In this document: in pieces, positions 1-64,000 of the stretch
Position numbering within the stretch: position 1 is the first letter of the stretch
Layout of the letters: each line of letters opens with the position of its first letter
IMG/VR virus record: IMGVR_UViG_3300044640_001495
Span: 62,001-126,000 of that record
DNA length: 64,000 bases
Strand: one strand, 5' to 3'
The notes under the pieces: generated by a model
What the model saw: the letters and a program-made list of their open reading frames with translations, nothing else
What the model was told of the DNA's origin: nothing
Database searches by the model: none
Position numbers and translations under genes: made by a program

Positions 1-32
1 AGTATAAACTCAACGAAGGTAAGTAAAATATT

Positions 33-107
33 GGGCTGTTGGTATAGATGGGAACACAGTAGCTTTGCAAGCTTCAATCCCCGGTTCGATCCCGGGACGG
101 TCCACCA
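33..107 (+). tRNA. tRNA-Ala(UGC)
   Basis: Cloverleaf: acceptor GGGCUGU/ACGGUCC with the G3.U70 Ala determinant, anticodon loop UU-UGC-AA, T loop UUCGAUC, encoded CCA. Confidence 0.93.
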
Positions 108-124
108 AGTTTTAAGTAAGTATT

Positions 125-198
125 GCCCCTTTAGTATAATGGTATTACACCTGTTTTGTAATCAGGTTACGGCAGTTCGATTCTGTCAAGGGGCACCA
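125..198 (+). tRNA. tRNA-Thr(UGU)
   Basis: Acceptor GCCCCUU/AAGGGGC, anticodon loop UU-UGU-AA, GUUCGAUUC T arm, ACCA end. Confidence 0.93.
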
Positions 199-212
199 TT
201 TTTTAGGTACAT

Positions 213-830
213 ATGAAATTTGCATATTTTAATCCAACTGTGATGGCTGTGGCCGATGTGCCGGCGGATGTATTCACCAATTTGAAAAGTCTAGTAGATA
301 CTGCACATACCAAGACAGAACTCAATGATGAGGGTAATCCTGCTATTAGCATACGTGGCGGACAGCAGATTCAACTCTTGCCAAATCAATTCAATCTAGA
401 CACAGGGCATATCAAACGCTATGTAGAAGCGCAGTGCCAGGAATACATGGATGCGCAGATCAAACAAAGCGGTCGCAACGATCTGTCAGCATTTCAACCC
501 ATGTTGGTTTCAGCATGGACTATACGTCAGACTGCAGGCGACTATCAGGCCATGCACAATCATGAAGCACATATCAGCGGCAACATCTACATTGATGTTC
601 CTGATCTTGATCTCACAGACAACATATCGGATGCTGTGATTGAGTTTAGATTGCCGGTGGTAAGAAACCCTGCACATTTTGTTTTTGTAGATCAATGGCG
701 GTTTACCCCAAATCCCATGAAGATGATCATATTTCCCAGCTATATTCCACACACTGTGTATCCGTGGAAAGGCAAGGGCCACAGAACAATTTTGGCTTGG
801 GATGTGAAATTAGTGGCAAAAAAGACTTGA
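213..830 (+). CDS. Putative 2OG-Fe(II) oxygenase (TIGR02466-like)
   Basis: HNH-x-x-x-ISG-x-x-Y motif and C-terminal FPSYIPHTVYP...R pattern typical of phage 2OG-Fe(II) oxygenases. Confidence 0.7.
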   Translation: MKFAYFNPTVMAVADVPADVFTNLKSLVDTAHTKTELNDEGNPAISIRGGQQIQLLPNQFNLDTGHIKRYVEAQCQEYMDAQIKQSGRNDLSAFQPMLVSAWTIRQTAGDYQAMHNHEAHISGNIYIDVPDLDLTDNISDAVIEFRLPVVRNPAHFVFVDQWRFTPNPMKMIIFPSYIPHTVYPWKGKGHRTILAWDVKLVAKKT

Positions 831-855
831 CATTTAGTCTAAAGAGTGCTATAAT
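827..855 (+). promoter_or_regulatory. Consensus sigma70 promoter
   Basis: TTGACA(827-832)-17 nt-TATAAT(850-855). Confidence 0.85.
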
Positions 856-878
856 AGTTTTGTTGTGTAGCAATACAT

Positions 879-1117
879 GACCGGTAAAGCGAAGGGTAGA
901 TGAGAATAGACACAAAGGTGTGAGCTTCATGCTTACTCCAAACTTACAACCATCTGAACAATGGCCGTGTTTATGTGATCCGATCCCTAATAGAATGTCA
1001 TTTGTTAATCGGAAATATATGGACCTCTGTGTATTGTATTTTGCACATTGTCAACGAAGACTACAACTCTTCATTGTATATTGTCCGGTCTATTACTTGA
1101 CCTTTCGTTGACCCGTT
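879..1117 (+). ncRNA. Candidate structured RNA or long 5' leader upstream of rpoZ
   Basis: Long-range complementary segments 888-897/1100-1109, 905-911/1088-1094 and 910-919/1023-1032 plus internal hairpins; lies just downstream of a consensus promoter; family not recognised. Confidence 0.55.
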
Positions 1118-1138
1118 ATTTTTAACCTAAAGGAATAT

Positions 1139-1387
1139 ATGAACAAACAACTTTCATCAGAAGACGCAGTGGCAGCATACGGCGATAGATTTGAAATGGT
1201 ATTGGCTGCAAGTCAACGAGCTCGAGAGTTGAAAAACGGTCATGCTCCTAGAGTTGATAAAGGTAGTCATGGATTTATTGTTACTGCTCTAAACGAAATC
1301 GAACAGGGCAAGTATACTAGACTTGATTTTTTAAAAACTGTTAAAACAAAGAAGAAAGGACAACGTGATGAACATTTCCCTACGTAA
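1139..1387 (+). CDS. rpoZ: RNA polymerase omega subunit homolog
   Basis: DRFEMVLAASQRAREL matches the omega core motif; strong SD (AAGGA) upstream; about 82 aa. Confidence 0.75.
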   Translation: MNKQLSSEDAVAAYGDRFEMVLAASQRARELKNGHAPRVDKGSHGFIVTALNEIEQGKYTRLDFLKTVKTKKKGQRDEHFPT

Positions 1388-1940
1388 GGCAAACGCAGTT
1401 CAGAATTCGATCAATGAAGCAATCAAGGGTATTAAGATTGATACCAGCATTGAGATCAACGAGTTCCAGAACGCACAAGATGAGATTCAAAAGGCCAATA
1501 ACCTTTTGATCACAAATGATGGTCGCCGACAAAAGCTGTTGTTGGCCTTGTACAACATTCGCGGACTGGTTGGTACAGCCAACGCAAATTGCGGAATTGA
1601 CCTGTCATTGGCCAAGGCTGCGTTCATTGACAAGCGTGTCACACAGTTGACTGAAATAGCCACATTGAATCCAGTGAGTGACTTGGCTGTGGTCAACGGC
1701 AAGTTGGACAAGATCCGCAGCCGCAAAGAAGAAAGCCGTGCAAGTTTGTACGGCCGTGACGACACGGTATCTACCAGTGTTGTTGGACGAGATCAAATTG
1801 ATCAAGCCAAGGCAGAGATCCAAAATCTCAAGAAGCAGAAACAAAAACTCAATGATGAAGTTCTTGAGTTAAATATCAAAACTGAAATTCCACTCAGTGA
1901 TGATGTTGTAGCAACACTGCAAGCTGAAGGCTTGATCTAA
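1365..1940 (+). CDS. Hypothetical phage protein (coiled-coil rich)
   Basis: 191-aa ORF with upstream AAGGA SD and codon usage consistent with neighbours. Confidence 0.75.
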   Translation: MMNISLRKANAVQNSINEAIKGIKIDTSIEINEFQNAQDEIQKANNLLITNDGRRQKLLLALYNIRGLVGTANANCGIDLSLAKAAFIDKRVTQLTEIATLNPVSDLAVVNGKLDKIRSRKEESRASLYGRDDTVSTSVVGRDQIDQAKAEIQNLKKQKQKLNDEVLELNIKTEIPLSDDVVATLQAEGLI

Positions 1941-1942
1941 CA

Positions 1943-2148
1943 GACCCCGGGCGCCCTTGCCCGTTATACAAAGGGGGTGGGGCAGTCACCATAAAGAGTG
2001 CTAGGTTTGTAGTGCAAAGGCCTTCCGATCCTGTGTAGGGAATCCGGAGACGCATTAGGTGAGGTTTAACACCTTCCCATAAGAATAAATGTTATGGACA
2101 GAGTAACCGCTCAGTCTAGGGCTCCTGTGGTGGGAGTAGCTAGGCACT
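1943..2148 (+). ncRNA. Candidate multi-branched structured RNA
   Basis: GC-rich intergenic stretch with no ORF; closing stem 1997-2004/2140-2148 encloses hairpins at about 2022-2049, 2057-2074, 2077-2097, 2097-2116 and 2122-2136. Confidence 0.55.
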
Positions 2149-2154
2149 AATTAT

Positions 2155-2230
2155 CGCGGGATGGAGAAGGTGGTATCTCGGAAGTCTCATAAGCTTCAGA
2201 TCGTCGGTTCGACTCCGACTCCCGCAACCA
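2155..2230 (+). tRNA. tRNA-Met(CAU), initiator-like acceptor (C1.A72)
   Basis: Acceptor CGCGGGA/UCCCGCA, anticodon loop CU-CAU-AA, GGUUCGACUCC T arm, ACCA end. Confidence 0.92.
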
Positions 2231-2240
2231 ATTTGAGGAC

Positions 2241-2993
2241 ATGATGTTTTTATTTCGAAGAAAAAAGATAATTGTAGATTGTTTTATAGATAATCCAGTT
2301 GTGCAGAATCTGTTCAAAATTGATCATGCTCATAAATTTGTTCCCGCAGAGTGGAAACAATTGCCACCTATGGTTGATGTAAAATCACTGCAGGATCCTA
2401 GAAGCAAGGAATTAATTCCAATACCAACAGCCAAGAGATGTGTTGGTATGGTCAATTTGTTTACCTCTGGATTTATACTACCTAGTTGGACAGATTTTAA
2501 AATTGAAATGATGAAGGACGGATTATTTTTTAAACATGATCCTATGGGCGGCCTAGATGCCAATCCCCATCCTCCCTTTATGTATTGGGAAGAATTGTAC
2601 AAGGGATACCAGCATGTGAAAATTTCTAGTCCTTGGTTAATCAAAGAAAAAACTGGTGTTAAATTTGCCTGGAATCAATGTACCTATCACAATACAGATA
2701 GACATGCTAACTACCATGCGTTATCGGGAATATTAGATTTTAAAGCACAGCATAATACACATGTGAATATTTTTGTGAAAAAGGGAACTACACTAACGGT
2801 TAATGCAGGTGATCCGTTGGTACAGCTTATCCCGTTAACTGAACGTGAAGTAGAATTAAAACATCATGAAGTTGATGCTAACGAGTACGAAAAGATTTCA
2901 AAAGAGTTTACTCAAAAATCTATGTGGGGAGGGCAACATAGATCATTATTAACTTCAATGCCCGCATCAAAATGTCCGTTTGGATTCAAATGA
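2241..2993 (+). CDS. Hypothetical phage protein
   Basis: 250-aa ORF with GAGG SD upstream; no diagnostic motif recognised. Confidence 0.75.
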   Translation: MMFLFRRKKIIVDCFIDNPVVQNLFKIDHAHKFVPAEWKQLPPMVDVKSLQDPRSKELIPIPTAKRCVGMVNLFTSGFILPSWTDFKIEMMKDGLFFKHDPMGGLDANPHPPFMYWEELYKGYQHVKISSPWLIKEKTGVKFAWNQCTYHNTDRHANYHALSGILDFKAQHNTHVNIFVKKGTTLTVNAGDPLVQLIPLTEREVELKHHEVDANEYEKISKEFTQKSMWGGQHRSLLTSMPASKCPFGFK

Positions 2994-3139
2994 AATTATA
3001 CGAAGCAACAATTAGAGTAGACGGCAAAGAATTTAAGGATCGTGTGGGTGCTAATTCGGCAGAGGAAGCACGTATGTTATTACAACAGAGACACGGTCCC
3101 AGAGCAGTACCATATGTTCCTCATATGATACCAAGTTAA
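2990..3139 (+). CDS. Small hypothetical protein (49 aa, MKLYEATIRVDGKEFKDRV...)
   Basis: ATG overlaps the previous stop (ATGA coupling) and the ORF fills the gap to tRNA-Pro; below the ORF-track length cut-off. Confidence 0.6.
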   Translation: MKLYEATIRVDGKEFKDRVGANSAEEARMLLQQRHGPRAVPYVPHMIPS

Positions 3140-3142
3140 TTT

Positions 3143-3219
3143 CGGAGTGTGGCGCAGTCTGGTAGCGCACCTGGTTTGGGACCAGGGGGTCCAAGGTTCG
3201 AATCCTTGTACTCCGACCA
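3143..3219 (+). tRNA. tRNA-Pro(UGG)
   Basis: CGGAGUG...UACUCCG acceptor, anticodon loop UU-UGG-GA, T arm GGUUCGAAUCC, ACCA end. Confidence 0.95.
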
Positions 3220-3239
3220 TTTTTTAAAAAGAGAAAACA

Positions 3240-3428
3240 ATGACTAAAGACGAATACGAAGCAGCTACAGCCACAGCCATGGCAGAGTTCCTGGCCAAGG
3301 GTGGTGTGATACAACAGATCGAAAGAAATGTCAGCAGCAGAGAAGAAGGAGCCAGTTATTCATCATGGTCTAAGAAAAAACCTTCAACTTCACCTTTGGC
3401 CAATCCTCCAGAGGATCACGAAACTTGA
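3240..3428 (+). CDS. Hypothetical protein
   Basis: 62-aa ORF between tRNAs; AEFLAKGGVIQQI pattern recalls small phage proteins. Confidence 0.6.
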   Translation: MTKDEYEAATATAMAEFLAKGGVIQQIERNVSSREEGASYSSWSKKKPSTSPLANPPEDHET

Positions 3429-3445
3429 TTGTTAAATAATAGTAT

Positions 3446-3519
3446 GCGGGGTTAGTTTAATGGTAAAACAGCAGATTTCCAATCTTCGGTCGAGAGTTCG
3501 ATTCTCTCACTCCGCTCCA
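3446..3519 (+). tRNA. tRNA-Gly(UCC)
   Basis: GCGGGGU/ACUCCGC acceptor, U73, anticodon loop UU-UCC-AA, CCA end. Confidence 0.92.
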
Positions 3520-3527
3520 AGGATATA

Positions 3528-4100
3528 ATGAAAGTAATAGATCAAAACGAAGTATTTCGCAAGTTTAATTTCAGTTCAGTAATTACACAATCTGACAATG
3601 AAGAAGCCATAGGCATTATAAAAGCAATCATTGCTGACGGGAATTACTTTACTAATAGTCCCAAATATCAAACTAAAGAAAATATATTTGCTAGACCCGA
3701 AGCTGTATGGTTAAAGTATCGTATGAGTTTTTTGTTCAGTGTATTCATGTACCTAGGACGTGAAGTAAAAGTTAATAACATGATGGCTTGGTCGTTTATG
3801 ACCAATCTTGAGAGTGCCGAGGATCGTGAAAATCTGTGGCATCATCACTGGCATCCTACTCATGACACTGCCAAAATGTTGAGTGGTGTTTTGTATCTGC
3901 ACATACCCGATGATGTTAAAGATTACGATTACTGTGGTACAGAAATGGCTCCTAACGGGCCAGCAGGTGACGGCAAGTTGTTTGTAAAACCTAGTGAATA
4001 CGCATGGTTGATCTATCCCAGTGATCAGTGGCACAGGCCGGGTGTTGTACAAAGCAATCAGTATCGTTTTATATTGGCAGCAGATATAGAATATGTTTAA
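3528..4100 (+). CDS. Putative 2OG-Fe(II) oxygenase-like protein
   Basis: WHHHWH...LSGVLYLH...WHRPG...R pattern. Confidence 0.55.
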   Translation: MKVIDQNEVFRKFNFSSVITQSDNEEAIGIIKAIIADGNYFTNSPKYQTKENIFARPEAVWLKYRMSFLFSVFMYLGREVKVNNMMAWSFMTNLESAEDRENLWHHHWHPTHDTAKMLSGVLYLHIPDDVKDYDYCGTEMAPNGPAGDGKLFVKPSEYAWLIYPSDQWHRPGVVQSNQYRFILAADIEYV

Positions 4101-4101
4101 T

Positions 4102-4175
4102 GCGGGATTAGTTTAATGGTCAAACGAAACCTTGCCAAGGTTTAGTCAGGAGTTCGATTCTCCTATCCCGCTCCA
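4102..4175 (+). tRNA. tRNA-Gly(GCC)
   Basis: GCGGGAU/AUCCCGC acceptor, AAACC-UUGCCAA-GGUUU anticodon arm, UCCA end. Confidence 0.95.
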
Positions 4176-4180
4176 AATTT

Positions 4181-4255
4181 CCGGCCATAGTATAATGGAT
4201 AATACAAAGAGCTTCTACCTCTTGAATGTGGGTTCGATTCCTGCTGGCCGGACCA
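4181..4255 (+). tRNA. tRNA-Arg(UCU)
   Basis: CCGGCCA/UGGCCGG acceptor, AAGAG-CUUCUAC-CUCUU anticodon arm, ACCA end. Confidence 0.93.
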
Positions 4256-4256
4256 C

Positions 4257-4330
4257 GCTCTTGTAGTAAAATGGTATTACACAGTCTTGGTAAGACTGAA
4301 TTCCAAGTTCAATTCTTGGCTAGAGCACCA
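4257..4330 (+). tRNA. tRNA-Thr(GGU)
   Basis: GCUCUUG/CUAGAGC acceptor, CAGUC-UUGGUAA-GACUG anticodon arm, ACCA end. Confidence 0.92.
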
Positions 4331-4331
4331 C

Positions 4332-4360
4332 TTGACAAATTGAAAGAAAGACAGTATAAT
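4332..4360 (+). promoter_or_regulatory. Consensus sigma70 promoter
   Basis: TTGACA(4332-4337)-17 nt-TATAAT(4355-4360). Confidence 0.85.
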
Positions 4361-4366
4361 AGTCGT

Positions 4367-4591
4367 ATGTACAAAGTAATAGAAAAACAAAGCTCAACGG
4401 AGTTTGCTAATTTGGATTTAGCAATGGCATTTGCCAAAGAATTAAATGTGTTCGTTACCATCCAAGGTGGCGAATTTGAAATCGTAGGAGTATTTGGTGT
4501 AGACAGCATCAAAGATGGTAAGTGTCCAGATGGCGTTAAATACGATTGGAACAAAGCGAGCCGAATTGGCCGCGTTAAAAAGGAAAGATAA
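4367..4591 (+). CDS. Hypothetical phage protein (start refined to MYKVIEK)
   Basis: ATG just downstream of the promoter; the longer ORF-track start lies inside tRNA genes. Confidence 0.7.
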   Translation: MYKVIEKQSSTEFANLDLAMAFAKELNVFVTIQGGEFEIVGVFGVDSIKDGKCPDGVKYDWNKASRIGRVKKER

Positions 4592-4598
4592 AAACTAG

Positions 4599-4817
4599 AT
4601 GGCCAAAGAAGATATAATCGAATTAACAGGCGTTGTAGAAGAAGTCTTGCCCGGTAATATGTTTAAGGTAAAAGTAGACAATCTACCCAATGTCTTATTG
4701 TGCTATACTAGTGGCAGACTCAAGCAACACAAAATTCGTATCATTCTAGGCGATCGTGTCAAGGTGGAAGTTAGCCCCTATGACATGACCAAAGGCCGAG
4801 TCTCTTATAGATTGTAA
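4599..4817 (+). CDS. infA: Translation initiation factor IF-1
   Basis: MAKEDIIELTGVVEEVLPGNMFKV...IRIILGDRVKVEVSPYDMTKGRVSYR is the canonical IF-1 sequence pattern. Confidence 0.95.
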   Translation: MAKEDIIELTGVVEEVLPGNMFKVKVDNLPNVLLCYTSGRLKQHKIRIILGDRVKVEVSPYDMTKGRVSYRL

Positions 4818-4854
4818 TAAAAGAAATTCAACAAATTGGCCCTGTTGATTTTGT

Positions 4855-4883
4855 TTGACAGGGCTTTGTTTTGACTGTATAAT
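4855..4883 (+). promoter_or_regulatory. Consensus sigma70 promoter
   Basis: TTGACA(4855-4860)-17 nt-TATAAT(4878-4883). Confidence 0.85.
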
Positions 4884-4908
4884 ATATACTTACACAGTAA
4901 AGGATTAT

Positions 4909-5082
4909 ATGGCAGGCAAAGCAAAATCGGTTTATTTGACTATAAACCCAAAAGGTACATTTACAACAGCATTTCACAAGGTGTTCTTTGATGCTAAAGC
5001 ATACAACGACTACATTAAGACAGATGAGTTCAAAGCTAAATGGCCTGCAGAAAAATTTGATATTGTAAAAGAAACTTACTAA
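4909..5082 (+). CDS. Small hypothetical protein (MAGKAKSVYL...)
   Basis: AAGGA SD then ATG at 4909, downstream of the promoter. Confidence 0.7.
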   Translation: MAGKAKSVYLTINPKGTFTTAFHKVFFDAKAYNDYIKTDEFKAKWPAEKFDIVKETY

Positions 5083-5095
5083 CAAGGAGGCAGAT

Positions 5096-5698
5096 ATGCC
5101 AAGTGTATTCTTAGTAAGCGACACGCACTTTGGACACACAGGTGTATGCCGCTTCACACGCAACGATGGTGAAAAATTAAGACCGTGGACGGATCCAGAT
5201 GAAATGGACGAAGCTATGGTTAAGGCGTGGAACGAACGGGTAAAACCCACTGACAAGGTCTACCACTTAGGTGATGTTGTTATTAACCGCAAAGCGTTAG
5301 GAACGTTACGTAGGTTAAACGGTGACAAGGTATTAATCCGCGGTAATCACGACATCTTCCGCGATGACGAGTATAGAATGTACTTTAGAGAATTACGTGC
5401 ATACCATGTTATGAACGGCATGATCTTAAGCCATATCCCGTTACACTCGGATTCGATGGGTCGTTTTGGAGTTAACATTCACGGACATTTACACTCAAAT
5501 CGAGTGCGTAAGGCCCGTGGAGTTGATGTTAAAACAGGAGAAATCTTATACAGTGATGAGATTGATCCTAGATATCATTGTGTTTGTGTAGAACAAACTC
5601 CGGACTTTGCTCCTATCTTGTTTGAAGATGTGTTAAAGCGCATCGAAGCAGAAGGCGGATCAGTAGGTTTTAAGAACGGCAACGGACCTACAATGTAA
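5096..5698 (+). CDS. Calcineurin-like metallophosphoesterase
   Basis: SDTHFGH, GD, GNHD, SH and HGHLH metal-binding motifs. Confidence 0.9.
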   Translation: MPSVFLVSDTHFGHTGVCRFTRNDGEKLRPWTDPDEMDEAMVKAWNERVKPTDKVYHLGDVVINRKALGTLRRLNGDKVLIRGNHDIFRDDEYRMYFRELRAYHVMNGMILSHIPLHSDSMGRFGVNIHGHLHSNRVRKARGVDVKTGEILYSDEIDPRYHCVCVEQTPDFAPILFEDVLKRIEAEGGSVGFKNGNGPTM

Positions 5699-5713
5699 TA
5701 AACTGTGCAGTTT

Positions 5714-5745
5714 AAAATAGGGCTCTTCGGAGCTCTATTTTTTTT
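5714..5745 (+). terminator. Rho-independent terminator
   Basis: AAAATAGGGCTC-TTCG-GAGCTCTATTTT hairpin followed by a T run. Confidence 0.85.
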
Positions 5746-5769
5746 GGTTCGAGGTTCTGATACAGTGGC

Positions 5770-5776
5770 ATAAATA
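5770..5776 (+). promoter_or_regulatory. T4-like late promoter motif (ATAAATA)
   Basis: ATAAATA about 30 nt upstream of a virion gene, after a terminator; the same motif recurs before other structural genes. Confidence 0.6.
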
Positions 5777-5806
5777 CTAGACTAACATTGCCCCGGAGTT
5801 ATTAAT

Positions 5807-7591
5807 ATGGCCTTACAAATCAGACGTGGACCGACTGCAGATCGAATGAGTTATACCCCAGTTGTGGGCGAACTTGTTTGGGATACCTCAACAAGTTCAC
5901 TGTATATTGGAAACGGTACCACTGCCGGCGGATTGCCCGCAGGTACCCTAGTCACAGAAGATGTACAAGATATTGCATCCTCAATGCTGATTAACGGCAC
6001 CCACCAAAACATTACTTTTACCTATGATGATACATTAGGTAGAATAAATTCCACATTTGATCTTTCCACATTTAATGGAACATTAACTGCTGATGGATTT
6101 ATTGGGTCACACTATGCCAACGATTCTACGCTGTTGTTAAACGCACTAACAGGTGCTGTTAATTTAAACGGAACAGTCAAAGGACACGTTATTCCGTCTA
6201 CAAACATTGCCTACGATTTAGGTAGCTCATCCTTTAGATTCAGAGATCTATATCTAAGCGGATCTAGTATTATACTTGGTAGTGCTACTATCACATCCAC
6301 AGGCTCGTCTGTTAATTTACCTGCGGGATCTACTGTAAACGGAATTGTTCTAGGTGCTGCAATTGAATCCGGAATGAATTACAACATCAATCTAGTAGGC
6401 GATGATAGCACAGTTATTATCAATGCTAGAACAAAAGCAGTCAATGCAGCCAGCTTAACCATCGGCTCAGCAGTGAATTTGCCTGCAGGATCTACTATAA
6501 ACGGAGTTGCAATTGGTGCTGGTTCAGGAATTGAAGCTGGTATGAACTACAATATTAATATTGTAGGAGATGATAGCACATTAATGCTGAATGCTAGCAC
6601 ACGGTCAATTACTGCGGCAGGTGGATTTACTGGCAATTTATTAGGTAATGTAACTGGAAATATAATAACCAATTTGATTTCATCTGCAGATTCAAGTGCT
6701 ATCATTTGCGACACTCCGATTACATTCCAAACTAACGCACGGGTTGAGGGCACTCTGAGGGTAGTAGATGGAGGCGACTTTCAATCTACGAATTACCTAA
6801 GTTTTCCTCTTGCGATCACTGCTGCTCATGAAGATGATCAAGCCGCTAGATTAGTTATAAGAAGATCTAGAGGAACAATTGATACTCCTTTATCATTAAT
6901 CAATAACGATAGAGTAGGAAGCATTCAGTTTAATGGTTATGACGGCACAAACACTATCTCAGCGGCATCAATTCAAGCAAGAGTTACTGGCACAGTATCC
7001 TCTGGCGTAATGCCCTCATCCTTGAGATTTTTAGTTACAAATACTGCAGGGAATGAACTAGAAGCAGGCCGCTTTACCGAAGCTGGAAATCTTTTTCTTT
7101 TCGCTGACGACGTTTCTGATGGACCTTTACAGATTTTTTCTGGGCATAACAGTGCTGTAAACGCCAGCAACATTATCTTAGTTAGGGCAAGAGGAGTACC
7201 AAGTTTCCCTGGACAAACTGGGACACCTTTAGCGGTTCAAAATGGAGACCCAATCTTCGACTTTGCCTTCGCTGGTTACGACGGAACAAACAATACCGGA
7301 GTAGCTCAAATGCGTGTGGTCACTGATGGTGCGGTTTCCACAGGAGTAGTTCCTGGTAGATTTGAATTTTTTACCAGCAATACCAGCGGAGTCTCTGCTA
7401 GCAGACTAACAATTGCTACAACTAAAACTACTTTTAATAATATGCCTGTGCTTCCTACATATGCCGACGAGACAGCAGCCGATACTGCTATTGGCGGATC
7501 AGGAAACAGAGTGAACGGTATGATGTACTACGACACAGGAGCAGCAAAAATAAAAGCTGTGGCCGGCGGTTCTTGGACAGCTATACATTAA
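5807..7591 (+). CDS. Virion structural / tail-fibre-like protein
   Basis: N-terminal LQIRRG...GELVWDT...LYIGNG-T-GG (Mtd-N-like) motif, Gly/Thr/Ser-rich beta repeats and internal duplications. Confidence 0.75.
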   Translation: MALQIRRGPTADRMSYTPVVGELVWDTSTSSLYIGNGTTAGGLPAGTLVTEDVQDIASSMLINGTHQNITFTYDDTLGRINSTFDLSTFNGTLTADGFIGSHYANDSTLLLNALTGAVNLNGTVKGHVIPSTNIAYDLGSSSFRFRDLYLSGSSIILGSATITSTGSSVNLPAGSTVNGIVLGAAIESGMNYNINLVGDDSTVIINARTKAVNAASLTIGSAVNLPAGSTINGVAIGAGSGIEAGMNYNINIVGDDSTLMLNASTRSITAAGGFTGNLLGNVTGNIITNLISSADSSAIICDTPITFQTNARVEGTLRVVDGGDFQSTNYLSFPLAITAAHEDDQAARLVIRRSRGTIDTPLSLINNDRVGSIQFNGYDGTNTISAASIQARVTGTVSSGVMPSSLRFLVTNTAGNELEAGRFTEAGNLFLFADDVSDGPLQIFSGHNSAVNASNIILVRARGVPSFPGQTGTPLAVQNGDPIFDFAFAGYDGTNNTGVAQMRVVTDGAVSTGVVPGRFEFFTSNTSGVSASRLTIATTKTTFNNMPVLPTYADETAADTAIGGSGNRVNGMMYYDTGAAKIKAVAGGSWTAIH

Positions 7592-7631
7592 CAAATTTTT
7601 TATCAGTTAGGTATAAGGTTAAATATCTTAT

Positions 7632-8183
7632 ATGTTAGATAAGATTTTATTCTGTCCCCTAGATATAGAATTAGATAATATAGAGTTTTCTGTAGTGGAC
7701 GGAACCCCCGTCATATCTAAATATAATCCTTATTGGAATTCTACTCTCATTTCTGATGAAACGATCAAAAAAAATAATTTTGATGAAGTTCTTAAACAAT
7801 TACCATTTGATAAGATTTCCAATTTACAATATAAAATACAACAACAGACCGTAGATTCTCACGTAGATGTTTATCCAGAAATGAAATTCGCTCCTGGAGA
7901 ATATAAACATATACTAGATACAGAACCGGCAGGGTATCGATTTATTGTAAAAGGAGCAGTTGATAGTTTAGAAGTTTTTGATGGTACATCGTGGATTACT
8001 ACTAGAGTTCCTAAAATTCCTTGTGCGTATATTTTAAATTCTACTTCTGCAATTCATAGAGTTAAAGAAGACAAACAACGAACAACGATCTATATAAGAG
8101 GTTGGTTAGATAAGGAACGACATCTAGAACTATTAGAAAAAAGCCTAGAAAAATATAGCCAATATGTTGTTTGGAAAAACTAG
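7632..8183 (+). CDS. Hypothetical protein, possible HxD...H dioxygenase fold
   Basis: SHVD ... SAIHRV ... RTTIY pattern. Confidence 0.5.
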   Translation: MLDKILFCPLDIELDNIEFSVVDGTPVISKYNPYWNSTLISDETIKKNNFDEVLKQLPFDKISNLQYKIQQQTVDSHVDVYPEMKFAPGEYKHILDTEPAGYRFIVKGAVDSLEVFDGTSWITTRVPKIPCAYILNSTSAIHRVKEDKQRTTIYIRGWLDKERHLELLEKSLEKYSQYVVWKN

Positions 8184-8884
8184 TGAGTATGTTGTAGACT
8201 AGAAATTACTTTGGCAACATTCTCTGTAGTCATAGCTACATTAAGTATAAGATGTAGACTGTTATCTACCCAACTAATAGTGCGATGTGTCATCCTTGTG
8301 TTGAGATAATAGACTCTGCCATGTTCTATCTGTAGTTTTCGATCATCCATCCACCAATCATAGTCCAATGGTCCACAATTGTTTAAGAACACAATTAAAC
8401 GGAAAACATCTCTAGGCATTGACGGATGGTCTCTATGGGGGACAAAATAACCCCCTGTATCCGACCGAATCAAAAATGTCCTGCCCAACTGATCCCACTC
8501 ATCTAAAAAAGGTCTAAGACTATGGCAGGTATCGTAGACTACAGTCTTTTGACTGAACTCCAACTCACTCAGCCGGCGTTTGGCTGCATATGATGCTTGT
8601 GCTAGACTAGGATTGGTTTTATGATCTGTGCCGGGCAAACATGTAAGGGTGAGAGATTTTCTGTTATTAGGCCTGTCTGTTCTAGGAAGATAGTCTTGCC
8701 AGTCGTCTTTAAACTGTGCAATCTCCTGCATAACTTGTCCGCAGTCTATCTTCCATTTTAGCGGTTCAAAAACTCCTAAGTTGAGTAGGCTGACTTCGTT
8801 AGTAAGATTCTCTAGGCTTACGTTATTAGGCGAATAAGATTGACTTCTTCCACTTACACCTGGGGGGACCACTATATTATTCAT
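8180..8884 (-). CDS. Aspartyl/asparaginyl beta-hydroxylase-like 2OG-Fe(II) enzyme
   Basis: GGYFVPHRDH, GRVYYLNTRMTH and LHLILNV motifs. Confidence 0.7.
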   Translation of the reverse strand: MNNIVVPPGVSGRSQSYSPNNVSLENLTNEVSLLNLGVFEPLKWKIDCGQVMQEIAQFKDDWQDYLPRTDRPNNRKSLTLTCLPGTDHKTNPSLAQASYAAKRRLSELEFSQKTVVYDTCHSLRPFLDEWDQLGRTFLIRSDTGGYFVPHRDHPSMPRDVFRLIVFLNNCGPLDYDWWMDDRKLQIEHGRVYYLNTRMTHRTISWVDNSLHLILNVAMTTENVAKVISSLQHTH

Positions 8885-8926
8885 TGACTAATCCTTAAAA
8901 ATTTTTCTAAAAGTTCTTGAAACATG

Positions 8927-9817
8927 TTATTTCGCCAATCTTCTTAGAAACTCACCAACAGGCATTTTCCATTTATCAGTATAAGGTTTATATGCTGATA
9001 AAAACTTCTGCTGTATTTGGTCACAACAATCTTGGATTAATTCGCATCCATGATATTTTTCCCTTATTTCTATATTCCAATTTTTTTGATAAATTCTATA
9101 TTTGGCATATCTAGAGTTTATAGTTTCACTTGGTGGAGATTGAAATAATTCCAACATAATAGGATCATAGCCAACTGATAACACAATTTCAGGAGTCATC
9201 TGAAAAAAATTAATAGCTGCTGTCATGTTGTTTGCTATGGCGTATCTACACCAAGATAAGATATATTCATATTCTACGTATTTCCATTCGCCATCTAATC
9301 TATTTGCATAAAAGTCACCATTCCCCAAAACAGGTATACCATTTAGGTTAAAATATACATGATCCATTAATTTCATTGTAGGCAACATTTCCGCTTGGAA
9401 ACATTTTCCTTGTTCTGCCATTCTTAGAGATTCCGGAGAACCTAACCAGGTTAGTACATCTATATCTACATAGATAACTTCAAAATTTAATTCTTTAGAT
9501 AATTTTTCAACCACTTCTATTTCGTGTAAGTTTAAATTTTTGTTAAATCTATTTGTTATAACCTTAAATGGTTGTCCTAATTCTAAGAAAGCTCTAACCA
9601 CAACTTCGCTATCAGCCCCTCCGCTTAACAACACATAAGGAAGTTTGTTCACAGTTTTTGAGTAATTGCTAATTATTTCACAGACATTGATACACTCATC
9701 TCTGAACGAGCTAGGAGTTCTAGTTGCTTTAGAGTACCAACATTGAAATGCGTCTGATTGGTGTTGTCTTAGATTGTACTGGTTTCCATTGTATCCAAAT
9801 CTAAAATTTTGATCCAT
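8927..9817 (-). CDS. PP-loop (adenine nucleotide alpha hydrolase / Asn-synthase-like) protein
   Basis: VLLSGGADSEVV PP-loop; start refined to MDQNF to avoid overlap with the desaturase. Confidence 0.65.
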   Translation of the reverse strand: MDQNFRFGYNGNQYNLRQHQSDAFQCWYSKATRTPSSFRDECINVCEIISNYSKTVNKLPYVLLSGGADSEVVVRAFLELGQPFKVITNRFNKNLNLHEIEVVEKLSKELNFEVIYVDIDVLTWLGSPESLRMAEQGKCFQAEMLPTMKLMDHVYFNLNGIPVLGNGDFYANRLDGEWKYVEYEYILSWCRYAIANNMTAAINFFQMTPEIVLSVGYDPIMLELFQSPPSETINSRYAKYRIYQKNWNIEIREKYHGCELIQDCCDQIQQKFLSAYKPYTDKWKMPVGEFLRRLAK

Positions 9818-9825
9818 CTCAAATT

Positions 9826-10593
9826 TTATTTTTTGACCGGATGAGCTAACAGAGTACATGCATCAAACTCCCATTTTTTTCCGCTTACAGATTTTCCAAA
9901 ATCAAAACTAGACGGCATTTGATGATGATTATTATGCCATCCGTTTCCCCAAAACATTAAGCCTAACATAGGGATATTTCTTGATTTATCTTTAGTTTCA
10001 AAATTTCTATATCCAACGTTGTCACTATGACAGAATGTATTAATAAGTCCCTCACCATGAAATGCAACAATTGTTGGCACAATAGCAAACCAATATAATA
10101 AATTTAAATCAATCAATCCCAGAACTATCCACGATAACAAAATAATTACTTCATAATACTTGGCTGTGAATGCCATTTTTTTATCACGTACTAGGTCAAC
10201 AGCAAACTTGTAGTTTACATTGGTAGGATCATGTTTTAAAATCCAACCCACAAAAGCATGCCATCTTCCAAAAATTGGAGAATGTTCGTCTTTTTCTGTA
10301 TCGGCAAATCTATGATGATATCCTCGGTGTACCGCGGCCCACCAGATTGGATGACCCTGGCATGATAACACACTGGCATAAATTATCAAATTCTCTGCCC
10401 ATGATTTTAAAATGATCGATCTATGAGATGCCCATCTATGAAGTCCTATTGCTACTCCGTACCCACCAATAAAAATATAGCCTGCTAGAAAATACAATAG
10501 ACTGGTAAAATTGTAATCTACGAAAAAAAACAACAAAACCAATAGTATGTGTAAAGGGAAAAACGTAGTTAACAGGTATTTGTAATTTTTCAT
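9826..10593 (-). CDS. Membrane fatty-acid (delta-9-type) desaturase
   Basis: His boxes HRWASH, HRGYHH and WHNNHH; hydrophobic segments; DPHSP-like DEHSP motif. Confidence 0.9.
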   Translation of the reverse strand: MKNYKYLLTTFFPLHILLVLLFFFVDYNFTSLLYFLAGYIFIGGYGVAIGLHRWASHRSIILKSWAENLIIYASVLSCQGHPIWWAAVHRGYHHRFADTEKDEHSPIFGRWHAFVGWILKHDPTNVNYKFAVDLVRDKKMAFTAKYYEVIILLSWIVLGLIDLNLLYWFAIVPTIVAFHGEGLINTFCHSDNVGYRNFETKDKSRNIPMLGLMFWGNGWHNNHHQMPSSFDFGKSVSGKKWEFDACTLLAHPVKK

Positions 10594-10623
10594 AGAGGGA
10601 TGATTCCGATTAAATATATTTAT

Positions 10624-11223
10624 ATGATGCCAAAATCCCTATCGCTTAAATCGAATCCCGGAGAGGACTTGTGGAATGAATGCATGGAAACTATAAAATC
10701 TCGGTGCTGTGCAGATCCATTGTATGAAAATTATGTAAATCTAACTCCTGCACAATATTATTATTTTGTGACAGCGATACACGAAAATAAGATTGTATCC
10801 TTTGGTGCCATAGAATATTCTCCTCACAAATGGGGAGAGAAAATTGCAAGAGTATTAACTAGATTTTGGATACATCCAGATTTTAGAAGCAACGGATTAA
10901 CCAAGTGGGGCCCTAGTGCTGTTAGATTTAGTCCAATTATACTTAACGCTCAGCTTGAATTTTTAAATTCACAGAATAAAATAAAAGTTGCTATGATCAC
11001 AAGAGAAGGAAAATACTCGAAAAGTTTTAAAGAAATAACAAAACTTGCATCGTCTGTTTCAGTTGATTCTTTTGAAATATTAGAAAATATATACAATGTC
11101 TGCGGAGACTCGAACGACGATTCGTGTTATCAAATGGTAGCACTGTCGTCAATAAGCCATGAAGACAAATGGAATGTCTTTTCCGAAGCAATATCTGCTG
11201 GATTCTTTAAAGGACCAAATTAA
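10624..11223 (+). CDS. GNAT-like acetyltransferase (putative)
   Basis: ARVLTRFWIHPDFRSNG resembles GNAT motif A. Confidence 0.5.
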   Translation: MMPKSLSLKSNPGEDLWNECMETIKSRCCADPLYENYVNLTPAQYYYFVTAIHENKIVSFGAIEYSPHKWGEKIARVLTRFWIHPDFRSNGLTKWGPSAVRFSPIILNAQLEFLNSQNKIKVAMITREGKYSKSFKEITKLASSVSVDSFEILENIYNVCGDSNDDSCYQMVALSSISHEDKWNVFSEAISAGFFKGPN

Positions 11224-12074
11224 TGAAGTTTTACGTAAAAGATTGTCCTGCGCACCTGTCATTGTTCCAGTGGATATACGAACAGAGCGATTTCTATACA
11301 GCAATAAATGATATTGCTACATCAACTAAAGTAGACGATATAATAGAATTGCCTCACAAAATTGATATTCCTTCACTTGTAAAAGATACCCTATCAGCAC
11401 TGGAAACGTTTGGAACCAAAGGTTGGCAAACAACCAAAGGTCAAAGTAAGGCCTACGGTGGTCTCAGCATGGTATACAACCCAGATCTAATAGACACAAT
11501 TGATCCTAATCAACATACACTAGGCACACCTGTAAACGCTCCGGATCAATTTTATTACGGCAGTACAGAAAATTTTCGTTCTACAAGAAATACATACTTT
11601 GACAGTTATGGATTTAGAAAACTATCACCATGCATCTCACAAACTAATCTTAAAAATTTTATCAGTGAATTTCGTCTTTCACCTACACGAAGTAGGATAG
11701 CTGTGTTAGATGCCGACATGCATGATAGGGTAGGTGAAGAATTCCTTTGGCACAAAGATGAAACTATATTCGAAAATCTCAGGATCAACATTCCTATCGA
11801 CACTGATTCTTCTTTTCTATTCCAACTCGAAAATAAGCTGCCGACTCATTTAGAGCTAGGAAAAATATATACTTGGGATACAAATTTACCACATAGGGTA
11901 TATGCCACAAAAAAATCTACTAAAAAAAGAACCCATTTAGTATTAGGATTCACGCCCTGGATTGATTATATAGAAAATGAAGATTGCTTTGTATTAAATT
12001 CCCACTTTGGTAAATTACATCCGTTTGATATTCTTCTAAACGGATCAGCACATCAAAGCATTGGTCAGGTATAA
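11223..12074 (+). CDS. AspH-like HxD...H dioxygenase (putative)
   Basis: LWHKDE, LRINIPI and YTWDTNLPHRV...RTHLVLG motifs. Confidence 0.6.
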   Translation: MKFYVKDCPAHLSLFQWIYEQSDFYTAINDIATSTKVDDIIELPHKIDIPSLVKDTLSALETFGTKGWQTTKGQSKAYGGLSMVYNPDLIDTIDPNQHTLGTPVNAPDQFYYGSTENFRSTRNTYFDSYGFRKLSPCISQTNLKNFISEFRLSPTRSRIAVLDADMHDRVGEEFLWHKDETIFENLRINIPIDTDSSFLFQLENKLPTHLELGKIYTWDTNLPHRVYATKKSTKKRTHLVLGFTPWIDYIENEDCFVLNSHFGKLHPFDILLNGSAHQSIGQV

Positions 12075-13306
12075 TTAACAATTATAGAAGAAATTAAATT
12101 TTGATATTTTTCGTTTAAATCGTTAAGATCACTACCTGATATATAAACATATCCGTTATTGCTAATTGCTAAATCGTTCCTTGGAAGATTAACTTTATTA
12201 TTAGTTGGTAATTTAATATAGTCTGCAAGAAAGTCTTTTTTAATCTCTATGCTTTTAATGAGACCCGGTTTTAATCCTAAATCTCTTTTCATACTACACT
12301 TGCTTTTGTTTAACAACATATTTTTATTTTTAAGAATAGAGTTAACTAACTTTGATGCATAGTGATTTTCTCCAGAGTATTGCAATAGATGGCATCCTAC
12401 GGAAACTCGAGCTGCAAAATCAATGAAATAAATATTTCCCTCTTTTAATATCACATCTAGCATGAACGGACAATTATCTAACTCAGTTAAAGAAATAAAC
12501 TTTTCTAATTTAATTTTGATATTTTCATAAAAATCGCTGTTAAAATATTTAGACGGATACACTAATGCTGTTTCAGCCGCATAGGGATATGAATTAGATT
12601 CTATATCATAAAAAAAATCTAAACTAAGAGATTTATTAAGTATGTGTCCAATCACAGAGATTATTGGTCCATCAATATATTCCTGAATTATGTAATCACT
12701 ATCTGCCGAATAATATTCAAAAGTTTTAAATTTTTCACCATGGCTTTCTTGATAATCGTGTACTTTAACATCGACGTCTTTAAAAAAATCTACAAGACTT
12801 TCTCTAGAAGAAATTATTTTTATCCCCAAACTTGCCATTCCCCCTGACGGTTTTACTAAACATGGAAATTTAATATCTGAAGATACAATGTTTAATGTTT
12901 TTTTATTTTTAACAATTTGATAAATTTTAGGAACATTGATCTTTAGATCTTTCCATATTTTGTAATAAACTATTTTTTCTTTAATTTTTTCGTATGATTT
13001 TAATTTAATTCCCGGTAGATCAAATTTACTGTTTATTTCAGCAATTAATTTCATATGATGATCGGGGAATGTAGGATAGATATATTGATATTTTTTTGTT
13101 TCTAATAATTGAGAAAGTAAATTTAAAAATTGATCGGTAGTATCAACAACAAATATGTTATCAAATTTAGATAGATGTGGCTTCATTAGATCAAATTCGG
13201 GATGATCTTTAGGAACAATTATATCTAAATTATAACCTTGATTTATTAAATCATAGATCGTAGATAAATGATGATATCCGCGACATAACAACAAAATATT
13301 ATTCAT
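12065..13306 (-). CDS. ATP-grasp ligase (L-amino-acid-ligase-like)
   Basis: FPCLVKPSGGMASLGI, YIIQEYIDGP and IYFIDFAAR motifs. Confidence 0.8.
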   Translation of the reverse strand: MNNILLLCRGYHHLSTIYDLINQGYNLDIIVPKDHPEFDLMKPHLSKFDNIFVVDTTDQFLNLLSQLLETKKYQYIYPTFPDHHMKLIAEINSKFDLPGIKLKSYEKIKEKIVYYKIWKDLKINVPKIYQIVKNKKTLNIVSSDIKFPCLVKPSGGMASLGIKIISSRESLVDFFKDVDVKVHDYQESHGEKFKTFEYYSADSDYIIQEYIDGPIISVIGHILNKSLSLDFFYDIESNSYPYAAETALVYPSKYFNSDFYENIKIKLEKFISLTELDNCPFMLDVILKEGNIYFIDFAARVSVGCHLLQYSGENHYASKLVNSILKNKNMLLNKSKCSMKRDLGLKPGLIKSIEIKKDFLADYIKLPTNNKVNLPRNDLAISNNGYVYISGSDLNDLNEKYQNLISSIIVNYT

Positions 13307-14474
13307 TTATTAATCTCACAAAATGCCACTTTGAAAATAAATGTTGATATCTTCCTCTTACTTTTCCAAAATCTCGTTGGCTTCTTTCCACTCCTAAATA
13401 CAATCTTTTATCTAATTGAGATAAAAATAGACTATTCATATCTAAAAAACTATCACGACATTTGGTTAATTCTGGATGCTCAAAAATCCAAAAATGTTTA
13501 TCTTCTCTGTCTGCAATATTTGGTTTATCAGCCTGAAAATTATTTGTCCAGTTATCATATAATACTTGCCTTGCTACAGAGTTTTGCATTCTAATAGATA
13601 ATAATGTAAAATCCAATGGCCAATCTTTACTTACATCTGAATAATAATATTGTCTTAAATGAAAATTATCATCAACATATGATGACAACTGATAGGCTTG
13701 TTCCATAGCTAATATTGGGAATTTTGGAGACCAATAAAAATATTCAGTTCCGTATCTATTTTCTTGTGAAGGAATTCCCATCCCTGTACCAGTGTCGGTA
13801 AAACTCATAAACCATTTATTATCTCTATAAGCTAACAACGGTTTATCTATTCCATAAATAGATCCAACTGTTTTACCCTTATTTAATTTGAGAAATTCCG
13901 ATTTACTATATGTCAGCATAAAAGGTATTTCTATATCATTCCATGTGTTAACATGATGCCATAAATCTTCTGTATAAATTTCAGGACTTAAATTATCTGT
14001 CCAATCTGCAATATTGATTTTAATCTGAGGATGATATTGTGACAGCCAATCAAGAACAGGTTTAATGGCAAAGTCCCATTCACTAAGAGTGTTCCTAGCC
14101 GAAGTGTCTAGTGTATTGGCCTTGTAAACTTGAGATTTTATAGCGGCCATTGGCCATTTCACACAAACTTCGTCTAATTTAATACCGTTGTCTATAAAGG
14201 ACCTAAGAACATTATAGCTGTCAGCGCCTCCCGAAAAATATAAAATTAGATAATCGTAGCTATCTCTAATCTGTTGAGCACGTTGTTGATAAAGTTTTTT
14301 GAGAGAAACTTTCCCCAACAAGGATCTATCAAAATTGTTCCAAATTTGATCAAAATATATGTAACTAACTTCCTGATTGGTGTCGGTAGCAAATACCAAT
14401 GCTTGAAATTTATTTTTAAATTTCGTAGCACCTACCTGCCAAAATCCTTCTACTTCTTGATTAAACATGTTCAT
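13299..14474 (-). CDS. PP-loop ATPase-like protein
   Basis: YDYLILYFSGGADSYNVL PP-loop; start refined. Confidence 0.65.
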   Translation of the reverse strand: MNMFNQEVEGFWQVGATKFKNKFQALVFATDTNQEVSYIYFDQIWNNFDRSLLGKVSLKKLYQQRAQQIRDSYDYLILYFSGGADSYNVLRSFIDNGIKLDEVCVKWPMAAIKSQVYKANTLDTSARNTLSEWDFAIKPVLDWLSQYHPQIKINIADWTDNLSPEIYTEDLWHHVNTWNDIEIPFMLTYSKSEFLKLNKGKTVGSIYGIDKPLLAYRDNKWFMSFTDTGTGMGIPSQENRYGTEYFYWSPKFPILAMEQAYQLSSYVDDNFHLRQYYYSDVSKDWPLDFTLLSIRMQNSVARQVLYDNWTNNFQADKPNIADREDKHFWIFEHPELTKCRDSFLDMNSLFLSQLDKRLYLGVERSQRDFGKVRGRYQHLFSKWHFVRLINE

Positions 14475-14524
14475 ATTTATAGACAAAAAAAATTATGGAA
14501 AATTAATATAATAAATACTTTACC

Positions 14525-15019
14525 ATGATATTACAGCCACTATATAAATTTATCAATTTCCAAACTTTACAGAAAGAAGTTTTGGAATTGGTAAAAAAAA
14601 TTAACGTTAACGACAATCAGCTAATATGTCAAGGATTAGAAAACGGTTCAAATGATTGGATCACAGGCATTGGTCGTATTGAAGAATTAGAAGAACAACA
14701 GGAACGAAATTATAAATTTATATATCCAGAGCTTCGTGGGACACTTCTAGAAAAATTTATTAAAGACCACAATGGTTTTAGAACTAGAATAATGTTAATG
14801 AATTCTAGAAAATGTTATTCTATCCATCGAGATCCAACCCCTAGATTGCATTTACCTATAATCACAAATGATCAGTGTTGGATGATATGGCCATATAAAA
14901 ATGAATGCCATCAGCTACATGAGGGAGTTGTGTATCGAGCAGATACAACACAAGATCACACTTTTATTAATGGATCTTTAGATCAAATTAGAATACACAT
15001 TGTAATGTGCATTGATTAA
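14525..15019 (+). CDS. AspH-like HxD...H dioxygenase (putative)
   Basis: YSIHRDP, RLHLPIITN and DTTQDHTFIN...RIHIV motifs. Confidence 0.7.
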   Translation: MILQPLYKFINFQTLQKEVLELVKKINVNDNQLICQGLENGSNDWITGIGRIEELEEQQERNYKFIYPELRGTLLEKFIKDHNGFRTRIMLMNSRKCYSIHRDPTPRLHLPIITNDQCWMIWPYKNECHQLHEGVVYRADTTQDHTFINGSLDQIRIHIVMCID

Positions 15020-15025
15020 TAATAT

Positions 15026-15601
15026 ATGAAAAATACTACAAATTACACCCAATTTAAATTTCCCTTCGATGACATCTTAAAGCCAGGCGTCATCTTAGAT
15101 GGAAGATTTTCAAGACATGATACCTGGGGTTTGGATTTCTTGCCTATAGATGAACTAGTGAAAGATGATGTATCGAAATTTTTTGAAGAAAAAGATCTTC
15201 CTTTAAAAAATATATATTTTATGTATGGTCCTGCGCAAGAATCTTTAGTTATTCATGTTGACGGATTTGTTGAAGAGAACGGAACCTTTCACGGAATTCA
15301 TTGCGGATTAAATTGGATTTATGGTTCTACAAATCATGTGATGAAATGGTATTCATCAGATACTGTTGGAGAAACATCTGTAAACAAAGAAGGACTCCGT
15401 AGAACAAGATGGTCAGCAAGTGACTGTGTATCTATTGAAGAATTAACCATCGCTGTACCAACTTTAGTGAGAACAGATATACCTCATAATGTAGTTAATT
15501 TTAGCAATGAAAAAAGATTCTGTGTAAGTTTAAGGTTCGCTGATATAACTTTGACATATCAGCAAGTTCGAGAAAAACTGCTAGATTATATTTTAATTTA
15601 A
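15026..15601 (+). CDS. Cupin/dioxygenase-like protein (putative)
   Basis: IHVDG ... RTDIPHNVVN ... RFCVSLRF. Confidence 0.55.
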   Translation: MKNTTNYTQFKFPFDDILKPGVILDGRFSRHDTWGLDFLPIDELVKDDVSKFFEEKDLPLKNIYFMYGPAQESLVIHVDGFVEENGTFHGIHCGLNWIYGSTNHVMKWYSSDTVGETSVNKEGLRRTRWSASDCVSIEELTIAVPTLVRTDIPHNVVNFSNEKRFCVSLRFADITLTYQQVREKLLDYILI

Positions 15602-15997
15602 TTACGGCAGTACTCTAGTTAGCTCTAGCTTTGTTTCATCCACAACAACAACAGGTTCGTTGTCTAATTTGATAAGTGTAGCAAACGCAGGTTCGTTTGA
15701 TATTCCGGTGAGTTTATGTCCGCATTTAATTAGATAGTTGTCTCTAGAAGAAAAATAGGTGGATATCTCAGAATTAATTACGGAGGTAAATTCTCTGCAT
15801 TTTGCAACAGATTCGTAATTATATACAGACACTAGTGTTAATCCGTCTTCAGTCCTAGAAATTTCACGACTGATTACTAATCCCGAATTTTGTCTAATAG
15901 TATCAATGATCTCCTGAAAGGCAGCTCCTTCGGGAGTATCCATGTAGAACGGATATTCTTGTGTTAGTCTTTCATAAGTCCAGGTTACTGTTAGCAT
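15602..15997 (-). CDS. Hypothetical protein
   Basis: 131-aa ORF with GAGG SD, preceded by ATAAATA on the minus strand. Confidence 0.7.
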   Translation of the reverse strand: MLTVTWTYERLTQEYPFYMDTPEGAAFQEIIDTIRQNSGLVISREISRTEDGLTLVSVYNYESVAKCREFTSVINSEISTYFSSRDNYLIKCGHKLTGISNEPAFATLIKLDNEPVVVVDETKLELTRVLP

Positions 15998-16039
15998 ATT
16001 AGTTCCTCGTTTAAATACACTATTATTTATCTAAGAGAT

Positions 16040-16963
16040 ATGACAACACTTTATACACCCATCCATTTTAAAAAAAATAACGAAATAGATCCGGAAAACA
16101 GCGAATTTAAAATAGTCTATGTAGACATCGTTCATCGTTGCAATATGGAATGCAGCAATTGCTATCTGCCAAACAGAAGCTACAAAGACATAGAATTTAA
16201 CAAGCTCATTGAAACTATAAGCAAATTTAAAAAAAGAACGGAATTTAGATTAATTGGTGGGGAGCCTACATTACACAAAGATTTACCTAAGATCATAAAA
16301 CTTATAACAAGTATGCCTATCAAGCATCGAATAGTTTTAGTCACAAACGGATTGCGTTTAGCAAATGAAACTTACGTAAAAAAATTAGTGGATGCTGGAT
16401 TAAAAACAGTGTATCTTAGCATGAACGGCGCCGACGATGACACGGTTTATGCTACCATGGATAATTTACGATGTGCAAAGAAAAAAGTTAGAGCATTTCA
16501 AAATTGCGTGGATAATAAGATAAAACTGGCCATTGGTTGTATTCTAGCTAAGGGAATAAACGAACATGTTCCAGATCGTCTGAAAGAGTTGATACAAAAA
16601 AATAATTATCCAGTGGCGTTGGAGTTTAGAAATGTAGGGCAAATTGGTAGATATTCCTTAGAAAAAAATCAAAATTATTCTAGAAAAGAAATTTTAGATA
16701 TTTTAGAAAAAGTTTTTAATTTTGATTCTAATACAGAAGATTGGAAAAATAGTTTAATAGATGATGATTCTTATAGCTGGCATTTTCCTTTAGAAAAAGC
16801 CAAGGCAAAACTGTGTAAGACTACTTCTCTACGTATTACTGATTGGAGTTTAATGGATGAGGGATATCCTGCACAGGACAATCTTAAAAGAGGTAGGATT
16901 ACGGAAAATTTTAAACTGGCTCCTTTTTTCGAGCACCTACGTGAAAACGAAAACGGATATTAA
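16040..16963 (+). CDS. Radical SAM protein (MoaA/NifB/PqqE-like core)
   Basis: CNMECSNC (CxxxCxxC), GGEPTLH and VTNG motifs. Confidence 0.9.
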   Translation: MTTLYTPIHFKKNNEIDPENSEFKIVYVDIVHRCNMECSNCYLPNRSYKDIEFNKLIETISKFKKRTEFRLIGGEPTLHKDLPKIIKLITSMPIKHRIVLVTNGLRLANETYVKKLVDAGLKTVYLSMNGADDDTVYATMDNLRCAKKKVRAFQNCVDNKIKLAIGCILAKGINEHVPDRLKELIQKNNYPVALEFRNVGQIGRYSLEKNQNYSRKEILDILEKVFNFDSNTEDWKNSLIDDDSYSWHFPLEKAKAKLCKTTSLRITDWSLMDEGYPAQDNLKRGRITENFKLAPFFEHLRENENGY

Positions 16964-16964
16964 A

Positions 16965-17795
16965 TTATTTTATTGTGACACGATACAGGGATCGTCGGTG
17001 CCCGTCATATCCACCAGTAGCTCTGTGTAAGGTACAACGATTATCCCAGAGCACTAGTTGATTATTAGCCCACCGATGTGTATAGATAAATTTTGGATTT
17101 TTCTGGTGATTAAAAATTTCTGCTAGTATTTTGTAAGATTTATCTTTGTCTAAACCTTCAATTCCAATAGTATAACCTCGATTGCAGTTGATTACTTTCT
17201 TTCCTGTTTCAGGATGCTCCAACACCAACGGATGATGTTGGATCTCATACGCTTCATCTGAATATCTAAGTTTCATTGACCTACCAACATCTGACACCCC
17301 GTATCTAGCATCGGGCGCATACCCGCGTCTAGCAGAATTTATTCCTCGATGATTTTCTAAAATCTGTTTAAGGTCATCGTGAAGTGTGTCGTATGCTTTA
17401 TACAGATCGGAAAATAGTGTATCGCCACCACTCGGTGGAATTTCTTTAGCATATAATGCAGTTCCTTTTGGTGGCTCTTTCATGTGGAACCAATCAGAAT
17501 GCCAACCTTCGGCAAATATTTCAGTAGATTCGTTAGGCTCTCTCAGCACTTCTGCTACATAGTCTGATCCGTTAATTGGATCAATAAACGGATCTCGACA
17601 ATGCTCACCAAAATATAATACAAATTTTTCCAAGTCATTCACTGTAAGATGCTGATCAACAAAAATCAATACTTGGTACTTATTCCATAATTCTTTTATT
17701 TCCGTTATGTAGTGTGAATCTATTTTGGAAGAAAAATCTACGCCACTAATATAGGCGCCGTATTGAGTGTCTGTTGGAGTAATTGAAATTTTCAT
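16965..17795 (-). CDS. TauD/TfdA-family 2OG dioxygenase
   Basis: WHSD, GGDTLFSD and WDNRCTLHRA...R motifs. Confidence 0.92.
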   Translation of the reverse strand: MKISITPTDTQYGAYISGVDFSSKIDSHYITEIKELWNKYQVLIFVDQHLTVNDLEKFVLYFGEHCRDPFIDPINGSDYVAEVLREPNESTEIFAEGWHSDWFHMKEPPKGTALYAKEIPPSGGDTLFSDLYKAYDTLHDDLKQILENHRGINSARRGYAPDARYGVSDVGRSMKLRYSDEAYEIQHHPLVLEHPETGKKVINCNRGYTIGIEGLDKDKSYKILAEIFNHQKNPKFIYTHRWANNQLVLWDNRCTLHRATGGYDGHRRSLYRVTIK

Positions 17796-18553
17796 AATTT
17801 AAAAAATTTGTTTATAATTATACCAAAAAAGTCATAGTCGTGAGATTCTACTTTGGTAGTAGAGCTTGCCGCATATGCGTGGTGATTATTATGGAGGTGA
17901 CCTCCTTTTAAAAGAAAAACCATTGCTCTTGAATTTTTGTTTCTGCTACTTTCCCCTGTGATAAAATCTTGTGTTCCTATTCCGTCATGGCAATAAATGT
18001 TTACCAATCCGTTTAAATACAATCCCAATATTGCTGAAAAACTAAAAATATAAACATAAGAAACGAGCCCAAAAAGAAATATAAAGATTATAGAAAATCC
18101 TATATATAATTCATAATACCATTTGGCAAGAAATCTAAATCTAAAATCTTTTAGGTAGTCCCGTACCATCGACGGATTTACTGAAATAGGATTTAACCAG
18201 TATAGAACTTTTAATTTTCCTTTAAGTGGAGTATGCGGATCTTTTTCTGTATCAGTAAATGCATGATGCATTCGATGTATACCTACATAGGATAACAACG
18301 GCCCTTGCATATTAAAGAAATGTAAAAAAATCAATAAATTCTCTTTAAATTTTGTAGTCTTAAAACTTTTATGTGTGAAATATCTATGGGCACCTATCTC
18401 GTCGCCTATACCTTTAAATAATTCTTTAGCAATTAAGCCAGCAATTATTCCTAAAAAACTAAAATGATAAAACAACACCCAAAGTAAAAGTCCATGTTGA
18501 ATCAATATTAACGAATGATGATAGCGATGAAAGGTGTAAGTTCCTATCTGCAT
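17792..18553 (-). CDS. Membrane fatty-acid (delta-9-type) desaturase
   Basis: HRYFTH, HRMHH, DPHTP and HNNHH motifs. Confidence 0.9.
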   Translation of the reverse strand: MQIGTYTFHRYHHSLILIQHGLLLWVLFYHFSFLGIIAGLIAKELFKGIGDEIGAHRYFTHKSFKTTKFKENLLIFLHFFNMQGPLLSYVGIHRMHHAFTDTEKDPHTPLKGKLKVLYWLNPISVNPSMVRDYLKDFRFRFLAKWYYELYIGFSIIFIFLFGLVSYVYIFSFSAILGLYLNGLVNIYCHDGIGTQDFITGESSRNKNSRAMVFLLKGGHLHNNHHAYAASSTTKVESHDYDFFGIIINKFFKL

Positions 18554-19365
18554 TAGTCTGTTCCTGTTCTAAGCGATCCAGGTTTAGCTATCAGCTCAAT
18601 AATTCGTCTAGCAAAATCAAAATCTCCAGGATGTGTTTCGTAGCTGTAATGTCCGGGACGTGCATGATGATTATTGTGCAGTCCGCTGCCCAGTGTAATC
18701 CAATTAAAGATACCCCTTAAATTTCTGCTGTTATCCCCTGTTTCATGTTCTCTAGTTCCATAGTTTGGCGTATGTCCAAAAGTTGCAATTATTGCTTCAC
18801 TGTGTGTTTGTAGAACTCCAGCACCCATAAAAAAGAAAACGGCCAATTCCCATTTTATAACAAATAACAATACAAATGTGATCCAGAAAATTTTATAGTA
18901 ATGATCGCTCATAAATTTCATTACAGGATCCCTAAGCATTTTTCTACAAAACATTGGGTTAAGTTTAGGAGGATTGTTCTGCCATGTCAAATACGCATGC
19001 CAAAAACCTTTAGTAGGAGTATGAGGATCTAGATCAGTATCACTATATCTATGATGATAGGGAGTATGTATGTTTGCCATCCAAACTGGACTGCCTCTAC
19101 CTGCTAGCAGTCCTAGATATACTCCAACAATTTCTAAAATTTTATGCGTCTGGAAGGCAGAATGTGAAATATACCTATGATAGAAAATATTAAATCCAAT
19201 GAATCCAATAAAGAACCATCCTACATACGCAGCTAACAGCCACCATGCCGATGTCATATCTAACAGTACCATCGCGATACCACTGATAAATATCACATGC
19301 TGCGGTATCGTTATTGTTCTTAGATTTTTATTGATTGAAATTTTTTGTAGTAGATTTGTTAACAT
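18553..19365 (-). CDS. Membrane fatty-acid (delta-9-type) desaturase
   Basis: HRYISH, HTPYHH, DPHTP and HNNHH motifs. Confidence 0.9.
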   Translation of the reverse strand: MLTNLLQKISINKNLRTITIPQHVIFISGIAMVLLDMTSAWWLLAAYVGWFFIGFIGFNIFYHRYISHSAFQTHKILEIVGVYLGLLAGRGSPVWMANIHTPYHHRYSDTDLDPHTPTKGFWHAYLTWQNNPPKLNPMFCRKMLRDPVMKFMSDHYYKIFWITFVLLFVIKWELAVFFFMGAGVLQTHSEAIIATFGHTPNYGTREHETGDNSRNLRGIFNWITLGSGLHNNHHARPGHYSYETHPGDFDFARRIIELIAKPGSLRTGTD

Positions 19366-19382
19366 ACCCTTATTTAATTAAA

Positions 19383-20195
19383 ATGATTCACACCACTCAA
19401 ATTCCTTCTCAACACTGGCCAAAAAAGTTTGATCAATTTCGAGATTTGATTTATATTCCTCTAGATCTCCCAGAACCTCCTAAGGTCGATATCGATCTAT
19501 TTACAGATTGGGCCTTCACAAAAGCCCCCAAACTTGTAGGAAATATTAATCATCCCGAGACCGGTCAAAAAATTATGCATTTCGAGGAACGGGGTATGAA
19601 AGGCTGGGGATTTTATCCCTGGATCCAAGTTAGTGCATTTCATCACGGATACAGCAATTCTTGGATTTCAGAGTTTGATAAGATATTTCCAGATGTAGTT
19701 GAATACATTCATCTTTTCCCCTACAATATATTGTCCGGAGTAACTATCCTTTTACAAAAATCAAACGTGGCAGCTCCATTGCACACCGATGCCGATGATT
19801 GGCTAGGGATGAGATTTTATCTTCACAACGAAGTTAAAGAGGATGCGTTATATTTTTGTCCTAGAAAAACCAACGAAAACAATCGCATATCCACTTACAT
19901 TATAGAATCAGAAAATGTGTACCCACAAGAATGGGAGAAATACGTAGATTTAAATAAAAAAATTTACAGCAGTCATCCTTGCCAGAGACACGCCTGGGCG
20001 TTGACTAGTACGAGAGCAGCACACGGTATCGAAGCATTTGAATACGATCGATGTGCTAGGGTGACATTTTTAGTTCATTCGCATCGACCTTCTGTGAATC
20101 ACAACGCCTGGAACCCTGATAAATTGTATGACTTACTTACAAGATCTGTAAACAAATATTCAGATTATGCAATATGGTGGGAATCTTCAAAATAA
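19383..20195 (+). CDS. Hypothetical protein, possible HxD...H dioxygenase
   Basis: PLHTDAD ... RAAHG ... RVT; start refined to MIHTTQ. Confidence 0.5.
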   Translation: MIHTTQIPSQHWPKKFDQFRDLIYIPLDLPEPPKVDIDLFTDWAFTKAPKLVGNINHPETGQKIMHFEERGMKGWGFYPWIQVSAFHHGYSNSWISEFDKIFPDVVEYIHLFPYNILSGVTILLQKSNVAAPLHTDADDWLGMRFYLHNEVKEDALYFCPRKTNENNRISTYIIESENVYPQEWEKYVDLNKKIYSSHPCQRHAWALTSTRAAHGIEAFEYDRCARVTFLVHSHRPSVNHNAWNPDKLYDLLTRSVNKYSDYAIWWESSK

Positions 20196-20198
20196 AAA

Positions 20199-21635
20199 AT
20201 GCAAGTACTCATACTCACTACTAACACTGATCCTCGTAGACAGGTACGATATCTTGGACCATACCAGATAGCTTGGTGGTTGAGATCTAATGGCTATTCA
20301 ACGCAGGTACTTGATTACATTTACTTTATGACAAAGGAACAGAGATTATCTCTATTAAAAAAATTCATTACGACAGAAACAAAAATAGTAGGATATGCTC
20401 CTTTTGCTTTGCTTAAAACAAATCAAAGATTTGTACATGGTGAACAACTAATTCATGATATCCTAGATGAAGTCAAAGAAAATTTTCCCTGGGTTAAAAT
20501 TGTCATCGGGGGAGTCTGGGCAATAAATTGGATCAACTACGGTCGGAAAAAAATTAATTGGAAGGTAGATGCTGTGTTTAAAGATGAAGCGGAACACAGC
20601 TTTCTCGAATACTGCCATTATATTTTTAAAGGATCTTCTCATCCTAAGTTTACCATAGAAAACGATGTTAAGATAATACATCCTACACAAAAATATGATA
20701 TTCAAAATTGTTCAATGCGTTATGAAAAAAATGATTTTATCCTACCAGAAGAATCTCTTCCTTTAGAATTAAGTAGAGGTTGTATATTTAAATGCAAGTT
20801 TTGTCAATATCCTAACATAGGAAAAGACAAAGATGATTTTAATAAATCTATGGAGAGTATTAAACAATCTTTAATTCATAACTATGAAAACTTTGGAACC
20901 ACTAGATATCATCTATCAGATGATACACTGAATAGCCATAGAGAAAGAACAAGAGCATTCTGTGAGATGGTAAAGCAATTACCTTTCACAATAGAATATA
21001 TAGGATATGCTAGACTAGACCTGTTGTACATATGGCCGGAACAACAAGAACTATTACCCGAAAGTGGTTTGGTAAGTTGCCATTTTGGTATCGAATCATT
21101 CGACCCCGAATCTTGTAAAATCATAGGAAAAGGTTGGGGCGCCAAAAATAATAAATCTTCACTTAGAGACATCAGAACAAAATGGGGTGATGATGTGATA
21201 ATAAACTGCTCTATGATAGTGGGCCTTGGAAAAGAAACAGAACAAGACTGGCAAGATTCTCAAGAATGGTTTATACAGAATAAAATTCACGACTGGTTTT
21301 ATAATGTGCTATCGATACATAAAGGCGTTGCATCAAGTGAATTTGAAAGAGAATATGAAAAATATGGTTATAGATTTATTAATGATAGTGATTGGGAATG
21401 GGTTTCTAGCCATATGACTAGAGACAGAGCCACCGAATGGGTTAACAATAATATAAAAAAAATAGCTGGTATAGCAGTTCCTAGTGTTTGGAATTATTCG
21501 GCGCATAGAAATATAGGATTTTCCAAACAAGAGATTCTCGACAGCAATTATCTAGATCTTTTCGAAATCCGAGTAAAAAATCAGATGACAGAAAAACTTA
21601 TAGAAAAATATTATAAGCTGGCAATGGAGTATTAA
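20199..21635 (+). CDS. Cobalamin-binding-type radical SAM enzyme (class B methyltransferase-like)
   Basis: N-terminal Rossmann-like domain (LGPYQIAWWLR, IVIGG), SRGCIFKCKFC, DDT, and FGIES motifs. Confidence 0.85.
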   Translation: MQVLILTTNTDPRRQVRYLGPYQIAWWLRSNGYSTQVLDYIYFMTKEQRLSLLKKFITTETKIVGYAPFALLKTNQRFVHGEQLIHDILDEVKENFPWVKIVIGGVWAINWINYGRKKINWKVDAVFKDEAEHSFLEYCHYIFKGSSHPKFTIENDVKIIHPTQKYDIQNCSMRYEKNDFILPEESLPLELSRGCIFKCKFCQYPNIGKDKDDFNKSMESIKQSLIHNYENFGTTRYHLSDDTLNSHRERTRAFCEMVKQLPFTIEYIGYARLDLLYIWPEQQELLPESGLVSCHFGIESFDPESCKIIGKGWGAKNNKSSLRDIRTKWGDDVIINCSMIVGLGKETEQDWQDSQEWFIQNKIHDWFYNVLSIHKGVASSEFEREYEKYGYRFINDSDWEWVSSHMTRDRATEWVNNNIKKIAGIAVPSVWNYSAHRNIGFSKQEILDSNYLDLFEIRVKNQMTEKLIEKYYKLAMEY

Positions 21636-21636
21636 C

Positions 21637-22218
21637 ATGGAAAAATGTTTTAGAAAACTTAATCTTGGAATTCCCGAAGATCATAAAATTTTTAAAGAAT
21701 ATCGTAGTTTCAATTATAGTCAGGTAGAAGTTAAATTATATGATTCGTCAAAAACTTTTAAACAATATAATCTACCTAAAGACTATTTTTTAGGAACCGA
21801 AGTACACAAAGTAATGTGTGATCTAAATTTACGTGCATCTATATTTTTAATAGAAGCCAACCATTTTTACAATTGGCATAGAGACGCATGGCGGAATATA
21901 ACTCTTAACTTGACGCTAGGTGAGGATGAAAATTATCTTGTTTTATTCGCTCCTGATGCAAATCCTAAAGAATCTACTGGGTCTATGATGTACGAAAGAT
22001 TTATCGAACTCAAATACGATCACAACAAATTTGTGTTATTGAACACACAAATTCCACATTTCACTGTCACTACAGGAATCAAAGATAGGTATCTATTAAC
22101 AATTGCACATTATTCTGGAAAACCAACAGAGTCTCTAAAAAATCGACCATGCGACGATTACACAGAATTTGAAAATACACTTCAATATTTCGCTGAACGG
22201 AATCTAGTCAAAGATTGA
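21637..22218 (+). CDS. HxD...H dioxygenase-like protein (putative)
   Basis: YNWHRDA ... LLNTQIPHFT ... RYLLT. Confidence 0.55.
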   Translation: MEKCFRKLNLGIPEDHKIFKEYRSFNYSQVEVKLYDSSKTFKQYNLPKDYFLGTEVHKVMCDLNLRASIFLIEANHFYNWHRDAWRNITLNLTLGEDENYLVLFAPDANPKESTGSMMYERFIELKYDHNKFVLLNTQIPHFTVTTGIKDRYLLTIAHYSGKPTESLKNRPCDDYTEFENTLQYFAERNLVKD

Positions 22219-22860
22219 TTATAAAGAAATTAAAAAATCATTATTTCTATATTGATTTTTCAAATAACCAATTCGATAAAGAAGATCTACATTCCAGGTT
22301 CTATTTCTCATCATTTGCCTATATCTTGGATGTGACGGCATTGTACCAGCAGGAATAATTGCCTCGTCAAAAAATTCATACCTATCTTTTATTATTGGTA
22401 TCTGTTGTCTCATTCTATTCCAGCGGTTGGTAGTTTTAGGATTAGCCACAATAAAATCATAGGAATAATATCCTATACTTTCTGCATGTGAAATGAGCAA
22501 TGTGCTGGTGTCAGCAATGCCATTATCCACAGCATTGAAAATAGAATTATTAGGACTACAAAGTATTATACATTGCCGCCAAGATTTGATCATATTCCAG
22601 AACTGACCAATAGCAATACATTTAATATTTTCTTCTTTGTCAAATACTAGAGCAATCTTATTTTTAGTTTGAGTTTCATTAGAAATCATTGTTTCGATAG
22701 ATTTGATAAAAACAGAGATATCAAAATCTTTATCATCAAAAGGATACGACCAAATTTTGGAAGTGTTCTGTTTATAATTTTTGGTGTCAACTAATAATTT
22801 TTCTAGATATACTAGATCATCTATAGTTCCAAACCTAGAGGAATATTCAGGATTTATCAT
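22219..22860 (-). CDS. Hypothetical protein (possible GNAT-like fold)
   Basis: 213-aa ORF; only weak pattern resemblance. Confidence 0.5.
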   Translation of the reverse strand: MINPEYSSRFGTIDDLVYLEKLLVDTKNYKQNTSKIWSYPFDDKDFDISVFIKSIETMISNETQTKNKIALVFDKEENIKCIAIGQFWNMIKSWRQCIILCSPNNSIFNAVDNGIADTSTLLISHAESIGYYSYDFIVANPKTTNRWNRMRQQIPIIKDRYEFFDEAIIPAGTMPSHPRYRQMMRNRTWNVDLLYRIGYLKNQYRNNDFLISL

Positions 22861-23782
22861 AGAAGTTGTGCGGCAACATTTCTGATTTTAGATATTTTGA
22901 AAAACAAAGTCTATTTTCTTTTATTCCACGATTGTATTCTTCGAATGACTCAGTAGAAGTTGCGAAAAAAACACACTTTGACATTTCTACTTTTAAAATT
23001 TCACAAAACTTTTCTTGTACTGCACGATATTTTTGATAATTGTAATCGGCAGTATATCGTTGTAATAGTTTTAATCCAACCGCAGCCGACAGTCTATTGA
23101 CGTATTTGTTTTTATTATAAACATATAAAGCATCATCATTGTCTTCTTTGGTTAGTCTCATGCCGATTCTAAGGTGTTGTACCGGAAAATTTTTACTAAG
23201 GCTGAATGTGATATCAGTAATACATTCATAAGAAAAATCAAAATTGATTCCGCCACAAACTCCAAAGTAGCAACAGTCGATTAACACTGGAACTTTTAGT
23301 GCTTCACAAGTTTCTAAAACCGAATCAGTCATTACATGTTCATTTCCGGTGCCAGCGAACGGAAGACTAAAAATCACCACGTCATTTTCTTGTATTGGTT
23401 CATCTTCAATACAGACACTCTGATCAAAATATAGCTTGGCAGCTATTGAATGATACATGTATTCGCCTCGAAAATACCTTAACCTACGATTACGATTTTT
23501 TAGATAAAATTTATCAAAAGCTTCTGTGGTTCCGTTTGAAAAAGCGAGGCCTTGGAATTTTTCCAAACCTATAACTTGATTAGAGGTGGTTTTCATTATC
23601 CATGCTTTATACTCTTTTGTAAATTTATCGTGTATTTCATCATCATTCATACAATCATTTTGCAGAACATCAACAATGATATCAGATACTTCTTGTTCTA
23701 AATCTTGATCTTTAATGCAATGTACACTGCCAAAAGGTAATTTTTTTAATTCTAGTAATTTATTCCAAGTATTGTTTTTCAT
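22847..23782 (-). CDS. PLP-dependent aminotransferase-like enzyme (fold type I)
   Basis: IDCCY and FSLSK..LRIG motifs; start refined to MKNNTW. Confidence 0.7.
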   Translation of the reverse strand: MKNNTWNKLLELKKLPFGSVHCIKDQDLEQEVSDIIVDVLQNDCMNDDEIHDKFTKEYKAWIMKTTSNQVIGLEKFQGLAFSNGTTEAFDKFYLKNRNRRLRYFRGEYMYHSIAAKLYFDQSVCIEDEPIQENDVVIFSLPFAGTGNEHVMTDSVLETCEALKVPVLIDCCYFGVCGGINFDFSYECITDITFSLSKNFPVQHLRIGMRLTKEDNDDALYVYNKNKYVNRLSAAVGLKLLQRYTADYNYQKYRAVQEKFCEILKVEMSKCVFFATSTESFEEYNRGIKENRLCFSKYLKSEMLPHNFYDKS

Positions 23783-23838
23783 GAAATATTTATCATAGCA
23801 CTTTATTGCATAAATATTTTCACTTACGGAGATGAGTA

Positions 23839-24741
23839 GTGATACAAAAATTTTTATTAGGACTGAGCATGATGTTTTTTTTATCTGCTCCCAGCCAAGC
23901 ATTCGACGCTGGTTCCCAACTCATTAAAGTGGTGATGCCATTTGCTCCAGGAGGCGGTGTTGATCAAACTTTTAGGCATTTTGAAAATTGGGCAGCGAAA
24001 AAAAACATTAAGTTTGTAGCAGTTTACAGACCAGGAGCCGAAGGATTGATTGGCATGAATGAAATTGCCGCAATGCCCAAAGACGGATATCATATTTCTT
24101 TTGCAACAGCCGGCACCATAGCCGTCCAAAGATTGAAAAATCCTCAAGCAGAATTAGAAACAGTGACGTTGATAAAAAATAGTATTATGGCGTTTGTCAC
24201 TCATAAAGATAGTGGCATACGGTCTCTAACTGATTTGTATCAAGGTAATCCAAAAACTCTAGCCTACGGCGCACCCGGACAACTAATGACTATACAGCAG
24301 TTAATAGAACTTTCAGATGGAAAAATGAAAAGTGCCACTCTTGTGCCCTACAAAGGTGGAGCTCCAGTAGTACAAGATATTGCAGGCAATCATGTGCAGT
24401 TTGCAGCAGTACCATTGTTGATCACAAAGAGTTTTGTTGATTCGGGAACCATCCGATTACTGGCTGTAGACAGCACAACTAGATTAGCAGAATATCCCAA
24501 CATTCCCACGTTTAAAGAAATCTTCCCTAAGTGGAAAAGTACTGACGGATTTGCCGTGGTATTGCCCAAGGGAACTGATACAAAAGCTGTAGAATTTTGG
24601 AATTCTATATTGAAAGAATATGTCACAGATCAAAAAGTACAAGCTGACTTTTTGAAAGACTACAATATGTCGCAAAAATTTGGTAAAGAAGAATTGGAAA
24701 AAACTGTTTCTAATGCAATTAACGCATTAGAAAAAAAATAA
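23839..24741 (+). CDS. Tripartite tricarboxylate transporter substrate-binding protein (Bug/TctC family)
   Basis: Signal peptide, VVMPFAPGGGVD, PGAEGLIG..., VPYKGGAPVVQDIAGNHV and IPTFKE motifs. Confidence 0.85.
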   Translation: MIQKFLLGLSMMFFLSAPSQAFDAGSQLIKVVMPFAPGGGVDQTFRHFENWAAKKNIKFVAVYRPGAEGLIGMNEIAAMPKDGYHISFATAGTIAVQRLKNPQAELETVTLIKNSIMAFVTHKDSGIRSLTDLYQGNPKTLAYGAPGQLMTIQQLIELSDGKMKSATLVPYKGGAPVVQDIAGNHVQFAAVPLLITKSFVDSGTIRLLAVDSTTRLAEYPNIPTFKEIFPKWKSTDGFAVVLPKGTDTKAVEFWNSILKEYVTDQKVQADFLKDYNMSQKFGKEELEKTVSNAINALEKK

Positions 24742-24771
24742 TATGCACCTTGCTGTCATAAGAAAAATGTC

Positions 24772-25536
24772 ATGAATATCAACCAATACATCGATAGGGT
24801 AAAATTTAAAACCCTACCACAAGATTTTAATCATCAAGATGGTAAGAACTATGAAAGCTCTTACGAATACACCAAGACCTTTAGCAACTATCATTTTGAT
24901 AAATTTAAACAGGAGCATGAGGGTGAATGGTATCATCGGCTGGGAAGATTCAAAGGAGATTGGGCAGACGATGTTGCTAAAATTATAGATAAATCAAAAT
25001 CATTATCCTGGGATCAAAGTACGGCGGCAGGTCAACGTCCGGGATTCCCTGGGGGTGTTAGTCCAATGAGAACACAAGAGCAAAACGACAGAAAGGCTCA
25101 CGGTTTAGACCATGTTGATCATACTAACTTAGTTTTAGAAGAATATCTAGATCAGTTTCCTAAAATTAAAAAAATGGTAGACCATTGGCATTTAGAAAAA
25201 GTTAGTTATCGTTGCCATGTGCAATGGCCTGGTCAGACGTTCGCCATGCACATTGATAAATTATGGCATCGCAATCCCACAGACCCGTCAAAAATAGTTA
25301 GGATTATTGTACATCTAGAAGATTACGAACCCGGCCAGATCCTTATATACGGTAATGCAGTACACACTCAGTGGAGAGCTGGCGATGTTCATATGTTCGA
25401 TACCTTGAATGTTCCGCATGGAACTTTTAATATTTCAAATAAACCAAGACCAAATATCACTATCACAGGATTGAGATCAGCCCTTACTGATCAAAGATTG
25501 CAAGAAGCTACTGCTGAATCAGAATATTGTATATAA
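24772..25536 (+). CDS. AspH-like HxD...H dioxygenase (putative)
   Basis: PGQTFAMHIDK ... WRAGDV...NVPHGTFN...R. Confidence 0.65.
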   Translation: MNINQYIDRVKFKTLPQDFNHQDGKNYESSYEYTKTFSNYHFDKFKQEHEGEWYHRLGRFKGDWADDVAKIIDKSKSLSWDQSTAAGQRPGFPGGVSPMRTQEQNDRKAHGLDHVDHTNLVLEEYLDQFPKIKKMVDHWHLEKVSYRCHVQWPGQTFAMHIDKLWHRNPTDPSKIVRIIVHLEDYEPGQILIYGNAVHTQWRAGDVHMFDTLNVPHGTFNISNKPRPNITITGLRSALTDQRLQEATAESEYCI

Positions 25537-25574
25537 TGCATCCGTAAAAAACATCGCATATGGTAAAATAAAAA

Positions 25575-26315
25575 ATGAATAAAAACTTTGTTATTGTTGG
25601 GACTCCTCGTAGCGGCACTACGTTTGTCTGCGATGTGCTGAACGAATTTGATGATATTTGGATTCCAGAGTTTCCTAATTACGAACCGTTTAATCCGCAT
25701 AACTTACACAGATTAGCTAACTCGATGAAAAATAATTCATTCGATCAAGATTTAATCATTAAAAAATTTATTAGTGTAAAATCAAAGAAAAATGTAGATT
25801 ATTTTGGTTTTAAAACTTTCTTGTCCTTTCACTCAGATTTAAAAAATTTAATTAAAGATAATAATCTAGATGTGATCTTAATTTTAAGAAAAGATATTTG
25901 GAAAGTCATAGGAAGTATGCTGATCGCAATAGACCATAATGACTACATAGGTAGCTCTAAAAAACATGATCCGTTTATTTTTGTTGAATCCAAAAGAGAA
26001 GTAAGAAGAATAATGACATTTTTCAATCAACTTTGTAGAACATATTGGGAACTAGAGAATTTATTTGCTAAAGATTCTAATATTATCGAAAAACTATATT
26101 TTGAAGATATTGTAAATAATAACATTGCAAACAATTTAGACACTTATTTTAACAAAAAAATTATTTTTGATCATAATTATAACGACACCGACGATATCAA
26201 TTCTTATATTGGAAATTTTGAAGAACTGCAAAGTTTAATTATAAAAGAAGTTAAAAAAAATCACACACATTATTCAGCCCTTCCTTCATATATTGTTAAT
26301 CAATTAGTGTTATGA
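25575..26315 (+). CDS. Sulfotransferase (Stf0-like)
   Basis: IVGTPRSGTT 5'-PAPS-binding loop; ILILRKD 3'-PB-like motif. Confidence 0.8.
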   Translation: MNKNFVIVGTPRSGTTFVCDVLNEFDDIWIPEFPNYEPFNPHNLHRLANSMKNNSFDQDLIIKKFISVKSKKNVDYFGFKTFLSFHSDLKNLIKDNNLDVILILRKDIWKVIGSMLIAIDHNDYIGSSKKHDPFIFVESKREVRRIMTFFNQLCRTYWELENLFAKDSNIIEKLYFEDIVNNNIANNLDTYFNKKIIFDHNYNDTDDINSYIGNFEELQSLIIKEVKKNHTHYSALPSYIVNQLVL

Positions 26316-26686
26316 TACTACAAAAAGTTATATTCGAAGAAAAAAATAGAAATGGCACAAGTGTGGATGATTTTTATTATCGAGGATTAGAAGAAAAACT
26401 CCAAGGAAAAAAAGGCACAGGAGTTAGAGCGTTAGCAGCTGATTTTATCAGACAGGGCAGAATCCTAGATAGATTTTTAATCTTAGATGAAACAGGATGT
26501 AAATTAGAAATTTATACTTTTTTTAAAGATGAAGAATCATTTTCTGAATTTATTAATCATCCTGTAAATCAAAATGCAAAAAAGTTTTGGCAAGATCGAG
26601 ATTGGCAAAGAACTGCCACAAAAACTGTAATTGCTGATTTTTTGAACGTGAGAAACAGACTCGGACAACTTAAATCTATAATCTAA
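26312..26686 (+). CDS. Hypothetical protein
   Basis: 124-aa ORF translationally coupled to the sulfotransferase. Confidence 0.65.
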   Translation: MILQKVIFEEKNRNGTSVDDFYYRGLEEKLQGKKGTGVRALAADFIRQGRILDRFLILDETGCKLEIYTFFKDEESFSEFINHPVNQNAKKFWQDRDWQRTATKTVIADFLNVRNRLGQLKSII

Positions 26687-27125
26687 TTGATCGATTTGTT
26701 TTAAAGACCCAATCCCAAAAAGGTGTTCCGATACCATAATTGCATCTACTTTCTGTATGATGCAAATAATGCCATTGACCAGATGTGTACCAAGGATACA
26801 AATTGAATTTTCTATTGTGTTCTAGCCTTTCTTGTATAATGGCTGCATAAACATAAAATAAAATAATTATCCACCATTGACCGGTGATCCAGCTGAAAAT
26901 AAAAGTAGGTAGAACTTCAGTTATCCAATAATCAAACGTGCTAGGCCAATTGTCATTGAACAGAAAAATGTTATTCCAATGCCAAACTATCTTGTGTTTT
27001 TTAATATAAGCGTGATGATGAAAATGTAGTTTTGACAGAAATGAAATTTTATGACTGGCTCGGTGTATCCAGTATATCATAAAAGTCCATAGAAAGAAAT
27101 AAAATATTATTTCAATACCGATCAT
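26676..27125 (-). CDS. Fatty-acid hydroxylase / sterol desaturase family protein
   Basis: His boxes HRASH, HFHHH and HYLHH; NYG...WDWVFKT C-terminus. Confidence 0.85.
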   Translation of the reverse strand: MIGIEIIFYFFLWTFMIYWIHRASHKISFLSKLHFHHHAYIKKHKIVWHWNNIFLFNDNWPSTFDYWITEVLPTFIFSWITGQWWIIILFYVYAAIIQERLEHNRKFNLYPWYTSGQWHYLHHTESRCNYGIGTPFWDWVFKTNRSIRL

Positions 27126-27916
27126 ACTAGACCTAGATTTTTCCGAATTTTAGTAGCACTGATGTCAGTAATAGATTCATCAAACGTTTCCTCACCACTG
27201 GTATATCCTACACCACGACCCCAGCCAATATGAACAATATTTGGGACAACTTGAATTTCGTATTGCCCTTGATAAAGCATATCTAAATCACGTTTGATAA
27301 ATCCTTTAACTTTGTCAACTTCGAAAGGATTACTACCTTGCCATCCTTGTACATCACGTACTTGGATGATGACCTGTCCAGTCTTGGCCAGTAATCTTTC
27401 AAAGAGTGCTCGATGACCTGCATGCCATGGTTGCCATCTGCCTAACATCTGAACAGTTTCTTTTTTCCAGTCAAACACAGGACGACGACGATTGTCTATA
27501 ATGTGTGCGGCAATAAACTCCCCCCATTTTTCTCCATCTTGTTCTGTAATCCTAAAGTCGTAAATCTCTGGCGGAATAAAGGCTTTGTTAGTATCTTCAA
27601 ACCGACCTTTGTCAATTGTATCTACCCAGATAGTCCAATCTGCTTTAAAGTTGTTACGCATCTCAACTAGAGGAGCAACAAAGTCACAGATGACGTAATC
27701 AACATCAGTCATTGCATCTGCTAATTCGCGCATACGATGACTTTGACGAATACGACCTTCGTTGCTAAAATCCCAGTCGTTATACTTTTTACGCACATCG
27801 TCAGCATTTAACCAACCTACACGTTTTTTATCTGCTTGTAAATGGTCAACAATATGTTGTGCCAAATATGTTTTACCTGAACCAGGTAGGCCCATAACTA
27901 AAATACGTTTGTTCAT
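27122..27916 (-). CDS. cysC: Adenylylsulfate kinase fused to an HxGH nucleotidyltransferase domain
   Basis: GLPGSGKT P-loop, NADDVR and FSNEGR APS-kinase-like motifs; C-terminal GRWQPWHAGH and ISATKIR. Confidence 0.75.
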   Translation of the reverse strand: MNKRILVMGLPGSGKTYLAQHIVDHLQADKKRVGWLNADDVRKKYNDWDFSNEGRIRQSHRMRELADAMTDVDYVICDFVAPLVEMRNNFKADWTIWVDTIDKGRFEDTNKAFIPPEIYDFRITEQDGEKWGEFIAAHIIDNRRRPVFDWKKETVQMLGRWQPWHAGHRALFERLLAKTGQVIIQVRDVQGWQGSNPFEVDKVKGFIKRDLDMLYQGQYEIQVVPNIVHIGWGRGVGYTSGEETFDESITDISATKIRKNLGLV

Positions 27917-27995
27917 GTAATTTCCTTTAGAATTAACCTATCTTCTCAACTACCAAAAAATGGAGTTATACAAAATTTATTTATTTGGAAAATCA

Positions 27996-28024
27996 TTGAC
28001 CTTTGTTCATTATGATTATATAAT
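27996..28024 (+). promoter_or_regulatory. Near-consensus sigma70 promoter of the tRNA-like gene
   Basis: TTGACC-17 nt-TATAAT ending 7 nt before the first base of the tRNA-like gene. Confidence 0.75.
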
Positions 28025-28030
28025 ATAGTT

Positions 28031-28141
28031 GTGGTCGTGAGTGGAATTGGCAGACCTCCCGCTCGACTCATAGTCGAGAATGGGGACGGGGCAAAGTCGT
28101 AGACAGCGCCTTTGTAGGTTCGAAACCTACCGACCATACCA
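28031..28141 (+). tRNA. Oversized (111 nt) tRNA-like RNA with Leu/Ser-type body, CAU loop and extended anticodon and variable arms
   Basis: Acceptor GUGGUCG/CGACCAU+ACCA, D loop GGAAUUGGCAGAC, T arm GUAGG-UUCGAAA-CCUAC, hairpin CUCGA-CUCAUAG-UCGAG on a further CCCG/UGGG stem. Confidence 0.8.
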
Positions 28142-28146
28142 GTTTT

Positions 28147-28170
28147 AAGCCCCTGTAAACAGGGTGGCTT
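28147..28170 (+). terminator. Hairpin after the tRNA-like gene (possible terminator or processing signal)
   Basis: AAGCC-CCTGT-AA-ACAGG-GT-GGCTT; only a weak U tract. Confidence 0.4.
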
Positions 28171-28206
28171 ATAAGTATTAGAACATAACTATAAGGAAAA
28201 AATATT

Positions 28207-28395
28207 ATGTCAACAGTTGATCAATTAAAAGCAGACTTCGAAGCATTCTTAGCCGAGGACGCAAAATTCACAGCCGGCAACGGTGCAGCAGGAACTCGTG
28301 CTCGCAAAGCTCTTCAAGAAGTTGCCAAGGGTGTTAAAGCTCGTCGCAACGAAATCACAGAAGAAAAGAACGCCCGCAAAGAAGCCAAGGCCTAA
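28207..28395 (+). CDS. Histone H1-like (Hc1-type) small basic protein
   Basis: KF..GNGAAGTRARKALQE...KARR motif. Confidence 0.7.
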   Translation: MSTVDQLKADFEAFLAEDAKFTAGNGAAGTRARKALQEVAKGVKARRNEITEEKNARKEAKA

Positions 28396-28397
28396 TT

Positions 28398-28907
28398 ATG
28401 AGCAACAAGGACGATATCACATTCGATGATATTGAAATTGATCTAAGTGATTATGGTGCTGCTCAGGCAAGCACCATGATCGATACCTTAGATACTATTA
28501 CACTGACTGGCTCAGATCAATATTCAAATATTAATACAATAACTCTACCTAGTACTACATTTACTTACGGTGGAGCAACAGTTGGTGGTATTACTACAAT
28601 TAATAATATTAATTCCAACAGTCAATGGACTACTGGAACTAGTGGATATACTATAAGCCCTAGCTACGGAGTTAGTCCTAGCACGGTTAACATTAACACC
28701 ACTGGTATCGAAATGGCAGCAGGTACTGATATTAAAATTGATGGTCAGAGCCTAAAAGAATTTATGAAGAAGATGGAGCAGAGATTAGCTATACTTGTTC
28801 CTGATCCTACAAAACTCGAAAAGTTCGAAGCACTTAAAAAAGCCTACGAACATTACAAGACTATGGAAAGTCTTTGTTTTGACGAACCTATTGAAGAACC
28901 AAAGTGA
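28398..28907 (+). CDS. Hypothetical phage protein
   Basis: Thr/Ser-rich N-terminus; C-terminal LEKFEALKKAYEHYKTMESL. Confidence 0.7.
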   Translation: MSNKDDITFDDIEIDLSDYGAAQASTMIDTLDTITLTGSDQYSNINTITLPSTTFTYGGATVGGITTINNINSNSQWTTGTSGYTISPSYGVSPSTVNINTTGIEMAAGTDIKIDGQSLKEFMKKMEQRLAILVPDPTKLEKFEALKKAYEHYKTMESLCFDEPIEEPK

Positions 28908-29452
28908 ATATCAAAATCTATGATGACTTGATTCCCAAGCATCTTCAAGATTATTATGAGTTGAGTATTTTAGGAAAGACCAGTGTGGAAGAAGAGATCA
29001 TGCACCCCACAGTTGATCTGCGGTGCAAGTACGAATCAACTGCCAATGAACCGGGAGTTAACTCTATTTCGTTTGTTCACGTGCTAAAGTCTAGTTCACA
29101 ACGTTCTGACCATCTAGATAATTTTGCATTAATACCGCAGGTTGTTTGTCAAGACCTAGGATTAATATTAAAAGAAATAATGGTGGCTAGGATTTATCTT
29201 ATATTGCCCTATAAAACAAAATTAAAAAATTACGCAGCACATCAAGACTTCCCTTTTAAACATACCGTGGTATTATATTATGTCAACGATGCAGATGGAG
29301 ACACTGTATTCTTTGACAAGGACAATAACGTAGTTCAATCAGTTTCTCCTAAACGTGGCCGAGTGGTTGTGTTTGACGGAGAAATATATCACGGTGGTGG
29401 CATTCCTAAAACAGGGCCACGATGTGTTGTAAACTTCGATATACTAACCTAA
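28904..29452 (+). CDS. 2OG-Fe(II) oxygenase-like protein
   Basis: AHQDF, VLYYVNDADGDTVFF and PKRGRVVVFDGEIYH...R motifs. Confidence 0.75.
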   Translation: MNIKIYDDLIPKHLQDYYELSILGKTSVEEEIMHPTVDLRCKYESTANEPGVNSISFVHVLKSSSQRSDHLDNFALIPQVVCQDLGLILKEIMVARIYLILPYKTKLKNYAAHQDFPFKHTVVLYYVNDADGDTVFFDKDNNVVQSVSPKRGRVVVFDGEIYHGGGIPKTGPRCVVNFDILT

Positions 29453-29465
29453 GCAGTAAATAAAC

Positions 29466-30128
29466 ATGAATGTTAAACTTTTATCATATAGTCAACCCGC
29501 AGCCGAATTTCGAAATATGGGCATCGAAGATGCGCAGGAACTCATTGCGTATTGCGCCCGTGTCAGCAATCCTTCCAATCAGCTCAACACAGACACATCA
29601 GAAAAACTCATCAGATACTTGGTCAAACACCAACACTGGAGCCCACTCGAAATGGTCAGTGCCTGTATCGAAATCACCACAACCAGAGATATTGCCCGAC
29701 AAATCTTGCGACACAGAAGTTTCAGTTTCCAAGAGTTCAGTCAGCGATATGCTGACCCTACTAAAGACCTGTCGTTTGTATGTAGAGAAGCACGACTCCA
29801 AGATCCAAAAAATAGACAGAACAGCGTCCCAGTCGATGATCAGCTGTTACAAAATGAATGGTATCGTGCTCAACAGCGAGTTATCTACGCTGCCAAACGA
29901 GAATATGAATGGGCCATTGCTAACGGTATAGCCAAGGAACAGGCTCGTGCTGTGCTGCCGGAAGGTCTTACAGAAAGTCGCTTGTACATGAATGGTACAC
30001 TACGTTCATGGGTACACTTCATTGAACTACGATCAGCTAACGGCACACAACTAGAGCATCAGGAAGTTGCCAAGGCCTGTGCAAAAGTGATTGCAGAAAT
30101 CTTTCCATTGGCTGAAAGTCTTGTATAA
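29466..30128 (+). CDS. thyX: FAD-dependent thymidylate synthase
   Basis: HWSPLEM, RQILRHRSFSFQEFSQRY and EQARAVLP motifs. Confidence 0.96.
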   Translation: MNVKLLSYSQPAAEFRNMGIEDAQELIAYCARVSNPSNQLNTDTSEKLIRYLVKHQHWSPLEMVSACIEITTTRDIARQILRHRSFSFQEFSQRYADPTKDLSFVCREARLQDPKNRQNSVPVDDQLLQNEWYRAQQRVIYAAKREYEWAIANGIAKEQARAVLPEGLTESRLYMNGTLRSWVHFIELRSANGTQLEHQEVAKACAKVIAEIFPLAESLV

Positions 30129-30511
30129 TGAAAGAACAAATTGATCAGTTTTGCAAAAACTACGAAATACAAATCGTAGATGATCAAAAACGGAGGGCCA
30201 GATATCATCCTCCTAAGTATTTTACAGATCCCTTACGAGCAGATATAGTGAGGAAAGATTTTGTAGAATATGAAACAGAAAAAGTCTTCACCGTTCAAAT
30301 ACCCGAAAGCCGTTTTCGAGCTCTTGTAGAAATGGAACAGAGATTTTTTGGCAATCACAATCACGGATATAGCGATGCCGATATGTTTGCCATACTTATG
30401 GAAAAGGAACGTGAAGAAAGTTGGTATCGGCAATCAAATACGGCTGTCCAAAAAGCCTACGAGCAGTATTCGATCATGCTCAATTTGGCTGGCTATCAAA
30501 GAAAAATTTGA
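30128..30511 (+). CDS. Hypothetical phage protein
   Basis: 127-aa ORF coupled to thyX. Confidence 0.7.
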   Translation: MKEQIDQFCKNYEIQIVDDQKRRARYHPPKYFTDPLRADIVRKDFVEYETEKVFTVQIPESRFRALVEMEQRFFGNHNHGYSDADMFAILMEKEREESWYRQSNTAVQKAYEQYSIMLNLAGYQRKI

Positions 30512-30528
30512 GTCAAAAAAGAATCATC

Positions 30529-30557
30529 TTGACATGTTATCTAAAAGATAGTATAAT
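30529..30557 (+). promoter_or_regulatory. Consensus sigma70 promoter
   Basis: TTGACA-17 nt-TATAAT. Confidence 0.85.
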
Positions 30558-30587
30558 TAAGTTGTTCAACAGAGAAAACACACTATA

Positions 30588-31427
30588 ATGGCACATCACA
30601 CAAACTACTGGTCATGCACTCCCTTTGCAGATTGGCTTCGCGGCACTAAAAAACTCAGTGCGGGTACCTCAGAAGAATGGGACGACTGGACCACTGCGGC
30701 TCAGATGAAGCACAATTTTCGTTACTGGCTAGCTGAAGAGGCCCTAGGCTATATCCAGGATTTTGTCACTTGGCCCGTTAGAAAGATCTACGATGTTAAG
30801 TATTACATCAATAATCGCTGGGTTAGTCGTACTCACTCTCTTACCGCTCATACTCGTGACATCAAGCCTGGTGCTTGGTGCGATGTTGGCAATCGGTTCC
30901 TGCCATGCCTATTTAATGAGTTGGTGGATTTCGTCGAAATCGAATCCGCATGGTCGCACATCGCTTGGGGAGATAAAGAAGCTCGTGCTAAGTATGATCC
31001 TCCCTTTTGGGCTAGCGGTTGGTTCCGTTGGCGCACTTGGCGTTGTCCTCAAGCAGGTCTTGATCATTTAGATTGGGCAATGACATTGACCAACACTGAT
31101 TGGTGTGAACCAGACGATCCTGAATACGGCAAGCCAACTGGACAAGCCCTTCGTGCAAAAGAGATCAAAGAGCTTTATGTGTGGTGGACTGTGACTTATC
31201 GTGCTCGTCCTGATCCATATGAAGCAAGTGGCTGGACTGCGGCCTGCGAAGCACAGCGTGAAGCCAATGGTGGCAAGCTAAGTTTCAGTACCCCTAAAGA
31301 TCCTGTACTTAAAAAAGCCAGCGATAAGGCTCATAAGTTGCTTCAAAAGATCGAAGAGGGTTATGAAAAAGAAGATGAAGCTATGATGATTCGACTGATC
31401 AAAGCTCGTGATAGTCTATGGACCTGA
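30588..31427 (+). CDS. Hypothetical Trp-rich phage protein
   Basis: 279-aa ORF directly after the promoter. Confidence 0.75.
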   Translation: MAHHTNYWSCTPFADWLRGTKKLSAGTSEEWDDWTTAAQMKHNFRYWLAEEALGYIQDFVTWPVRKIYDVKYYINNRWVSRTHSLTAHTRDIKPGAWCDVGNRFLPCLFNELVDFVEIESAWSHIAWGDKEARAKYDPPFWASGWFRWRTWRCPQAGLDHLDWAMTLTNTDWCEPDDPEYGKPTGQALRAKEIKELYVWWTVTYRARPDPYEASGWTAACEAQREANGGKLSFSTPKDPVLKKASDKAHKLLQKIEEGYEKEDEAMMIRLIKARDSLWT

Positions 31428-31576
31428 ACCCAAACTATTGTGATTGCGAGAATAAAAAATCGTACTCGCAAGAGTATGATGCTTATTATTGCAGATCTTG
31501 CGATAAATGGTTAGAGGATAAATGTGATGACCCAACGTGTGAATATTGTACCAAACGACCGCCAACACCCGTCTAG
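31418..31576 (+). CDS. Small Cys-rich (putative zinc-binding) protein, 52 aa
   Basis: MDLNPNYCDC...YCRSC...KCDDPTCEYC; overlaps the previous stop; not in the ORF track. Confidence 0.6.
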   Translation: MDLNPNYCDCENKKSYSQEYDAYYCRSCDKWLEDKCDDPTCEYCTKRPPTPV

Positions 31577-31727
31577 TGCCTTTAGACACTGGGTCAACGA
31601 ACTCTGGATGGAGAATCGCGAAGAACGGTTGCTCTACGGTGAAGAACCTGCTACAATAAATCAGTATTGGGAACGATACAAATACTGGCTCAAACGAGAA
31701 TACAAACATCAACGAGATAAAACATGA
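31524..31727 (+). CDS. Hypothetical protein (start uncertain)
   Basis: WMENREE...QYWERYKYWLKREY; coupled to the next gene. Confidence 0.5.
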   Translation: MMTQRVNIVPNDRQHPSSAFRHWVNELWMENREERLLYGEEPATINQYWERYKYWLKREYKHQRDKT

Positions 31728-32053
31728 AAGCACAAACACCTGCCGAAGGAATTTTAAAAACCAATGACTGGGGAGATAGTCGTGCCTACCATGTGGTCTG
31801 CGAGTGTGGCAGTCCAGACTGTTCACACAATCTATGGATCGAAGCAGACGACTCGGGCGTTGCTGTAATGGTTTATACCACTGTTAGAACCAACTTTTGG
31901 TCTAAGAGTCGTTGGACACACATTTGGACTCTGTTGACTAAAGGCTATGTAGACTTCGAAGGCAGTATTCATCTAAAAGAACAGACAGCATTAAACTACG
32001 CAGAAACTCTCAAATTGGCAATCGAAGATGTTAAAGATTTCAAAAAGCCCTAA
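31724..32053 (+). CDS. Hypothetical protein with CEC..DC.H metal-binding motif
   Basis: 109-aa ORF with ATGA coupling. Confidence 0.7.
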   Translation: MKAQTPAEGILKTNDWGDSRAYHVVCECGSPDCSHNLWIEADDSGVAVMVYTTVRTNFWSKSRWTHIWTLLTKGYVDFEGSIHLKEQTALNYAETLKLAIEDVKDFKKP

Positions 32054-32576
32054 TCGAATGACCTTCCAACAGGAACGTTCTGAAAAGCAATTGGAAGATC
32101 CCGCTATCACTGAAGAACAACGAGTCAACGCACAGGCCTATGTTGACATGTGGGCCAAGTGGCGAGCTGAAGCAGACTCACGAGAACTTACTCTCGAGTG
32201 GCAGGAAAACAACATGGAGTACGATCTTCGCACCTGCGAACTGATGTTAAATAAAGTTCGAAACAGTGACTCCTATGCTCAAAACTTATATGCCGCTATA
32301 TGCAATAGACAATTCCAAAAATTGGATGTCATGCCCGTTCTCAAAGACGAACGGTGGTCAGCTAGTTGGCGCAGTGCCGGTGGGATAATTGCCAATATGC
32401 GTGAACAAGGCGATTACATTGATTGGTACTGCTCTGGTATTGGAGAAGGCCTGGGCAATGGTGATCTAGATGGCACTAAGGGATATGTTCCGGAGAGTGT
32501 AGTCACTGATGAAATTCGCGAGGATCTAAAACAATTGGGTTGGATTGTTTTAGACGTTGAAGATGATAACCGTTAA
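32028..32576 (+). CDS. Hypothetical phage protein
   Basis: YAQNLYAAICN...SWRSAGGIIA...YIDWYCSG pattern. Confidence 0.7.
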   Translation: MLKISKSPNRMTFQQERSEKQLEDPAITEEQRVNAQAYVDMWAKWRAEADSRELTLEWQENNMEYDLRTCELMLNKVRNSDSYAQNLYAAICNRQFQKLDVMPVLKDERWSASWRSAGGIIANMREQGDYIDWYCSGIGEGLGNGDLDGTKGYVPESVVTDEIREDLKQLGWIVLDVEDDNR

Positions 32577-32597
32577 GGAGGTTAGAAAGCAACCAAA

Positions 32598-32804
32598 ATG
32601 ACATATATGCTATACGAAGTTTGGGCCGAAGATGAAGCCGGTCACAATGAATTATTAGAAACCACTGCAAGCCAAAAGGAAGCATTTGGAATAGCCCAAT
32701 CTAGTCTCAGTGACGGCTACATATTATCCACAGTCTATCAAGAAACAGACGATGGTGATCCAATCCTTATCAAAACTTTTCAAAATGACCCACTTGACAA
32801 ATAG
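32598..32804 (+). CDS. Hypothetical protein
   Basis: 68-aa ORF with AAGGAGG SD upstream. Confidence 0.6.
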   Translation: MTYMLYEVWAEDEAGHNELLETTASQKEAFGIAQSSLSDGYILSTVYQETDDGDPILIKTFQNDPLDK

Positions 32805-32822
32805 ATCAAACGATGCTATAAT
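32794..32822 (+). promoter_or_regulatory. Consensus sigma70 promoter
   Basis: TTGACA-17 nt-TATAAT. Confidence 0.85.
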
Positions 32823-32853
32823 ATTAGTATTGTTTAATTAATAGGAGTGCGGA

Positions 32854-34020
32854 ATGGCCACAAAAGCAAAACATCTAGCAGAAGCTCGTGCATCTAAAGG
32901 CAAAGACTTTAGTCCAAAGTGGGACGGCCACGAAGCTTGGGATACCAATCAGTTCCTGCGTCATTTTCATGTTGCCATGAGCTGGTATCGGTTAGAGTCC
33001 AGTGGTAAAGAACTCAAACCCAAAGTGATCAATTGGATGAGTGCTAACGGCTACACCAAAGAGCAAATTGCTGAATTTAAAAAGACCAAAGACAATCGCT
33101 GTGGTACAACTGTAGGTGCCATTGCTGCCTGTTTGTTGAAAGGCATGCCTCCTGTTCGTGTAGACTTCAATGAGGGTCGTAGTTCGGCAGTTTGGTTAGG
33201 CCAAGCCATTGCCAAGATTGTTAGCGAAGGCAAAGATGACACAGACGACAGCGAGGAAGTTGAGATTAAACCTACAGGCCCTGTTGTCAGTATTCAAGAT
33301 CGTGTGCGTGAATCATCGTACAAAATGACTGAAGAAATTGAAACAGCCATCGAAGCGTTTCAAACAGATCCAGAAACATTTGACCCCAAGGCATTCAAAG
33401 TTCTTAACCTGTTAAAGGCACATCAGGCCAAAGCGGCTCATGCTCGTGTTATTCGAGATTTTTATGTTAAAGATCTAGATGAACTCGTAGAGGTTGCAAC
33501 AACCAAAGACGAGCAACTCAAAGAAGCCTACAGCCATTTAAGCAAGGTGCAACTGCGTAAGATTACAGCATTCTATCAGGAAATTGTCAGTGCCTGCGAG
33601 ATGTTGGCGCAAGAAGCCAAGGTTAATCGCAAGCCCAAGGCCAAAAAGGCTGTGCCTGCAGAGAAGATTATTGCCAAACTCAAGTACAAGAAGGCAGATG
33701 AGCCGCTTAAATTGGTATCTATCAATCCTGCTGATATTCTGGGTGCTAAAGAATTGTGGACCTACAATACCAAGAGCCGCAAGTTGGGCAAGTACTTGGC
33801 TGCTGAGTTCCAAGAACTTGGCGTCAAAGGCACCACAATTACAGGCTTCAACGAAGCAACATCTGTACAAAAGACACTGCGTAAGCCAGCTGATCAACTT
33901 AAAGAATTTAAGGCAGCAGGCAAAGTGGTGTTACGCAAGTTCCTCGAAGATATCAATGCAGTTGATACACGCATGAACGGGCGTATCAACGAAGACATAA
34001 TTCTGCTAAAAATTGTCTAA
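32854..34020 (+). CDS. Hypothetical conserved-looking early phage protein
   Basis: 388 aa, strong promoter and AGGAG SD, highly expressed-type codon bias; C-terminal KTLRKP...NGRINED. Confidence 0.8.
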   Translation: MATKAKHLAEARASKGKDFSPKWDGHEAWDTNQFLRHFHVAMSWYRLESSGKELKPKVINWMSANGYTKEQIAEFKKTKDNRCGTTVGAIAACLLKGMPPVRVDFNEGRSSAVWLGQAIAKIVSEGKDDTDDSEEVEIKPTGPVVSIQDRVRESSYKMTEEIETAIEAFQTDPETFDPKAFKVLNLLKAHQAKAAHARVIRDFYVKDLDELVEVATTKDEQLKEAYSHLSKVQLRKITAFYQEIVSACEMLAQEAKVNRKPKAKKAVPAEKIIAKLKYKKADEPLKLVSINPADILGAKELWTYNTKSRKLGKYLAAEFQELGVKGTTITGFNEATSVQKTLRKPADQLKEFKAAGKVVLRKFLEDINAVDTRMNGRINEDIILLKIV

Positions 34021-34050
34021 TGTTTAGATCGGAGTTTGATAAATACTGGT

Positions 34051-34926
34051 ATGAACAATACCAATATCGATCAAACTCTCACTGATTTAAGCAGAGTTCT
34101 TAAAGAACTTGTTGAATCGGCCCATCAACCTGTTGCTCAAGAAATCACGCAGTTCCTAGAATTCCGGGCTCGCAAGGGCGAGGAAAACTTTGGTAAAGGC
34201 ATTATCTGGAGCGGCAAAGGCTACACCAAACAGTTGGTGTACAACGGAAATCCTGATAGATTTTTCTCTTCAGAAAGCATTGATCTAGATAAAGACAAGA
34301 ATTTCTCCATTGGCAACACTGTGGTGCTGTCCACTAAAGAACTAGGGTCTACCGTACTTAAAAGTAACCTACAAACTGTGGGTAGACTTCAAGGGTTGAT
34401 CGTAGATGGATCGGTTAATATCAATCAGTATTTGATCTACAATGGCACTACAGACCGATTAGGTCTAGGCACAGAAGCTCCTAATGCTGCATTCAGCGTG
34501 GCGGAAAATGCCATTGAGGTAATGCTGGGCACCAATGATGACTTTCACGGAATGGTTGGCACTTTTGCCAGCACGGATTTTGACATTGTCACTGACAATA
34601 CTTCTCGTATTTCAGTCAAGGCCAATGGTAATATTGATCTAGGTAATGCCAATAGAAATCCCATACAAGTTAAAGTCAACGGCAAACTAAGTGTGGGCGT
34701 TGAAAATCCAGATCCTGCTGTAGATCTACATGTGGCGGGTGCGGTGAGATTCAGTGGTCACATACAAATGTATGCTAGCAATTCTCCGCAAGAAGGTACT
34801 TATGCCGTAGGCGACATTGTTTGGAATACCGCTGCCAGAGTTGGTACTGGTGTCGGCTGGGTCTGTCTAAGAGCAGGCAGTCCCGGTGCATGGTATCCCT
34901 TTGGCGAGATCAAAGAACGAGGTTAA
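34051..34926 (+). CDS. Putative virion structural protein
   Basis: Preceded by ATAAATA (34039-34045); beta-rich with RLGLGTEAP and LSVGVENP repeats typical of fibre proteins. Confidence 0.6.
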   Translation: MNNTNIDQTLTDLSRVLKELVESAHQPVAQEITQFLEFRARKGEENFGKGIIWSGKGYTKQLVYNGNPDRFFSSESIDLDKDKNFSIGNTVVLSTKELGSTVLKSNLQTVGRLQGLIVDGSVNINQYLIYNGTTDRLGLGTEAPNAAFSVAENAIEVMLGTNDDFHGMVGTFASTDFDIVTDNTSRISVKANGNIDLGNANRNPIQVKVNGKLSVGVENPDPAVDLHVAGAVRFSGHIQMYASNSPQEGTYAVGDIVWNTAARVGTGVGWVCLRAGSPGAWYPFGEIKERG

Positions 34927-34929
34927 CAC

Positions 34930-35562
34930 ATGGGCTCACAGGCCCTAGTTATAGGCAACGGCGAAAGTCGTGGTAGAATCAACCTAAACGATTTTAAAGA
35001 CACGCATGTTCTTATAGGCTGCAATGCCATACATAGAGATCTTGTTGTTGATCATTTGATCTGTTGTGATCATAGAATGGTTAGAGAAGCATTAGAAAAT
35101 CCTGCAACTGCTAATACTATGATCCACGTTCGAGACAACTGGCATCACTATTTTAGAAAGATAGAAAAAAACAAAAATATAAAACTGCTGCCAGACTTGC
35201 CCTATCAGGGAGAGCTTCGTCCCGACAATCCTATACATTGGGGATCTGGCCCGTATGCTGTTCTTGTTGCCGCACAATTAAATTTACCTACGGTATCACT
35301 TGTTGGTTTTGATTTATACGGCAGGCAAGAACACGTGAACAATGTTTACAAAGGAACCAATAATTATTCTCATCCAAACTCTAATGCTGTTGATCCCAGC
35401 TATTGGATATACCAAATAGGCAAATTGTTTTCATTGTTTCCCCATATTCAATTTAATATCATCAATACAGAAGGTTGGACGTTGCCTACAGAATGGCAAA
35501 AAAATAATGTTAAAAAAGAATCTATTGGAGTTGCATTACCTATAAATACCTTGTATACTTAA
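34930..35562 (+). CDS. Rossmann-type transferase-like protein (GT42/MAF-like GNG-x-S motif)
   Basis: LVIGNGESR, LIGCNAI and LVGFDL motifs. Confidence 0.5.
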   Translation: MGSQALVIGNGESRGRINLNDFKDTHVLIGCNAIHRDLVVDHLICCDHRMVREALENPATANTMIHVRDNWHHYFRKIEKNKNIKLLPDLPYQGELRPDNPIHWGSGPYAVLVAAQLNLPTVSLVGFDLYGRQEHVNNVYKGTNNYSHPNSNAVDPSYWIYQIGKLFSLFPHIQFNIINTEGWTLPTEWQKNNVKKESIGVALPINTLYT

Positions 35563-35660
35563 TCTATACACACAGGCACAGCGGACTTTTTACGTCATTC
35601 ATCCCGCTTTATAAACTCTGCATGTCGTCAAACTTGCTACCTTAATAAAGGAGACTAGAG
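35541..35660 (+). promoter_or_regulatory. TATAAATA late-type promoter plus structured 5' leader of queD
   Basis: Exact TATAAATA at 35541-35548; nested stems 35572-35578/35619-35625 and 35580-35584/35604-35608. Confidence 0.5.
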
Positions 35661-36167
35661 ATGGCAAATCTTCAACCCGTACAATATAAGTACACTTCAA
35701 CAAAAGAATATCACGACTCATTCCCATGCGCCTATAGGCAATGGCGAGCTGATAGTCATTGTAATCTAATTCACGGTTATTCATTTAATATGAAATTTTA
35801 CTTTGGCACCAACGACCTTGACGCTCGTAATTGGGCTGCTGACTACGGAGGTCTTAAAGAACTCAAAGGCATCTTAGAAAGTCAATTTGATCATACCCTG
35901 TTAGTAGCAGAAGACGATCCTGAGTTAGACTTTTACAAGGAAATGGAAAAGCGTAAGTTGGCTAAACTTACTATCCTTCCTAAACTAGGTTGCGAAGGCC
36001 TAGCTGATCAACTCTACAAGTATGTTAATGGTGTATACATTCCAGACATGTGGGGTGATGGTGAAAGCAAACGCCTATGGTGCTATCGTGTTGAAGTTCG
36101 CGAAACGCAGAGCAATATGGCGTTCCGTGAAGGTCATAGAGAATGGAATGAGGATTTATTTGCGTGA
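35661..36167 (+). CDS. queD: 6-carboxy-tetrahydropterin synthase (QueD / PTPS family)
   Basis: HC.LIHGYS, DYGGLKELK...QFDHTLL and E motifs. Confidence 0.9.
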   Translation: MANLQPVQYKYTSTKEYHDSFPCAYRQWRADSHCNLIHGYSFNMKFYFGTNDLDARNWAADYGGLKELKGILESQFDHTLLVAEDDPELDFYKEMEKRKLAKLTILPKLGCEGLADQLYKYVNGVYIPDMWGDGESKRLWCYRVEVRETQSNMAFREGHREWNEDLFA

Positions 36168-36355
36168 ACTCGTTTGAACGCATATGGGCTCGAGCAACCG
36201 GGCACCTAATGGGGCAGACAGATGAAGATAGGCCAGATGTGCCTATCCTCTCTCTAAGCGAAGCTCGCATAGTATTATTCTTAAAAACATTTTGGGTTGT
36301 CATTCACGTTATAACCTGTTGCTTTATTATTGCCAACACCATTAGGCATTGGTAA
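36164..36355 (+). CDS. Small membrane protein
   Basis: IWARATG...KTFWVVIHVITCCFIIANTIRHW hydrophobic C-terminus. Confidence 0.65.
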   Translation: MNSFERIWARATGHLMGQTDEDRPDVPILSLSEARIVLFLKTFWVVIHVITCCFIIANTIRHW

Positions 36356-36363
36356 ATAATAAT

Positions 36364-37197
36364 ATGCGCACATTTAATATTAGCTCTTTACCTATTGGCA
36401 ACGATTTGCCGTTTGTTCTTATTGCTGGACCGTGCCAAATAGAAAGTCAGGACCATGCCGAGGCAACCTGTGCTAGACTTATTGCTATCACAGCATTGCT
36501 TGGCATTCCTTTGATATACAAAAGCAGTTTTGACAAAGCTAATCGTTCTAGCATTAGCACCAAACGAGGCGTTGGCATTGACGAAGGTTTGCAAATACTT
36601 AATACTATCAAGCACACTTTCGGAGTGCCTGTTTTAACAGATATTCACGAATCGTGGCAGGCAAAAGAATGTGCAGAGGCAGGCATTGACATACTACAGA
36701 TTCCAGCGTTCCTGTGCAGACAAACTGATCTATTACTAGCCGCAGGCGAAACCGGATGTGCTATCAATGTCAAGAAGGGGCAGTTCCTTGCTCCTCACGA
36801 TATGAAGAACGTTGCGGCAAAGATTGCTTCAACTGGCAATGAACGCATTATGTTATGCGAAAGAGGATACACTCATGGATACAATAATCTTGTGGTCGAC
36901 ATGCGCAGTTTACCTATCATGGCAAGCACTGGCTATCCAGTGGTCTTTGATGCCACACATTCTGTTCAACAGCCTGGGGGAATGGGAGAAAGATCTGGAG
37001 GAGATAGGACCATGGTCCCGTACTTGGCGAGAGCTGCTATAGCCACAGGTTGCGTATCAACTTTGTTTATGGAATGTCACGAAGATCCAGATAACGCACC
37101 CAGCGACGGTCCTAATATGATCAAGTTGGACGACCTCAGCAATATTTTAAAAGACCTAGTAGCCATCGATGAAATTGTCAAGAGAAAATCTCACTAA
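36364..37197 (+). CDS. kdsA: KDO8P synthase (2-dehydro-3-deoxyphosphooctonate aldolase)
   Basis: IAGPCQIES, KSSFDKANRSS, QIPAFLCRQTDLL, KKGQF and FDATHSVQ motifs. Confidence 0.95.
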   Translation: MRTFNISSLPIGNDLPFVLIAGPCQIESQDHAEATCARLIAITALLGIPLIYKSSFDKANRSSISTKRGVGIDEGLQILNTIKHTFGVPVLTDIHESWQAKECAEAGIDILQIPAFLCRQTDLLLAAGETGCAINVKKGQFLAPHDMKNVAAKIASTGNERIMLCERGYTHGYNNLVVDMRSLPIMASTGYPVVFDATHSVQQPGGMGERSGGDRTMVPYLARAAIATGCVSTLFMECHEDPDNAPSDGPNMIKLDDLSNILKDLVAIDEIVKRKSH

Positions 37198-37990
37198 AGA
37201 TCAGTGGAGACACTATAAAAAATTTGGTTTCCCTTCTACTGAAATTACTGTAGAAGAACCAATACCAGTACCTACCTCTATACAAACTCAAGTCCAACCA
37301 ATTTCTGTATTGTGTGTTCGATTTGGTACACGCTATGGTAGAGAATATGTTGAGCGTCTGCGTAACATGGTTGCTAGACATCTAACCGTTCCCTATGAGT
37401 TTTTCTGTTTAACTGATGATCAACATCCCATAGACGGTGTTACCAGCATTGTAAGACCACATGCCGGGTATGCAAAAGGGTGGTGGCACAAGGTTCACAT
37501 GTTTGATCCCGGGCTAAATCTGCGAGGCCGAGTTTTATATTTTGATCTAGATATTGTTATACATCAGAATATTGATAAATTAATTTTAGGCTATGACCGA
37601 GAGTTTTTAGGCATTAGAGACTTTAATAGAAAGTTTAATCCCCAGTGGAACATTCTCAACAGTTCTGTCATGAGTTGGCCCGCAGGACTACATCCAGATA
37701 TCTTTACCACCTTCCAAAACAATCCCAAGCAGGCTCAAAAATTGCACGGCGACCAAGATTGGATTTGGCAAGTAGCAAAAAGCCGTATAACCTTTTGGCC
37801 CGAACGATGGATACAGAGTTACAAATGGGAGATCCGTGATCGAAATGAATTGGTGTATCAGGGCGGCAAAAGGTTTTTCAAAGATGTGCGCAGTCCAAAG
37901 ATACATCTAGAGTGCGCTGTCTGTGTGTTTCACGGAGATCCAAAACCCGACGAAGTTATGGATCAGTTTGTAATTGACAACTGGCGGTAA
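37169..37990 (+). CDS. Glycosyltransferase (GT-A, GT8-like)
   Basis: FCLTDD, GWWHKV, YFDLD (DxD), NSSVM, GDQDWI and VFHGDPKP motifs. Confidence 0.8.
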   Translation: MKLSRENLTKDQWRHYKKFGFPSTEITVEEPIPVPTSIQTQVQPISVLCVRFGTRYGREYVERLRNMVARHLTVPYEFFCLTDDQHPIDGVTSIVRPHAGYAKGWWHKVHMFDPGLNLRGRVLYFDLDIVIHQNIDKLILGYDREFLGIRDFNRKFNPQWNILNSSVMSWPAGLHPDIFTTFQNNPKQAQKLHGDQDWIWQVAKSRITFWPERWIQSYKWEIRDRNELVYQGGKRFFKDVRSPKIHLECAVCVFHGDPKPDEVMDQFVIDNWR

Positions 37991-38002
37991 TTGTGTTATA
38001 CT
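37974..38002 (+). promoter_or_regulatory. Near-consensus sigma70 promoter
   Basis: TTGACA-17 nt-TATACT. Confidence 0.75.
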
Positions 38003-38008
38003 AGTAGT

Positions 38009-38320
38009 ATGACAAATACTATTACAGCCGAAGCATTACGCACTCTGCTTCTTGAAAACGAGTGCATTGTAGAATTTACCAAAGTGAATGGTGAGATTCG
38101 ATCGATGCCTTGTACACTTAAGGCAGAGTTTATTCCTGATCCTATCCCTGCTCCAAATTTTCAACACTTTACTAATACAGATAATCCCATTGACTTTCCT
38201 ATAGTAAAGAAAGAAAAGAAACAAAACCCAGATGTGATGAGCGTTTGGTGCTTGGACAAAAAGGAATGGCGTTCCTTTCGTATCGCCAATGTAATTTCAG
38301 CGAAAGTAAAAAATGACTAA
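38009..38320 (+). CDS. WYL_2 / Sm-like phage protein
   Basis: VEFTKVNGEIRSMPCTL ... VWCLDKKEWRSFR motif. Confidence 0.75.
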   Translation: MTNTITAEALRTLLLENECIVEFTKVNGEIRSMPCTLKAEFIPDPIPAPNFQHFTNTDNPIDFPIVKKEKKQNPDVMSVWCLDKKEWRSFRIANVISAKVKND

Positions 38321-39338
38321 ACGTATAGGTTTTGCCTGCAAGTGGATTGATGGCCCCAGTCAGATCGATGGTATCAAACAGGCTGACAATTGCAAACAGT
38401 ATAACACTGGTAGCACTACCGTGGCTTGGTTAAATAGACAAACTAAACAGATTGCAGAACAAAAACTATGGGACCTAATGGTAGGTAACATAGAATCTAC
38501 TCGCAAGCTGGTAGAATTAGTTGGAGAACAACATGAAGATCTTAGAATGGTACGACTCAGTAGCGATATACTACCTGTATATACTCAGCAGGATTGGTGC
38601 GGGTTTTGGCGGCGTGCCGATGTACGAGCCTATTGCGAAAGAGCATTTGGACAAGTGGGAGATTTGGCTCGCAAGAGGCGTGTTCGGTTGTCTATGCATC
38701 CTGGTCAGTTCACTGTGCTTGCATCTATTAACGAAGGTATTGTAGAACGATCGATTGAAGAATTTGAATATCATACCGATATGGCTCGCTGGATGGGCTA
38801 CGGTCGAACATTTCAAGATTTTAAAATTAACGTACACATTTCAGGCAAGCAAGGACCCGAAGGTATTCGCAGAGCGTTGACTAGGCTTTCACCCGAAGCT
38901 CGAAATTGTATTACTATCGAAAACGATGAAATGACTTGGGGCATCGATTCTAGCATCGAACTAGTGAATGATTGTGCCCTAGTACTAGATATTCATCACC
39001 ATTGGATTAACTCAGGAGAATATATTGACCCGAATGATGACCGTGTTAAAAGGATTATTGATAGCTGGCGTGGTGTTAGGCCTGTTATACATTATAGTGT
39101 TTCACGGGAAGACGTTGTTATTGGCCATGCCACAGACACCCTTCCCGCCCTTGATGCGCTAATCGAATCCGGACACAAAAAACAAAAACTCAGAGCACAC
39201 TCAAACTTCTACTGGAATACAGCAGCGAATGAATGGGCACTGAGATTCAGAGACCAATTTGATATCATGTGCGAAAGCAAGGCCAAGAACTTGGCCAGCT
39301 TTGCACTTTATGAACAAGCTAAAAAATTAGGCTTGTGA
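38313..39338 (+). CDS. uvsE: UV-damage endonuclease
   Basis: IGFACK, RLSSD, RLSMHPGQF, ENDE, LDIHHHW and HS...ESKAK motifs. Confidence 0.93.
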   Translation: MTKRIGFACKWIDGPSQIDGIKQADNCKQYNTGSTTVAWLNRQTKQIAEQKLWDLMVGNIESTRKLVELVGEQHEDLRMVRLSSDILPVYTQQDWCGFWRRADVRAYCERAFGQVGDLARKRRVRLSMHPGQFTVLASINEGIVERSIEEFEYHTDMARWMGYGRTFQDFKINVHISGKQGPEGIRRALTRLSPEARNCITIENDEMTWGIDSSIELVNDCALVLDIHHHWINSGEYIDPNDDRVKRIIDSWRGVRPVIHYSVSREDVVIGHATDTLPALDALIESGHKKQKLRAHSNFYWNTAANEWALRFRDQFDIMCESKAKNLASFALYEQAKKLGL

Positions 39339-39623
39339 TTTTGGTTTTTTAGGAGCAGGTGGCTTTTTAGCTGTTGCAGGCTTTTTAGCGAACTGTTGCT
39401 TCTTTGGGGCTGCTTTCTTTGCAGGAGCAGCCTTTTTCTGTGGCTCTGCCGTTGGTGCTGCAACTACAGCCGCCGGAACAACTGCATCCGGAACCACTAC
39501 CACTGCCTCAACTGCTGGTGCAGGCGCTGCCTCAACCACTGGTTCTGCCTCTACTTTATATGGAACTTCCGCAGTTTGTTCTGCTGGCTTACCACCAAAT
39601 AGTTTCTTTAATAAACCGATCAT
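39327..39623 (-). CDS. Ala/Pro/Lys-rich low-complexity protein
   Basis: MIGLLKKLFG start, AGGAG SD, TATAAATA on the minus strand upstream. Confidence 0.65.
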   Translation of the reverse strand: MIGLLKKLFGGKPAEQTAEVPYKVEAEPVVEAAPAPAVEAVVVVPDAVVPAAVVAAPTAEPQKKAAPAKKAAPKKQQFAKKPATAKKPPAPKKPKSQA

Positions 39624-39664
39624 ATTAAAATCTCCTTGTAGGTTATTTATACACTAAATACAGC

Positions 39665-40225
39665 ATGGCGCTACATTTCATCAAATACCTACACGAAGAT
39701 ACAGATACTAGGGAAATTGTTCAAAACAAGTTAAGTTTTGGCAAAGAAGAACTTGATCCTGTAATGAGCAAAGATACGCTTGACTATCATTACTCTGGAC
39801 TAGCTGCTAAGTATTTTGAAAGATACAATGCAGGCGAAGGTGATTCTAAATTTAATTATGGTGGTGCAATGCTACATAATTTGTTCTTTGGAAATCTAAC
39901 TCCTCCCAGAGCTGCTAACAAGCCTGCAGAAGCAGCAGGCGAATTAATCGACAACATATACGGTAGCTTTGACAAGTTCAAAGAGGCTGTGGAAAAAGAA
40001 GCTATGGCTATTCAAGGATCTGGTTGGGTCTATATGGATACCGCGGGCAAACTGCACACTATCCCCAATCACGAATATACTAAAGGCATGAAGATTTCCC
40101 TGCTTATTGATTGGTGGGAACACGCTTGGGCATTAGACTACCAACAGAATAAAGCCAAATATCTAAATAATATTTGGCGTGTTATCGACTGGTCTGTCGT
40201 TAACGACCGCTTAATAGGAGAATGA
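39665..40225 (+). CDS. sod: Fe/Mn superoxide dismutase
   Basis: HNLFF, QGSGW and DWWEHAWALDY...YLNNIW motifs. Confidence 0.9.
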   Translation: MALHFIKYLHEDTDTREIVQNKLSFGKEELDPVMSKDTLDYHYSGLAAKYFERYNAGEGDSKFNYGGAMLHNLFFGNLTPPRAANKPAEAAGELIDNIYGSFDKFKEAVEKEAMAIQGSGWVYMDTAGKLHTIPNHEYTKGMKISLLIDWWEHAWALDYQQNKAKYLNNIWRVIDWSVVNDRLIGE

Positions 40226-40226
40226 C

Positions 40227-40343
40227 ATGTTAGAAACATTATTTTGGTTAGCACTGGGTGCATTCATTGGTTGGAATTTCCCTCAGCCCGACTTTGCCAA
40301 GACAATTCAGGCTAAGATTTTAAGTCTGTTTAAAAAGGATTAG
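40227..40343 (+). CDS. Small membrane protein (38 aa)
   Basis: MLETLFWLALGAFIGWNFPQP...; AGGAG SD; fills the gap between sod and iscU. Confidence 0.6.
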   Translation: MLETLFWLALGAFIGWNFPQPDFAKTIQAKILSLFKKD

Positions 40344-40344
40344 G

Positions 40345-40734
40345 ATGGCCTATTCAGAAAAGGTAATTGATCATTATGAGAATCCCAGGAACGTCGGATC
40401 TTTTGACAAGGGTGATCCTAGTGTTGGTACTGGTATGGTTGGTGCCCCTGCTTGCGGCGATGTTATGAAACTTCAAATAAGGGTTGATCATGATACAGGT
40501 ATTATTACAGATGCAAAATTTAAAACGTATGGCTGCGGATCGGCTATTGCGAGCTCGAGCCTCATTACAGAGTGGGTCAAAGGAAAAACCCTTGATCAAG
40601 CCGGATCAATCAAAAACTCCGACATCGCCGAAGAATTAGCTCTACCCCCAGTTAAGATACATTGTTCGATACTGGCAGAAGATGCTATCAAAGCAGCCGT
40701 AAATGATTACCGTAACCGACACAGCCAAAACTAA
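40345..40734 (+). CDS. iscU: Fe-S cluster scaffold IscU
   Basis: MAYSEKVIDHYENPRNVG, GAPACGD, KTYGCGSAIASSS and LPPVKIHCS motifs. Confidence 0.96.
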   Translation: MAYSEKVIDHYENPRNVGSFDKGDPSVGTGMVGAPACGDVMKLQIRVDHDTGIITDAKFKTYGCGSAIASSSLITEWVKGKTLDQAGSIKNSDIAEELALPPVKIHCSILAEDAIKAAVNDYRNRHSQN

Positions 40735-41029
40735 AATTAAAGAAATGCTTGCTAAACGTGGCAAAGGTGTGGGTATTCGTATAGGTGTAAGAACTACAGG
40801 TTGCAGTGGCCTAGCATATACCATTGAGTACGTAGATGAGTACACCGCAGAAATTGGAATAACAAATTTTGCACACGACGGTTTTGTTGTATTGGTAGAT
40901 GAAAAAAGCCTAGCCTATTTGGACGGGTTAACTATGGACTGGGTCCGCAATGGGCTTAATGAGGGATTTGATTTTCAAAATCCTAACGAACGAGACCGTT
41001 GCGGCTGTGGAGAAAGTTTTAGAGTCTAG
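40703..41029 (+). CDS. iscA: Fe-S assembly protein IscA (HesB family)
   Basis: TTGCSGLAY and NPN...CGCGESF motifs. Confidence 0.95.
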   Translation: MITVTDTAKTKIKEMLAKRGKGVGIRIGVRTTGCSGLAYTIEYVDEYTAEIGITNFAHDGFVVLVDEKSLAYLDGLTMDWVRNGLNEGFDFQNPNERDRCGCGESFRV

Positions 41030-41313
41030 TATTTGCCCACTGGCAAGGTGGTACTGGCGGGCATGTCCCAGATCTGCTTGCGTTCAACCCCCTTGCGTTG
41101 AGCAAACTTTTTTGCATCGCATAATGCACATACATGAAAATAGTTGTTGCTCAATCTTCTGTGATCCATCTTGCGTAGCTCACGTGTAAATTCTCTATCA
41201 CAGTTATCACAACGAAAAACTGCAATAGTTTTTCTTCTGGTGTAGTTGTGTGCAACTCCTAGTTTACTGAGTCTAACATGTTGAGTTTGTTGAGTTTCTT
41301 TTTTTAAGAACAT
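41026..41313 (-). CDS. Hypothetical zinc-binding protein
   Basis: FRCDNC ... HVCALC. Confidence 0.65.
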   Translation of the reverse strand: MFLKKETQQTQHVRLSKLGVAHNYTRRKTIAVFRCDNCDREFTRELRKMDHRRLSNNYFHVCALCDAKKFAQRKGVERKQIWDMPASTTLPVGKY

Positions 41314-41383
41314 CTTGTATTTACATTCGGCTTATAAAACTTTGGGCTAAATAGTAGAGCAACCATAAATCTTAGGATCGACC

Positions 41384-44300
41384 ATGGCAAGAAAAATTAT
41401 TGATATCGGCGTTGTAGGCAACGACGGCACAGGCGACAGTATTCGCGACTCGTTCCGCAAGGTGAACGACAACTTTCGTGAGCTGTACAGCTCATTGGGT
41501 CTAGGTGAAAAGCTAACTTTTAAAAATCTAGACGACACTCCAAATAGCTACCTCGGACAGGAAAATGCCATACTCAGTGTTAACAACACAGAAACAGGTA
41601 TTGTATACAAACAGATCACTTCAGGTGCCGGTATAAATCTTGATTTTACCACCAATCAAAATGAAATACGTATCAGCTCAGAGTTCTCTGAAGTGGTCGG
41701 TGACACCAGTCCACAGTTGGGGGGCAATCTCAGCGCACGATCTGGCAGTACTCAATTTAGGATCAGAGACCTAGGTACTGATAATATTCCACTGGTCCCT
41801 GTATTTGATCACGAAGCCATCAACAAACGCTATGCTGATGGCAAAGTTTCCAGGTCAGGCACCAATGCCATCGATCCAAGAACTGGGCTGGTAAATGGTG
41901 CTTTTGGCACAATGAGCGGCCCGTTAATCCTATCCAGAGATCCTGAGCCAGATGACGATGATGTCTATGATGGATTGATCGCTGCGACCAAACGATATGT
42001 GGATAATTCTGCCTTTGGCAGTAGCATCAATCTATATGTGGCTACATCGGGTCAAGACGATCGACCAGGTGTCAGCGCAGCACTACAAGGTCGAGCATTG
42101 GCCTATGCCTATAGAACTATTGAAGCGGCACTGAAAAGAGCAGAAGAAATTGTGCTAGAGGCTAGAAACGAAATAGGCCCCTACAAAAAAACATTGACCT
42201 ACAACAACGGAGTATCTAACTGTACATTGACTAGGATTGAAGATGCTCCGGGCAGCGGTTCAGGATTCAGCGGCAGTGCCCTAATGAGTGTTGACACTGT
42301 GGTTGTGAATACAGTGGGTGTAAATTATCAAGTTGGCGATATACTAACTGTGACTGGGGGAACATTTAGCGAACCAGCTAGACTACAGATATTATCTACA
42401 ACAGAAGCAGGTGGCGTGTTAACATTCCGCATCGTGTCCTCTGGAGTGTACACTATATTGCCTCTCTCCAACACCAATGTGGCAACCACAGATGACAGCG
42501 ACAATGGTCAGTTAGCTACTGTGGATTTGACCTACAAGGTCAACAACGTGGTAGTAAACAGTGGTGGCAGTGGATTTGGTCTAGCATCTGTTAGGATTGT
42601 ACCAGCACCCGGCGACACTACTGGAGCAGGCGCATTTGGTACTGCCGACGTGGTAGGTGGCAGTGTGATCAGCATCACAGTCACAGATCAAGGATCTGGA
42701 TTCACCAGCCAGCCGTTGGTCACTGTATCCCTTCCTAGATTTTTCATAGAAACTGGAGGCTATCGCACAGACTTTACTGGAGACTACACTACATCAACTC
42801 CCAGTGCTATCAGAAGCAGAGACATACGAGAAGGTCTTTTCCTAAGAGGCGAAACATCGGGAGCCTTGGCTCAGATCCTTGGACACACAGGCGCTCTAGA
42901 CTCAGAAGGGGATGAAATTTTTGACGTTGATCTTAGATTTGGCACATTCCAACCTGGTGAAGTTATATCATATGGTGATGTACAGAAAAATATACAACTG
43001 AGTGTTCTAGTTGAAAGTGGAGTCTACGAAGAAAATCTACCCCTGAGACTGCCGGCCAACGTGTCCATAGTTGGTGATGAATTCAGACGCTGTATCATAA
43101 GACCAAAACCCGGTATAAGTTCTAGTCCATGGGCCTTCTTGTATTTCAGAAGAGACCTCACTGTAGGAGTAGTGGGCACTGATCAGATCACATTGACTGA
43201 TAGACTATTTGGTTATCACTATCTACAAGGCACAGATGAACCTGTGTATCCATTAATTAATAACAGAGGATTCTATAGGGCGGCGGCGCAACTGTTGACT
43301 TTGAACAGAACATTTATACAAAAAGAAGTCATAGGTTGGATTACTGATCAAATTGACAATGAAATTTCACCATTCACTGCTAGTTTTTTATACGACAGTG
43401 ATCTCTGTGAAAGAGATATTGGACTACTGTTAGATGCCATGATATTTGATCTGAAGTACGGAGGTGCCAATAGAACAATATCTGCGGCATTGAAGTACTT
43501 TGGATCTGCCAGTGGTTTGATTGCAATTGGTGCTCAGGGATCTCAAACCCTTGCGGCCATTAGCAGAGTAGGAACATTGGCTCAACTGGTAGTTAGAAAT
43601 GTACCAATACAGGAACTTTTCCAAACGTCATACCCGCAAATAGTAGACGGTGCCTACGTGGCTGAAACTGGAACCACCGGAACTTCATTCAATATTACAG
43701 GTGTTACCAATGCCAATCCTATGGCCGTTACCACTGGCACTGCCCATGGATTAGTTGACGGCGATCAGATATTGATTAGCACAGTTGGTGGCACCACGGA
43801 AATAAACGGCAATGACTATTACGTAGATGTAATCGATCCCACAAGTTTTTACATATACAGTGACGCTCTACTAACCATTCCCGTTAATGGTGCTGCCTTT
43901 GGCACATACACTTCAGGTGGTAATGCTGTCAGTATAGGAGGTGTATTGGGTGCCTTGTTTGATGCTGTGATAGATATCCTCGATGGTGTGGGCAGTAGCA
44001 ATGTCAACTTGCCAAAAAACAACAATGAAATGGATGTGCTGTTGTGCAATGACGCAACTAGGGTACAGGCCATTACCTTTCAAGGACATGGCGGGTTTGC
44101 CATGGTGCTTGACCCAGAAGGACAAATTCTTGCTAAATCTCCGTATGCACAAGAATGTGCATCATTTTCTCGCAGTACAGGTAGGCAAACGTTTGCCGGT
44201 GGCCAATATATTGACGGCTTCACTGGCAACTTGAAATTCACAATCCTGAGCAAAGACTCAGACACATTCCTACGTGTTGGCAATCTAAAACGCTTGCCTC

Positions 44301-47300
44301 AATTGCCTGGATCATTTATCGTTGACGATACTATCTACAGAATCAACTATGTGAGAGACTACACATTCAATGTGGCAGGATCAACTGCGTCATTTGTTAT
44401 GGATGAGACCACACCGTGGCCATTTGCACTATTCAGTTACAATGAAGCCATATGTCGAAGAGATGTGGGATTGATTCTTGATGGTGTTGGCTATGACGTG
44501 GTATTCGGCACCAATTATCATGCCAGACGTTCTGGACTTACATACAGACTGGCCAGTGCTGCTGTGGTAATCAATGATCAATTAGATCTCACTGTAAGAG
44601 CCATTGAACAGGCTCATGATGATGCCAGCACCTATCTTGAACTTTATCCCACAGCACAGGCAGTGGTGGCCAGCAGTAAAACAATCATAGCCAACATAGT
44701 GAGAGAAGGCGCGATATTTGCTCCTGCGTTGAGTTTTACCGCTCCTCCAGGGTTGGCAGCTAATAGAGCCAATGCTAAAATATTGTTACAGGCTAATATC
44801 ACCTACATTGTAGATCAAGCAGTAGGATATCTTGCCACAACATATCCAGCACTGACCTTTAATGACTTTGCAAGAGATATAGAATATGCCATTGAATCAT
44901 TAATTTATGACATCATCTATGGCGGCAATAGTGAAACACGTAAAATAGGTTTAAAATATTGGGATGGCGTAGGCGATGCTGTAGTACTGCAGATACCTGT
45001 GCTGATCCAAGCAGCAACAGCCGCAGGCATTGATCATGCCAAATATGTGGCCAAACAGGTCATACTTGACCTTGCACCCGCAGTATCCTATTCAGCCACA
45101 GTCCGGGTAACTGGCACACCTAGCGATGCTGCTATAGAAACAATTATAGAAACACTGTTTACCAATGTAAGTGCCATACTCACTGGTGGCGTCGGATCGG
45201 CCGCAGCAGAAACACTGCCCGACTTGACCGCCTATGCCTATTTGGCGACGGGTGTGTCTGCACGTAGCACCATTGTGGCAAATAAAACTCTTGTGCAAGA
45301 TTCGGTGATAGCATTTGTCAATGAAAATGCCAACGTCTATGAAGTGCTGATGCCGGGTAACAGAAGCATGTTGAGCAACGACTTCACACAGATCAATGAC
45401 CTTGGTTATGGTATTGTGGTCAACAACGGCGGTTTAGCAGAGTGCGTGAGCATGTTTACCTACTACTGCCACATATCATATTATTCCATAGGTGGCGGAC
45501 AGATTCGATCAATCGGTGGTTCCAGTGCGCACGGTAATTTTGCGTTGGTGGCAGAAGGCAGTGACCCATTAGAAGTGCCCACACCAGTGACCTTGTACTA
45601 TGACCTAGCACAGGGCGCAGAATGTTATTTTCCATCGGGCTCATATGCCAACACCGTAGGTGGTCTACAATTATTTGTAACTAATTATACACATCCTCCA
45701 TTGCCAAATGGTGAACTGGAAGTTGATCACGGACTTGGAGACATCTACAGATATCCCATCACAGGCGTTTCCACAGATGCAAGTCTGCCTGTGGGAGTGG
45801 CAAGACTGAGCCTGCGTAGTTCGGAAGGTGCAGGCGTAGACGGTCTTGCAGCAGTGATTGCCAACGGCACTCCATTGACCATTAGACAAAACAGCAATGT
45901 GGTGTTAACTGGAAATGCTGTTGACGTTGCTGTTCGACCAAGCACTGGTCTAGTACTGGCAGAATCTCCTGAAGTTTATCGAGTACTGCAATTTGAAGCC
46001 TATGCAGACTTTGTGGGCGCAAGAACATTTACTGTGAGTCTAGGCACACCTGCTATTATTACCAGAGCAGCACACGGGCTCCAACCTGGCTATCAAATCA
46101 CATTGGCCACTACGGGCGCACTGCCAACAGGACTTGTTGCTGGTGAAACTTATTTTGTGCAAGCAGATGGATTCACTGCCAACACGTTTAGACTGGCCTC
46201 AACCAGACGTGGCACAGCCATTAATACTTCAGGCAGCCAAAGCGGTACGCACACCTATATTGTGTTTGGATTGGCTCAAACCACTCTGAGAGAAAACTAC
46301 AACTATGTAGATCTTTCTCTGTATCCTCAGCAGCCTTTTGTAACTTCAGCGGCCACGTGTACTATCACGATAAACAATCCTGCTGTGGTGACTCTAGTAT
46401 CACATGGTTTCATTGCCAATGACGTTGTTAGATTTACCACAACTGGCGCATTGCCTGGCGGCATATTGGCCAATAGACTGTATTTTGTTAAGACTACACC
46501 AACTCCAGATACATTTACCATCACTGATGTGGCAACTAGCGCAGCGGTAGCACTTGAAACCACAGGCACGCAGAGTGGTGTACAGAGCGTGGGCAAGGTC
46601 ATAGGAAGAGCAGGTGACAGCACAGTGGCAGTGGTTCCAATCAGCAGCGCCGATGAAGGAAGACTGCTTGGTACCAAACTGGTGTTTAAAGGAGTGGAGT
46701 ACACAGTACAGGCCTATCAAAATGAACTCATCACCGGTGACAATTATGGGCTGTTAACACTGAACACTCCATTGGTTGACTCGGTGATCTATTTTACCAA
46801 TCTGCCAACGCTCAAGGCCGCGGTGCCCAAAGATGAATCCGGCACACTGACTATTAGGATTTCATTAACTCGTGTGACTTCACATGATCTATTAGAAATT
46901 GGTACTGGATCTTATGCGGATACCAATTACCCTAATGAAATTTATGGACCTCCTGTGAATGCGCTGGATCCCGATTCAGAAACACAGGAACGTGACGTAG
47001 GCCGTGTATTCTACGTGACCACTGACCAATTTGGTAATTTCTCAGTAGGTCCTTACTTCCGTGTTGATCAAGGCACTGGTACTGTGACCTTTGCAGCCGC
47101 TATTGCACTGAGCAACCTAGATGGTCTTGGTTTTAAACGGGGAGTACCAGTCAGTGAATTTTCTACAGACAGTTCATTTGCAGACAATGCTACAGACACT
47201 GTGCCAACAGAAAACGCTGTCAGAGGCTATATTGATCGCAGACTGGGCATAAGTCATACTGGTGCAGCGGTTGTTCCTGGCAGTGTTATTCCAGCATTCA

Positions 47301-48745
47301 GCGGCGGTTTTATGGCATTAGATGGTCAACTGGCCATGAAAGCCGATATGGATCTTGGCTCGTTTAAGATTTTTAATCTGGCCAATCCCGTGAACCCCAC
47401 AGATGCTGTAAACCTTCAAACGTTGACACTGAACAATCTCAATGATGTAGCTGTAACTGCCAGCAAGAGTGCTGACATTTTGACCTTTACCGGTGCCGGT
47501 GATTTTGCCCAAAACAGCACCATGGTAGGGGACATCAGTCTCAGCATCGACTCCACGGCCAATACTGTAGATGCACAGATCAATCCCAATGTGATTGTGA
47601 ATGCAGACATTAATAGTGCTGCTGGTATAGTGCAGAGCAAATTGGTATTGTCATCAGCCGCTACCAGAGCCAATTCCACCGGAATCACCCAGGCAGAAAA
47701 AGGTATATCCAGTTTTGATAGTGCGCAGTTTGACGTCACTGACGGTTGGGTCACATTAAAAGACAATGGTATTAATTTAACAGATCTTCCACAGATAGCA
47801 ACTAAAACAGTATTAGGTAACTCAACCCTAGCCACTGCCAACGTGGCAGCAGTACTGTTTAGCACAGTGGTCAGTGACGGTGGTGCAATTAAAAAATCGC
47901 AGTACAACACATCAACCGGATACCTGCGCAGAATTGGTTTTACTTCTACTAACGATGGCGACTATGCTGTGATTGATGAAGCCACAGCTGCCACTGCCAG
48001 TACATTGGTCAAGCGTGATGTCAATGCAGACTTTGCTGGTAGATTCATCAGCATGGAAAAGTTGATCATTGACACAAAAACCATACTCGATACCACTACC
48101 ACTGCAACAGGTGGATATACTCAACTGTATGGATTTTCTAACAACGTTGGCATATTGATCGGTGACGGCTCAGTGGCCACAGACAAGCGCACATTCTATG
48201 ACAATGATTCTCATGTGTTTAGAACCTACAACGGACTAAGCAATGCTCCTATCACTGTGGGATCAATTACCACCCCAGTGATTACCACAGGAGCAGCAGG
48301 CACTGGAGGAACCATAACAGGTAACTGGACCTTGACTGCAGGCAGTAAGTTGCAGTCAACCTATTCTGCGGACCTTGCAGAATACTATGAAGGAGACCAA
48401 GAATATGCAGTAGGCACTGTGTTAATATTTGGTGGAGATAAAGAAGTTACTGTGTCTCAGAACTATGGCGATCATAGAGTTGCAGGAGTGGTCAGCGACA
48501 CAGCTGGCTATACCATGAATGGTGCATGCCCTGGACATAAAAATCTCATAGCACTGCAAGGTCGTGTGCCATGTAGAGTGGTTGGCAAGATCAAGAAAGG
48601 AGATTTGATAGTGACATCCAATATACCAGGTGTGGGAATATCTGCAACGGGTGATGTTAAAGCTGGCACGATCATAGGAAAATCTTTGGTTGATTACAAT
48701 TCAGATCATATTGGCACTGTTGAAGTTGCCGTAGGAAGAACATAA
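41384..48745 (+). CDS. Very large virion structural protein (baseplate/tail), 2453 aa
   Basis: N-terminal IDIG..GNDGTGDSIRDSFRKVNDNF (T4 gp9/10-like); repeated RD-x-G...D...YG motifs; C-terminal ADLAEYYEGD...GRVPC peptidase G2-like autocleavage domain. Confidence 0.85.
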   Translation: MARKIIDIGVVGNDGTGDSIRDSFRKVNDNFRELYSSLGLGEKLTFKNLDDTPNSYLGQENAILSVNNTETGIVYKQITSGAGINLDFTTNQNEIRISSEFSEVVGDTSPQLGGNLSARSGSTQFRIRDLGTDNIPLVPVFDHEAINKRYADGKVSRSGTNAIDPRTGLVNGAFGTMSGPLILSRDPEPDDDDVYDGLIAATKRYVDNSAFGSSINLYVATSGQDDRPGVSAALQGRALAYAYRTIEAALKRAEEIVLEARNEIGPYKKTLTYNNGVSNCTLTRIEDAPGSGSGFSGSALMSVDTVVVNTVGVNYQVGDILTVTGGTFSEPARLQILSTTEAGGVLTFRIVSSGVYTILPLSNTNVATTDDSDNGQLATVDLTYKVNNVVVNSGGSGFGLASVRIVPAPGDTTGAGAFGTADVVGGSVISITVTDQGSGFTSQPLVTVSLPRFFIETGGYRTDFTGDYTTSTPSAIRSRDIREGLFLRGETSGALAQILGHTGALDSEGDEIFDVDLRFGTFQPGEVISYGDVQKNIQLSVLVESGVYEENLPLRLPANVSIVGDEFRRCIIRPKPGISSSPWAFLYFRRDLTVGVVGTDQITLTDRLFGYHYLQGTDEPVYPLINNRGFYRAAAQLLTLNRTFIQKEVIGWITDQIDNEISPFTASFLYDSDLCERDIGLLLDAMIFDLKYGGANRTISAALKYFGSASGLIAIGAQGSQTLAAISRVGTLAQLVVRNVPIQELFQTSYPQIVDGAYVAETGTTGTSFNITGVTNANPMAVTTGTAHGLVDGDQILISTVGGTTEINGNDYYVDVIDPTSFYIYSDALLTIPVNGAAFGTYTSGGNAVSIGGVLGALFDAVIDILDGVGSSNVNLPKNNNEMDVLLCNDATRVQAITFQGHGGFAMVLDPEGQILAKSPYAQECASFSRSTGRQTFAGGQYIDGFTGNLKFTILSKDSDTFLRVGNLKRLPQLPGSFIVDDTIYRINYVRDYTFNVAGSTASFVMDETTPWPFALFSYNEAICRRDVGLILDGVGYDVVFGTNYHARRSGLTYRLASAAVVINDQLDLTVRAIEQAHDDASTYLELYPTAQAVVASSKTIIANIVREGAIFAPALSFTAPPGLAANRANAKILLQANITYIVDQAVGYLATTYPALTFNDFARDIEYAIESLIYDIIYGGNSETRKIGLKYWDGVGDAVVLQIPVLIQAATAAGIDHAKYVAKQVILDLAPAVSYSATVRVTGTPSDAAIETIIETLFTNVSAILTGGVGSAAAETLPDLTAYAYLATGVSARSTIVANKTLVQDSVIAFVNENANVYEVLMPGNRSMLSNDFTQINDLGYGIVVNNGGLAECVSMFTYYCHISYYSIGGGQIRSIGGSSAHGNFALVAEGSDPLEVPTPVTLYYDLAQGAECYFPSGSYANTVGGLQLFVTNYTHPPLPNGELEVDHGLGDIYRYPITGVSTDASLPVGVARLSLRSSEGAGVDGLAAVIANGTPLTIRQNSNVVLTGNAVDVAVRPSTGLVLAESPEVYRVLQFEAYADFVGARTFTVSLGTPAIITRAAHGLQPGYQITLATTGALPTGLVAGETYFVQADGFTANTFRLASTRRGTAINTSGSQSGTHTYIVFGLAQTTLRENYNYVDLSLYPQQPFVTSAATCTITINNPAVVTLVSHGFIANDVVRFTTTGALPGGILANRLYFVKTTPTPDTFTITDVATSAAVALETTGTQSGVQSVGKVIGRAGDSTVAVVPISSADEGRLLGTKLVFKGVEYTVQAYQNELITGDNYGLLTLNTPLVDSVIYFTNLPTLKAAVPKDESGTLTIRISLTRVTSHDLLEIGTGSYADTNYPNEIYGPPVNALDPDSETQERDVGRVFYVTTDQFGNFSVGPYFRVDQGTGTVTFAAAIALSNLDGLGFKRGVPVSEFSTDSSFADNATDTVPTENAVRGYIDRRLGISHTGAAVVPGSVIPAFSGGFMALDGQLAMKADMDLGSFKIFNLANPVNPTDAVNLQTLTLNNLNDVAVTASKSADILTFTGAGDFAQNSTMVGDISLSIDSTANTVDAQINPNVIVNADINSAAGIVQSKLVLSSAATRANSTGITQAEKGISSFDSAQFDVTDGWVTLKDNGINLTDLPQIATKTVLGNSTLATANVAAVLFSTVVSDGGAIKKSQYNTSTGYLRRIGFTSTNDGDYAVIDEATAATASTLVKRDVNADFAGRFISMEKLIIDTKTILDTTTTATGGYTQLYGFSNNVGILIGDGSVATDKRTFYDNDSHVFRTYNGLSNAPITVGSITTPVITTGAAGTGGTITGNWTLTAGSKLQSTYSADLAEYYEGDQEYAVGTVLIFGGDKEVTVSQNYGDHRVAGVVSDTAGYTMNGACPGHKNLIALQGRVPCRVVGKIKKGDLIVTSNIPGVGISATGDVKAGTIIGKSLVDYNSDHIGTVEVAVGRT

Positions 48746-51234
48746 TGTCTAGACAAACAATAAATTCAGGTTCTGCTCCGATACTGTGGAGTACAGTCGA
48801 CGAAGCATTTAATAGAATAAATGACAACTTCACAGAACTATATCTAAGTGTTGGTGGCGGTGGTGCTGTTGATTTAACTTCACTGAGCACTAGTGTAATT
48901 CCCAGCACCAACGAAACTTTTGATTTGGGATCACCAACTAAACGTTGGAGAGACATTTACCTCAGTGGCAGTTCTATACATTTGGGCACGGCAGTAATAA
49001 CGTCAACTGCGGGTGCAGTGAATCTACCTGCGGGATCTACCATTGGTAGTTTGGCGCTGGACGAAAACTATTTCAAAACTATTGCTGTACCTGGTCAGTC
49101 AAGTATTATTGCTGACACTGGAACTGATACATTGATTATTGAGGCTAGTAGCGGTATTTCACTAACTACAAATGCAGGAATTGATAAATTAACCATTGCT
49201 AACAGTGGTGTATTATCTAATATATCAGGTACCGGTATTGCAGTTAGTGGCGCCACAGGCAATGTAACAATTACCAATGCAGGTGTGTTGTCGACTATTG
49301 CAGGCTATGGTATAAGTGTTAGTGGTGCAACTGGCAACATTACTATTGCCAATACCGGTATAGTCAGTGTGATCACTGATCCGGGATCGGGTATTACCCT
49401 TGACACCAGCACACCTGGCACAGTGCGTATAACAAATGCGGCTCCCAGTGTGCCCCAGAACATATTCCAGACCATAGCAGTGAGTGGTCAATCCAATGTG
49501 GTAGCCGACCTTCCAACAGATACACTGACCTTGGTCAACGGTACTGGTGTTAGTATTACTACCAATGCTGGCGCTGACTCAATTACATTTACCAACTCGG
49601 GTGTGACTAGTTTTGCAGTATCTGGAGTAGGACTAAGTGCAAGTGCTGCCACAGGCTCTATTACGTTATCAAACACAGGTGTAGTGGCAATTTCAGCAGG
49701 CGACGGAATTTCAATTAATCAAAGTACTGGTACAGTGGTTGTCACAAATACTAGATTTGGATTTACTTCTATTGCAGTCAGTGGTCAAAGTTCTGTACTA
49801 GCTGATAACAGTACAGATACACTAGTATTAGTAGCAGGTGAAGGCATACAGTTAACAACTAATACAGTTAATGATAGTATTACATTCGATGTGACTTACC
49901 TTAAGGGATCTGTATTCTCAGATACGTCTACACTGATTATCAATGGTGCCACTGGTACAGTGGTTGGTCCTATTGATACATCAAGTTTACGCACTTCAGA
50001 AAGTGAAATAAAATTAGGATATCAAGCAGGTCTAACCAATCAAGGTAGTAGCGGTATAGCCATAGGATATAGAGCTGGAAAGGTAAATCAAGCACAGGGT
50101 GCTATTTCTATCGGCGATGATAGCGGACTAGCTGATCAAGGTCAAAGAGCAGTAGCTATTGGTTTTGTTGCAGGCACTAGCAACCAAGGAGCGGATGCTA
50201 TCGCAATTGGCAACGGGACTGCTCAGGCTAGTCAAGGGGCAGGTGCTATTGCGATTGGTTCGTTGGCTGGGTCGACTAACCAAGGAGCCAACTCTATAGC
50301 TATCGGATATTATGCAGGTCCAACTACTACATTTGCTTCCAGTATTATATTAAATGCCAGCGGGTCTGCACTTAATAGTTCGGCAGCTGGTTTCTATGTT
50401 GCACCTATTAGAGAAGTCACTGGACCGCAAACTGTATACTACAATCCTGCAACATATGAAGTCACGTGGGGACCAGTACCATCAGGTGGAGTAGGCGGTG
50501 GAGGCACCAGCAGTTATGAATTCAGTGTGGCCGGTGATGACTCCACACAGCGAGTGATTAGCAATGGTGAAACACTGCGCTTTGCAGGTGCCAGTGGAAT
50601 TACCACAACCACAGACGGTGAAGGTCGAGTCACTATTACCGGTCCAACATTGGCCGCTGTGGCCACTACTGGTGCATATAGTTCTTTAAGTGGATTACCA
50701 ACTATACCGGCAGCCTACTCTGCAACCAGCATTGACGCCCTAAGCGATGTTGACACAACCACTAGTGCGCCTACGGACGGTCAAACACTGGTTTGGAGTT
50801 CGGCCGGTGGCAAATGGTTGCCGGGAACAATATCAGGCGGTGGCGGCGGCACCCTGGCAGCAAGGGCCGCGGTTGCAGCAACAACTGCCAGTCTGGCAAA
50901 TTCAGCAACAGGCAACTTGACCATTGTTGGATACAAAGGTTATATGCTTTATAAAATTCAAACATCAGCTGCGGCATGGGTTAGAATTTACACAGATACA
51001 ACCAGTAGAACAGCAGACGCAACTAGAGTGGAAGGCGCTGACCCAACTCCAGGTTCAGGTGTTGTGGCCGAAGTGATTACAACCGGCGCACAAACTATTT
51101 TAATCAGTCCCGGAGCATTGGGATTCAGCAACGAAACTGTTCCAGATACAAATATACAATTAGCAGTGACCAACAAGAGTGGCGGAACAACCACTATTAC
51201 GGTCACGCTAACTGCTGTACAACTAGAGGCATAA
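48745..51234 (+). CDS. Tail fibre / baseplate-attached protein
   Basis: gp9/10-like N-terminus (AFNRINDNFTELY), Gly/Thr repeats, YadA-head-like AIAIG repeats. Confidence 0.8.
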   Translation: MSRQTINSGSAPILWSTVDEAFNRINDNFTELYLSVGGGGAVDLTSLSTSVIPSTNETFDLGSPTKRWRDIYLSGSSIHLGTAVITSTAGAVNLPAGSTIGSLALDENYFKTIAVPGQSSIIADTGTDTLIIEASSGISLTTNAGIDKLTIANSGVLSNISGTGIAVSGATGNVTITNAGVLSTIAGYGISVSGATGNITIANTGIVSVITDPGSGITLDTSTPGTVRITNAAPSVPQNIFQTIAVSGQSNVVADLPTDTLTLVNGTGVSITTNAGADSITFTNSGVTSFAVSGVGLSASAATGSITLSNTGVVAISAGDGISINQSTGTVVVTNTRFGFTSIAVSGQSSVLADNSTDTLVLVAGEGIQLTTNTVNDSITFDVTYLKGSVFSDTSTLIINGATGTVVGPIDTSSLRTSESEIKLGYQAGLTNQGSSGIAIGYRAGKVNQAQGAISIGDDSGLADQGQRAVAIGFVAGTSNQGADAIAIGNGTAQASQGAGAIAIGSLAGSTNQGANSIAIGYYAGPTTTFASSIILNASGSALNSSAAGFYVAPIREVTGPQTVYYNPATYEVTWGPVPSGGVGGGGTSSYEFSVAGDDSTQRVISNGETLRFAGASGITTTTDGEGRVTITGPTLAAVATTGAYSSLSGLPTIPAAYSATSIDALSDVDTTTSAPTDGQTLVWSSAGGKWLPGTISGGGGGTLAARAAVAATTASLANSATGNLTIVGYKGYMLYKIQTSAAAWVRIYTDTTSRTADATRVEGADPTPGSGVVAEVITTGAQTILISPGALGFSNETVPDTNIQLAVTNKSGGTTTITVTLTAVQLEA

Positions 51235-51235
51235 T

Positions 51236-53923
51236 ATGTCAGAACTGCTGTCTTACATACAGACTAGAAAGTATATTGTTACTGTGTACAACTACGATGA
51301 CCTTGATGCTGTCTATGAAGAATTAGAAACAGCAGGCAAGGCACCACCTAATACAGAAATACAGCGTGATGTTGAATGTCTAGAACGTAGACCTATGAGT
51401 AGGAATACCGTTTATAGGTTAGCTGATTGGGAAGCTGATCAATTAAAAGCTGATCCTAGAGTTAAGTCAGTAACTATACATCCAGACGAGTTAGGAATTC
51501 AAGCAGGTATTAATACAACTACTCAGTCTAGTTCTGCTTGGGATAAGTCTTCCGGTACTTCGTCTAATATGAAAAATTGGGCGTTGTTGCGATGCACCGA
51601 AGGTCAACAACGTGCAGGATGGGGCGGAACTGGCTATCAAGGTAACGGTTCGGGTACTGCTGCACAAACTGGCACAATTGAACTGACTCAAACTGGCCGC
51701 AACGTGGATGTGGTTATATGCGATGGCAACGGCATAGTGTTCAACCATCCTGAGTATGCAGTCAATGCGGACGGCACCGGTGGTTCTAGAGCTGTGCAAT
51801 ACAACTGGTTTCAACACAATCCCACAGTGACTGGCGGAGCTGTAGGCAATTACTCTTATGCTTCAATCAGCGATCATGCCACGCATGTGACTGGTACTGT
51901 GGCCGGCAACACACAAGGCTGGGCTCGTAGCAGCAACATCTACACACTGTTTTATGACACTGGCAACAGTGGCAATTTCAGTTTGGTGTTTGATTATGTT
52001 CGAGCGTTTCATGCTGCCAAGTCTGTAAATGTGGCCACTGGCAGACGTAACCCTACCATAGTCAACAACAGTTGGGGACAAAGTATATTTCCCGGCGAAT
52101 GGAGTTTAACTGACATTACCGCTGTAACTTATAGGGGGACTAGATTTACCCCAGGCGGAGACACTACCTTTCTTGGAACCAGTGGTGTATGTACCAGTTC
52201 AACTAGACTGGCAAATTTATTAGGGTTAGAAAATTTTGGTAATAGAATAACTACTACAGGACCAGTAGGCGCTACAGGTGGAACTATTAACTCAAAACCT
52301 GCATCGTGGACTTTAGAATCTAATCAATCAGCATATCTTCTAGGCATATCTCCTCCAGATACATCTTATACAATAACACTAACTACCACAGGTAATAATA
52401 CCACAATAAGAGTTAAAAACGATGTTGCCTCGGGCGGTCAGACAGGACAGACTAGTTTGTTAATTAGCATACAGGTAGTTCGACAAAGTGATAACTCTGT
52501 TATAACATCATTTAGTCAAGGACCGTTTACATCAATCGAAGGCGGTGATGTTGAAGCTGTTATCGATGAAAATGTAATACTACCTACTACCGGCGCATAT
52601 ACTATTACCTATACAACAAATTTAAATATTAGTAATGTTACTAATCCCTTAACAGCATTTGCCATGCTGTGTACTATTACACAAACACCAAGTGGTAGCG
52701 AGGCTGCTACAGTGAGTTCTATTACAAACAGCTTATTAGGGGCCGCAAGCCTAACAGCATCAACCACTCCCACTGTGGGCAGCAACGACGATGGCTATTG
52801 GACACTGCCTTTACCGTTTGCTATTACATATTTAGGCACCACACATACCACACTGTATCCCAGCACAAACTTTTATCTAACATTTGGCGGCGGGTCAACT
52901 GTGTGGAGTGGCGTTAGTATTACCAATCCCGCACTGCCTAAAATCATGTGGTGTGCTAAAGACAATTCAGTACAAAGAATTTACTACGGAACCGAAGGCG
53001 TTGCACCGAATAGACGATTTAGGATAAGACAAGAAGGAACGTCATCTACCGGCGGAACTGTGGGTAGTCCCTCAATGGTGTGTGAGTGGACCTTTTACGA
53101 AAACGCTCCTAGCCAAATAGATCTACAGGTTGGTGTTAATAGTGCCAAAACTACTGGCGGTGGATTTACCACCACACAACTTAATGCTTGGGGATTTATC
53201 AGCGGGCAGCGAATACCAGCTAGAGTCAGTGCCTGCGATGACGACATCGAAGACCTGTACAACGAAGGCATCATTATGGTAGGAGCAGCGGGCAACGGGC
53301 GATGGAAACACGATGTTCCAGGAGGGTCAGACTGGAACAACACATTCGAAATGGCTACTAGATATCCTGCCAGTGTCTTGCAACCCTACTACTACATGCG
53401 GGGTACCAGTCCTACCGCCAATGACACGCTGGCCTCAGGCACACACAATTTGCCGGCCATATGTGTGGGCGCTGTAGATACTATTCAGATAGATCAAAAG
53501 GTGTTGTTTAGTGATTGTGGTGGTGGCGTTGATCTGTTTGCTCCAGGAACATACATTGTGAGTGCATTGCCCAGCGGTACTGCGGATCCTAGAAACAGCA
53601 GTTTTTATATTGGTAAATTCAGTGGTACATCAATGGCCAGTCCGCAGGTATGCGGAGTATTGGCCTGTGCATTAGAAGTTTACCCGGACATGAATCAAGA
53701 GCGTGCCAAGGCCTATATAACGGCCATTGCTAAATCAGGACAACTTGTAGCAACATCAGGCGGGCCAACAGACGGTCAAGATCTACAGGGTGCTGCCAAT
53801 TTATATTTGTTTTACAAAAAAGAACGAGAGACCAGTGGCAATGTGTTTCCAAAAATCAATTATAAACCAAGACCCACGACGGGATCGGTTTATCCTAGAC
53901 CCAGAATTAAAAGAACATTATAA
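51236..53923 (+). CDS. Subtilisin-like (S8) serine protease with a large insertion, in the tail gene cluster
   Basis: VDVVICDG (Asp), DHATHVTGT (His), AAGN (oxyanion Asn) and FSGTSMASP (Ser). Confidence 0.9.
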   Translation: MSELLSYIQTRKYIVTVYNYDDLDAVYEELETAGKAPPNTEIQRDVECLERRPMSRNTVYRLADWEADQLKADPRVKSVTIHPDELGIQAGINTTTQSSSAWDKSSGTSSNMKNWALLRCTEGQQRAGWGGTGYQGNGSGTAAQTGTIELTQTGRNVDVVICDGNGIVFNHPEYAVNADGTGGSRAVQYNWFQHNPTVTGGAVGNYSYASISDHATHVTGTVAGNTQGWARSSNIYTLFYDTGNSGNFSLVFDYVRAFHAAKSVNVATGRRNPTIVNNSWGQSIFPGEWSLTDITAVTYRGTRFTPGGDTTFLGTSGVCTSSTRLANLLGLENFGNRITTTGPVGATGGTINSKPASWTLESNQSAYLLGISPPDTSYTITLTTTGNNTTIRVKNDVASGGQTGQTSLLISIQVVRQSDNSVITSFSQGPFTSIEGGDVEAVIDENVILPTTGAYTITYTTNLNISNVTNPLTAFAMLCTITQTPSGSEAATVSSITNSLLGAASLTASTTPTVGSNDDGYWTLPLPFAITYLGTTHTTLYPSTNFYLTFGGGSTVWSGVSITNPALPKIMWCAKDNSVQRIYYGTEGVAPNRRFRIRQEGTSSTGGTVGSPSMVCEWTFYENAPSQIDLQVGVNSAKTTGGGFTTTQLNAWGFISGQRIPARVSACDDDIEDLYNEGIIMVGAAGNGRWKHDVPGGSDWNNTFEMATRYPASVLQPYYYMRGTSPTANDTLASGTHNLPAICVGAVDTIQIDQKVLFSDCGGGVDLFAPGTYIVSALPSGTADPRNSSFYIGKFSGTSMASPQVCGVLACALEVYPDMNQERAKAYITAIAKSGQLVATSGGPTDGQDLQGAANLYLFYKKERETSGNVFPKINYKPRPTTGSVYPRPRIKRTL

Positions 53924-53951
53924 CGGGTAAATATACTAAAGAGAGCGTATT

Positions 53952-54494
53952 ATGACAATACAAACAATCAATATCGGTAATGTGGTAAATGATGGCCTAG
54001 GCGATGATCTACGCACAGCATTTAACAAAGTTAATGCTAATTTTACAGACTTAGCTGCTAGCATCACTGTTACTGCAAGTAATTTAGGAACAGGTGCAGG
54101 TGTATTTAAAGAAAAAGTAGGCGTTGATCTACAGTTTAAATCATTGGTAGCTGGTACTAAAATGTTCATAGATGAACTAACAAATACCATTGTTATTAAC
54201 AATCAACAGCCCGACGGGTTTGCCAGAATTGACACAGACAACGGGATTGTTAATGCTAGCAACCATCTTAACATAACGCTCGAAGGCGGAGATAATGTTA
54301 ACGTTTCTGCTGTAGGTTCAGTAATTACTGTCGATACAAATTTAGATCTAAATCAAATTATTGCAGGATTCGACTTCGGTGTATTAGGAAATAATTTTCA
54401 ATTCTCTCCACAACTTGCACTTGCCGCATCTAACGTAGATTTTGGAACTATTACAAACCCAGGGACCATTAGTTTAGACCTTGGTGTATTTTAA
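53952..54494 (+). CDS. Baseplate structural protein (gp9/gp10-like N-terminus)
   Basis: INIGNVVNDGLGDDLRTAFNKVNANF motif. Confidence 0.8.
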   Translation: MTIQTINIGNVVNDGLGDDLRTAFNKVNANFTDLAASITVTASNLGTGAGVFKEKVGVDLQFKSLVAGTKMFIDELTNTIVINNQQPDGFARIDTDNGIVNASNHLNITLEGGDNVNVSAVGSVITVDTNLDLNQIIAGFDFGVLGNNFQFSPQLALAASNVDFGTITNPGTISLDLGVF

Positions 54495-54506
54495 GGATTT
54501 TGATCA

Positions 54507-56972
54507 ATGACCATTACTTGGGTCACTCCTGCAGGCAGCCTGGGCACAATCGTAGAAAGAAACACTCTAGAAATTGCTGTGCTGGCCACTTCCTCATATG
54601 GCACAGTCACCTACAGTCTCATTGCAGGAAGATTGCCACGTGGACTGCGACTTACTAACAATGTGATCAAAGGCAGTCCTGTAGAAGTAAGACGCTTCAC
54701 AGACTATAGATTTGTCATACGTGCCAACGATGGTGTTGACATAGAAGACCGAACTTTCAGCATTTCAGTGGACGGCAGCGATCTGCCCTATTGGTTGACT
54801 CAACAGGGATTCTTGCAGGTGGGTCAAAACAATGCCTACTTTGTGTTGGACAATGCCTATGTGGAATTTCAACTTGAAGCAGACGACACTGACATCAATG
54901 CCGGTGATGTACTAGAATACTACCTAGTACCAGTTGGCGGAGAATTGCCTCCAGGACTGTCATTGAGTAGAACCGGCCTAATATCTGGTTTTACTGATCC
55001 TGTGTTTGCCATAGATTATTCAGCTGTACAAACCGGATCATACGATACCGCAGCATTTGACATATTGCCATTGGATAGACCCGAAGCAAGATCCAATGGC
55101 TTTGACAGCTTTCTCTATGACAATGTGACCTTTGACTACAATGAACCCAGTCGTGCTCCAAGGCGTCTAAGTAGATTTTACACGTTTATTGTTGCTGTCA
55201 GTGATGGTGTTAACGAAGTACGCAGAGTATTTCGTATCTATGTGGTCACCGAAGAATTCCTACAGGCCGATAACAGTATACTACAGGTTGATACCAATCT
55301 GTTCCAAGCAGACGCCACAGGCGATCGGGTGCCGCTGTGGATCACCGAAAGCAATTTGGGTAGATTTAGAGCAGACAATTACATCACCATATATCTAGAT
55401 GTCTACGATCCAGTTTCTTTGTCAGGCACAATCACTTACTTTCTGTTAGCCACAAATCCCGATGGGTCGGCCAGCGTGATACCTCCGGGACTTGTGCTGG
55501 ATACCATTACTGGTGAGTTAGCAGGGCGTGTGCCTTATCAAGCAGCTATCACCAAGACCTATCAGTTTACCATGCAGGCTGTGAACTTTCCGTCCAGTTT
55601 GGCAGATATCAATTACACCATAGTAGGTGATTGGACCTCTACAAGAATCTACAAAGAAAATGAAGCGGTACGTTATTTGGGATTTGTTTATATTTGTCTG
55701 CAAGAAAATAGAAACGTGGTTCCCGCGGATGGCACTGTGTGGGAACTGGGAGTAGCCACTGCTGAAAAAACATTCACTGTGGACATCATAGGCGAAATCG
55801 AAAGCGCCATACGATGGATCAGCCCCACAGACATAGGCACAATTAAACCCAATCAGCCTAGCACAATAAATGTACTGGCAGAAAGTCTGTTGTATGGTAA
55901 CAAAGTTGTATACGAATTATACTCGGGACTGTTACCTCCGGGACTGAGTTTGCTGTCCACAGGCATCATACAGGGCAAGGTGAAACAATTTGCAGATAGT
56001 CAGGGGCCGGGATTAACTAGATTTTTTGATAGAGATTCCTCGTTGATAGACTCAACTGGCACAATAACTTTCAATACCACGTTTGATGGTGACACTACTA
56101 GCTTTGGTAAAAAATTCACATTTAAAATAAAAGCTAGAGATACTGCACAATTTGCAGAAAATATCAAAGAGTTTTTTATTAATGTTGTTTCAAGTACAGA
56201 AAAAACTTTTGCAAATTTATATTTAAAAGCGTTCCAGACCAAAGACAAGAGACTAAATTGGTATAATTTTATTACTGATTCTAATATTTTTAGACCAACC
56301 GATATCTATAGATACGGAGATTCAAATTTCGGAATTCAAACTGAATTAAGAGTATTGGTATTTGCCGGTATTGAAAGCGTCGGTGCAGTAAATTATGTCC
56401 AAGCTATGAGCCAGAACCACTATAGGAAGAATTTAAAATTTGGAAATGTTAAATATGCAGTAGCAAAAGATCTACTGACTCAAGAACCTATATACGAAGT
56501 AATATATATAGATGTAGTTGACGAATTTGAAAAAAACGGCACTAGTATTAGTAGTACTATAAATTTATCTAATAGTATTAACAGTAAGGTGTTAGTCAGT
56601 TATGATGCTATTAAAGTAGACAGCAATATTCCATTTGCCAGTGACAGTGATCATCAACGCATATTTCCTAACAGCATCAAGAACATGCGTAGACGAATTC
56701 GAGGTGTAGGTGAAAGAGATCGAGAATTTTTGCCGTTATGGATGAGAAGTATACAAGCAGATAGCTTTGTAGAAACAGGTTATATGAAAGCATTAATACT
56801 GTGTTATCTGCAACCGGGAAAGTCCGAGGGAGTTATTTCTAGAATAAAATCCAGTGGCTTTGACTTTAAATCGATTGATTTTACCGCTGATCGATACGTG
56901 ATAGATATTTTAGACGGAGAAATAGAGGATAAATACCTTGTATTTCCGCAACGTGGAGAAAAATTACCGTGA
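54507..56972 (+). CDS. Virion structural protein with Ig/cadherin-like repeats (baseplate wedge-like)
   Basis: Repeated G-x-LPPGL-x-L...G-x-I-x-G Ig-like motifs. Confidence 0.75.
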   Translation: MTITWVTPAGSLGTIVERNTLEIAVLATSSYGTVTYSLIAGRLPRGLRLTNNVIKGSPVEVRRFTDYRFVIRANDGVDIEDRTFSISVDGSDLPYWLTQQGFLQVGQNNAYFVLDNAYVEFQLEADDTDINAGDVLEYYLVPVGGELPPGLSLSRTGLISGFTDPVFAIDYSAVQTGSYDTAAFDILPLDRPEARSNGFDSFLYDNVTFDYNEPSRAPRRLSRFYTFIVAVSDGVNEVRRVFRIYVVTEEFLQADNSILQVDTNLFQADATGDRVPLWITESNLGRFRADNYITIYLDVYDPVSLSGTITYFLLATNPDGSASVIPPGLVLDTITGELAGRVPYQAAITKTYQFTMQAVNFPSSLADINYTIVGDWTSTRIYKENEAVRYLGFVYICLQENRNVVPADGTVWELGVATAEKTFTVDIIGEIESAIRWISPTDIGTIKPNQPSTINVLAESLLYGNKVVYELYSGLLPPGLSLLSTGIIQGKVKQFADSQGPGLTRFFDRDSSLIDSTGTITFNTTFDGDTTSFGKKFTFKIKARDTAQFAENIKEFFINVVSSTEKTFANLYLKAFQTKDKRLNWYNFITDSNIFRPTDIYRYGDSNFGIQTELRVLVFAGIESVGAVNYVQAMSQNHYRKNLKFGNVKYAVAKDLLTQEPIYEVIYIDVVDEFEKNGTSISSTINLSNSINSKVLVSYDAIKVDSNIPFASDSDHQRIFPNSIKNMRRRIRGVGERDREFLPLWMRSIQADSFVETGYMKALILCYLQPGKSEGVISRIKSSGFDFKSIDFTADRYVIDILDGEIEDKYLVFPQRGEKLP

Positions 56973-57556
56973 CAAGCAATATTAACTATTTGGGCATAAA
57001 TGAAAACTTTCCTGTAGCAGGAGAGGACAACGACACGCAGGTGTTTAGAGATAACTTTGATACTATCAAAACCAGTCTCAACACAGCTAAAACTGAGATT
57101 ACAGATCTGCAGACCAATGCTGCACGTACAGACGTCGATAATGATTTCAACAACAAGTTGATCAGCGGTGCAGTTATGCTAAACAACTACGATAAAAAGT
57201 TTGACGGTGGGGTAATTAATGCTCCGTTGACTGTGGATTATGAAAATGGCAACTATCAAATTTTTAGATTCGGTGCCACTACCACTGTGGAATTTTTAAA
57301 TTTCCCAGATGACACATCATTACCTACTGGTTTGGGCAAGGTCACTCTAGAACTGTACGGAGATGGCACTGCTAGAACTCTAACATTTGTAACCAGTGGT
57401 GGCACAGTGATCAAAAAGAATGCAACATTCCCTGCAACATTTACTGTGACTTCAGCAGAAGCCGCAGCCGGCAGCGGCAATCCAATAATGATCGAAGTTT
57501 GGCAACATAAATCGGATAGAATCTTTTTGAACTATCTAGGCCAATTTAGTTCATAA
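56969..57556 (+). CDS. Virion structural protein
   Basis: FPVAGEDND-x-Q-x-FRDNF...EITDLQ motif; located in the tail operon. Confidence 0.7.
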   Translation: MTSNINYLGINENFPVAGEDNDTQVFRDNFDTIKTSLNTAKTEITDLQTNAARTDVDNDFNNKLISGAVMLNNYDKKFDGGVINAPLTVDYENGNYQIFRFGATTTVEFLNFPDDTSLPTGLGKVTLELYGDGTARTLTFVTSGGTVIKKNATFPATFTVTSAEAAAGSGNPIMIEVWQHKSDRIFLNYLGQFSS

Positions 57557-57792
57557 TGCTACATCCATTGTCTGTTGATCTCACAACTTTGAAAGATTCC
57601 GAAGTTGAAGAAAAATTACAGGAATTGACAAGAAAATATTTTGCAGCTCAGCGTTTAGGCAAGCCTGAGCTCTTGACACAGATCTCAACTTTTGTTACAA
57701 TATATAAACAAGAGTTATCAAGACGGTATTTAGAAAAAACTAATCCCGAACTTGATGGAGATTTGGATCAATTGATAAATGTCAACAAGTAA
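57556..57792 (+). CDS. Hypothetical protein
   Basis: 78-aa coupled ORF. Confidence 0.65.
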   Translation: MLHPLSVDLTTLKDSEVEEKLQELTRKYFAAQRLGKPELLTQISTFVTIYKQELSRRYLEKTNPELDGDLDQLINVNK

Positions 57793-58246
57793 CAGCCAAG
57801 AAGAACTAATTGAAGGTGTACTAAGACATGGGCCGGATATATTGGCTCATTGTCAGACTTCTGCTGATATCCAACAGTATCTAGATAGATTGTTGGCAGA
57901 ACATCTGCACTATCCCATTCCTCCAACATCCATAGACACATCTTGCTGGTTTGTACCGGAAGAGTATAAAACCATGGATATCATAGATTGGCTATATCAC
58001 CGATGCCCTACTCCTGAAATTAGAGAACGAGTGGTTCAAGAACTTAGATTATTTGCCAAACACGATATGATTCCCATGTTAAAAACCATGAAATATGTTG
58101 TGGACACTCTAAGAGCCAATAACATAGTTTGGGGTGTAGGGCGTGGATCTAGTGTAGCCAGTTATGTACTTCACATTATAGGTGTACACAAAATAGACAG
58201 TGTTAAATACAATATACCAATAGAAGAATTCTTTAAGGAGATATAA
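57779..58246 (+). CDS. Short DNA polymerase III alpha (DnaE)-like protein
   Basis: R...EL.LF...YVVD..RANNIVWGVGRGSSVASYVL..IGVHKID matches the DnaE GRGS region. Confidence 0.75.
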   Translation: MSTSNSQEELIEGVLRHGPDILAHCQTSADIQQYLDRLLAEHLHYPIPPTSIDTSCWFVPEEYKTMDIIDWLYHRCPTPEIRERVVQELRLFAKHDMIPMLKTMKYVVDTLRANNIVWGVGRGSSVASYVLHIIGVHKIDSVKYNIPIEEFFKEI

Positions 58247-58247
58247 C

Positions 58248-58484
58248 ATGGGTAGAGTCTACACAAGTATGCAGGGCAAACAAATTGACATGGAAAAGCT
58301 TCAGCTTCGAAATGAATTGGCGCCTGCCATAGGAAATATGAAAGTGAATGCCAGAGGCGATGAGCTAGGCGCCGGCGGAAAGATTGTAAGAACTAGAGAA
58401 CAGATCCTACAAGATTACTATAAAAATAATCCAAGATCCCTAGACCAAGAAGTGGTGTCTACTCGGGCAGGCGGAAAGAAATAA
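58248..58484 (+). CDS. Hypothetical phage protein
   Basis: YTSMQGKQIDMEKL...GNMKVNARGDELG; strong AAGGAG SD. Confidence 0.7.
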   Translation: MGRVYTSMQGKQIDMEKLQLRNELAPAIGNMKVNARGDELGAGGKIVRTREQILQDYYKNNPRSLDQEVVSTRAGGKK

Positions 58485-58486
58485 AA

Positions 58487-58846
58487 ATGGCTACAAACTT
58501 TGATGTTAAACATGTTAAGATACGAGCCCTGCATGACTGGGTTATTGTTTCAGATATGGACTTTGGTGAAATTACCACCGCAGCTGGTTTAGTTATTCGC
58601 AGCGACAATGGCAAAACGCATGGTATCAAGCCTCGATGGGGCAAGGTCTATTGCATTGGTCCCGAACAAAAAGATGTCAAAGTAGGCGATTGGATTCTCA
58701 TCGAACACGGGCGATGGACCAGAGCCATGCACATTAACGATGGTGACGGTGAAAAGAAAATCCATCGAGTGGATGCTAATTGCATTATAGGCATATCTGA
58801 TACTCCGCCTACCTCGGAAGAATGGTACGTTGCTAGTTCGATGTAA
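58487..58846 (+). CDS. groES: Co-chaperonin GroES (gp31-like)
   Basis: IRALHDWVIV, TAAGLVI, GKVYCIGP and VKVGD motifs. Confidence 0.85.
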   Translation: MATNFDVKHVKIRALHDWVIVSDMDFGEITTAAGLVIRSDNGKTHGIKPRWGKVYCIGPEQKDVKVGDWILIEHGRWTRAMHINDGDGEKKIHRVDANCIIGISDTPPTSEEWYVASSM

Positions 58847-58849
58847 TAT

Positions 58850-59089
58850 ATGCACATGAAGAAACAGTCATGGAGCGTGGAAGACATAGCTACGCAAATC
58901 CATGCCATTGCTAGGGAATGTTCTAGTCCCTACAATGAGGGATTCACAGCATTTGAACTCAAAAAAGATCTCTACCAAATCAAAGAAATACTAGATACAG
59001 CTATTTCTCTTAGTCCCACCTTTTATGGCGAACAAGAGTGGTTGACAGAACAGGAACAACAGCGTATAATTAAGATATTGAAATCTTAA
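58850..59089 (+). CDS. Hypothetical protein
   Basis: 79-aa ORF in the operon. Confidence 0.6.
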   Translation: MHMKKQSWSVEDIATQIHAIARECSSPYNEGFTAFELKKDLYQIKEILDTAISLSPTFYGEQEWLTEQEQQRIIKILKS

Positions 59090-59098
59090 GGAGATACT

Positions 59099-59482
59099 GT
59101 GACTAATCCATTTCGTGATCAAGAAAAATTCATGCGTGCCTGCGATCAAAGTGTAGGTGAAGTAAATGAAAAGCAATTTGATCTTTATAAAAATCTCATA
59201 GAAGAAGAGTTCAACGAATTAACAACAGCCGAACTAGATAACAATCGTGTAGAACAACTGGATGCGTTGATAGATATTTTGGTAGTCACTATTGGTGCTA
59301 TTCATTCAATGGGTGCGGATGCTGAAGGTGCATGGAAAGAAGTTATGAGTACAAACTTTGCCAAAATTGATAAAAAGACCGGTAAAGTAATCAAACGTGA
59401 AGATGGAAAAGTTCTCAAGCCCGATGGGTGGACTCCACCGAACCTTAAAGAGTTTTTGAGTAAAAAAATAAAAAAGAGATGA
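59099..59482 (+). CDS. MazG-like nucleotide pyrophosphohydrolase
   Basis: LIEEEFNEL, LDALIDILVV and SNF-like STNFAK...REDGKVLKP motifs. Confidence 0.85.
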   Translation: MTNPFRDQEKFMRACDQSVGEVNEKQFDLYKNLIEEEFNELTTAELDNNRVEQLDALIDILVVTIGAIHSMGADAEGAWKEVMSTNFAKIDKKTGKVIKREDGKVLKPDGWTPPNLKEFLSKKIKKR

Positions 59483-59483
59483 T

Positions 59484-59675
59484 ATGAGAAATATTGTATT
59501 GGTCGATGCGGTCATCGCATTACACGACATTGCAAGAACTGTTGCAGAAGAAATTGGACAAGGACAACTGCACGACGATATATGTAAGTGTGCTGATCGG
59601 CTACACGAGTTCTCGCTTGTTGACAGTAAAAATAGTACAATAACACAAGACATTATCACAAAGGCAAAAGAATGA
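59484..59675 (+). CDS. Hypothetical protein
   Basis: 63-aa ORF coupled to the clamp loader. Confidence 0.55.
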   Translation: MRNIVLVDAVIALHDIARTVAEEIGQGQLHDDICKCADRLHEFSLVDSKNSTITQDIITKAKE

Positions 59676-60586
59676 AAGAACTATGGGTAGAAAAATATCG
59701 TCCTAAGACAGTGGACGGGTATGTGTTTAGAGATGATCATCAGCGCAGGCAAATTTCTACATGGATCAAAGAAAAATCTATTCCCCATCTATTGTTTAGT
59801 GGATCTGCAGGTATAGGTAAAACCACCTTGGCCAAGATGCTGATCAATGAAATAGGCATTGAAGACTATGATGTGTTGGAAATAAATGCGTCACGTGAAA
59901 ACAGCGTGGATGTGATTAGAGACAAGATTACAAACTTTGTGCAGATGATTCCGTTTGGACCATTCAAAGTTGTGTTGTTAGATGAAGCAGATTATCTCAC
60001 ACTAAACGCACAGGCCATACTTCGTGGCTTGATGGAGACCTATGCTAGTACCAGTAGATTTATTCTAACCTGCAATTATCCCAATAAGGTGATTCCCGCA
60101 CTGCATTCTAGATGCCAAGGATTCCACGTTGAGAAAACTGATCAAACTGAATACACTGCTCGAGTGGCCACAATACTTGTAGAAGAAAACATTGAGTTTG
60201 ATCTCGATACCTTGGATCTATATGTCAAGGTGGCCTATCCAGATTTACGTAAATGCATACAGTTGGTGCAACAGAATTCCACTGAAGGCAAGTTATCTCA
60301 ACCTAATACTGGTGACGCTGGGGGTGTTGAGTGGAAATTTGACATGGTGACTCTTTTCAAAGCAGGTAAAATCACAGAAGCCCGCAAACTGTTGTGTGGT
60401 AAAATACGTGCTGAAGAAATGGAAGAGGTCTATCGATGGCTCTATGATAATCTAGAAATATTTGGCGATGATCAAAAACAGGATTCTGCTATTATCATTA
60501 TCAAGCAAGGACTGGCCGATCACACTCTGGTGGCAGACGTTGAGATAAATTTAGCAGCCACGTTGGTAAAACTAGCAAGACTCTAA
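59672..60586 (+). CDS. Sliding-clamp loader AAA+ subunit (T4 gp44 / RFC-like)
   Basis: WVEKYRP, GSAGIGKTT, EINAS, LDEAD, CNY and SRC motifs. Confidence 0.93.
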   Translation: MKELWVEKYRPKTVDGYVFRDDHQRRQISTWIKEKSIPHLLFSGSAGIGKTTLAKMLINEIGIEDYDVLEINASRENSVDVIRDKITNFVQMIPFGPFKVVLLDEADYLTLNAQAILRGLMETYASTSRFILTCNYPNKVIPALHSRCQGFHVEKTDQTEYTARVATILVEENIEFDLDTLDLYVKVAYPDLRKCIQLVQQNSTEGKLSQPNTGDAGGVEWKFDMVTLFKAGKITEARKLLCGKIRAEEMEEVYRWLYDNLEIFGDDQKQDSAIIIIKQGLADHTLVADVEINLAATLVKLARL

Positions 60587-61059
60587 TGTCAGATGATAAG
60601 TCCAACTCTGCCAAGGGTCGAACTAGCTATGACTCTACATCGACTGGTTCTCTAATACCATTCTTTAATAGGAATGTGTCAGAGTATCCTACTGAGGCTG
60701 GAGGGGTTAATTTTGATCTAGTGCCTGTAACCAAGCAAAAAGATCTCATGATCAATCATGCTAGGATATATGCCCAGCAAGAATACGATAGAATTATGGA
60801 ACTGGTTTCTGTACTAGAAGGTCAAGCGCAGGCAATTAAACGACGATTAGAAATAACTGATTCTGTTCATGCGGCTGTATATCAATTCCAACCTGTTATG
60901 GGAAACGTCTATTGGCTAGTATGGGACCAGAGGAAACAGCATACCTTATTAACACAGCATGGTCCTAACGATTGGTCCAGTAGTGCTCCAGAAGATTACA
61001 AATACAAAGCTCAGGTAAAATACATGGGCGACCACACCTGGATGGAAATAAATGAATAA
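60586..61059 (+). CDS. DUF2452-like phage protein
   Basis: AQQEYDRIMELV ... YQFQPVMG..Y pattern recalled for this family. Confidence 0.55.
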   Translation: MSDDKSNSAKGRTSYDSTSTGSLIPFFNRNVSEYPTEAGGVNFDLVPVTKQKDLMINHARIYAQQEYDRIMELVSVLEGQAQAIKRRLEITDSVHAAVYQFQPVMGNVYWLVWDQRKQHTLLTQHGPNDWSSSAPEDYKYKAQVKYMGDHTWMEINE

Positions 61060-61300
61060 TAGATATATGATTGTAACCTATGTTAAAAAGCCCAGCGGCA
61101 AGTGGGACGAATTAACAGAATTTAAAAACAGTCTCAAGCAGAAACACATGCAAACGGCCAAGGTCATCCTAGATTTCAAAGAAAAGAAATGCGTCATAAA
61201 CAGCCTCAATCGAGAAGCGAGTTATGACGACATGTTAGAATTCTATAAAAGGCAGTTAGGGGATCAGTTGACCCCCTACCTTCCTCAAGAGTCTCCGTAA
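61052..61300 (+). CDS. Hypothetical protein
   Basis: 82-aa coupled ORF. Confidence 0.6.
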   Translation: MNNRYMIVTYVKKPSGKWDELTEFKNSLKQKHMQTAKVILDFKEKKCVINSLNREASYDDMLEFYKRQLGDQLTPYLPQESP

Positions 61301-62019
61301 ATTTCTAGTATCTCCTTGACAGCTTCGTGCCGTTCTACGTCACCCACAGTGAAGTGACATATGTCTACATATCTGTGATTTTCAAAGTTATTATATAACT
61401 TCAGGAATTCAAGCAACCCGTTATTGCTTGGGCGGTCGGCCTGCTGTAGATCTCCAGTCACAACCATTTTAGATCCCTGACCCAGCCTAGTCAGCAGCAT
61501 TTTCATCTGACTGGGTGTTGTGTTTTGCATTTCGTCGGCTATGATCACAGCGTTTTTAAATGTCCTACCTCGCATGTAGGCCAATGGACTGGTTTCGATG
61601 ATTCCCTCCGCAACCATGTGTTCAATCTCTTTGGCTGTGTAATTTTCTGCGATTACGTCAAAAATAGGTCTTGTCCATGGAGCCATCTTTTCATTGAGAT
61701 CTCCAGGTAAAAACCCATGCTCTTCATCTACTGAAACCGCTGGTCTGGTAATTATAATTTTGCTAGCATCACCGTACTTGAGTTGATCCACGGCCCATTG
61801 AACCGCTAGCATGGTTTTGCCCGTGCCAGCTGGACCTGTAGCAAATACGATCATTTTACTTGGATCGTTTAGCTTGAACAGGTAATCTTCTTGGTTTAGA
61901 TTTTTGGGATATAGTTGGACTCTAGGACGCTTTTGTGGTTGTTTATCTACTAGTTTGATTACGTTAGACGCTTGATAATGCTGGTTAGCGTTCAGTACTG
62001 CTGCTCTTTTTCGCTTCAT
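61285..62019 (-). CDS. phoH: PhoH-family ATPase
   Basis: GPAGTGKT, TRPAV, GFLPG, PLAYMRGRTF, DEMQN, TRLG and GDLQQAD motifs. Confidence 0.96.
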   Translation of the reverse strand: MKRKRAAVLNANQHYQASNVIKLVDKQPQKRPRVQLYPKNLNQEDYLFKLNDPSKMIVFATGPAGTGKTMLAVQWAVDQLKYGDASKIIITRPAVSVDEEHGFLPGDLNEKMAPWTRPIFDVIAENYTAKEIEHMVAEGIIETSPLAYMRGRTFKNAVIIADEMQNTTPSQMKMLLTRLGQGSKMVVTGDLQQADRPSNNGLLEFLKLYNNFENHRYVDICHFTVGDVERHEAVKEILEIYGDS

Positions 62020-62021
62020 AT

Positions 62022-62097
62022 AAGGTTAGCCCTCCTTTTACGTGTAGGCACGGACCTCAAACCGTTTGTGTCCGTGGCCGAACACAAAAGTATTTAA
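62022..62097 (-). promoter_or_regulatory. TAAATA motif plus leader with two mutually exclusive hairpins upstream of phoH
   Basis: Minus strand: UUUGUGUUCG/CGGACACAAA versus CACGGAC/GUCCGUG; SD AAGGAGG follows. Confidence 0.5.
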
Positions 62098-62161
62098 CGA
62101 TAACTCAAAAAAGTAATGTGTAATGATTATGTTTTGACGATAAATACAATTAGGAGAAATC

Positions 62162-62692
62162 ATGGCCGATATTAAAGACATCATTACAAACATAGAACAG
62201 CTTTACGGCTCAAACAGCAGCTTGAACATGCTCAAAGATTTTGAACGTGTTGTAGATGAGTTGGATGTCTATGTTTACGAAAACTGGATCGATGGCGAAC
62301 TGGTTGCCGGTCCCAAAGAATCACGCTACTTTGTAGAGTGTACGTTTATGTGGCCTGAAGAAAAAATGCCTGAACCTAAAGGTGGCAAGCGCCTACTAGA
62401 CTACGGTTGCAAAGTTCAATATGCCGAAAGCAGTATTTCTAAAGTAAGAAAGATTAAAACCGTAGATGATGTTCGTCCGGGTACAAAGAAAGGCAAAATT
62501 GATCATGAGCCTGTGTGGATGGTTAAAATTGTTATGCCTAAAAAATTAATGAACGACATCAATCGTGGTTATAAAAATCTTGATGCAAATAAGGTAGAAG
62601 ATATACTAAATCAAAACGGAGTAGTGGCATCTCAACCAGAAGATGCTGCACCAGCAGAGGGAGCCGCAGATGCCGCACAACCAACAGCTTAA
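62162..62692 (+). CDS. Hypothetical phage protein
   Basis: 176 aa, AGGAG SD, ATAAATA at 62140-62146. Confidence 0.75.
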   Translation: MADIKDIITNIEQLYGSNSSLNMLKDFERVVDELDVYVYENWIDGELVAGPKESRYFVECTFMWPEEKMPEPKGGKRLLDYGCKVQYAESSISKVRKIKTVDDVRPGTKKGKIDHEPVWMVKIVMPKKLMNDINRGYKNLDANKVEDILNQNGVVASQPEDAAPAEGAADAAQPTA

Positions 62693-63416
62693 CGAAGGAC
62701 TGCGTCCAATGGACCTAGCAGAGATGGTCAATGATACATTTGAAGTTGATACCTTTCGATCAAAGATGGGCGAGGATCGTGATGTATGCGTGTTAACATT
62801 TACTGTCCTTGATAGAAATCCTGCAAAGGATCTAATGGAGTTTATTGAAAAGGGCTACGACTTTGTGTTAGACGCTGATGTCAGCAGTGGCGAAAATACC
62901 AACGGCGAGTATAGTGTATTTGTTGAACTGTCAAGAACTAAAGACCTTGCTGAACAGATTAAAGAATTAACCTATGGTATTAAAAAACTTACAGGTATTA
63001 GTGATTGGGAATTTCGTTATCACAAAGACGGCAAGAAGTTTCAAGTATCTGAAGAAACTCTTAAGTCAGTTATTCCTCCAACGCCTGGAGCCTATGACGG
63101 CCTAATGAGCAAAATGCGTGTCGAAGGAATCAAACGTTTCTTTAGTAAAACACTAATGGACGACTTAACCTTAGATGGAGATGTAATTACCATTCACAAA
63201 CCGTTTAATCGACAGGTTAAACTTCGTATGGTTAAAGAAGCTGCCACTGATTCTATCCTAGAAGGTGTGGTAGATCCCATCACAATGGATGATGTTTCTA
63301 CTAGTGAAGTGTTTTGGCTAACTAAAGTTTTAGGTGACTATAATATCAACAAGGTTGGTAATAATTTTATGTTTGACAACAAGGGTCAAGCAATGCTACT
63401 TCAAAGGATGGAATAA
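62670..63416 (+). CDS. Hypothetical phage protein
   Basis: LNEGLRPMDL...DTFRSKMGED...DADVSSGE pattern; start refined. Confidence 0.75.
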   Translation: MPHNQQLNEGLRPMDLAEMVNDTFEVDTFRSKMGEDRDVCVLTFTVLDRNPAKDLMEFIEKGYDFVLDADVSSGENTNGEYSVFVELSRTKDLAEQIKELTYGIKKLTGISDWEFRYHKDGKKFQVSEETLKSVIPPTPGAYDGLMSKMRVEGIKRFFSKTLMDDLTLDGDVITIHKPFNRQVKLRMVKEAATDSILEGVVDPITMDDVSTSEVFWLTKVLGDYNINKVGNNFMFDNKGQAMLLQRME

Positions 63417-64000
63417 TGAGCTTTACATTTAACTTCACAAAACAACAACTTAAAGAAATGATTCCAAAGAATCCCTATGTGGATCAATGGTTTGAAGCCA
63501 TAAGTGAAATACTTCCCGAGTATGAAATCACAACGCCCCAGCGTGTGGCAGCTTTCCTAGCACAGTGCGCTCACGAAAGCGGTGGCTTTGTTTTCCTAAA
63601 AGAAAACCTAAACTACAAGGCAGCTAGTCTACGCAGAGTGTTTCCTAAGTATTTTCCAGATGATGCCATTGCTGCTCAGTATGCAGGCAAGGGCGAAATG
63701 ATTGCCAACCGAGTCTATGCTAACCGTATGGGTAATGGTGACGAAGCCAGCGGTGACGGATGGCGCTACTGTGGTCGTGGTCTTATTCAATTGACTGGCA
63801 AGAACAACTATACATTCTTTGCAGGATCACTAGATATCCCTGTAGAAGAAGCCAGCGAATACCTACAGACATTTGAAGGCGCTGTGCAATCCGCCTGCTT
63901 CTTCTGGGAACAAAACAAATTGAACCAATGGGCAGATGCCGGTGACATTCTAACACTGACAAAAAGAATCAACGGTGGCACTATTGGTCTAGAAGATCGC
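63416..64000 (+). CDS. Glycoside hydrolase family 19 endolysin (truncated at window end)
   Basis: Translation from ATG 63416: RVAAFLAQCAHESGGF...ENLNY...ANRVYANRMGNGDEASGDGWRYCGRGLIQLTGKNNY; missing from the ORF track because there is no stop codon. Confidence 0.92.
   Translation, partial: MSFTFNFTKQQLKEMIPKNPYVDQWFEAISEILPEYEITTPQRVAAFLAQCAHESGGFVFLKENLNYKAASLRRVFPKYFPDDAIAAQYAGKGEMIANRVYANRMGNGDEASGDGWRYCGRGLIQLTGKNNYTFFAGSLDIPVEEASEYLQTFEGAVQSACFFWEQNKLNQWADAGDILTLTKRINGGTIGLEDR

Follow-up and report, generated by a model that had tools for sequence, protein, structure and literature searches.

The stretch between a perfect sigma-70-type promoter and an rpoZ-like gene in a freshwater jumbo phage raises the question of whether it encodes a structured RNA and, if so, whether this RNA has anything to do with RNA polymerase. 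The locus lies in a window of 64,000 nucleotides, the whole stretch of DNA that was analyzed, which belongs to an IMG/VR virus record of 353,123 bp (IMGVR_UViG_3300044640_001495; estimated 98% complete). A preliminary description had proposed a branched RNA without a recognizable family, acting either as a stand-alone ncRNA or as a regulatory leader, with a 6S-like or omega-linked role suggested only by its position. The RNA itself is real, whereas its interpretation is only partly supported: a stand-alone ncRNA is borne out, but the link to RNA polymerase or omega is not.

The promoter (827–855, + strand) comprises TTGACA (827–832), a 17-nt spacer, and TATAAT (850–855), with 12 of 12 matches and an extended −10 TG (848–849), and predicts a transcription start near 859–862. 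A consensus-like promoter is present at the same distance in nearly all homologous loci. The conserved element (859–1118, + strand) is followed by an ORF of 82 aa (1139–1387, + strand), which is a genuine omega/Rpb6 homolog (Pfam RNA_pol_Rpb6, E 7e-12). The + strand of 862–1138 folds at −74.1 kcal/mol with z −3.68 (0 of 200 shuffles as good), whereas the − strand yields only z −1.55. The comparison with Rfam, which had been named beforehand as a check, returned no family of Rfam 15 (including 6S, tmRNA, RNase P, SRP, riboswitches, GOLLD, and ROOL) over 700–1300, neither at gathering score nor at E up to 10, except for three chance hits at 6.7–12.9 bits; ARAGORN found no tmRNA. Nucleotide similarity to cultured phages is restricted to tRNA genes, and the 22-nt 3′ motif has no exact match among 185,579 prokaryote genomes, which provides no evidence for host or prophage copies.

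Homologous loci were first collected via the omega protein, and all 23 carried a homologous element of ~260 nt behind a consensus-like promoter. Two DNA motif scans of IMG/VR, one anchored in the 3′ part and one in the 5′ part, and a covariance model (R1) then yielded 132 hits in phage contigs, which include 86 distinct full-length sequences; the element in the window scores 278.9 bits and represents the only copy in its genome. An eight-helix structure was evaluated on a MAFFT alignment of 82 distinct sequences. Standard pairs occupy 96.1% of the pair cells, against 29–43% when the 3′ partners are slid by 1–3 columns; 37 of 57 pairs show changes on both sides, and none of 500 column shuffles reaches any of the five measures. 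Protein-level conservation of the 63-aa ORF at 920–1111, which would have refuted a non-coding nature, was not found: its length modulo 3 is random among homologs (32/30/20), its start codon is not conserved, and the frame remains open in only 10 of 82 sequences. The stretch up to the rpoZ-like ORF contains no conserved ORF.

The fold (all features on the + strand) begins with a 5′ hairpin (P1, 862–881), in which 7 of 8 pairs show changes on both sides. A long closing stem consists of P2a (882–884/1113–1115), P2b (889–897/1100–1108), and P2c (901–911/1088–1099), with an invariant AGA bulge at 898–900; 97–99.9% of its cells are paired, with compensatory changes in P2b. The 3′ strands of this stem (1088–1115) include an invariant CUUGAC, which remains conserved also when members are collected through the 5′ motif only. 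The stem carries a junction with P1 and three arms: hairpin P3 (917–939), in which all 7 counted pairs show changes on both sides; hairpin P4 (950–964; CCAU/AUGG) with a conserved 7-nt loop, C-U-(U)-G-A-A-N-A, in which all 5 pairs covary; and P5, comprising P5a (969–977/1016–1024) and P5b (980–984/1008–1012). Most pairs of P5a are changed compensatorily in one outlying homolog (L141). An optional hairpin (P6, 1056–1072; stem 1056–1060/1068–1072) folds in 74 of the 76 members that carry the insert.

Two of the three long-range pairings in the preliminary description (888–897/1100–1109, corresponding to P2b, and 905–911/1088–1094, part of P2c) and two of its three hairpins (CCAT/ATGG at 950–953/961–964 and CCGAT/ATCGG at 980–984/1008–1012) are conserved with compensatory changes. 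By contrast, the third long-range helix (910–919/1023–1032) is not supported, because the canonical fraction per pair ranges from 0.02 to 0.98, 917–939 forms its own covarying hairpin, and 1025–1032 begins a single-stranded tract. The hairpin TACAA/TTGTA is not supported either, as four of its five pairs are canonical in only 4–31% of the sequences; the real hairpin in this region is P6. A competing hairpin between the 3′ strand of P5a and the first heptad of the adjacent tract (CAGGC/GCCUG) is complementary in only one subclade, whereas P5a itself covaries in the outliers. An all-against-all covariation scan for pseudoknots was dominated by the split into two subclades and revealed no extra helix. 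A kink-turn (box C/D-like) at AGAUGAG/CUUGAC, which would require a 3-nt bulge followed by tandem sheared G-A pairs, does not fit, because the positions after the AGA bulge behave as Watson-Crick or wobble pairs (G902 pairs with U1098 and changes to G-C in a distant homolog, L164) and the GA/AG register does not fit. An internal promoter (TTGACC-17-TATAAT) spanning the 3′ end is strong in only 15 of 73 contexts and does not explain the invariant CUUGAC.

The most conspicuous feature is the single-stranded tract between P5 and the 3′ strand of the closing stem, in which UG recurs at an exact period of 7 nt. The first part of the array (1025–1052) comprises UG at 1028–1029, 1035–1036, 1042–1043, and 1049–1050; the second part (1074–1087), which follows P6, comprises UG at 1075–1076 and 1082–1083 and ends in the conserved UUGUCCGG. 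All six are invariant in all 82 sequences (492 of 492 cells), whereas the other positions of the heptad (consensus N-W-Y-U-G-Y-N) drift. Two further UG with the same spacing are located in the loop of P5 (996–997 and 1003–1004). Six members lack P6 and have exactly four nucleotides in its place, which maintains the register and results in six uninterrupted heptads. Runs of six UG at period 7 were reached by 0 of 2000 shuffles in each of seven sequences tested, whereas the run of four in the window was reached by 11 of 2000. No partner strand for the tract emerged from the covariation scan.

Whether the RNA is expressed was examined in metatranscriptomes. Twenty-one runs from lakes or freshwater, and three runs of unstated kind, contain part of the stretch, and assembled contigs of six of them were mapped onto the window. 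In three runs (X2, X10, and X12), the depth over ~880–1119 reaches 2,000–48,000 but falls to 27, 0, and 0 from 1120 onward and is 11, 0, and 0 before 835. In a fourth run (X3), it is 745–1,016 over the element and 0–8 over rpoZ and the first part of the following ORF, although contigs with a depth of several hundred occur further along that ORF. In X1, the depth rises only to about 90, against 17–42 on the flanks, and X4 has almost nothing on the element. The depths are word depths of contigs pooled over related strains and lack strand information, and some contig ends reflect strain variation rather than RNA ends, but the flanking genes provide an internal control against carry-over of DNA. 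Read ends had also been proposed as a test, and Illumina adapter sequence is assembled directly onto positions 891 (X3), 1112 (X10), and 1113 (X3), which requires many fragments ending there. The abundant species spans at least ~880–1119 and accumulates as a discrete RNA of about 225–260 nt, at a depth 100- to 1000-fold above that of the neighboring genes. Its 3′ end lies just before the Shine-Dalgarno sequence of the next gene; because the U-run that follows in the window is not conserved, the end is probably generated by processing or inefficient termination.

The association with rpoZ is incidental. Among 114 loci with at least 900 nt of downstream sequence, a homolog of the ORF at 1365–1940 (+ strand; ORF191, 190–191 aa) follows the RNA in all 114, whereas rpoZ is located between them in 47, after ORF191 in 6, and is absent within 3.5 kb in 61. 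ORF191 is a well-conserved family; a profile search of a library of 1.84 billion proteins found 1,586 clusters (at 50% identity) with E 0.001 or better. The AlphaFold2 model is confident (pLDDT 90) and predicts an all-helical hairpin bundle without a recognizable RNA-binding domain. ORF191 has no Pfam, PHROG-function, or PDB-sequence relative; structure searches (Foldseek against PDB, AFDB, and BFVD; VIA-align; ESM Atlas) returned only generic coiled coils and uncharacterized proteins of large phages, including CcrColossus, and of giant viruses, and the best solved match (3kdq, Z 10.7) has no known function.

The pair is conserved across deep divergence and in both gene orders. In contigs of distant ORF191 representatives, R1 with filters off detects the RNA upstream of the gene in L167 (E 7e-16) but immediately downstream in L164–L166 (L164, E 4e-15) and in L163 (E 5e-4). 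A tblastn search identified ORF191 homologs in cultured jumbo phages of the Dolichocephalovirinae, namely the Caulobacter phages CcrColossus and CcrPW and seven Brevundimonas phages. In all five that were examined, the gene is followed by an unannotated gap of ~285–315 nt, and a broader model restricted to the 3′ half (R2) hits this gap in CcrColossus (E 0.001) and CcrPW (E 0.003). Both carry six UUG at period 7, ending in UUGUCC followed by AG in CcrColossus and CG in CcrPW, which is the same arrangement as in the window; the same terminal motif as in the window, UUGUCCAG, occurs in CcrColossus. The gaps in the three Brevundimonas phages carry five or six UG, mostly within GUG, at period 7 in the same position, but neither covariance model reaches them, and their assignment rests on position and heptads only. 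In these lineages, the RNA starts right after the stop codon of ORF191 and must therefore be co-transcribed and cut out. The ORF of ~81 aa after the RNA in the cultured phages is not a hidden omega but an acidic protein without an Rpb6 match.

The analysis thus shows a stable, abundant, structured RNA that is co-transcribed with ORF191 in every lineage and carries a strictly periodic, single-stranded array of an invariant dinucleotide; that the RNA and the ORF191 product form a ribonucleoprotein is inferred from gene linkage across deep divergence and in either gene order, and that several protein copies bind is inferred from the strict period. In this reading, which is favored only tentatively, the RNA of a T4-like freshwater jumbo phage would be transcribed by the host sigma-70 holoenzyme from its own promoter, the folded core would position the RNA, and the heptad array would be a platform on which protein copies bind in 7-nt register, either around an oligomer or along a short filament, with rpoZ as an optional passenger of the operon. 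A period that is kept while the spacers vary, and that is restored exactly when P6 is absent, is expected of a repeated protein footprint but not of a base-pairing seed. ORF191 also has many invariant basic residues (R6, K7, R65, K89, K115, and K158). However, there is no direct evidence of RNA–protein contact, as binding was not assayed and no structure of the complex was predicted, and because the RNA is 100–1000 times more abundant than the ORF191 mRNA, most copies could be protein-free or bound to something else. What the particle does for the phage is unknown. A further possibility, slightly more tentative, is that the folded RNA body presents six UG sites in strict 7-nt register and so dictates the assembly of a defined oligomer of the helical protein, which would make the pair a new class of phage ribonucleoprotein, shared by large tailed phages from T4-like freshwater jumbo phages to the Caulobacter and Brevundimonas Dolichocephalovirinae, with a role in host takeover or phage RNA metabolism.

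Among the alternatives, a sponge or decoy survives best but is unlikely. The array might titrate an abundant host single-strand RNA-binding protein with a footprint of about 7 nt, such as cold-shock-domain (CSD) proteins or the OB domains of ribosomal protein S1, and so reprogram host RNA metabolism during infection, with ORF191 merely co-expressed. The large excess of the RNA over neighboring mRNAs and the six to eight identical short motifs in a single-stranded tract would be in agreement with this view; bacterial cold-shock domains contact about 6–7 nt and prefer U-rich or AUUG-like sequences, and the genome of the window encodes a CSD protein. However, a sponge does not explain the strict linkage to ORF191 in every lineage and in both gene orders, a CSD protein is absent from the five cultured phages, the genome of the window has no gene for Hfq, S1, HutP, or TRAP, and there are no binding data.

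A trans-acting RNA that pairs with C/A-rich regions of host or phage mRNAs in the manner of GcvB, with the structured body providing stability, is improbable. The tract is an accessible, G/U-rich single strand between stable helices, and the RNA is highly abundant and has its own strong promoter. However, a pairing seed does not need an exact 7-nt period with variable spacers, and because only UG and its flanking pyrimidines are fixed while the four other positions drift, any fixed complementary target would be destroyed. Targets were not sought.

A cis-regulatory leader or autoregulatory operator, in which ORF191 or a metabolite would control translation or termination of the rpoZ/ORF191 operon, is not excluded but equally improbable as the main role. 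In the clade of the window, the element ends 19–27 nt before the next start codon, with only a Shine-Dalgarno sequence in between; a U-run follows the closing stem in the window, and the 100- to 1000-fold drop in depth at ~1120 could reflect regulated termination. By contrast, the RNA lies downstream of ORF191 in L163, L164–L166, CcrColossus, and CcrPW, the U-run is not conserved, the only candidate for an alternative terminator/antiterminator pairing exists in a single subclade, no riboswitch family matches, and accumulation as a discrete stable species goes beyond what a leader needs. An RNA directed at RNA polymerase, be it a 6S- or Ms1-like decoy or a partner of the phage omega subunit, is very unlikely despite its abundance and its position next to an rpoZ-like gene in the window and in 47 of 114 loci, because rpoZ is absent from most loci and from all distant lineages examined, the fold is multi-branched without a long rod or central bubble, and no 6S or Ms1 model matches even at E 10, although binding of the holoenzyme and templating of product RNA were not assayed.

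The array recalls the TRAP- and HutP-binding leaders of Bacillus, in which GAG/UAG triplets are bound by ring oligomers: a short invariant motif repeats at a fixed period in single-stranded RNA while the spacers vary, and HutP sites are UAG triplets with 4-nt spacers, which amounts to the same 7-nt period. However, the motif is UG (Y-U-G-Y) rather than NAG, the array is part of a large, folded, stable RNA rather than an attenuator, no terminator/antiterminator switch was found, TRAP (PF02081) and HutP (PF09021) are absent from the 353-kb genome, and ORF191 matches neither family and is all-helical, unlike either protein. Sponge RNAs of the CsrB/RsmZ type are also abundant and present many copies of a short protein-binding motif, but their GGA motifs lie in hairpin loops at irregular spacing, and no Csr/Rsm model matches. 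GOLLD and ROOL are ornate structured RNAs of unknown function that are often phage-borne and lie near tRNA genes; they are much larger (about 500–800 nt), without a match here, and apparently lack a heptad array and a dedicated protein neighbor. Type III toxin–antitoxin loci share the layout of a strong promoter, a repetitive RNA, and a gene for a protein of ~190 aa, with the RNA in large excess over the protein mRNA. However, ToxI is a tandem array of ~36-nt units cut by ToxN, whereas the present RNA is a single folded body with 7-nt micro-repeats and no long tandem unit, and no ToxN/AbiEii-like Pfam match was found for ORF191 (no ToxN-like hit among 38 members).

No description of the RNA was found in the literature searched; a catalog of 8,495 candidate structured RNAs from IMG/VR (PMC10690425), whose entries were not compared, may contain fragments of it without characterizing it. 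The RNA and its pairing with ORF191 are therefore treated as a new class, although the working principle of a repeat array used as a protein platform has precedents. Orphan structured RNAs of this size and conservation are rare, and several have later proved to be new ribozymes, riboswitches, or ribonucleoprotein scaffolds. The present one is among the deepest contigs on this stretch in four independent lake metatranscriptomes and is thus not merely predicted, it is widespread, and its exact heptad spacing makes a sharp prediction about how it is bound. Because the family reaches cultured phages of the genetically tractable Caulobacter, the function of both the RNA and the unknown protein is directly testable. 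It also corrects the attractive but wrong inference of a necessary link to the phage omega subunit.

The stable RNAs rnaC and rnaD (species 1 and 2) of phage T4 are obvious analogs, as they are small RNAs of unknown function encoded among the tRNA genes of a T4-type phage, but they measure only 139 and 119 nt, and neither R1 nor R2 matches them with filters off (the best hit in the T4 tRNA region, 7.1 bits, E 0.27, is inside tRNA-Ser). The neighboring T4 protein e.6 (197 aa) is not a homolog of ORF191 (hhalign probability 0.4). The RNA of the window is likewise located in a phage tRNA island, with eight tRNA genes in the first 4.4 kb and genes for 2OG-Fe(II) oxygenases in the surroundings, and later ORFs match T4-type baseplate and tail-fiber families.

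A second conserved non-coding element starts right after the stop codon of ORF191, the gene that accompanies the UG-heptad RNA, and ends just before tRNA-Met (window 1941-2154; tRNA-Met at 2155-2230). The element occurs at the same place in at least 57 related loci, with visibly compensatory hairpin variants, and reaches depths of about 500-1,500 in the lake metatranscriptomes X2 and X3, with adapter-joined ends near positions 1978 and 2115. It has no match in Rfam, and its single-sequence fold is unremarkable (z -0.25). Because it carries no UG heptads, it is a different RNA. Some loci lack this element, and in these a tRNA follows ORF191 directly.

The surrounding region (window 1-4400) is a tRNA island with eight tRNA genes (Ala, Thr, Met, Pro, two Gly, Arg, and Thr), which are interleaved with small ORFs and two genes encoding 2OG-Fe(II) oxygenases. 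Three perfect sigma-70 promoters, each with 12 of 12 matches, are located at positions 827, 4332, and 4855, so the phage appears to rely on the host holoenzyme in this region. A further promoter may be present in some relatives. Within window 1097-1125 and at the equivalent place in the related loci L013, L017-L021, and L029, the invariant CUUGAC in the 3' strand of the UG-heptad RNA doubles as a -35-like hexamer. In 15 of 73 distinct contexts, a TATAAT with 5 of 6 or 6 of 6 matches lies 16-18 nt downstream, and some relatives may therefore possess a second promoter for the downstream genes inside the RNA gene. In the window, the hexamer at the 17-nt spacing is TTTTAA.

One relative has a 58-nt internal direct duplication within the UG-heptad RNA, which repeats the loop of the P5 arm through the first heptads (L022:2655-2974 and L038:2322-2641, two loci that represent the same IMG/VR contig). 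This is either an assembly artefact or a natural variant with extra heptads. The phage to which the window belongs encodes a cold-shock-domain protein (Pfam CSD, E 8e-31) outside the window (G000:C1:24710-24901 of its own genome), which is relevant only as a possible binder of the heptad array. The five cultured relatives that carry the RNA have no CSD gene.

In CcrColossus and the Brevundimonas phages, the RNA gap is always followed by a conserved, strongly acidic ORF of about 81 aa without any match in Pfam (L162:3879-4124, L169:2363-2608, and L170:2411-2659 in the loci of these phages), which could represent a further member of the module in that lineage. The predicted-structure relatives of ORF191 (window 1365-1940) include not only proteins of Vibrio and Erwinia jumbo phages but also proteins of the giant eukaryotic viruses Catovirus and Yasminevirus (TM 0.6, E about 1e-5). 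The fold is therefore much more widespread than the RNA found so far.

What the first reader, a model, noticed from the sequence alone, without database searches (positions are those of the whole stretch)
1943..2148. Multi-hairpin non-coding element 6 nt upstream of tRNA-Met
Seen: a GC-rich 200-nt gap with no ORF. A closing helix (AGTGCTAG 1997-2004 with CTAG-G-CACT 2140-2148) encloses about five hairpins (2022-2049, AGGTG/CACCT 2057-2074, CCATAA/TTATGG 2077-2097, GACAGAG/CTCAGTC 2097-2116, CTCC/GGAG 2122-2136), with further GC stems at 1944-1990. RNase P cleavage of the adjacent tRNA would define its 3' end. Established: large ncRNAs such as GOLLD and ROOL lie beside tRNAs in phages, but they are much longer. 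Inference: a possibly undescribed compact phage ncRNA.
Basis: partly seen in the sequence, partly recalled or inferred. Interest (0 to 1): 0.65.

Follow-up and report, generated by a model that had tools for sequence, protein, structure and literature searches.

The report
Four-pseudoknot RNA in phage tRNA arrays
The gap upstream of tRNA-Met encodes a real, roughly 210-nt RNA that folds into four consecutive pseudoknots plus an invariant 3' domain; it belongs to a widespread family, matching nothing in Rfam 15, found inside the tRNA gene arrays of uncultured freshwater jumbo phages, and its function is unknown.

Summary
Window 1941-2152 (+) is a non-coding, G+C-enriched gap that ends 6 nt before tRNA-Met.

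More than 120 IMG/VR phage contigs carry the same element, always on the tRNA strand. It usually sits 0-10 nt after a tRNA or an ORF stop and 5-9 nt before the next tRNA. Comparative analysis of about 100 distinct copies supports four tandem H-type pseudoknots followed by two hairpins with invariant unpaired bases.

No relative turned up elsewhere:
- No Rfam 15 family matches.
- No cultured phage matches, by blastn or by covariance model on T4 and eight related jumbo phages.
- None of the 185,579 bacterial and archaeal reference genomes scanned has the core motif.

Lake metatranscriptome contigs pile up on the element far above its flanks.

The host phage is a 353-kb jumbo phage with a T4-type (gp23) capsid, 32 tRNAs and its own permuted tmRNA. 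Related arrays also hold GOLLD and other modular RNAs.

Best reading: a stable small RNA, co-transcribed with the tRNAs and cut out by tRNA-processing nucleases, acting in trans. Its target is unknown.

The parts
1941..2152 (+). The whole RNA gene (four-pseudoknot RNA), as delimited by covariance model R1.
   Evidence: R1 matches L001:1501-1712 (= window 1941-2152) at 162 bits over model positions 1-209. It is a single copy in the 353-kb genome.
1948..1975 (+). PK1, an H-type pseudoknot. S1 pairs 1948-1952 with 1959-1963; S2 pairs 1954-1958 with 1971-1975.
   Evidence: S2 is 90-96% paired, with 2-5 pair types per position. S1 partners vary (CGU/ACG, CGG/CCG, CGGGC/GCCCG, CCUG/CAGG and others). 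Pseudoknot-finder score is 21.6, against 2.5 for shuffles.
1976..2002 (+). PK2. Sa pairs 1976-1979 with 1987-1990; Sb pairs 1981-1984 with 1999-2002.
   Evidence: On a sequence-only alignment, Sa is 82.7% paired (at most 39% slid) and Sb is 76.6% (at most 44% slid). Finder score is 19.4 versus 5.2 for shuffles. Sa types include CGU/ACG, GGU/ACC, GGC/GCC, CGC/GCG and GGUG/CACC.
2003..2057 (+). PK3. S3 pairs 2003-2006 with 2020-2023; S4 pairs 2010-2015 with 2052-2057. It encloses hairpin H3 (2024-2027/2045-2048 and 2029-2032/2038-2041).
   Evidence: S3 was not part of the model, yet is 94-96% paired with compensatory changes such as GGGC/GCCC. S4 is 79-89% paired and all six pairs show double changes.
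2058..2094 (+). PK4. S5 pairs 2058-2059 with 2077-2078 and 2062-2064 with 2072-2074. S6 pairs 2067-2071 with 2090-2094. An A-rich loop lies at 2079-2089.
   Evidence: S6 was not in the model. It is 66-67% paired, with 3-5 pair types per position (UAACA/UGUUA, AUCAC/GUGAU, CUGU/ACAG, AGCA/UGCU and others). Finder score is 14.5 versus 3.0. The register is the least certain of the four.
2096..2145 (+). Invariant 3' domain. It begins with single-stranded GGACAG (2096-2101, its last G also opening H5), then hairpin H5 (2101-2104/2109-2112, loop UAAC), then hairpin H6 (2114-2119/2140-2145) with inner helix 2121-2125/2133-2137 and an internal loop G / RG.
   Evidence: Invariant columns are listed. 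H6 is 98-99% paired with up to 4 pair types per position. Inner H6 is 97% paired with up to 5 pair types. This region supplied the 26-nt motif that retrieved 120 or more contigs.
2146..2154 (+). Nine unpaired bases between H6 and tRNA-Met (ACUAAUUAU).
   Evidence: Read directly from the sequence. In relatives the next tRNA starts 54-58 nt after the motif start, which is 5-9 nt after H6, when no extra module intervenes.
2155..2230 (+). tRNA-Met (CAU). Its 5' processing would set the 3' boundary of the RNA.
   Evidence: ARAGORN and RF00005 at 54.8 bits.
1365..1940 (+). Upstream ORF P0001 (191 aa, no known family). Its stop codon abuts the element.
   Evidence: A homologue lies next to the element in only 36 of 120 motif loci, so it is a synteny neighbour rather than an obligate partner.
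827..855 (+). Consensus sigma-70-type promoter-like site (TTGACA-17-TATAAT with TG), the likely start of the transcript that carries the element.
   Evidence: It matches 12 of 12 positions. The next such site is at 4332-4360, and no + strand terminator-like site lies between them. This is a consensus match only.

Best explanation
Window 1941-2152 is a gene for a stand-alone structured small RNA of about 205-212 nt. It belongs to a family not found in Rfam 15 or in the papers searched, carried in the tRNA arrays of uncultured freshwater jumbo phages with a T4-type (gp23) capsid.

**Shown**
- The sequence and fold are conserved in about 100 distinct copies.
- The fold is four consecutive H-type pseudoknots (PK1-PK4). 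An invariant 3' domain follows: single-stranded GGACAG, a short UAAC-loop hairpin, and a long bipartite hairpin.
- The element always lies on the tRNA strand, a few nucleotides from the flanking tRNAs.
- RNA-library contigs from lakes accumulate on it.

**Inferred**
- It is transcribed as part of a polycistronic ORF/tRNA precursor, from the consensus promoter-like site at 827-855.
- It is released by the tRNA-processing machinery. RNase P cutting at +1 of the downstream tRNA, followed by 3' trimming back to H6, would set the 3' end. Endonucleolytic cleavage in the short A-rich linker after the upstream tRNA or stop codon would set the 5' end.
- PK1 at the 5' end and H6 at the 3' end make it nuclease-resistant, so it persists as a stable RNA.

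**Speculative**
- It acts in trans. The pseudoknot chain would serve as a rigid scaffold, and the invariant unpaired bases of the 3' domain as a binding surface for a protein or ribonucleoprotein of translation or RNA metabolism.
For: **Family and conservation**
- 76 P0001 loci were fetched, and 45 of them have the element between the stop codon and tRNA-Met.
- Model R1 finds 102 copies in 98 loci, at 29-181 bits.

**Fold**
- Whole-structure counts on A1 and A2 give 77-80% pairing, against at most 48% when slid. Covariation is 0.36-0.41 against at most 0.16, with 0 of 500 shuffles reaching it.
- Per-helix counts on a sequence-only alignment support the helices.
- Pseudoknot-finder scores against shuffles support PK1, PK2 and PK4.
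- All 61 pairs are canonical and non-conflicting in the window.

**Context**
- The element is on the same strand as the tRNAs. The upstream tRNA ends 147-175 nt before the motif, and the downstream tRNA starts 54-58 nt after it, or later.
- Type II copies are flanked by tRNAs at 2-3 nt.
- There are promoter-like sites and no intervening terminator.

**Expression**
- In X17, contig depth over 1939-2151 is 764-1002, against 2.8-7.7 over the ORF and 0-1.8 downstream.
- In X19 it is 36-63 against 0-3.8. In X15 it is 71-138 against 20-37.

**Not something known**
-.
Against: - No RNA ends were mapped. The RNA evidence is contig-level only, so it shows neither strand, nor 5'/3' ends, nor a discrete size.
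- The deepest contigs differ from the window at about 7 of 103 positions. They come from relatives, whose flanks would not map, and this inflates the contrast with the flanks.
- MFE folding is no better than shuffles.
- PK4 and S1 are supported less well than the other helices.
- The element is dispensable in the clade. 21 of 24 related loci without it at this site lack it within 3 kb.
- No partner protein or target was identified. The trans-acting role is inference from its architecture and from analogy with T4 rnaC/rnaD, GOLLD and tmRNA.
Confidence: 0.62

Rival explanations
1. A cis-acting processing or insulator element of the polycistronic tRNA transcript. A rigid folded spacer would keep neighbouring tRNAs and mRNA from misfolding, or would position RNase P or RNase E. 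It would have no function once released.
For: - It always sits inside tRNA arrays at tight, constant spacing.
- Other modular structured spacers fill the same gaps in relatives.
- It is patchy and dispensable.
Against: - Four pseudoknots plus about 25 invariant unpaired bases is far more than a spacer needs.
- Most tRNA junctions in the same arrays are 2-10 nt with no such element.
- RNA contigs accumulate on the element itself.
Confidence: 0.14
2. A decoy or anti-defence RNA. The stable pseudoknot RNA would sequester a host factor, such as a tRNA-targeting nuclease, an exoribonuclease, ribosomal protein S1 or a defence sensor. This is a specific version of the trans-acting idea.
For: - It is an accessory gene with patchy distribution in a hypervariable genome region.
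- One or two divergent copies occur per array.
- It co-occurs with tRNAs, tmRNA and GOLLD, which are commonly interpreted as translation or defence-related cargo (background knowledge).
Against: There is no direct evidence, no linked protein gene and no cultured host.
Confidence: 0.1
3. A new self-cleaving or otherwise catalytic RNA that helps cut the array transcript. The invariant 3' domain would be the catalytic core.
For: - Invariant unpaired nucleotides cluster in a compact pseudoknotted RNA next to processing sites.
- Small ribozymes beside phage tRNAs are known (HDV-like 'theta' ribozymes; from my own knowledge, not checked here).
Against: - No hit to any Rfam ribozyme model, even at E<=10.
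- PK1 lacks the nested P3/P1.1 topology of HDV-like ribozymes (read from the sequence).
- RNase P already accounts for the 3' boundary.
- Contigs run across most of the element.
Confidence: 0.06
4. A 3'-UTR structure that protects or regulates the upstream mRNA (P0001). It could be an exonuclease-resistant block or a stop-codon-proximal recoding pseudoknot.
For: - PK1 starts 7 nt after the TAA of ORF 1365-1940.
- A P0001 homologue directly precedes the element in many loci.
Against: - In 45 of 110 distinct copies the upstream neighbour within 260 nt is a tRNA, not an ORF.
- P0001 is absent from 84 of 120 motif loci.
- Many P0001 genes run straight into tRNA-Met at +7 with no element.
- The in-frame extension hits a stop after 17 codons, and alignment indels break any reading frame.
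Confidence: 0.04
5. A degenerate tRNA, tRNA-like RNA or tmRNA fragment.
For: - It lies in a tRNA array.
- The 8-mer GCUCAGUC in the 3' domain equals a common tRNA D-arm sequence and gives 6-8 bit local matches of R1 to tRNA genes.
- A run of pseudoknots recalls tmRNA PK2-PK4 (background knowledge).
Against: - ARAGORN and the Rfam tRNA and tmRNA models find nothing in it.
- It has no T-arm, no acceptor stem and no CCA.
- H6 covariation contradicts a D-arm fold.
- The genome has its own permuted tmRNA at G000:24882-25318, with no similarity to the element.
Confidence: 0.03

Closest known systems
Phage T4 stable RNAs rnaC and rnaD (species 1 and 2 RNAs)
   Same: - Small stable RNAs of unknown function, encoded in the tRNA cluster of a phage with a gp23-type capsid.
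- On the tRNA strand, separated from the neighbouring tRNA and from each other by 1-6 nt.
- Presumed to be released by tRNA-processing enzymes (background knowledge).
   Different: - No detectable homology. R1 scores 6 bits or less on the T4 tRNA region, with filters off.
- T4 rnaD ends in CACCA and rnaC has a T-arm-like GGTTCGAATCC. The present RNA has neither, and is built from pseudoknots.
- The lengths are 119 and 139 nt, against about 210 nt.
GOLLD and ROOL (large ornate RNAs of phages and prophages, Rfam RF02032 and RF03087)
   Same: - Phage-borne, highly structured, pseudoknot-containing RNAs of unknown function that sit among tRNA genes.
- GOLLD occurs in the same array as this element in relative L152.
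   Different: - This RNA is two to three times shorter.
- No match to either covariance model.
- No evidence here for multimeric assembly.
tmRNA pseudoknot string (PK2-PK4) and the upstream pseudoknot domain of tobamovirus 3' UTRs
   Same: Several H-type pseudoknots are placed head to tail, next to a tRNA or tRNA-like unit. This resemblance is architectural and comes from background knowledge.
   Different: - No tRNA-like domain, no tag reading frame, no CCA end, and no sequence or model match.
- The adjoining tRNA is an ordinary, separate gene that differs between copies.
Unnamed candidate structured RNAs catalogued from IMG/VR (PMC10690425, 8,495 DNA-virus candidates)
   Same: It draws on the same data source (IMG/VR) and the same kind of evidence (covariation). 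The family may be among those candidates.
   Different: The paper's text describes no tRNA-array pseudoknot RNA, and its supplementary tables are not held, so overlap could not be checked.

Membership tests
Any Rfam 15 family (4227 models) | A covariance-model match at or near the gathering score. | tested here: not met
   Nothing overlaps 1941-2152 at gathering score. At E<=10 the only overlap is a chance 14.8-bit FTX_1 hit on the - strand. At E<=0.5, nothing overlaps ten element copies in seven relatives, while tRNA, GOLLD and tmRNA are found beside them.
tRNA or degenerate tRNA | A cloverleaf with acceptor, D, anticodon and T arms. | tested here: not met
   ARAGORN and RF00005 find none inside the element. 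There is only an 8-nt D-arm-like string.
tmRNA (one-piece or permuted) | A tRNA-like domain (acceptor stem plus T-arm, CCA end) and a tag reading frame with a resume codon. | tested here: not met
   ARAGORN -m finds the genome's tmRNA elsewhere, at G000:24882-25318. Local alignment of the element to it scores 20, against 18.1 +/- 2.7 for shuffles. The Rfam tmRNA models are silent on the element.
tmRNA (one-piece or permuted) | A run of H-type pseudoknots. | tested here: met
   Four tandem pseudoknots. This is a resemblance only and not sufficient for membership.
GOLLD / ROOL | A match to RF02032 or RF03087, and a size of 400-800 nt. | tested here: not met
   No hit on the window. The GOLLD model does work in this setting, scoring 198 bits in L152.
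T4 rnaC / rnaD-type stable RNAs | Encoded within a phage tRNA cluster, on the same strand, a few nt from a tRNA. | tested here: met
T4 rnaC / rnaD-type stable RNAs | Sequence or structure homology to T4 rnaC/rnaD, and a tRNA-like end (T-arm or CCA). | tested here: not met
   R1 with filters off on the T4 locus gives 6 bits or less. The element has no T-arm and no CCA.
T4 rnaC / rnaD-type stable RNAs | Accumulates as a discrete stable RNA, excised by RNase P and other tRNA-processing enzymes. | tested here: inconclusive
   Contig depth in lake RNA libraries peaks on the element. Contigs cannot show ends, strand or size.
Known self-cleaving ribozymes (hammerhead, HDV-like, twister, twister-sister, pistol, hatchet, hairpin) | A match to the class consensus or covariance model. 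| tested here: not met
   No ribozyme family appears at E<=10.
Known self-cleaving ribozymes (hammerhead, HDV-like, twister, twister-sister, pistol, hatchet, hairpin) | Site-specific self-cleavage. | not testable with these tools
   This needs an in-vitro transcript assay.
Riboswitch or transcription attenuator | Lies in a 5' leader of a coding gene, with an expression platform (a terminator, or sequestration of the ribosome-binding site). | tested here: not met
   It is followed by tRNA genes or other RNA modules, not by coding genes. No + strand terminator-like site lies within 1-4600.
New family proposed here (tRNA-array four-pseudoknot RNA) | PK1-PK4 plus the 3' motif GGACAGRGUAAC..CUCAGU...GGGC-hairpin-GURGC, on the tRNA strand within a phage tRNA array. 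| tested here: met
   The window copy scores 162 bits over the full model. All 61 pairs form. The context is shown.

The most novel reading that the evidence does not exclude
This RNA is the founding member of a new functional class of phage effector RNAs. It would be a compact, exonuclease-proof rod of four stacked pseudoknots, delivered through the tRNA-processing pathway. Its invariant 3' domain would dock onto a core host machine (ribosome or S1, RNase P or RNase E, or a tRNA-directed defence nuclease) to reprogramme translation or blunt defence. Alternatively, like GOLLD and ROOL, it could self-assemble into an RNA-only higher-order particle. Together with the other modular RNAs seen in the same arrays, it would mean that jumbo-phage 'tRNA arrays' are really islands of diverse non-coding RNA genes.
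Probability: 0.2. Interest if true: 0.85.

Novelty: new variant of a known kind. Interest (0 to 1): 0.62.

Why it matters
Phage tRNA clusters have long been known to carry a few stable RNAs of unknown function, such as T4 rnaC and rnaD. More recently GOLLD and ROOL have been linked to them.

This finding adds a widespread, compact and unusually pseudoknot-rich family to that list. It has clear boundaries and a well-supported fold, and it shows signs of high abundance in natural lake RNA.

It gives RNA structural biologists a tractable 210-nt target made of four tandem pseudoknots. It gives annotators a model for a region that is currently left blank in hundreds of jumbo-phage contigs.

It also points to the tRNA arrays of freshwater jumbo phages as reservoirs of several further modular RNAs. 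If a target is found, it could explain why large phages invest in RNA cargo beyond tRNAs.

Tried and rejected
**Structure**
- Single-sequence MFE folding of both strands gave z-scores of -0.25 and +0.28, which is uninformative because pseudoknots are not modelled.
They are contradicted in the few sequences where position 2116 changes, because it covaries with the H6 partner instead.
- mafft-qinsi structural alignment was unavailable.

**Searches for known relatives**
- Rfam at gathering and at permissive thresholds found nothing.
- blastn against 50,697 cultured-phage records gave only tRNA hits or chance hits.
- An exact-motif scan of 185,579 prokaryote reference genomes gave 0 hits.
- The covariance model found nothing on the T4 tRNA region. 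It also found nothing on eight cultured jumbo phages with the closest capsid proteins: Phosso, Vibrio 2.275.O, PA5oct, 121Q, GAP32, CBB, XaC1 and XbC2.

**Other ideas**
- Homology to the genome's own tmRNA: none.
- A functional link to upstream protein P0001: rejected, because it is a neighbour in only 36 of 120 loci. Pfam and PHROGs give it no function.
- A coding or read-through reading: the frame closes after 17 codons and alignment indels are not multiples of three.

**Literature**
- Five full-text searches found no description of such an RNA.
- The IMG/VR candidate-RNA catalogue could not be checked because its supplements are not held.
- A paper on a new aquatic jumbo-phage lineage concerns a different clade.
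Full report
**1. What is at the site**

The window is bases 62,001-126,000 of a 353-kb IMG/VR phage record estimated to be 98% complete. Between the TAA of ORF 1365-1940 and tRNA-Met (CAU) at 2155-2230 lie 214 nt without a credible ORF. G+C there is about 0.5, against 0.37-0.44 nearby.

The region belongs to a large tRNA array. The genome has 32 tRNAs, 29 of them in one run, all on the + strand, plus a permuted tmRNA 37 kb upstream of the window.

The phage has a T4-type major capsid protein (Pfam Gp23, E=2.6e-96). Its closest cultured relatives by that protein are Rak2/121Q-like and PA5oct-like jumbo phages and Sinorhizobium phage Phosso, at 65-74% identity.

A perfect sigma-70-type consensus sits at 827-855 and the next one at 4332-4360. 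No + strand terminator-like site lies between them. The element is therefore probably co-transcribed with the upstream ORFs and the downstream tRNAs. This rests on consensus matches only.

**2. Is it more than chance?**

Not by thermodynamics. The MFE of either strand is no better than dinucleotide shuffles, with z of -0.25 and +0.28. The evidence is comparative.

- Fetching loci through the upstream protein gave 76 related loci.
- In 45 of them, 125-380 nt separate the stop codon from tRNA-Met. In many others the tRNA follows at +7.
- The inserted sequences share a core of about 210 nt. Its 3' half is more conserved at the DNA level than the flanking protein is at the amino-acid level, for example 93.5% nucleotide identity where the downstream protein P0002 is 73% identical.
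- The same motif hit none of the 185,579 prokaryote reference genomes.
- A covariance model built from 25 sequences (R1) found 102 copies in 98 loci at 29-181 bits. These include a second, divergent subtype present as an extra copy in some arrays.
- The window's genome has exactly one copy.

**3. Genomic grammar**

ARAGORN was run on the flanks of 110 distinct copies, and the element is always on the tRNA strand.

- When a tRNA lies upstream (45 of 110 copies; Thr-UGU in 20), it often has an encoded CCA. It ends 147-175 nt before the motif, which is within about 10 nt of the first pseudoknot.
- The next tRNA is Met-CAU in 44 copies and Gly-UCC in 30, with other isoacceptors in the rest. It starts 54-58 nt after the motif start, which is 5-9 nt after the last helix. 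Otherwise it starts further away, with an additional RNA module in between.
- Type II copies are flanked by tRNAs at 2-3 nt on both sides.
- The upstream protein P0001 is a neighbour in only 36 of 120 motif-defined loci.
- 21 of 24 P0001 loci that lack the element at this site lack it within 3 kb.

The element is therefore a self-contained, accessory gene of plastic tRNA arrays. It is not a 3' UTR of P0001.

**4. The fold**

RNAalifold on a plain MAFFT alignment already recovered a long-range helix and the 3' hairpins, with many compensatory changes. Inspecting the alignments led to the model below. Coordinates are window positions, and all 61 pairs are canonical and non-overlapping in the window.

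| Element | Pairings |
|---|---|
| PK1 | S1 1948-1952/1959-1963; S2 1954-1958/1971-1975 |
| PK2 | Sa 1976-1979/1987-1990; Sb 1981-1984/1999-2002 |
| PK3 | S3 2003-2006/2020-2023; S4 2010-2015/2052-2057; encloses hairpin H3 |
| PK4 | S5 2058-2059/2077-2078 and 2062-2064/2072-2074; S6 2067-2071/2090-2094 |
| 3' domain | single-stranded GGACAG; H5 2101-2104/2109-2112; H6 2114-2119/2140-2145; inner helix 2121-2125/2133-2137 |

Whole-structure counts:
- On the 25-sequence MAFFT alignment, 77% of cells pair, against 34-46% when slid.
- On the 102-sequence model alignment, 79.5% pair, against at most 48%. Covariation is 0.405 against at most 0.144. 51 of 59 pairs show double changes, and 0 of 500 shuffles reach these values.

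Stems S1, S3 and S6 were left out of the model, so the alignment was not fitted to them. S3 is still 94% paired with compensatory changes, and S6 is 66% paired with 4-5 pair types per position.

Per-helix pairing on a sequence-only L-INS-i alignment of 96 copies:

| Helix | Paired |
|---|---|
| S2 | 90% |
| Sa | 83% |
| Sb | 77% |
| S3 | 94% |
| S4 | 84% |
| H5 | about 100% |
| H6 | 98% |
| inner H6 | 97% |

Slid controls for these are mostly at or below 50%, except for S2, whose slid values reach 65%.

A constrained pseudoknot finder gave these scores for real sequences against shuffles:

| Pseudoknot | Real | Shuffled |
|---|---|---|
| PK1 | 21.6 | 2.5 |
| PK2 | 19.4 | 5.2 |
| PK4 | 14.5 | 3.0 |

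The weakest parts are S1 (54% paired in fixed columns, because its length varies), the register of S5/S6, and H3, which is clearly a hairpin but variable.

The CCATAA/TTATGG hairpin pairs in 56% against 50%. Neither is conserved, and both use bases that belong to better-supported helices.

Unpaired but invariant bases cluster in the 3' domain: GGACAG, GUAAC, GGGC and GU.GC. That pattern points to a tertiary core or a binding site rather than a mere spacer.

**5. Expression**

One search for public runs found 14 lake DNA metagenomes that hold the stretch and six lake or freshwater metatranscriptomes that hold parts of it. Contigs of four RNA libraries were laid on window 1300-3400.

| Run | Depth over 1939-2151 | Upstream ORF | Downstream |
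|---|---|---|---|
| X17 | 764-1002 | 2.8-7.7 | 0-1.8 (tRNA-Met and next ORF) |
| X19 | 36-63 | 0-3.8 | 0-2.5 |
| X15 | 71-138 | 20-37 | 35-75 (through 2577) |

Caveats:
- These are contigs, so there are no ends, no strand and no size.
- Depths sum all matching contigs.
- The deepest ones differ at about 7 of 103 positions. They come from relatives whose flanks would not map at 90% identity or above.

The result argues for high steady-state abundance of the family's RNA in nature. It does not yet show a discrete species.

**6. What it is not**

- No Rfam 15 family matches. In seven relatives nothing overlaps the ten copies, whereas tRNAs, a GOLLD RNA (L152, 198 bits) and a permuted tmRNA (L130, 97 bits) are found in the same arrays.
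- It is not a tRNA or tmRNA.
- It is not detectably related to T4 rnaC/rnaD, which occupy the analogous position after tRNA-Arg.
- It is not present in cultured phages, by blastn or by covariance model in eight jumbo phages with the most similar capsids.
- It is not a riboswitch or attenuator, because tRNAs rather than coding genes follow it and there is no terminator.
- Literature searches found no description.
- A 2023 catalogue of 8,495 unnamed IMG/VR candidates may include it, but that could not be checked.

**7. How it most likely works**

*Shown:* a conserved, pseudoknotted RNA gene embedded in tRNA arrays on the tRNA strand, and abundant in RNA libraries.

*Inferred:*
- It is made as part of a polycistronic precursor.
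- It is freed by the enzymes that free the tRNAs. RNase P at +1 of the downstream tRNA, then 3' trimming to H6, would set the 3' end. Endonucleolytic cleavage in the short A-rich linker after the upstream tRNA or stop codon would set the 5' end.
- PK1 and H6 cap the ends, which would give a nuclease-resistant stable RNA.

*Speculative:* the stacked pseudoknots act as a rigid scaffold. The invariant 3' domain would bind a protein or RNP of translation or RNA metabolism, or a defence factor.

The closest functional analogues are T4 rnaC/rnaD and GOLLD/ROOL. The closest architectural analogue is the tmRNA pseudoknot string. Membership of any of these families fails on tested defining features.

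**8. Novelty and verdict**

This is a real family that matches nothing in Rfam 15, the sequence collections searched or the papers searched. It belongs to a known general kind (phage tRNA-cluster stable RNAs) but has a distinct architecture of four tandem pseudoknots. I rate it a new variant of a known kind.

My confidence by claim:
- about 0.9 that it is a genuine structured RNA family;
- about 0.6 for excision as a stable trans-acting RNA;
- low for any specific target.

Noticed in passing
Relatives, for example L086, L088, L114 and L124 (about 93 nt); L091, L126 and L173 (about 130 nt); L013 and L071 (about 170 nt); L144, L150 and L132 (two modules each). All lie between the element and the next tRNA.: The 50-300 nt 'extras' after the element are separate modular RNAs. 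Each is closed by a long A/U-rich terminal helix (CUUUAUUAAAAUACAU...AUGUAUUUUAAUAAAG). One class has an acceptor-like stem (GCUCUUUG/CAGAGAGC) plus a T-arm-like GGUUCGAUUCC, reminiscent of T4 rnaC. The window copy lacks them. These look like further undescribed RNA families.
   Followed up: partly
L152:2226-2690 (-) and L130:13-295 (-): Rfam finds a GOLLD RNA (198 bits) and a permuted tmRNA (97 bits) in the same tRNA arrays as the element.
   Followed up: no
G000:C1:24882-25318, outside the window (about 37 kb upstream of it): ARAGORN calls a permuted (two-piece) tmRNA with tag ANADTFDFSAMSFTGNTVSGKSKVALAA. The genome also has 32 tRNAs, 29 in one array at 58.1-66.3 kb and 3 at 327 kb on the other strand.
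   Followed up: partly
L110:8037-8240 (-), L084:8030-8232 (-), L171:3217-3418 (-), L152:5103-5332 (-), and also L099, L131 and L157: A divergent 'type II' subfamily scores 29-71 bits. It has the same PK1, PK2, S3 and 3' domain, but a different middle and a GUGGAAA-type terminal loop. In four of these arrays (L110, L084, L171 and L152) it is a second copy beside a higher-scoring first copy.
   Followed up: partly
L121:1589-1824 (-), L117:9611-9758 (+), L021:3574-3608 (+): These are rearranged copies. In L121 the 5' half is replaced by the 5' two-thirds of a tRNA, joined at GG|CGACUUGAG. L117 has lost PK1-PK3 by a deletion that fuses the ORF end to PK4. L021 keeps only a GUGUCUAGG-GAAA-CCUAGACAC remnant of H6.
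   Followed up: no
Window 2102 and 2109 (element positions 162 and 169): Two purines in H5 are strictly anti-correlated: A with G in 68 copies and G with A in 34. Exactly one of the two flanking pairs is therefore a wobble in every copy. This may indicate a direct purine-purine contact or two sublineages.
   Followed up: no
Window 2109-2116: GCUCAGUC is identical to a common tRNA D-arm string, and it gives small local hits of model R1 on tRNA genes of T4 and Phosso. This is either coincidence or a trace of tRNA ancestry.
   Followed up: partly
Window 213-830, 3528-4100, 5096-5698 and 5807-7591: Protein genes are interleaved with the tRNAs: two 2OG-Fe(II) oxygenase-like proteins, a calcineurin-like phosphoesterase, and a 594-aa protein with an Mtd_N (major tropism determinant) N-terminal domain, which may hint at a diversity-generating retroelement target.
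   Followed up: no
L084, L157, L171 and L131, just after the element copy: A conserved Shine-Dalgarno-like AAAGGAG, followed by an ATG and a short reading frame beginning MDSDKSGK, sits between the element and tRNA-Lys. It is a possible micro-ORF.
   Followed up: no
Window 1950-2071, in RNA run X16: A 1,529-nt contig from a relative matches both flanks but carries 122 unrelated letters in place of 120 nt of the element's 5' half. This shows modular replacement of PK1-PK3 between close relatives (table 5).
   Followed up: no

What the first reader, a model, noticed from the sequence alone, without database searches (positions are those of the whole stretch)
7632..27916. 20-kb phage-borne biosynthetic-type enzyme island
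Seen: 26 tightly packed genes, almost all tailoring enzymes: about 9 HxD...H dioxygenase-type proteins including a TauD, 3 delta-9-type desaturases, a fatty-acid hydroxylase, 2 PP-loop ATPases, an ATP-grasp ligase, a radical SAM and a B12-type radical SAM enzyme, a PLP enzyme, 1-2 GNATs, a sulfotransferase, an APS kinase fusion and a Bug/TctC protein. It is visibly more AT-rich than the structural genes (spot counts: 11/60 GC in the line at 12901 versus 38/60 at 45181; these are extremes, not averages). It is bounded by a fibre gene and a tRNA-like gene. No PKS, NRPS or obvious precursor peptide is seen. Inference: a coherent pathway that acylates, desaturates, hydroxylates, methylates and sulfates a product, such as a modified lipid or lipopeptide, or a heavily decorated virion surface. 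This is my best candidate for an undescribed system.
Basis: partly seen in the sequence, partly recalled or inferred. Interest (0 to 1): 0.87.

Follow-up and report, generated by a model that had tools for sequence, protein, structure and literature searches.

The report
Hypervariable enzyme island of a freshwater jumbo phage
The 20-kb stretch is a real, intact, AT-rich accessory region of a large uncultured phage. It is built from several small enzyme cassettes that are shuffled, gained and lost independently, not one biosynthetic pathway, although a few cassettes are conserved, phage-only and undescribed.

Summary
There are 26 back-to-back ORFs at 7632-27916, with 33.8% GC against 42.6% in the rest of the window. 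The PLP enzyme, sulfotransferase and APS-kinase-like fusion are supported by motifs. Only 4-5 of the "about 9" dioxygenases could be verified.

The window is part of a 353-kb T4-related jumbo phage known only from metagenomes. Five independent assemblies carry the island with the same flanks, and its genes are under purifying selection (dN/dS 0.02-0.16 for 21 of the 22 genes with an ortholog; g11 is 0.40).

The "one coherent pathway" reading is not supported:
- The genes switch strand 11 times, giving 12 strand blocks.
- Variants at 96% identity differ by whole cassettes, including a clean deletion of the B12-rSAM pair.
- In about 30 related phage loci only 10-12 of the 26 families recur, in scrambled order.

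Adjacency is conserved only within small modules:
- a secreted TctC plus a phage-specific AspH-like 2OG oxygenase;
- a PP-loop ATPase plus an aminotransferase-like protein;
- a B12-rSAM plus an oxygenase;
- a PP-loop ATPase, desaturase and GNAT-like protein.

This matches the hypervariable auxiliary-gene regions already described in aquatic T4-like phages. What is new is the set of conserved, uncharacterised, phage-only cassettes.

The parts
5807..7591 (+). Left boundary: fibre-like or receptor-binding protein (594 aa)
   Evidence: Pfam Mtd_N E 5.6e-7; weak PHROG tail-fibre hit
7632..8183 (+). g01, unknown (183 aa)
   Evidence: No Pfam or NCBIfam hit. The oxygenase call is not supported by hhalign. 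Homolog in L050. dN/dS 0.16
8180..8884 (-). g02, possible AspH-like cupin (234 aa)
   Evidence: hhalign against the Asp_Arg_Hydrox-like family gives prob 32%, E 4.7e-4, with HRD...H aligned. Homologs in L028, L046 and L050
8927..9859 (-). g03, PP-loop ATPase (module B)
   Evidence: SGGADS at residue 79. Pfam QueC N-terminal region E 1.2e-5; 12 of 14 family members hit QueC. Homologous to the g08 family (hhalign 95%)
9826..10593 (-). g04, delta-9-type membrane desaturase (module B)
   Evidence: Pfam FA_desaturase 56 bits; NCBIfam DesA family; His boxes and TM segments
10600..11223 (+). g05, GNAT-like protein (module B)
   Evidence: Acetyltransf_1 at 20.0 bits against a cut-off of 20.7. Conserved next to the desaturase and PP-loop genes in L008, L009, L012 and L025
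11223..12074 (+). g06, AspH-like 2OG oxygenase
   Evidence: hhalign prob 92.5%, E 4.9e-7; Pfam Asp_Arg_Hydrox E 0.03
12065..13306 (-). g07, ATP-grasp ligase (specific to this phage lineage)
   Evidence: Pfam ATP-grasp_4 at 36 bits; PDB 4dim E 4e-8; absent from all other loci
13299..14486 (-). g08, PP-loop ATPase of a phage-only family (module A)
   Evidence: SGGADS at residue 85; family of more than 456 unnamed proteins. AF2 pLDDT 92; Foldseek matches LarE and carbapenam synthetase over the PP-loop core only. Full-length matches only to uncultured phage proteins. dN/dS 0.04
14525..15019 (+). g09, Asp/Asn beta-hydroxylase-family 2OG oxygenase
   Evidence: Pfam PF05118 at 24.8 bits against a cut-off of 22.6
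15026..15601 (+). g10, unknown; HxD...H+10R motif only
15602..15997 (-). g11, unknown (131 aa)
   Evidence: No hits; dN/dS 0.40
16040..16963 (+). g12, radical SAM enzyme (MoaA/TrsS/Tes-like core)
   Evidence: Pfam Radical_SAM 63 bits; CxxxCxxC at residue 34
16965..17795 (-). g13, TauD/TfdA-family dioxygenase
   Evidence: Pfam TauD 191 bits. Closest solved structure is RdpA at 1e-46, ahead of TauD at 4e-35 and AtsK
17792..18553 (-). g14, delta-9-type desaturase
18553..19365 (-). g15, delta-9-type desaturase
19335..20195 (+). g16, unknown; probably starts at the ATG at 19383
   Evidence: No family hit; start inferred
20199..21635 (+). g17, class-B (B12-type) radical SAM enzyme (module C)
   Evidence: Pfam Radical_SAM 54 bits. 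Best NCBIfam hits are B12-rSAM methyltransferase families, all below their cut-offs. Deleted together with g18 in L023 and L024
21637..22218 (+). g18, probable AspH-like 2OG oxygenase, partner of g17 (module C)
   Evidence: Invariant H81, D83, H141 and R151. hhalign 63% and 33%. Adjacent to g17 in 7 of 9 loci
22219..22860 (-). g19, unknown (213 aa)
   Evidence: No hits
22847..23782 (-). g20, class I/II aminotransferase-like PLP protein (module A), 311 aa
   Evidence: Motifs. Family of more than 806 proteins, a few with PF00155. Start at 23782. Adjacent to g08 in other loci
23839..24741 (+). g21, secreted TctC/Bug-type solute-binding protein (module A)
   Evidence: Pfam TctC 96 bits; PDB BugE, AdpC and terephthalate-binding protein; Sec-type signal peptide in all homologs
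24772..25536 (+). g22, phage-specific AspH/P4H-like 2OG oxygenase (module A)
   Evidence: Invariant H160, D162, H216 and R226. AF2 pLDDT 93; Foldseek AspH and P4H at E 7e-7. hhalign 94%. TctC lies immediately upstream in 12 of 18 loci
25575..26315 (+). g23, sulfotransferase-like protein
   Evidence: PRSGTT PAPS loop; Pfam Sulfotransfer_1 and Sulfotransfer_3 at E 2e-4; found with g24 only in L047
26312..26686 (+). g24, unknown (124 aa)
   Evidence: No hits; co-occurs with g23 in L047
26676..27125 (-). g25, membrane fatty-acid-hydroxylase-superfamily protein
   Evidence: Pfam FA_hydroxylase 51 bits; His boxes and TM segments
27122..27916 (-). g26, APS-kinase-like P-loop kinase fused to an NMNAT-like nucleotidyltransferase
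   Evidence: Pfam APS_kinase 44 bits on residues 5-92; CTP_transf_like and NMNAT hits on residues 154-225; motifs
28033..28143 (+). Right boundary: tRNA-like cloverleaf, not recognised by the tools
28904..29452 (+). 2OG-Fe(II) oxygenase just outside the stated island
   Evidence: Pfam 2OG-FeII_Oxy_3 at 31 bits; replaced in L023
29466..30128 (+). ThyX, the conserved block that anchors the island in related phages
   Evidence: NCBIfam thyX 158 bits; synteny in L044, L047, L050, L051 and L052

Best explanation
The stretch is the hypervariable accessory region of a roughly 353-kb T4-related jumbo myovirus, probably from fresh water and infecting a Gram-negative host. It lies between a fibre-like gene and the conserved ThyX block. 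It is not one operon or pathway. It is a mosaic of small auxiliary-enzyme cassettes drawn from an AT-rich gene pool shared by related phages, and the cassettes are gained, lost and reordered independently.

**Cassettes whose internal adjacency is conserved, and which are therefore probably functionally coupled**
- (A) A signal-peptide-bearing TctC/Bug solute-binding protein is followed by a phage-specific AspH-like 2OG oxygenase (g21-g22). In several phages this pair is joined to a B12-type radical SAM plus a second AspH-like oxygenase (g17-g18) and to a PP-loop ATPase plus an aminotransferase-like PLP protein (g08, g20).
- (B) A PP-loop ATPase, a delta-9-type membrane desaturase and a GNAT-like protein (g03-g05).

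The remaining genes are extra desaturases, a fatty-acid hydroxylase and additions specific to this phage lineage: a TauD/RdpA-family dioxygenase, a second rSAM, an ATP-grasp enzyme, a sulfotransferase and an APS-kinase-like fusion.

**Inferred mode of action (none of this is shown)**
- During infection the exported binding protein captures an organic carboxylate in the host periplasm and hands it to the host's own TctAB permease.
- The cytosolic oxygenase, aminotransferase, amidoligase and methylase set then converts that carboxylate.
- The desaturases and hydroxylase remodel host membrane acyl chains, as shown experimentally for cyanophage delta-9 desaturases.
- The sulfur-related enzymes act separately.
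For: **Phage identity**
- The clamp loader is 55% identical to that of Pseudomonas phage PA5oct, and the structural proteins match T4-type baseplate and fibre PHROGs.
- The window is 100% identical to a 353-kb IMG/VR contig.

**The island is real and functional**
- The same junctions appear in five assemblies.
- dN/dS is 0.02-0.16 with no frameshifts.

**Mosaic structure**
- The genes lie in 12 strand blocks, while the flanks are all on the + strand.
- Variants at 96% identity lack exactly g17-g18, keeping the first 11 nt of g17, and carry three other cassette-sized differences.
- Across 30 distinct related loci only g03, g04/14/15, g05, g08, g09, g17, g18, g20, g21 and g22 recur widely, in different orders and orientations. 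g02, g10, g25 and the g23-g24 pair recur in one to three loci.

**Conserved adjacency**
- TctC-g22 in 12 of 18 loci.
- g17-g18 in 7 of 9 loci.
- g08-g20 in 5 of 7 loci.
- GNAT-like with PP-loop ATPase or desaturase in 3-4 of 4 loci.
- A compact six-gene arrangement in L009, L029 and L039.

**Shared gene pool**
- The island lies next to the g27-ThyX-g30-g31 block in several phages.
- These families are AT-rich in those phages as well.

**TctC is exported**
- Sec-type signal peptides are present in all homologs.
- No TctA or TctB was seen on any phage locus.

**Precedent in the literature**
- Hypervariable regions beside tail fibres in aquatic T4-like phages, with radical SAM cassette indels between close relatives (PMC7029224).
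- AspH, TauD, acyl carrier protein and many 2OG oxygenases in cyanomyoviruses (PMC3037559).
- Cyanophage delta-9 desaturases shown to be active (PMC5776448).
Against: - The same roughly ten families recur together in many phages. That could mean a dispersed pathway rather than shared ancestry.
- No substrate is known for any of the enzymes.
- The metabolic-conversion model for cassette A rests only on family-level chemistry.
- AspH/P4H-type oxygenases often act on proteins or lipid A rather than on free metabolites.
- The related loci were found using island genes as probes, so co-occurrence frequencies are biased upward.
- Only about 10 kb on each side of each probe gene was examined.
Confidence: 0.55

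Rival explanations
1. This is the first reader's reading: all 26 genes form one biosynthetic pathway. The pathway builds a heavily tailored lipid or lipopeptide, or a decorated virion surface, that is acylated, desaturated, hydroxylated, methylated and sulfated.
For: - The enzyme types are those of tailoring steps.
- Four membrane di-iron lipid enzymes are present.
- Related loci add an acyl carrier protein, an AMP-ligase, a ketoreductase and a carbamoyltransferase.
- All genes are under purifying selection.
Against: - There is no scaffold enzyme or precursor, and no gap above 42 nt.
- The sulfation genes, TauD, the ATP-grasp enzyme and g12 are absent from nearly all related loci.
- g17-g18 is dispensable in a 96%-identical variant.
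- Gene order is scrambled and the genes lie in 12 strand blocks.
- The TctC protein is periplasmic.
Confidence: 0.12
2. The island is a toolkit that modifies macromolecules rather than small molecules. In this reading the AspH/P4H-like hydroxylases, GNAT-like protein, ATP-grasp enzyme, radical SAM enzymes and PP-loop ATPases post-translationally or post-transcriptionally modify host or phage proteins, ribosomes or tRNAs.
For: - The best structural matches of g22 are the protein hydroxylases AspH and the EF-Tu prolyl hydroxylase.
- The island adjoins a cluster of 8 tRNA genes and a tRNA-like element.
- The PP-loop families hit QueC, MnmA and TilS-type models weakly.
- A related locus carries ribosomal protein S21.
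Against: - The secreted TctC and the membrane desaturases do not fit this reading.
- The matches are at fold level only.
- No target protein or RNA has been identified.
Confidence: 0.15
3. The island carries out nucleotide or DNA hypermodification, using the PP-loop, radical SAM, aminotransferase and oxygenase genes next to the nucleotide-metabolism genes.
For: - The island abuts ThyX.
- Related loci carry dCMP deaminase and GTP cyclohydrolase I nearby.
- g03 hits the QueC N-terminal region.
Against: - No DpdA/TGT, QueD or QueE equivalog was seen.
- The QueC match covers only the generic PP-loop (residues 76-141).
- The oxygenases are AspH-like, not TET/JBP-like.
- The desaturases and TctC remain unexplained.
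Confidence: 0.07
4. The island is an assembly chimera with cellular DNA.
For: Lower GC than the flanks.
Against: - The sequence and both junctions are identical in three metagenome assemblies, and about 96% identical in two more.
- The core families are absent from 185,579 species genomes apart from MAG contigs under 2 kb.
- The same families are AT-rich in other phage contigs.
Confidence: 0.01

Closest known systems
Hypervariable ('hyperplastic' / host-recognition-cluster) regions of aquatic T4-like myoviruses (cyanomyophages and pelagimyophages; PMC3037559, PMC7029224)
   Same: - It lies between conserved modules and next to a fibre-like gene.
- It has little synteny between relatives.
- Close relatives differ by whole cassettes, including radical SAM cassettes.
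- Its content matches: AspH-type and other 2OG oxygenases, TauD, desaturase, radical SAM and transport-related genes.
   Different: - The host phage is a roughly 353-kb jumbo phage whose replication genes are closest to PA5oct-like phages, not a cyanophage or pelagiphage.
- No glycosyltransferases or photosynthesis genes are present.
- It is dominated by phage-only PP-loop, aminotransferase-like and AspH-like families that have not been described.
Cyanophage delta-9 lipid desaturases (vFAD; PMC5776448)
   Same: - Membrane FA_desaturase family with delta-9-type His boxes.
- Carried by an aquatic myovirus as an auxiliary gene.
   Different: - There are three divergent paralogs (about 32% identity) plus a fatty-acid-hydroxylase-superfamily protein in one phage.
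- One desaturase sits in a conserved cassette with a PP-loop ATPase and a GNAT-like protein.
- Activity and regiospecificity have not been tested.
Phage-encoded periplasmic solute-binding proteins used as auxiliary genes (for example cyanophage PstS, listed in PMC3037559)
   Same: A secreted binding protein with no permease genes of its own, presumably plugging into the host transporter.
   Different: - It belongs to the TctC/Bug (tripartite tricarboxylate) family.
- It is tightly coupled to a cytosolic 2OG oxygenase.
- The literature search found no earlier description of this pairing.
Tailoring-enzyme sets of complex carbapenem (thienamycin-type) and RiPP clusters (from my own knowledge; a resemblance only)
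   Same: The combination of a PP-loop amide- or lactam-forming enzyme, 2OG oxygenases, B12-radical SAM methylases and a GNAT. Carbapenam synthetase is among the Foldseek hits of g08.
   Different: - There is no crotonase-type CarB and no precursor peptide.
- g08 lacks the N-terminal domain of beta-lactam synthetases.
- The match is limited to the PP-loop core.

Membership tests
Single biosynthetic gene cluster | A scaffold-forming enzyme or precursor (PKS, NRPS, terpene synthase, precursor peptide) | tested here: not met
   No such Pfam or NCBIfam domain in any of the 26 ORFs. The largest intergenic gap is 42 nt
Single biosynthetic gene cluster | The gene set is inherited as a unit across relatives | tested here: not met
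   Only 10-12 of the 26 families recur, in scrambled order. Variants at 96% identity differ by cassettes
Hypervariable accessory region of aquatic T4-like phages | Lies between conserved modules and differs by cassettes between close relatives | tested here: met
   It lies between the fibre-like gene and the ThyX block. g17-g18 is deleted and three further indels occur in L023 and L024
Hypervariable accessory region of aquatic T4-like phages | Composition differs from the core genes; content is auxiliary-type enzymes | tested here: met
   GC is 33.8% against 42.6%, and the same trend holds in related phages. Families as
TctC/Bug solute-binding protein of tripartite tricarboxylate transporters | Family domain above the curated threshold, plus a signal peptide | tested here: met
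   PF03401 at 96 bits against a cut-off of 27; PDB Bug, AdpC and terephthalate-binding protein hits; signal peptides
TctC/Bug solute-binding protein of tripartite tricarboxylate transporters | Works with TctA/TctB membrane subunits | not testable with these tools
   No TctA or TctB on the phage loci examined. The host is unknown
2OG/Fe(II) oxygenase (AspH/P4H-like DSBH) | DSBH fold with an HxD...H triad and a 2OG-binding Arg | tested here: met
   - g22: Foldseek AspH and P4H at E 7e-7; invariant H160, D162, H216 and R226.
- g09: Pfam above its cut-off.
- g06: hhalign 92%.
- g18: 63%.
- g02 and g10: weak. g01 and g16: not supported
Delta-9 acyl-lipid/acyl-CoA desaturase | Three His boxes (HRxxxH, HRxHH, HNxHH) in a membrane protein | tested here: met
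   g04, g14 and g15. Regiospecificity not testable
PP-loop ATP pyrophosphatase | SGGxDS motif in a Rossmann-like alpha-hydrolase fold | tested here: met
   g03 and g08. The g08 model matches the LarE PP-loop core. Neither reaches the cut-off of any named equivalog (QueC, LarE, AsnB, TilS)
Class B (B12-binding) radical SAM methyltransferase | CxxxCxxC radical SAM core plus an N-terminal B12-binding domain | tested here: inconclusive
   - g17 has the core.
- Its best NCBIfam hits are B12-rSAM families (PhpK 74 bits against a cut-off of 600).
- A homolog carries a weak PF02310 hit.
- No B12 domain reaches threshold in g17 itself
PAPS-dependent sulfation module (APS kinase + sulfotransferase) | An APS kinase equivalog and a sulfotransferase with PAPS-binding loops | tested here: inconclusive
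   - g26: APS_kinase Pfam 44 bits, but NCBIfam 41 bits against a cut-off of 127. The P-loop, DxxR and F-V-A-P motifs are present.
- g23: has the PRSGTT loop but only sub-threshold Pfam hits.
- The two genes are not adjacent and are not co-conserved elsewhere
RiPP cluster | A precursor peptide gene next to the maturases | tested here: not met
   No free small ORF. The coding fraction is about 100%

The most novel reading that the evidence does not exclude
The conserved phage-only gene set forms a previously undescribed virus-encoded pathway. The set comprises a secreted TctC, two AspH-like 2OG oxygenases, a B12-radical SAM, an aminotransferase-like PLP protein and one or more PP-loop ATPases. 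In this reading the pathway captures a specific extracellular carboxylate through the host permease and turns it into a modified amino-acid-like metabolite, or uses it to modify a macromolecule, during infection. The protein families involved have hundreds of members in aquatic metagenomes, no Pfam model and no cellular counterparts.
Probability: 0.25. Interest if true: 0.75.

Novelty: new variant of a known kind. Interest (0 to 1): 0.48.

Why it matters
Large aquatic phages carry many oxygenase, radical SAM and PP-loop genes of unknown function, and these are usually listed one by one as 'auxiliary metabolic genes'. This analysis shows which of them are physically coupled across divergent phages and which are incidental neighbours:
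- TctC with a specific 2OG oxygenase;
- a PP-loop ATPase with an aminotransferase-like protein;
- a B12-rSAM with an oxygenase;
- a PP-loop ATPase with a desaturase and a GNAT-like protein.

That reduces a 26-gene puzzle to four small units that can be tested experimentally. The families are abundant (more than 800, more than 450 and 122 clusters for g20, g08 and g22), lack Pfam models and appear restricted to phages. Solving one cassette would therefore annotate many metagenomic genes. A phage-exported TctC would also add a new class to the known cases of phages hijacking host nutrient uptake.

Tried and rejected
- **GenBank phage searches.** Megablast of the island and of the structural region against 50,697 GenBank phage records gave no match. 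tblastn of g08 and g17 also gave nothing. g22 gave one weak hit to a cyanophage oxygenase, and TctC gave only spurious hits.
- **PDB sequence searches.** Single-sequence or profile searches for g08, g18, g22 and g20 gave nothing.
- **Family scans.** NCBIfam and lenient Pfam scans of the unassigned ORFs gave no usable hit for g01, g10, g11, g16, g19 or g24.
- **Profile comparisons.** hhalign of g01 and g16 against the oxygenase families gave no support. The HxD...H+10R regex is too unspecific to decide, because 10-40% of shuffled sequences match it.
- **Promoter and terminator scan.** Counts equal the shuffled expectation, so the scan is uninformative.
- **tRNA-like element.** Neither ARAGORN nor Rfam, even at E<=1, recognises it. 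Its fold z-score is only -1.7.
- **Cellular genomes.** Scans for g22 and g08 found nothing except MAG fragments under 2 kb.
- **Literature.** Searches found no description of a phage TctC-oxygenase cassette or of these PP-loop families.
- **Rejected readings.**
  - 7-deazaguanine pathway: only the generic PP-loop matches QueC.
  - Lasso, graspetide or other RiPP cluster: there is no precursor gene.
  - Chimera: the junctions are replicated in independent assemblies.

Full report
**1. What is there**

The window carries a T4-type replication and structural backbone. Its clamp loader is 55% identical to that of Pseudomonas jumbo phage PA5oct, and its large structural proteins match baseplate-wedge and tail-fibre PHROGs. 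It is 100% identical to IMG/VR contig 3300044640_001495, which is 353 kb long. No GenBank phage is similar at the nucleotide level.

Between 7632 and 27916 lie 26 ORFs with essentially no non-coding DNA; the largest gap is 42 nt. Island GC is 33.8% against 42.6% elsewhere. Unlike the flanks, where every gene is on the + strand, the island genes lie in 12 blocks of alternating strand.

**2. Gene families**

Confirmed above curated thresholds:
- Three FA_desaturase paralogs (g04, g14, g15), about 32% identical to one another, with the delta-9 His boxes HRxxxH, HRxHH and HNNHH and with TM segments.
- FA_hydroxylase g25.
- ATP-grasp g07.
- Radical SAM enzymes g12 and g17. The best NCBIfam relatives of g17 are B12-binding methyltransferase families, all far below their cut-offs.
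- TauD-family g13. Its nearest solved relative is the aryloxyalkanoate dioxygenase RdpA, not TauD itself.
- Asp_Arg_Hydrox g09.
- TctC g21.

PP-loop ATPases:
- g03 and g08 both carry SGGADS.
- g08 belongs to a family of more than 456 unnamed metagenomic proteins with no Pfam model.
- A confident AlphaFold model of g08 (pLDDT 92) matches LarE and carbapenam synthetase only over the PP-loop core. It matches only uncharacterised proteins of uncultured phages over its full length.
- The g03 and g08 families are homologous beyond the PP-loop (hhalign 95%).

Other assignments:
- g20 is 311 aa and starts at 23782. It has the class I/II aminotransferase motifs, and a few of its more than 806 homologs carry PF00155.
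- g22 belongs to a tight family of 122 clusters with no Pfam model. It has invariant H160, D162, H216 and R226. Its model (pLDDT 93) matches AspH and prolyl hydroxylases at E about 7e-7, and its profile matches the Asp_Arg_Hydrox-like family at 94%.
- g06 is AspH-like (92%).
- g18 is probably AspH-like (63% and 33%, with the triad aligned and R at +10).
- g02 and g10 have weak support. g01 and g16 have none.
- g23 has the PRSGTT PAPS loop but only sub-threshold Pfam hits.
- g26 is an APS-kinase-like P-loop kinase fused to an NMNAT-like nucleotidyltransferase with GRWQPWHAGH and ISATKIR motifs.
- g05 is GNAT-like, just under threshold.
- g11, g19 and g24 remain unknown.

**3. The island is real and functional**

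- The island and both junctions are identical in three assemblies from different metagenomes. They are about 96% identical in two further assemblies.
- Against the 96% variant, 21 of the 22 genes with an ortholog have dN/dS of 0.02-0.16; g11 is 0.40. Apart from one alignment gap in g26, there are no indels, and no frameshifts.
- The g22 and g08 families are absent from one genome of each of 185,579 prokaryotic species, apart from MAG fragments under 2 kb.
- A chimera with cellular DNA is therefore excluded for practical purposes.

**4. One pathway or many cassettes**

Using g17, g13, g08 and g22 as probes I collected 33 distinct related loci, 30 of useful size, each with about 10 kb on either side of the probe gene. 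Three results bear on the question.

(a) Only some families recur.
- Widely recurrent: PP-loop a (17 loci), TctC (17), PP-loop b (13), desaturase (13), AspH-like g09 (10), g18 (9), PLP g20 (7) and GNAT-like (4).
- Found in one to three loci: FA hydroxylase, g02, g10 and the g23-g24 pair.
- Never seen outside the window's own lineage: g06, g07 (ATP-grasp), g11, g12, g13 (TauD), g19 and g26.

(b) Order and orientation differ from locus to locus, but certain pairs stay adjacent.
- TctC lies immediately upstream of g22 in 12 of 18 loci.
- g18 lies next to g17 in 7 of 9 loci.
- g08 overlaps g20 in 5 of 7 loci.
- The PP-loop, desaturase and GNAT-like genes stay together in 3-4 of 4 loci.
- In L009, L029 and L039 six genes form one compact block: TctC, g22, g18 and g17, convergent with g20 and g08.
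- In the window, g08 is separated from g20 by about 8.4 kb of other genes.

(c) Close relatives differ by cassettes.
- L023 and L024 lack exactly window 20214-22214 (g17-g18) and keep the first 11 nt of g17, which indicates a deletion.
- They also have an insertion of about 540 bp between g02 and g03, a 266-bp insertion near g25/g26, and a replaced g28.

By the usual logic of gene-neighbourhood analysis, coupling is supported within the small modules and not between them. The island lies next to the conserved g27-ThyX-g30-g31 block in several of these phages. The island families are AT-rich there too: 32-39% GC, below the adjacent ThyX block (40-45%) in five of the six loci that carry both. 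The island therefore draws on a shared accessory gene pool at a conserved genomic position.

**5. How it most likely works**

Shown:
- All phage TctC homologs have Sec-type signal peptides, so they are periplasmic and the host has two membranes.
- No TctA or TctB is encoded nearby.
- g22 has no signal peptide.

Inferred:
- The binding protein captures a carboxylate and delivers it to the host permease. Its closest solved relatives bind glutamate, adipate, terephthalate or aspartate. The N-terminal PFAPGGGVD loop resembles the Bug carboxylate-binding motif; this point rests on my own knowledge.
- The cytosolic 2OG oxygenase or oxygenases, the aminotransferase-like protein, the PP-loop (adenylating or amidating) enzyme and the B12-rSAM then transform that carboxylate.
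- The desaturases and the hydroxylase act on host membrane acyl chains. The experimental precedent is the cyanophage delta-9 desaturases (PMC5776448).
- The TauD/RdpA-like enzyme, the sulfotransferase and the APS-kinase-like fusion are separate, lineage-specific additions.

Three rival readings cannot be excluded and are scored in the rivals section: a single dispersed pathway, a protein/tRNA/ribosome modification toolkit, and DNA hypermodification.

**6. Comparison with what is known**

- Hypervariable regions beside tail-fibre genes are described for pelagimyophages and cyanomyophages. They have low synteny, carry auxiliary genes, and show radical SAM cassette indels between close relatives (PMC7029224).
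- Cyanomyoviruses carry many 2OG-Fe(II) oxygenases. Some also carry asparaginyl beta-hydroxylases, taurine dioxygenase, an acyl carrier protein and its synthase (PMC3037559).
- The island is therefore a member of a known kind of region.
- I found no description of the conserved TctC-oxygenase pair, of the PP-loop/aminotransferase pair, or of the phage-only PP-loop clade. I searched the literature and GenBank phage records. Hence the rating 'new variant of a known kind'.

**7. Verdict**

- The interpretation as one coherent pathway is not supported.
- The best reading is a mosaic auxiliary-gene island containing a few conserved, uncharacterised cassettes that deserve experimental work.
- Interest is moderate: 0.48.

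Noticed in passing
window 28033-28143 (+): A cloverleaf-like element with a canonical GGUUCGAAACC T-loop, an anticodon-like loop CUCAUAG (CAU) and an extra arm of about 35 nt. Neither ARAGORN nor Rfam calls it, even at E<=1, and its fold z-score is only -1.7.
   Followed up: partly
window 33-4330: Eight tRNA genes (Ala, Thr x2, Met, Pro, Gly x2, Arg) are interleaved with ORFs, two of which are 2OG-FeII_Oxy_5 proteins (213-830 and 3528-4100). Oxygenase genes are therefore not confined to the island.
   Followed up: partly
window 36349-37197 (+): A DAHP_synth_1 family protein (241 bits) of KdsA-like size (282 aa). It may be a phage-encoded KDO-8-phosphate synthase, which would point to host envelope sugar metabolism.
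   Followed up: no
window 27122-27916 (-): An unusual fusion: an APS-kinase-like P-loop kinase (GLPGSGKT, LNADDVR, DFVAP) joined to an NMNAT-like nucleotidyltransferase (GRWQPWHAGH ... ISATKIR). It could be a minimal PAPS-synthase-like enzyme or an NAD-salvage enzyme.
   Followed up: partly
window 10593-10600, 14486-14525, 15997-16040, 19365-19383, 23782-23839: Divergently transcribed gene pairs are separated by only 6-56 nt, so promoters must lie inside neighbouring coding sequences. The sigma-70 and terminator scans showed no enrichment over shuffles.
   Followed up: partly
L026, L029, L030, L025 (whole loci): Related phage loci carry further secondary-metabolism-type genes next to the shared cassettes: an acyl carrier protein, ACPS, an AMP-ligase, a ketoreductase, BKACE, a carbamoyltransferase, a UDP-glucose-dehydrogenase-like protein, a DctP-type binding protein without a signal peptide, Rieske and FAD monooxygenases, Amidohydro_2, GTP cyclohydrolase I, dCMP deaminase and ribosomal protein S21.
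   Followed up: no
L023 18867-19407 and 2405-2672: The 96%-identical variant carries an extra segment of about 540 bp between g02 and g03 and a 266-bp insertion near the g25/g26 junction. Its g28 region is also replaced by shorter, unrelated DNA.
   Followed up: partly
window 28207-28395 (+): A small, very basic, Ala/Lys-rich 62-aa ORF just after the tRNA-like element. It was not searched.
   Followed up: no
window 41384-48745 (+): A 2453-aa protein with several tail-fibre and baseplate-connector PHROG matches, followed by three further structural proteins of 820-895 aa.
   Followed up: no
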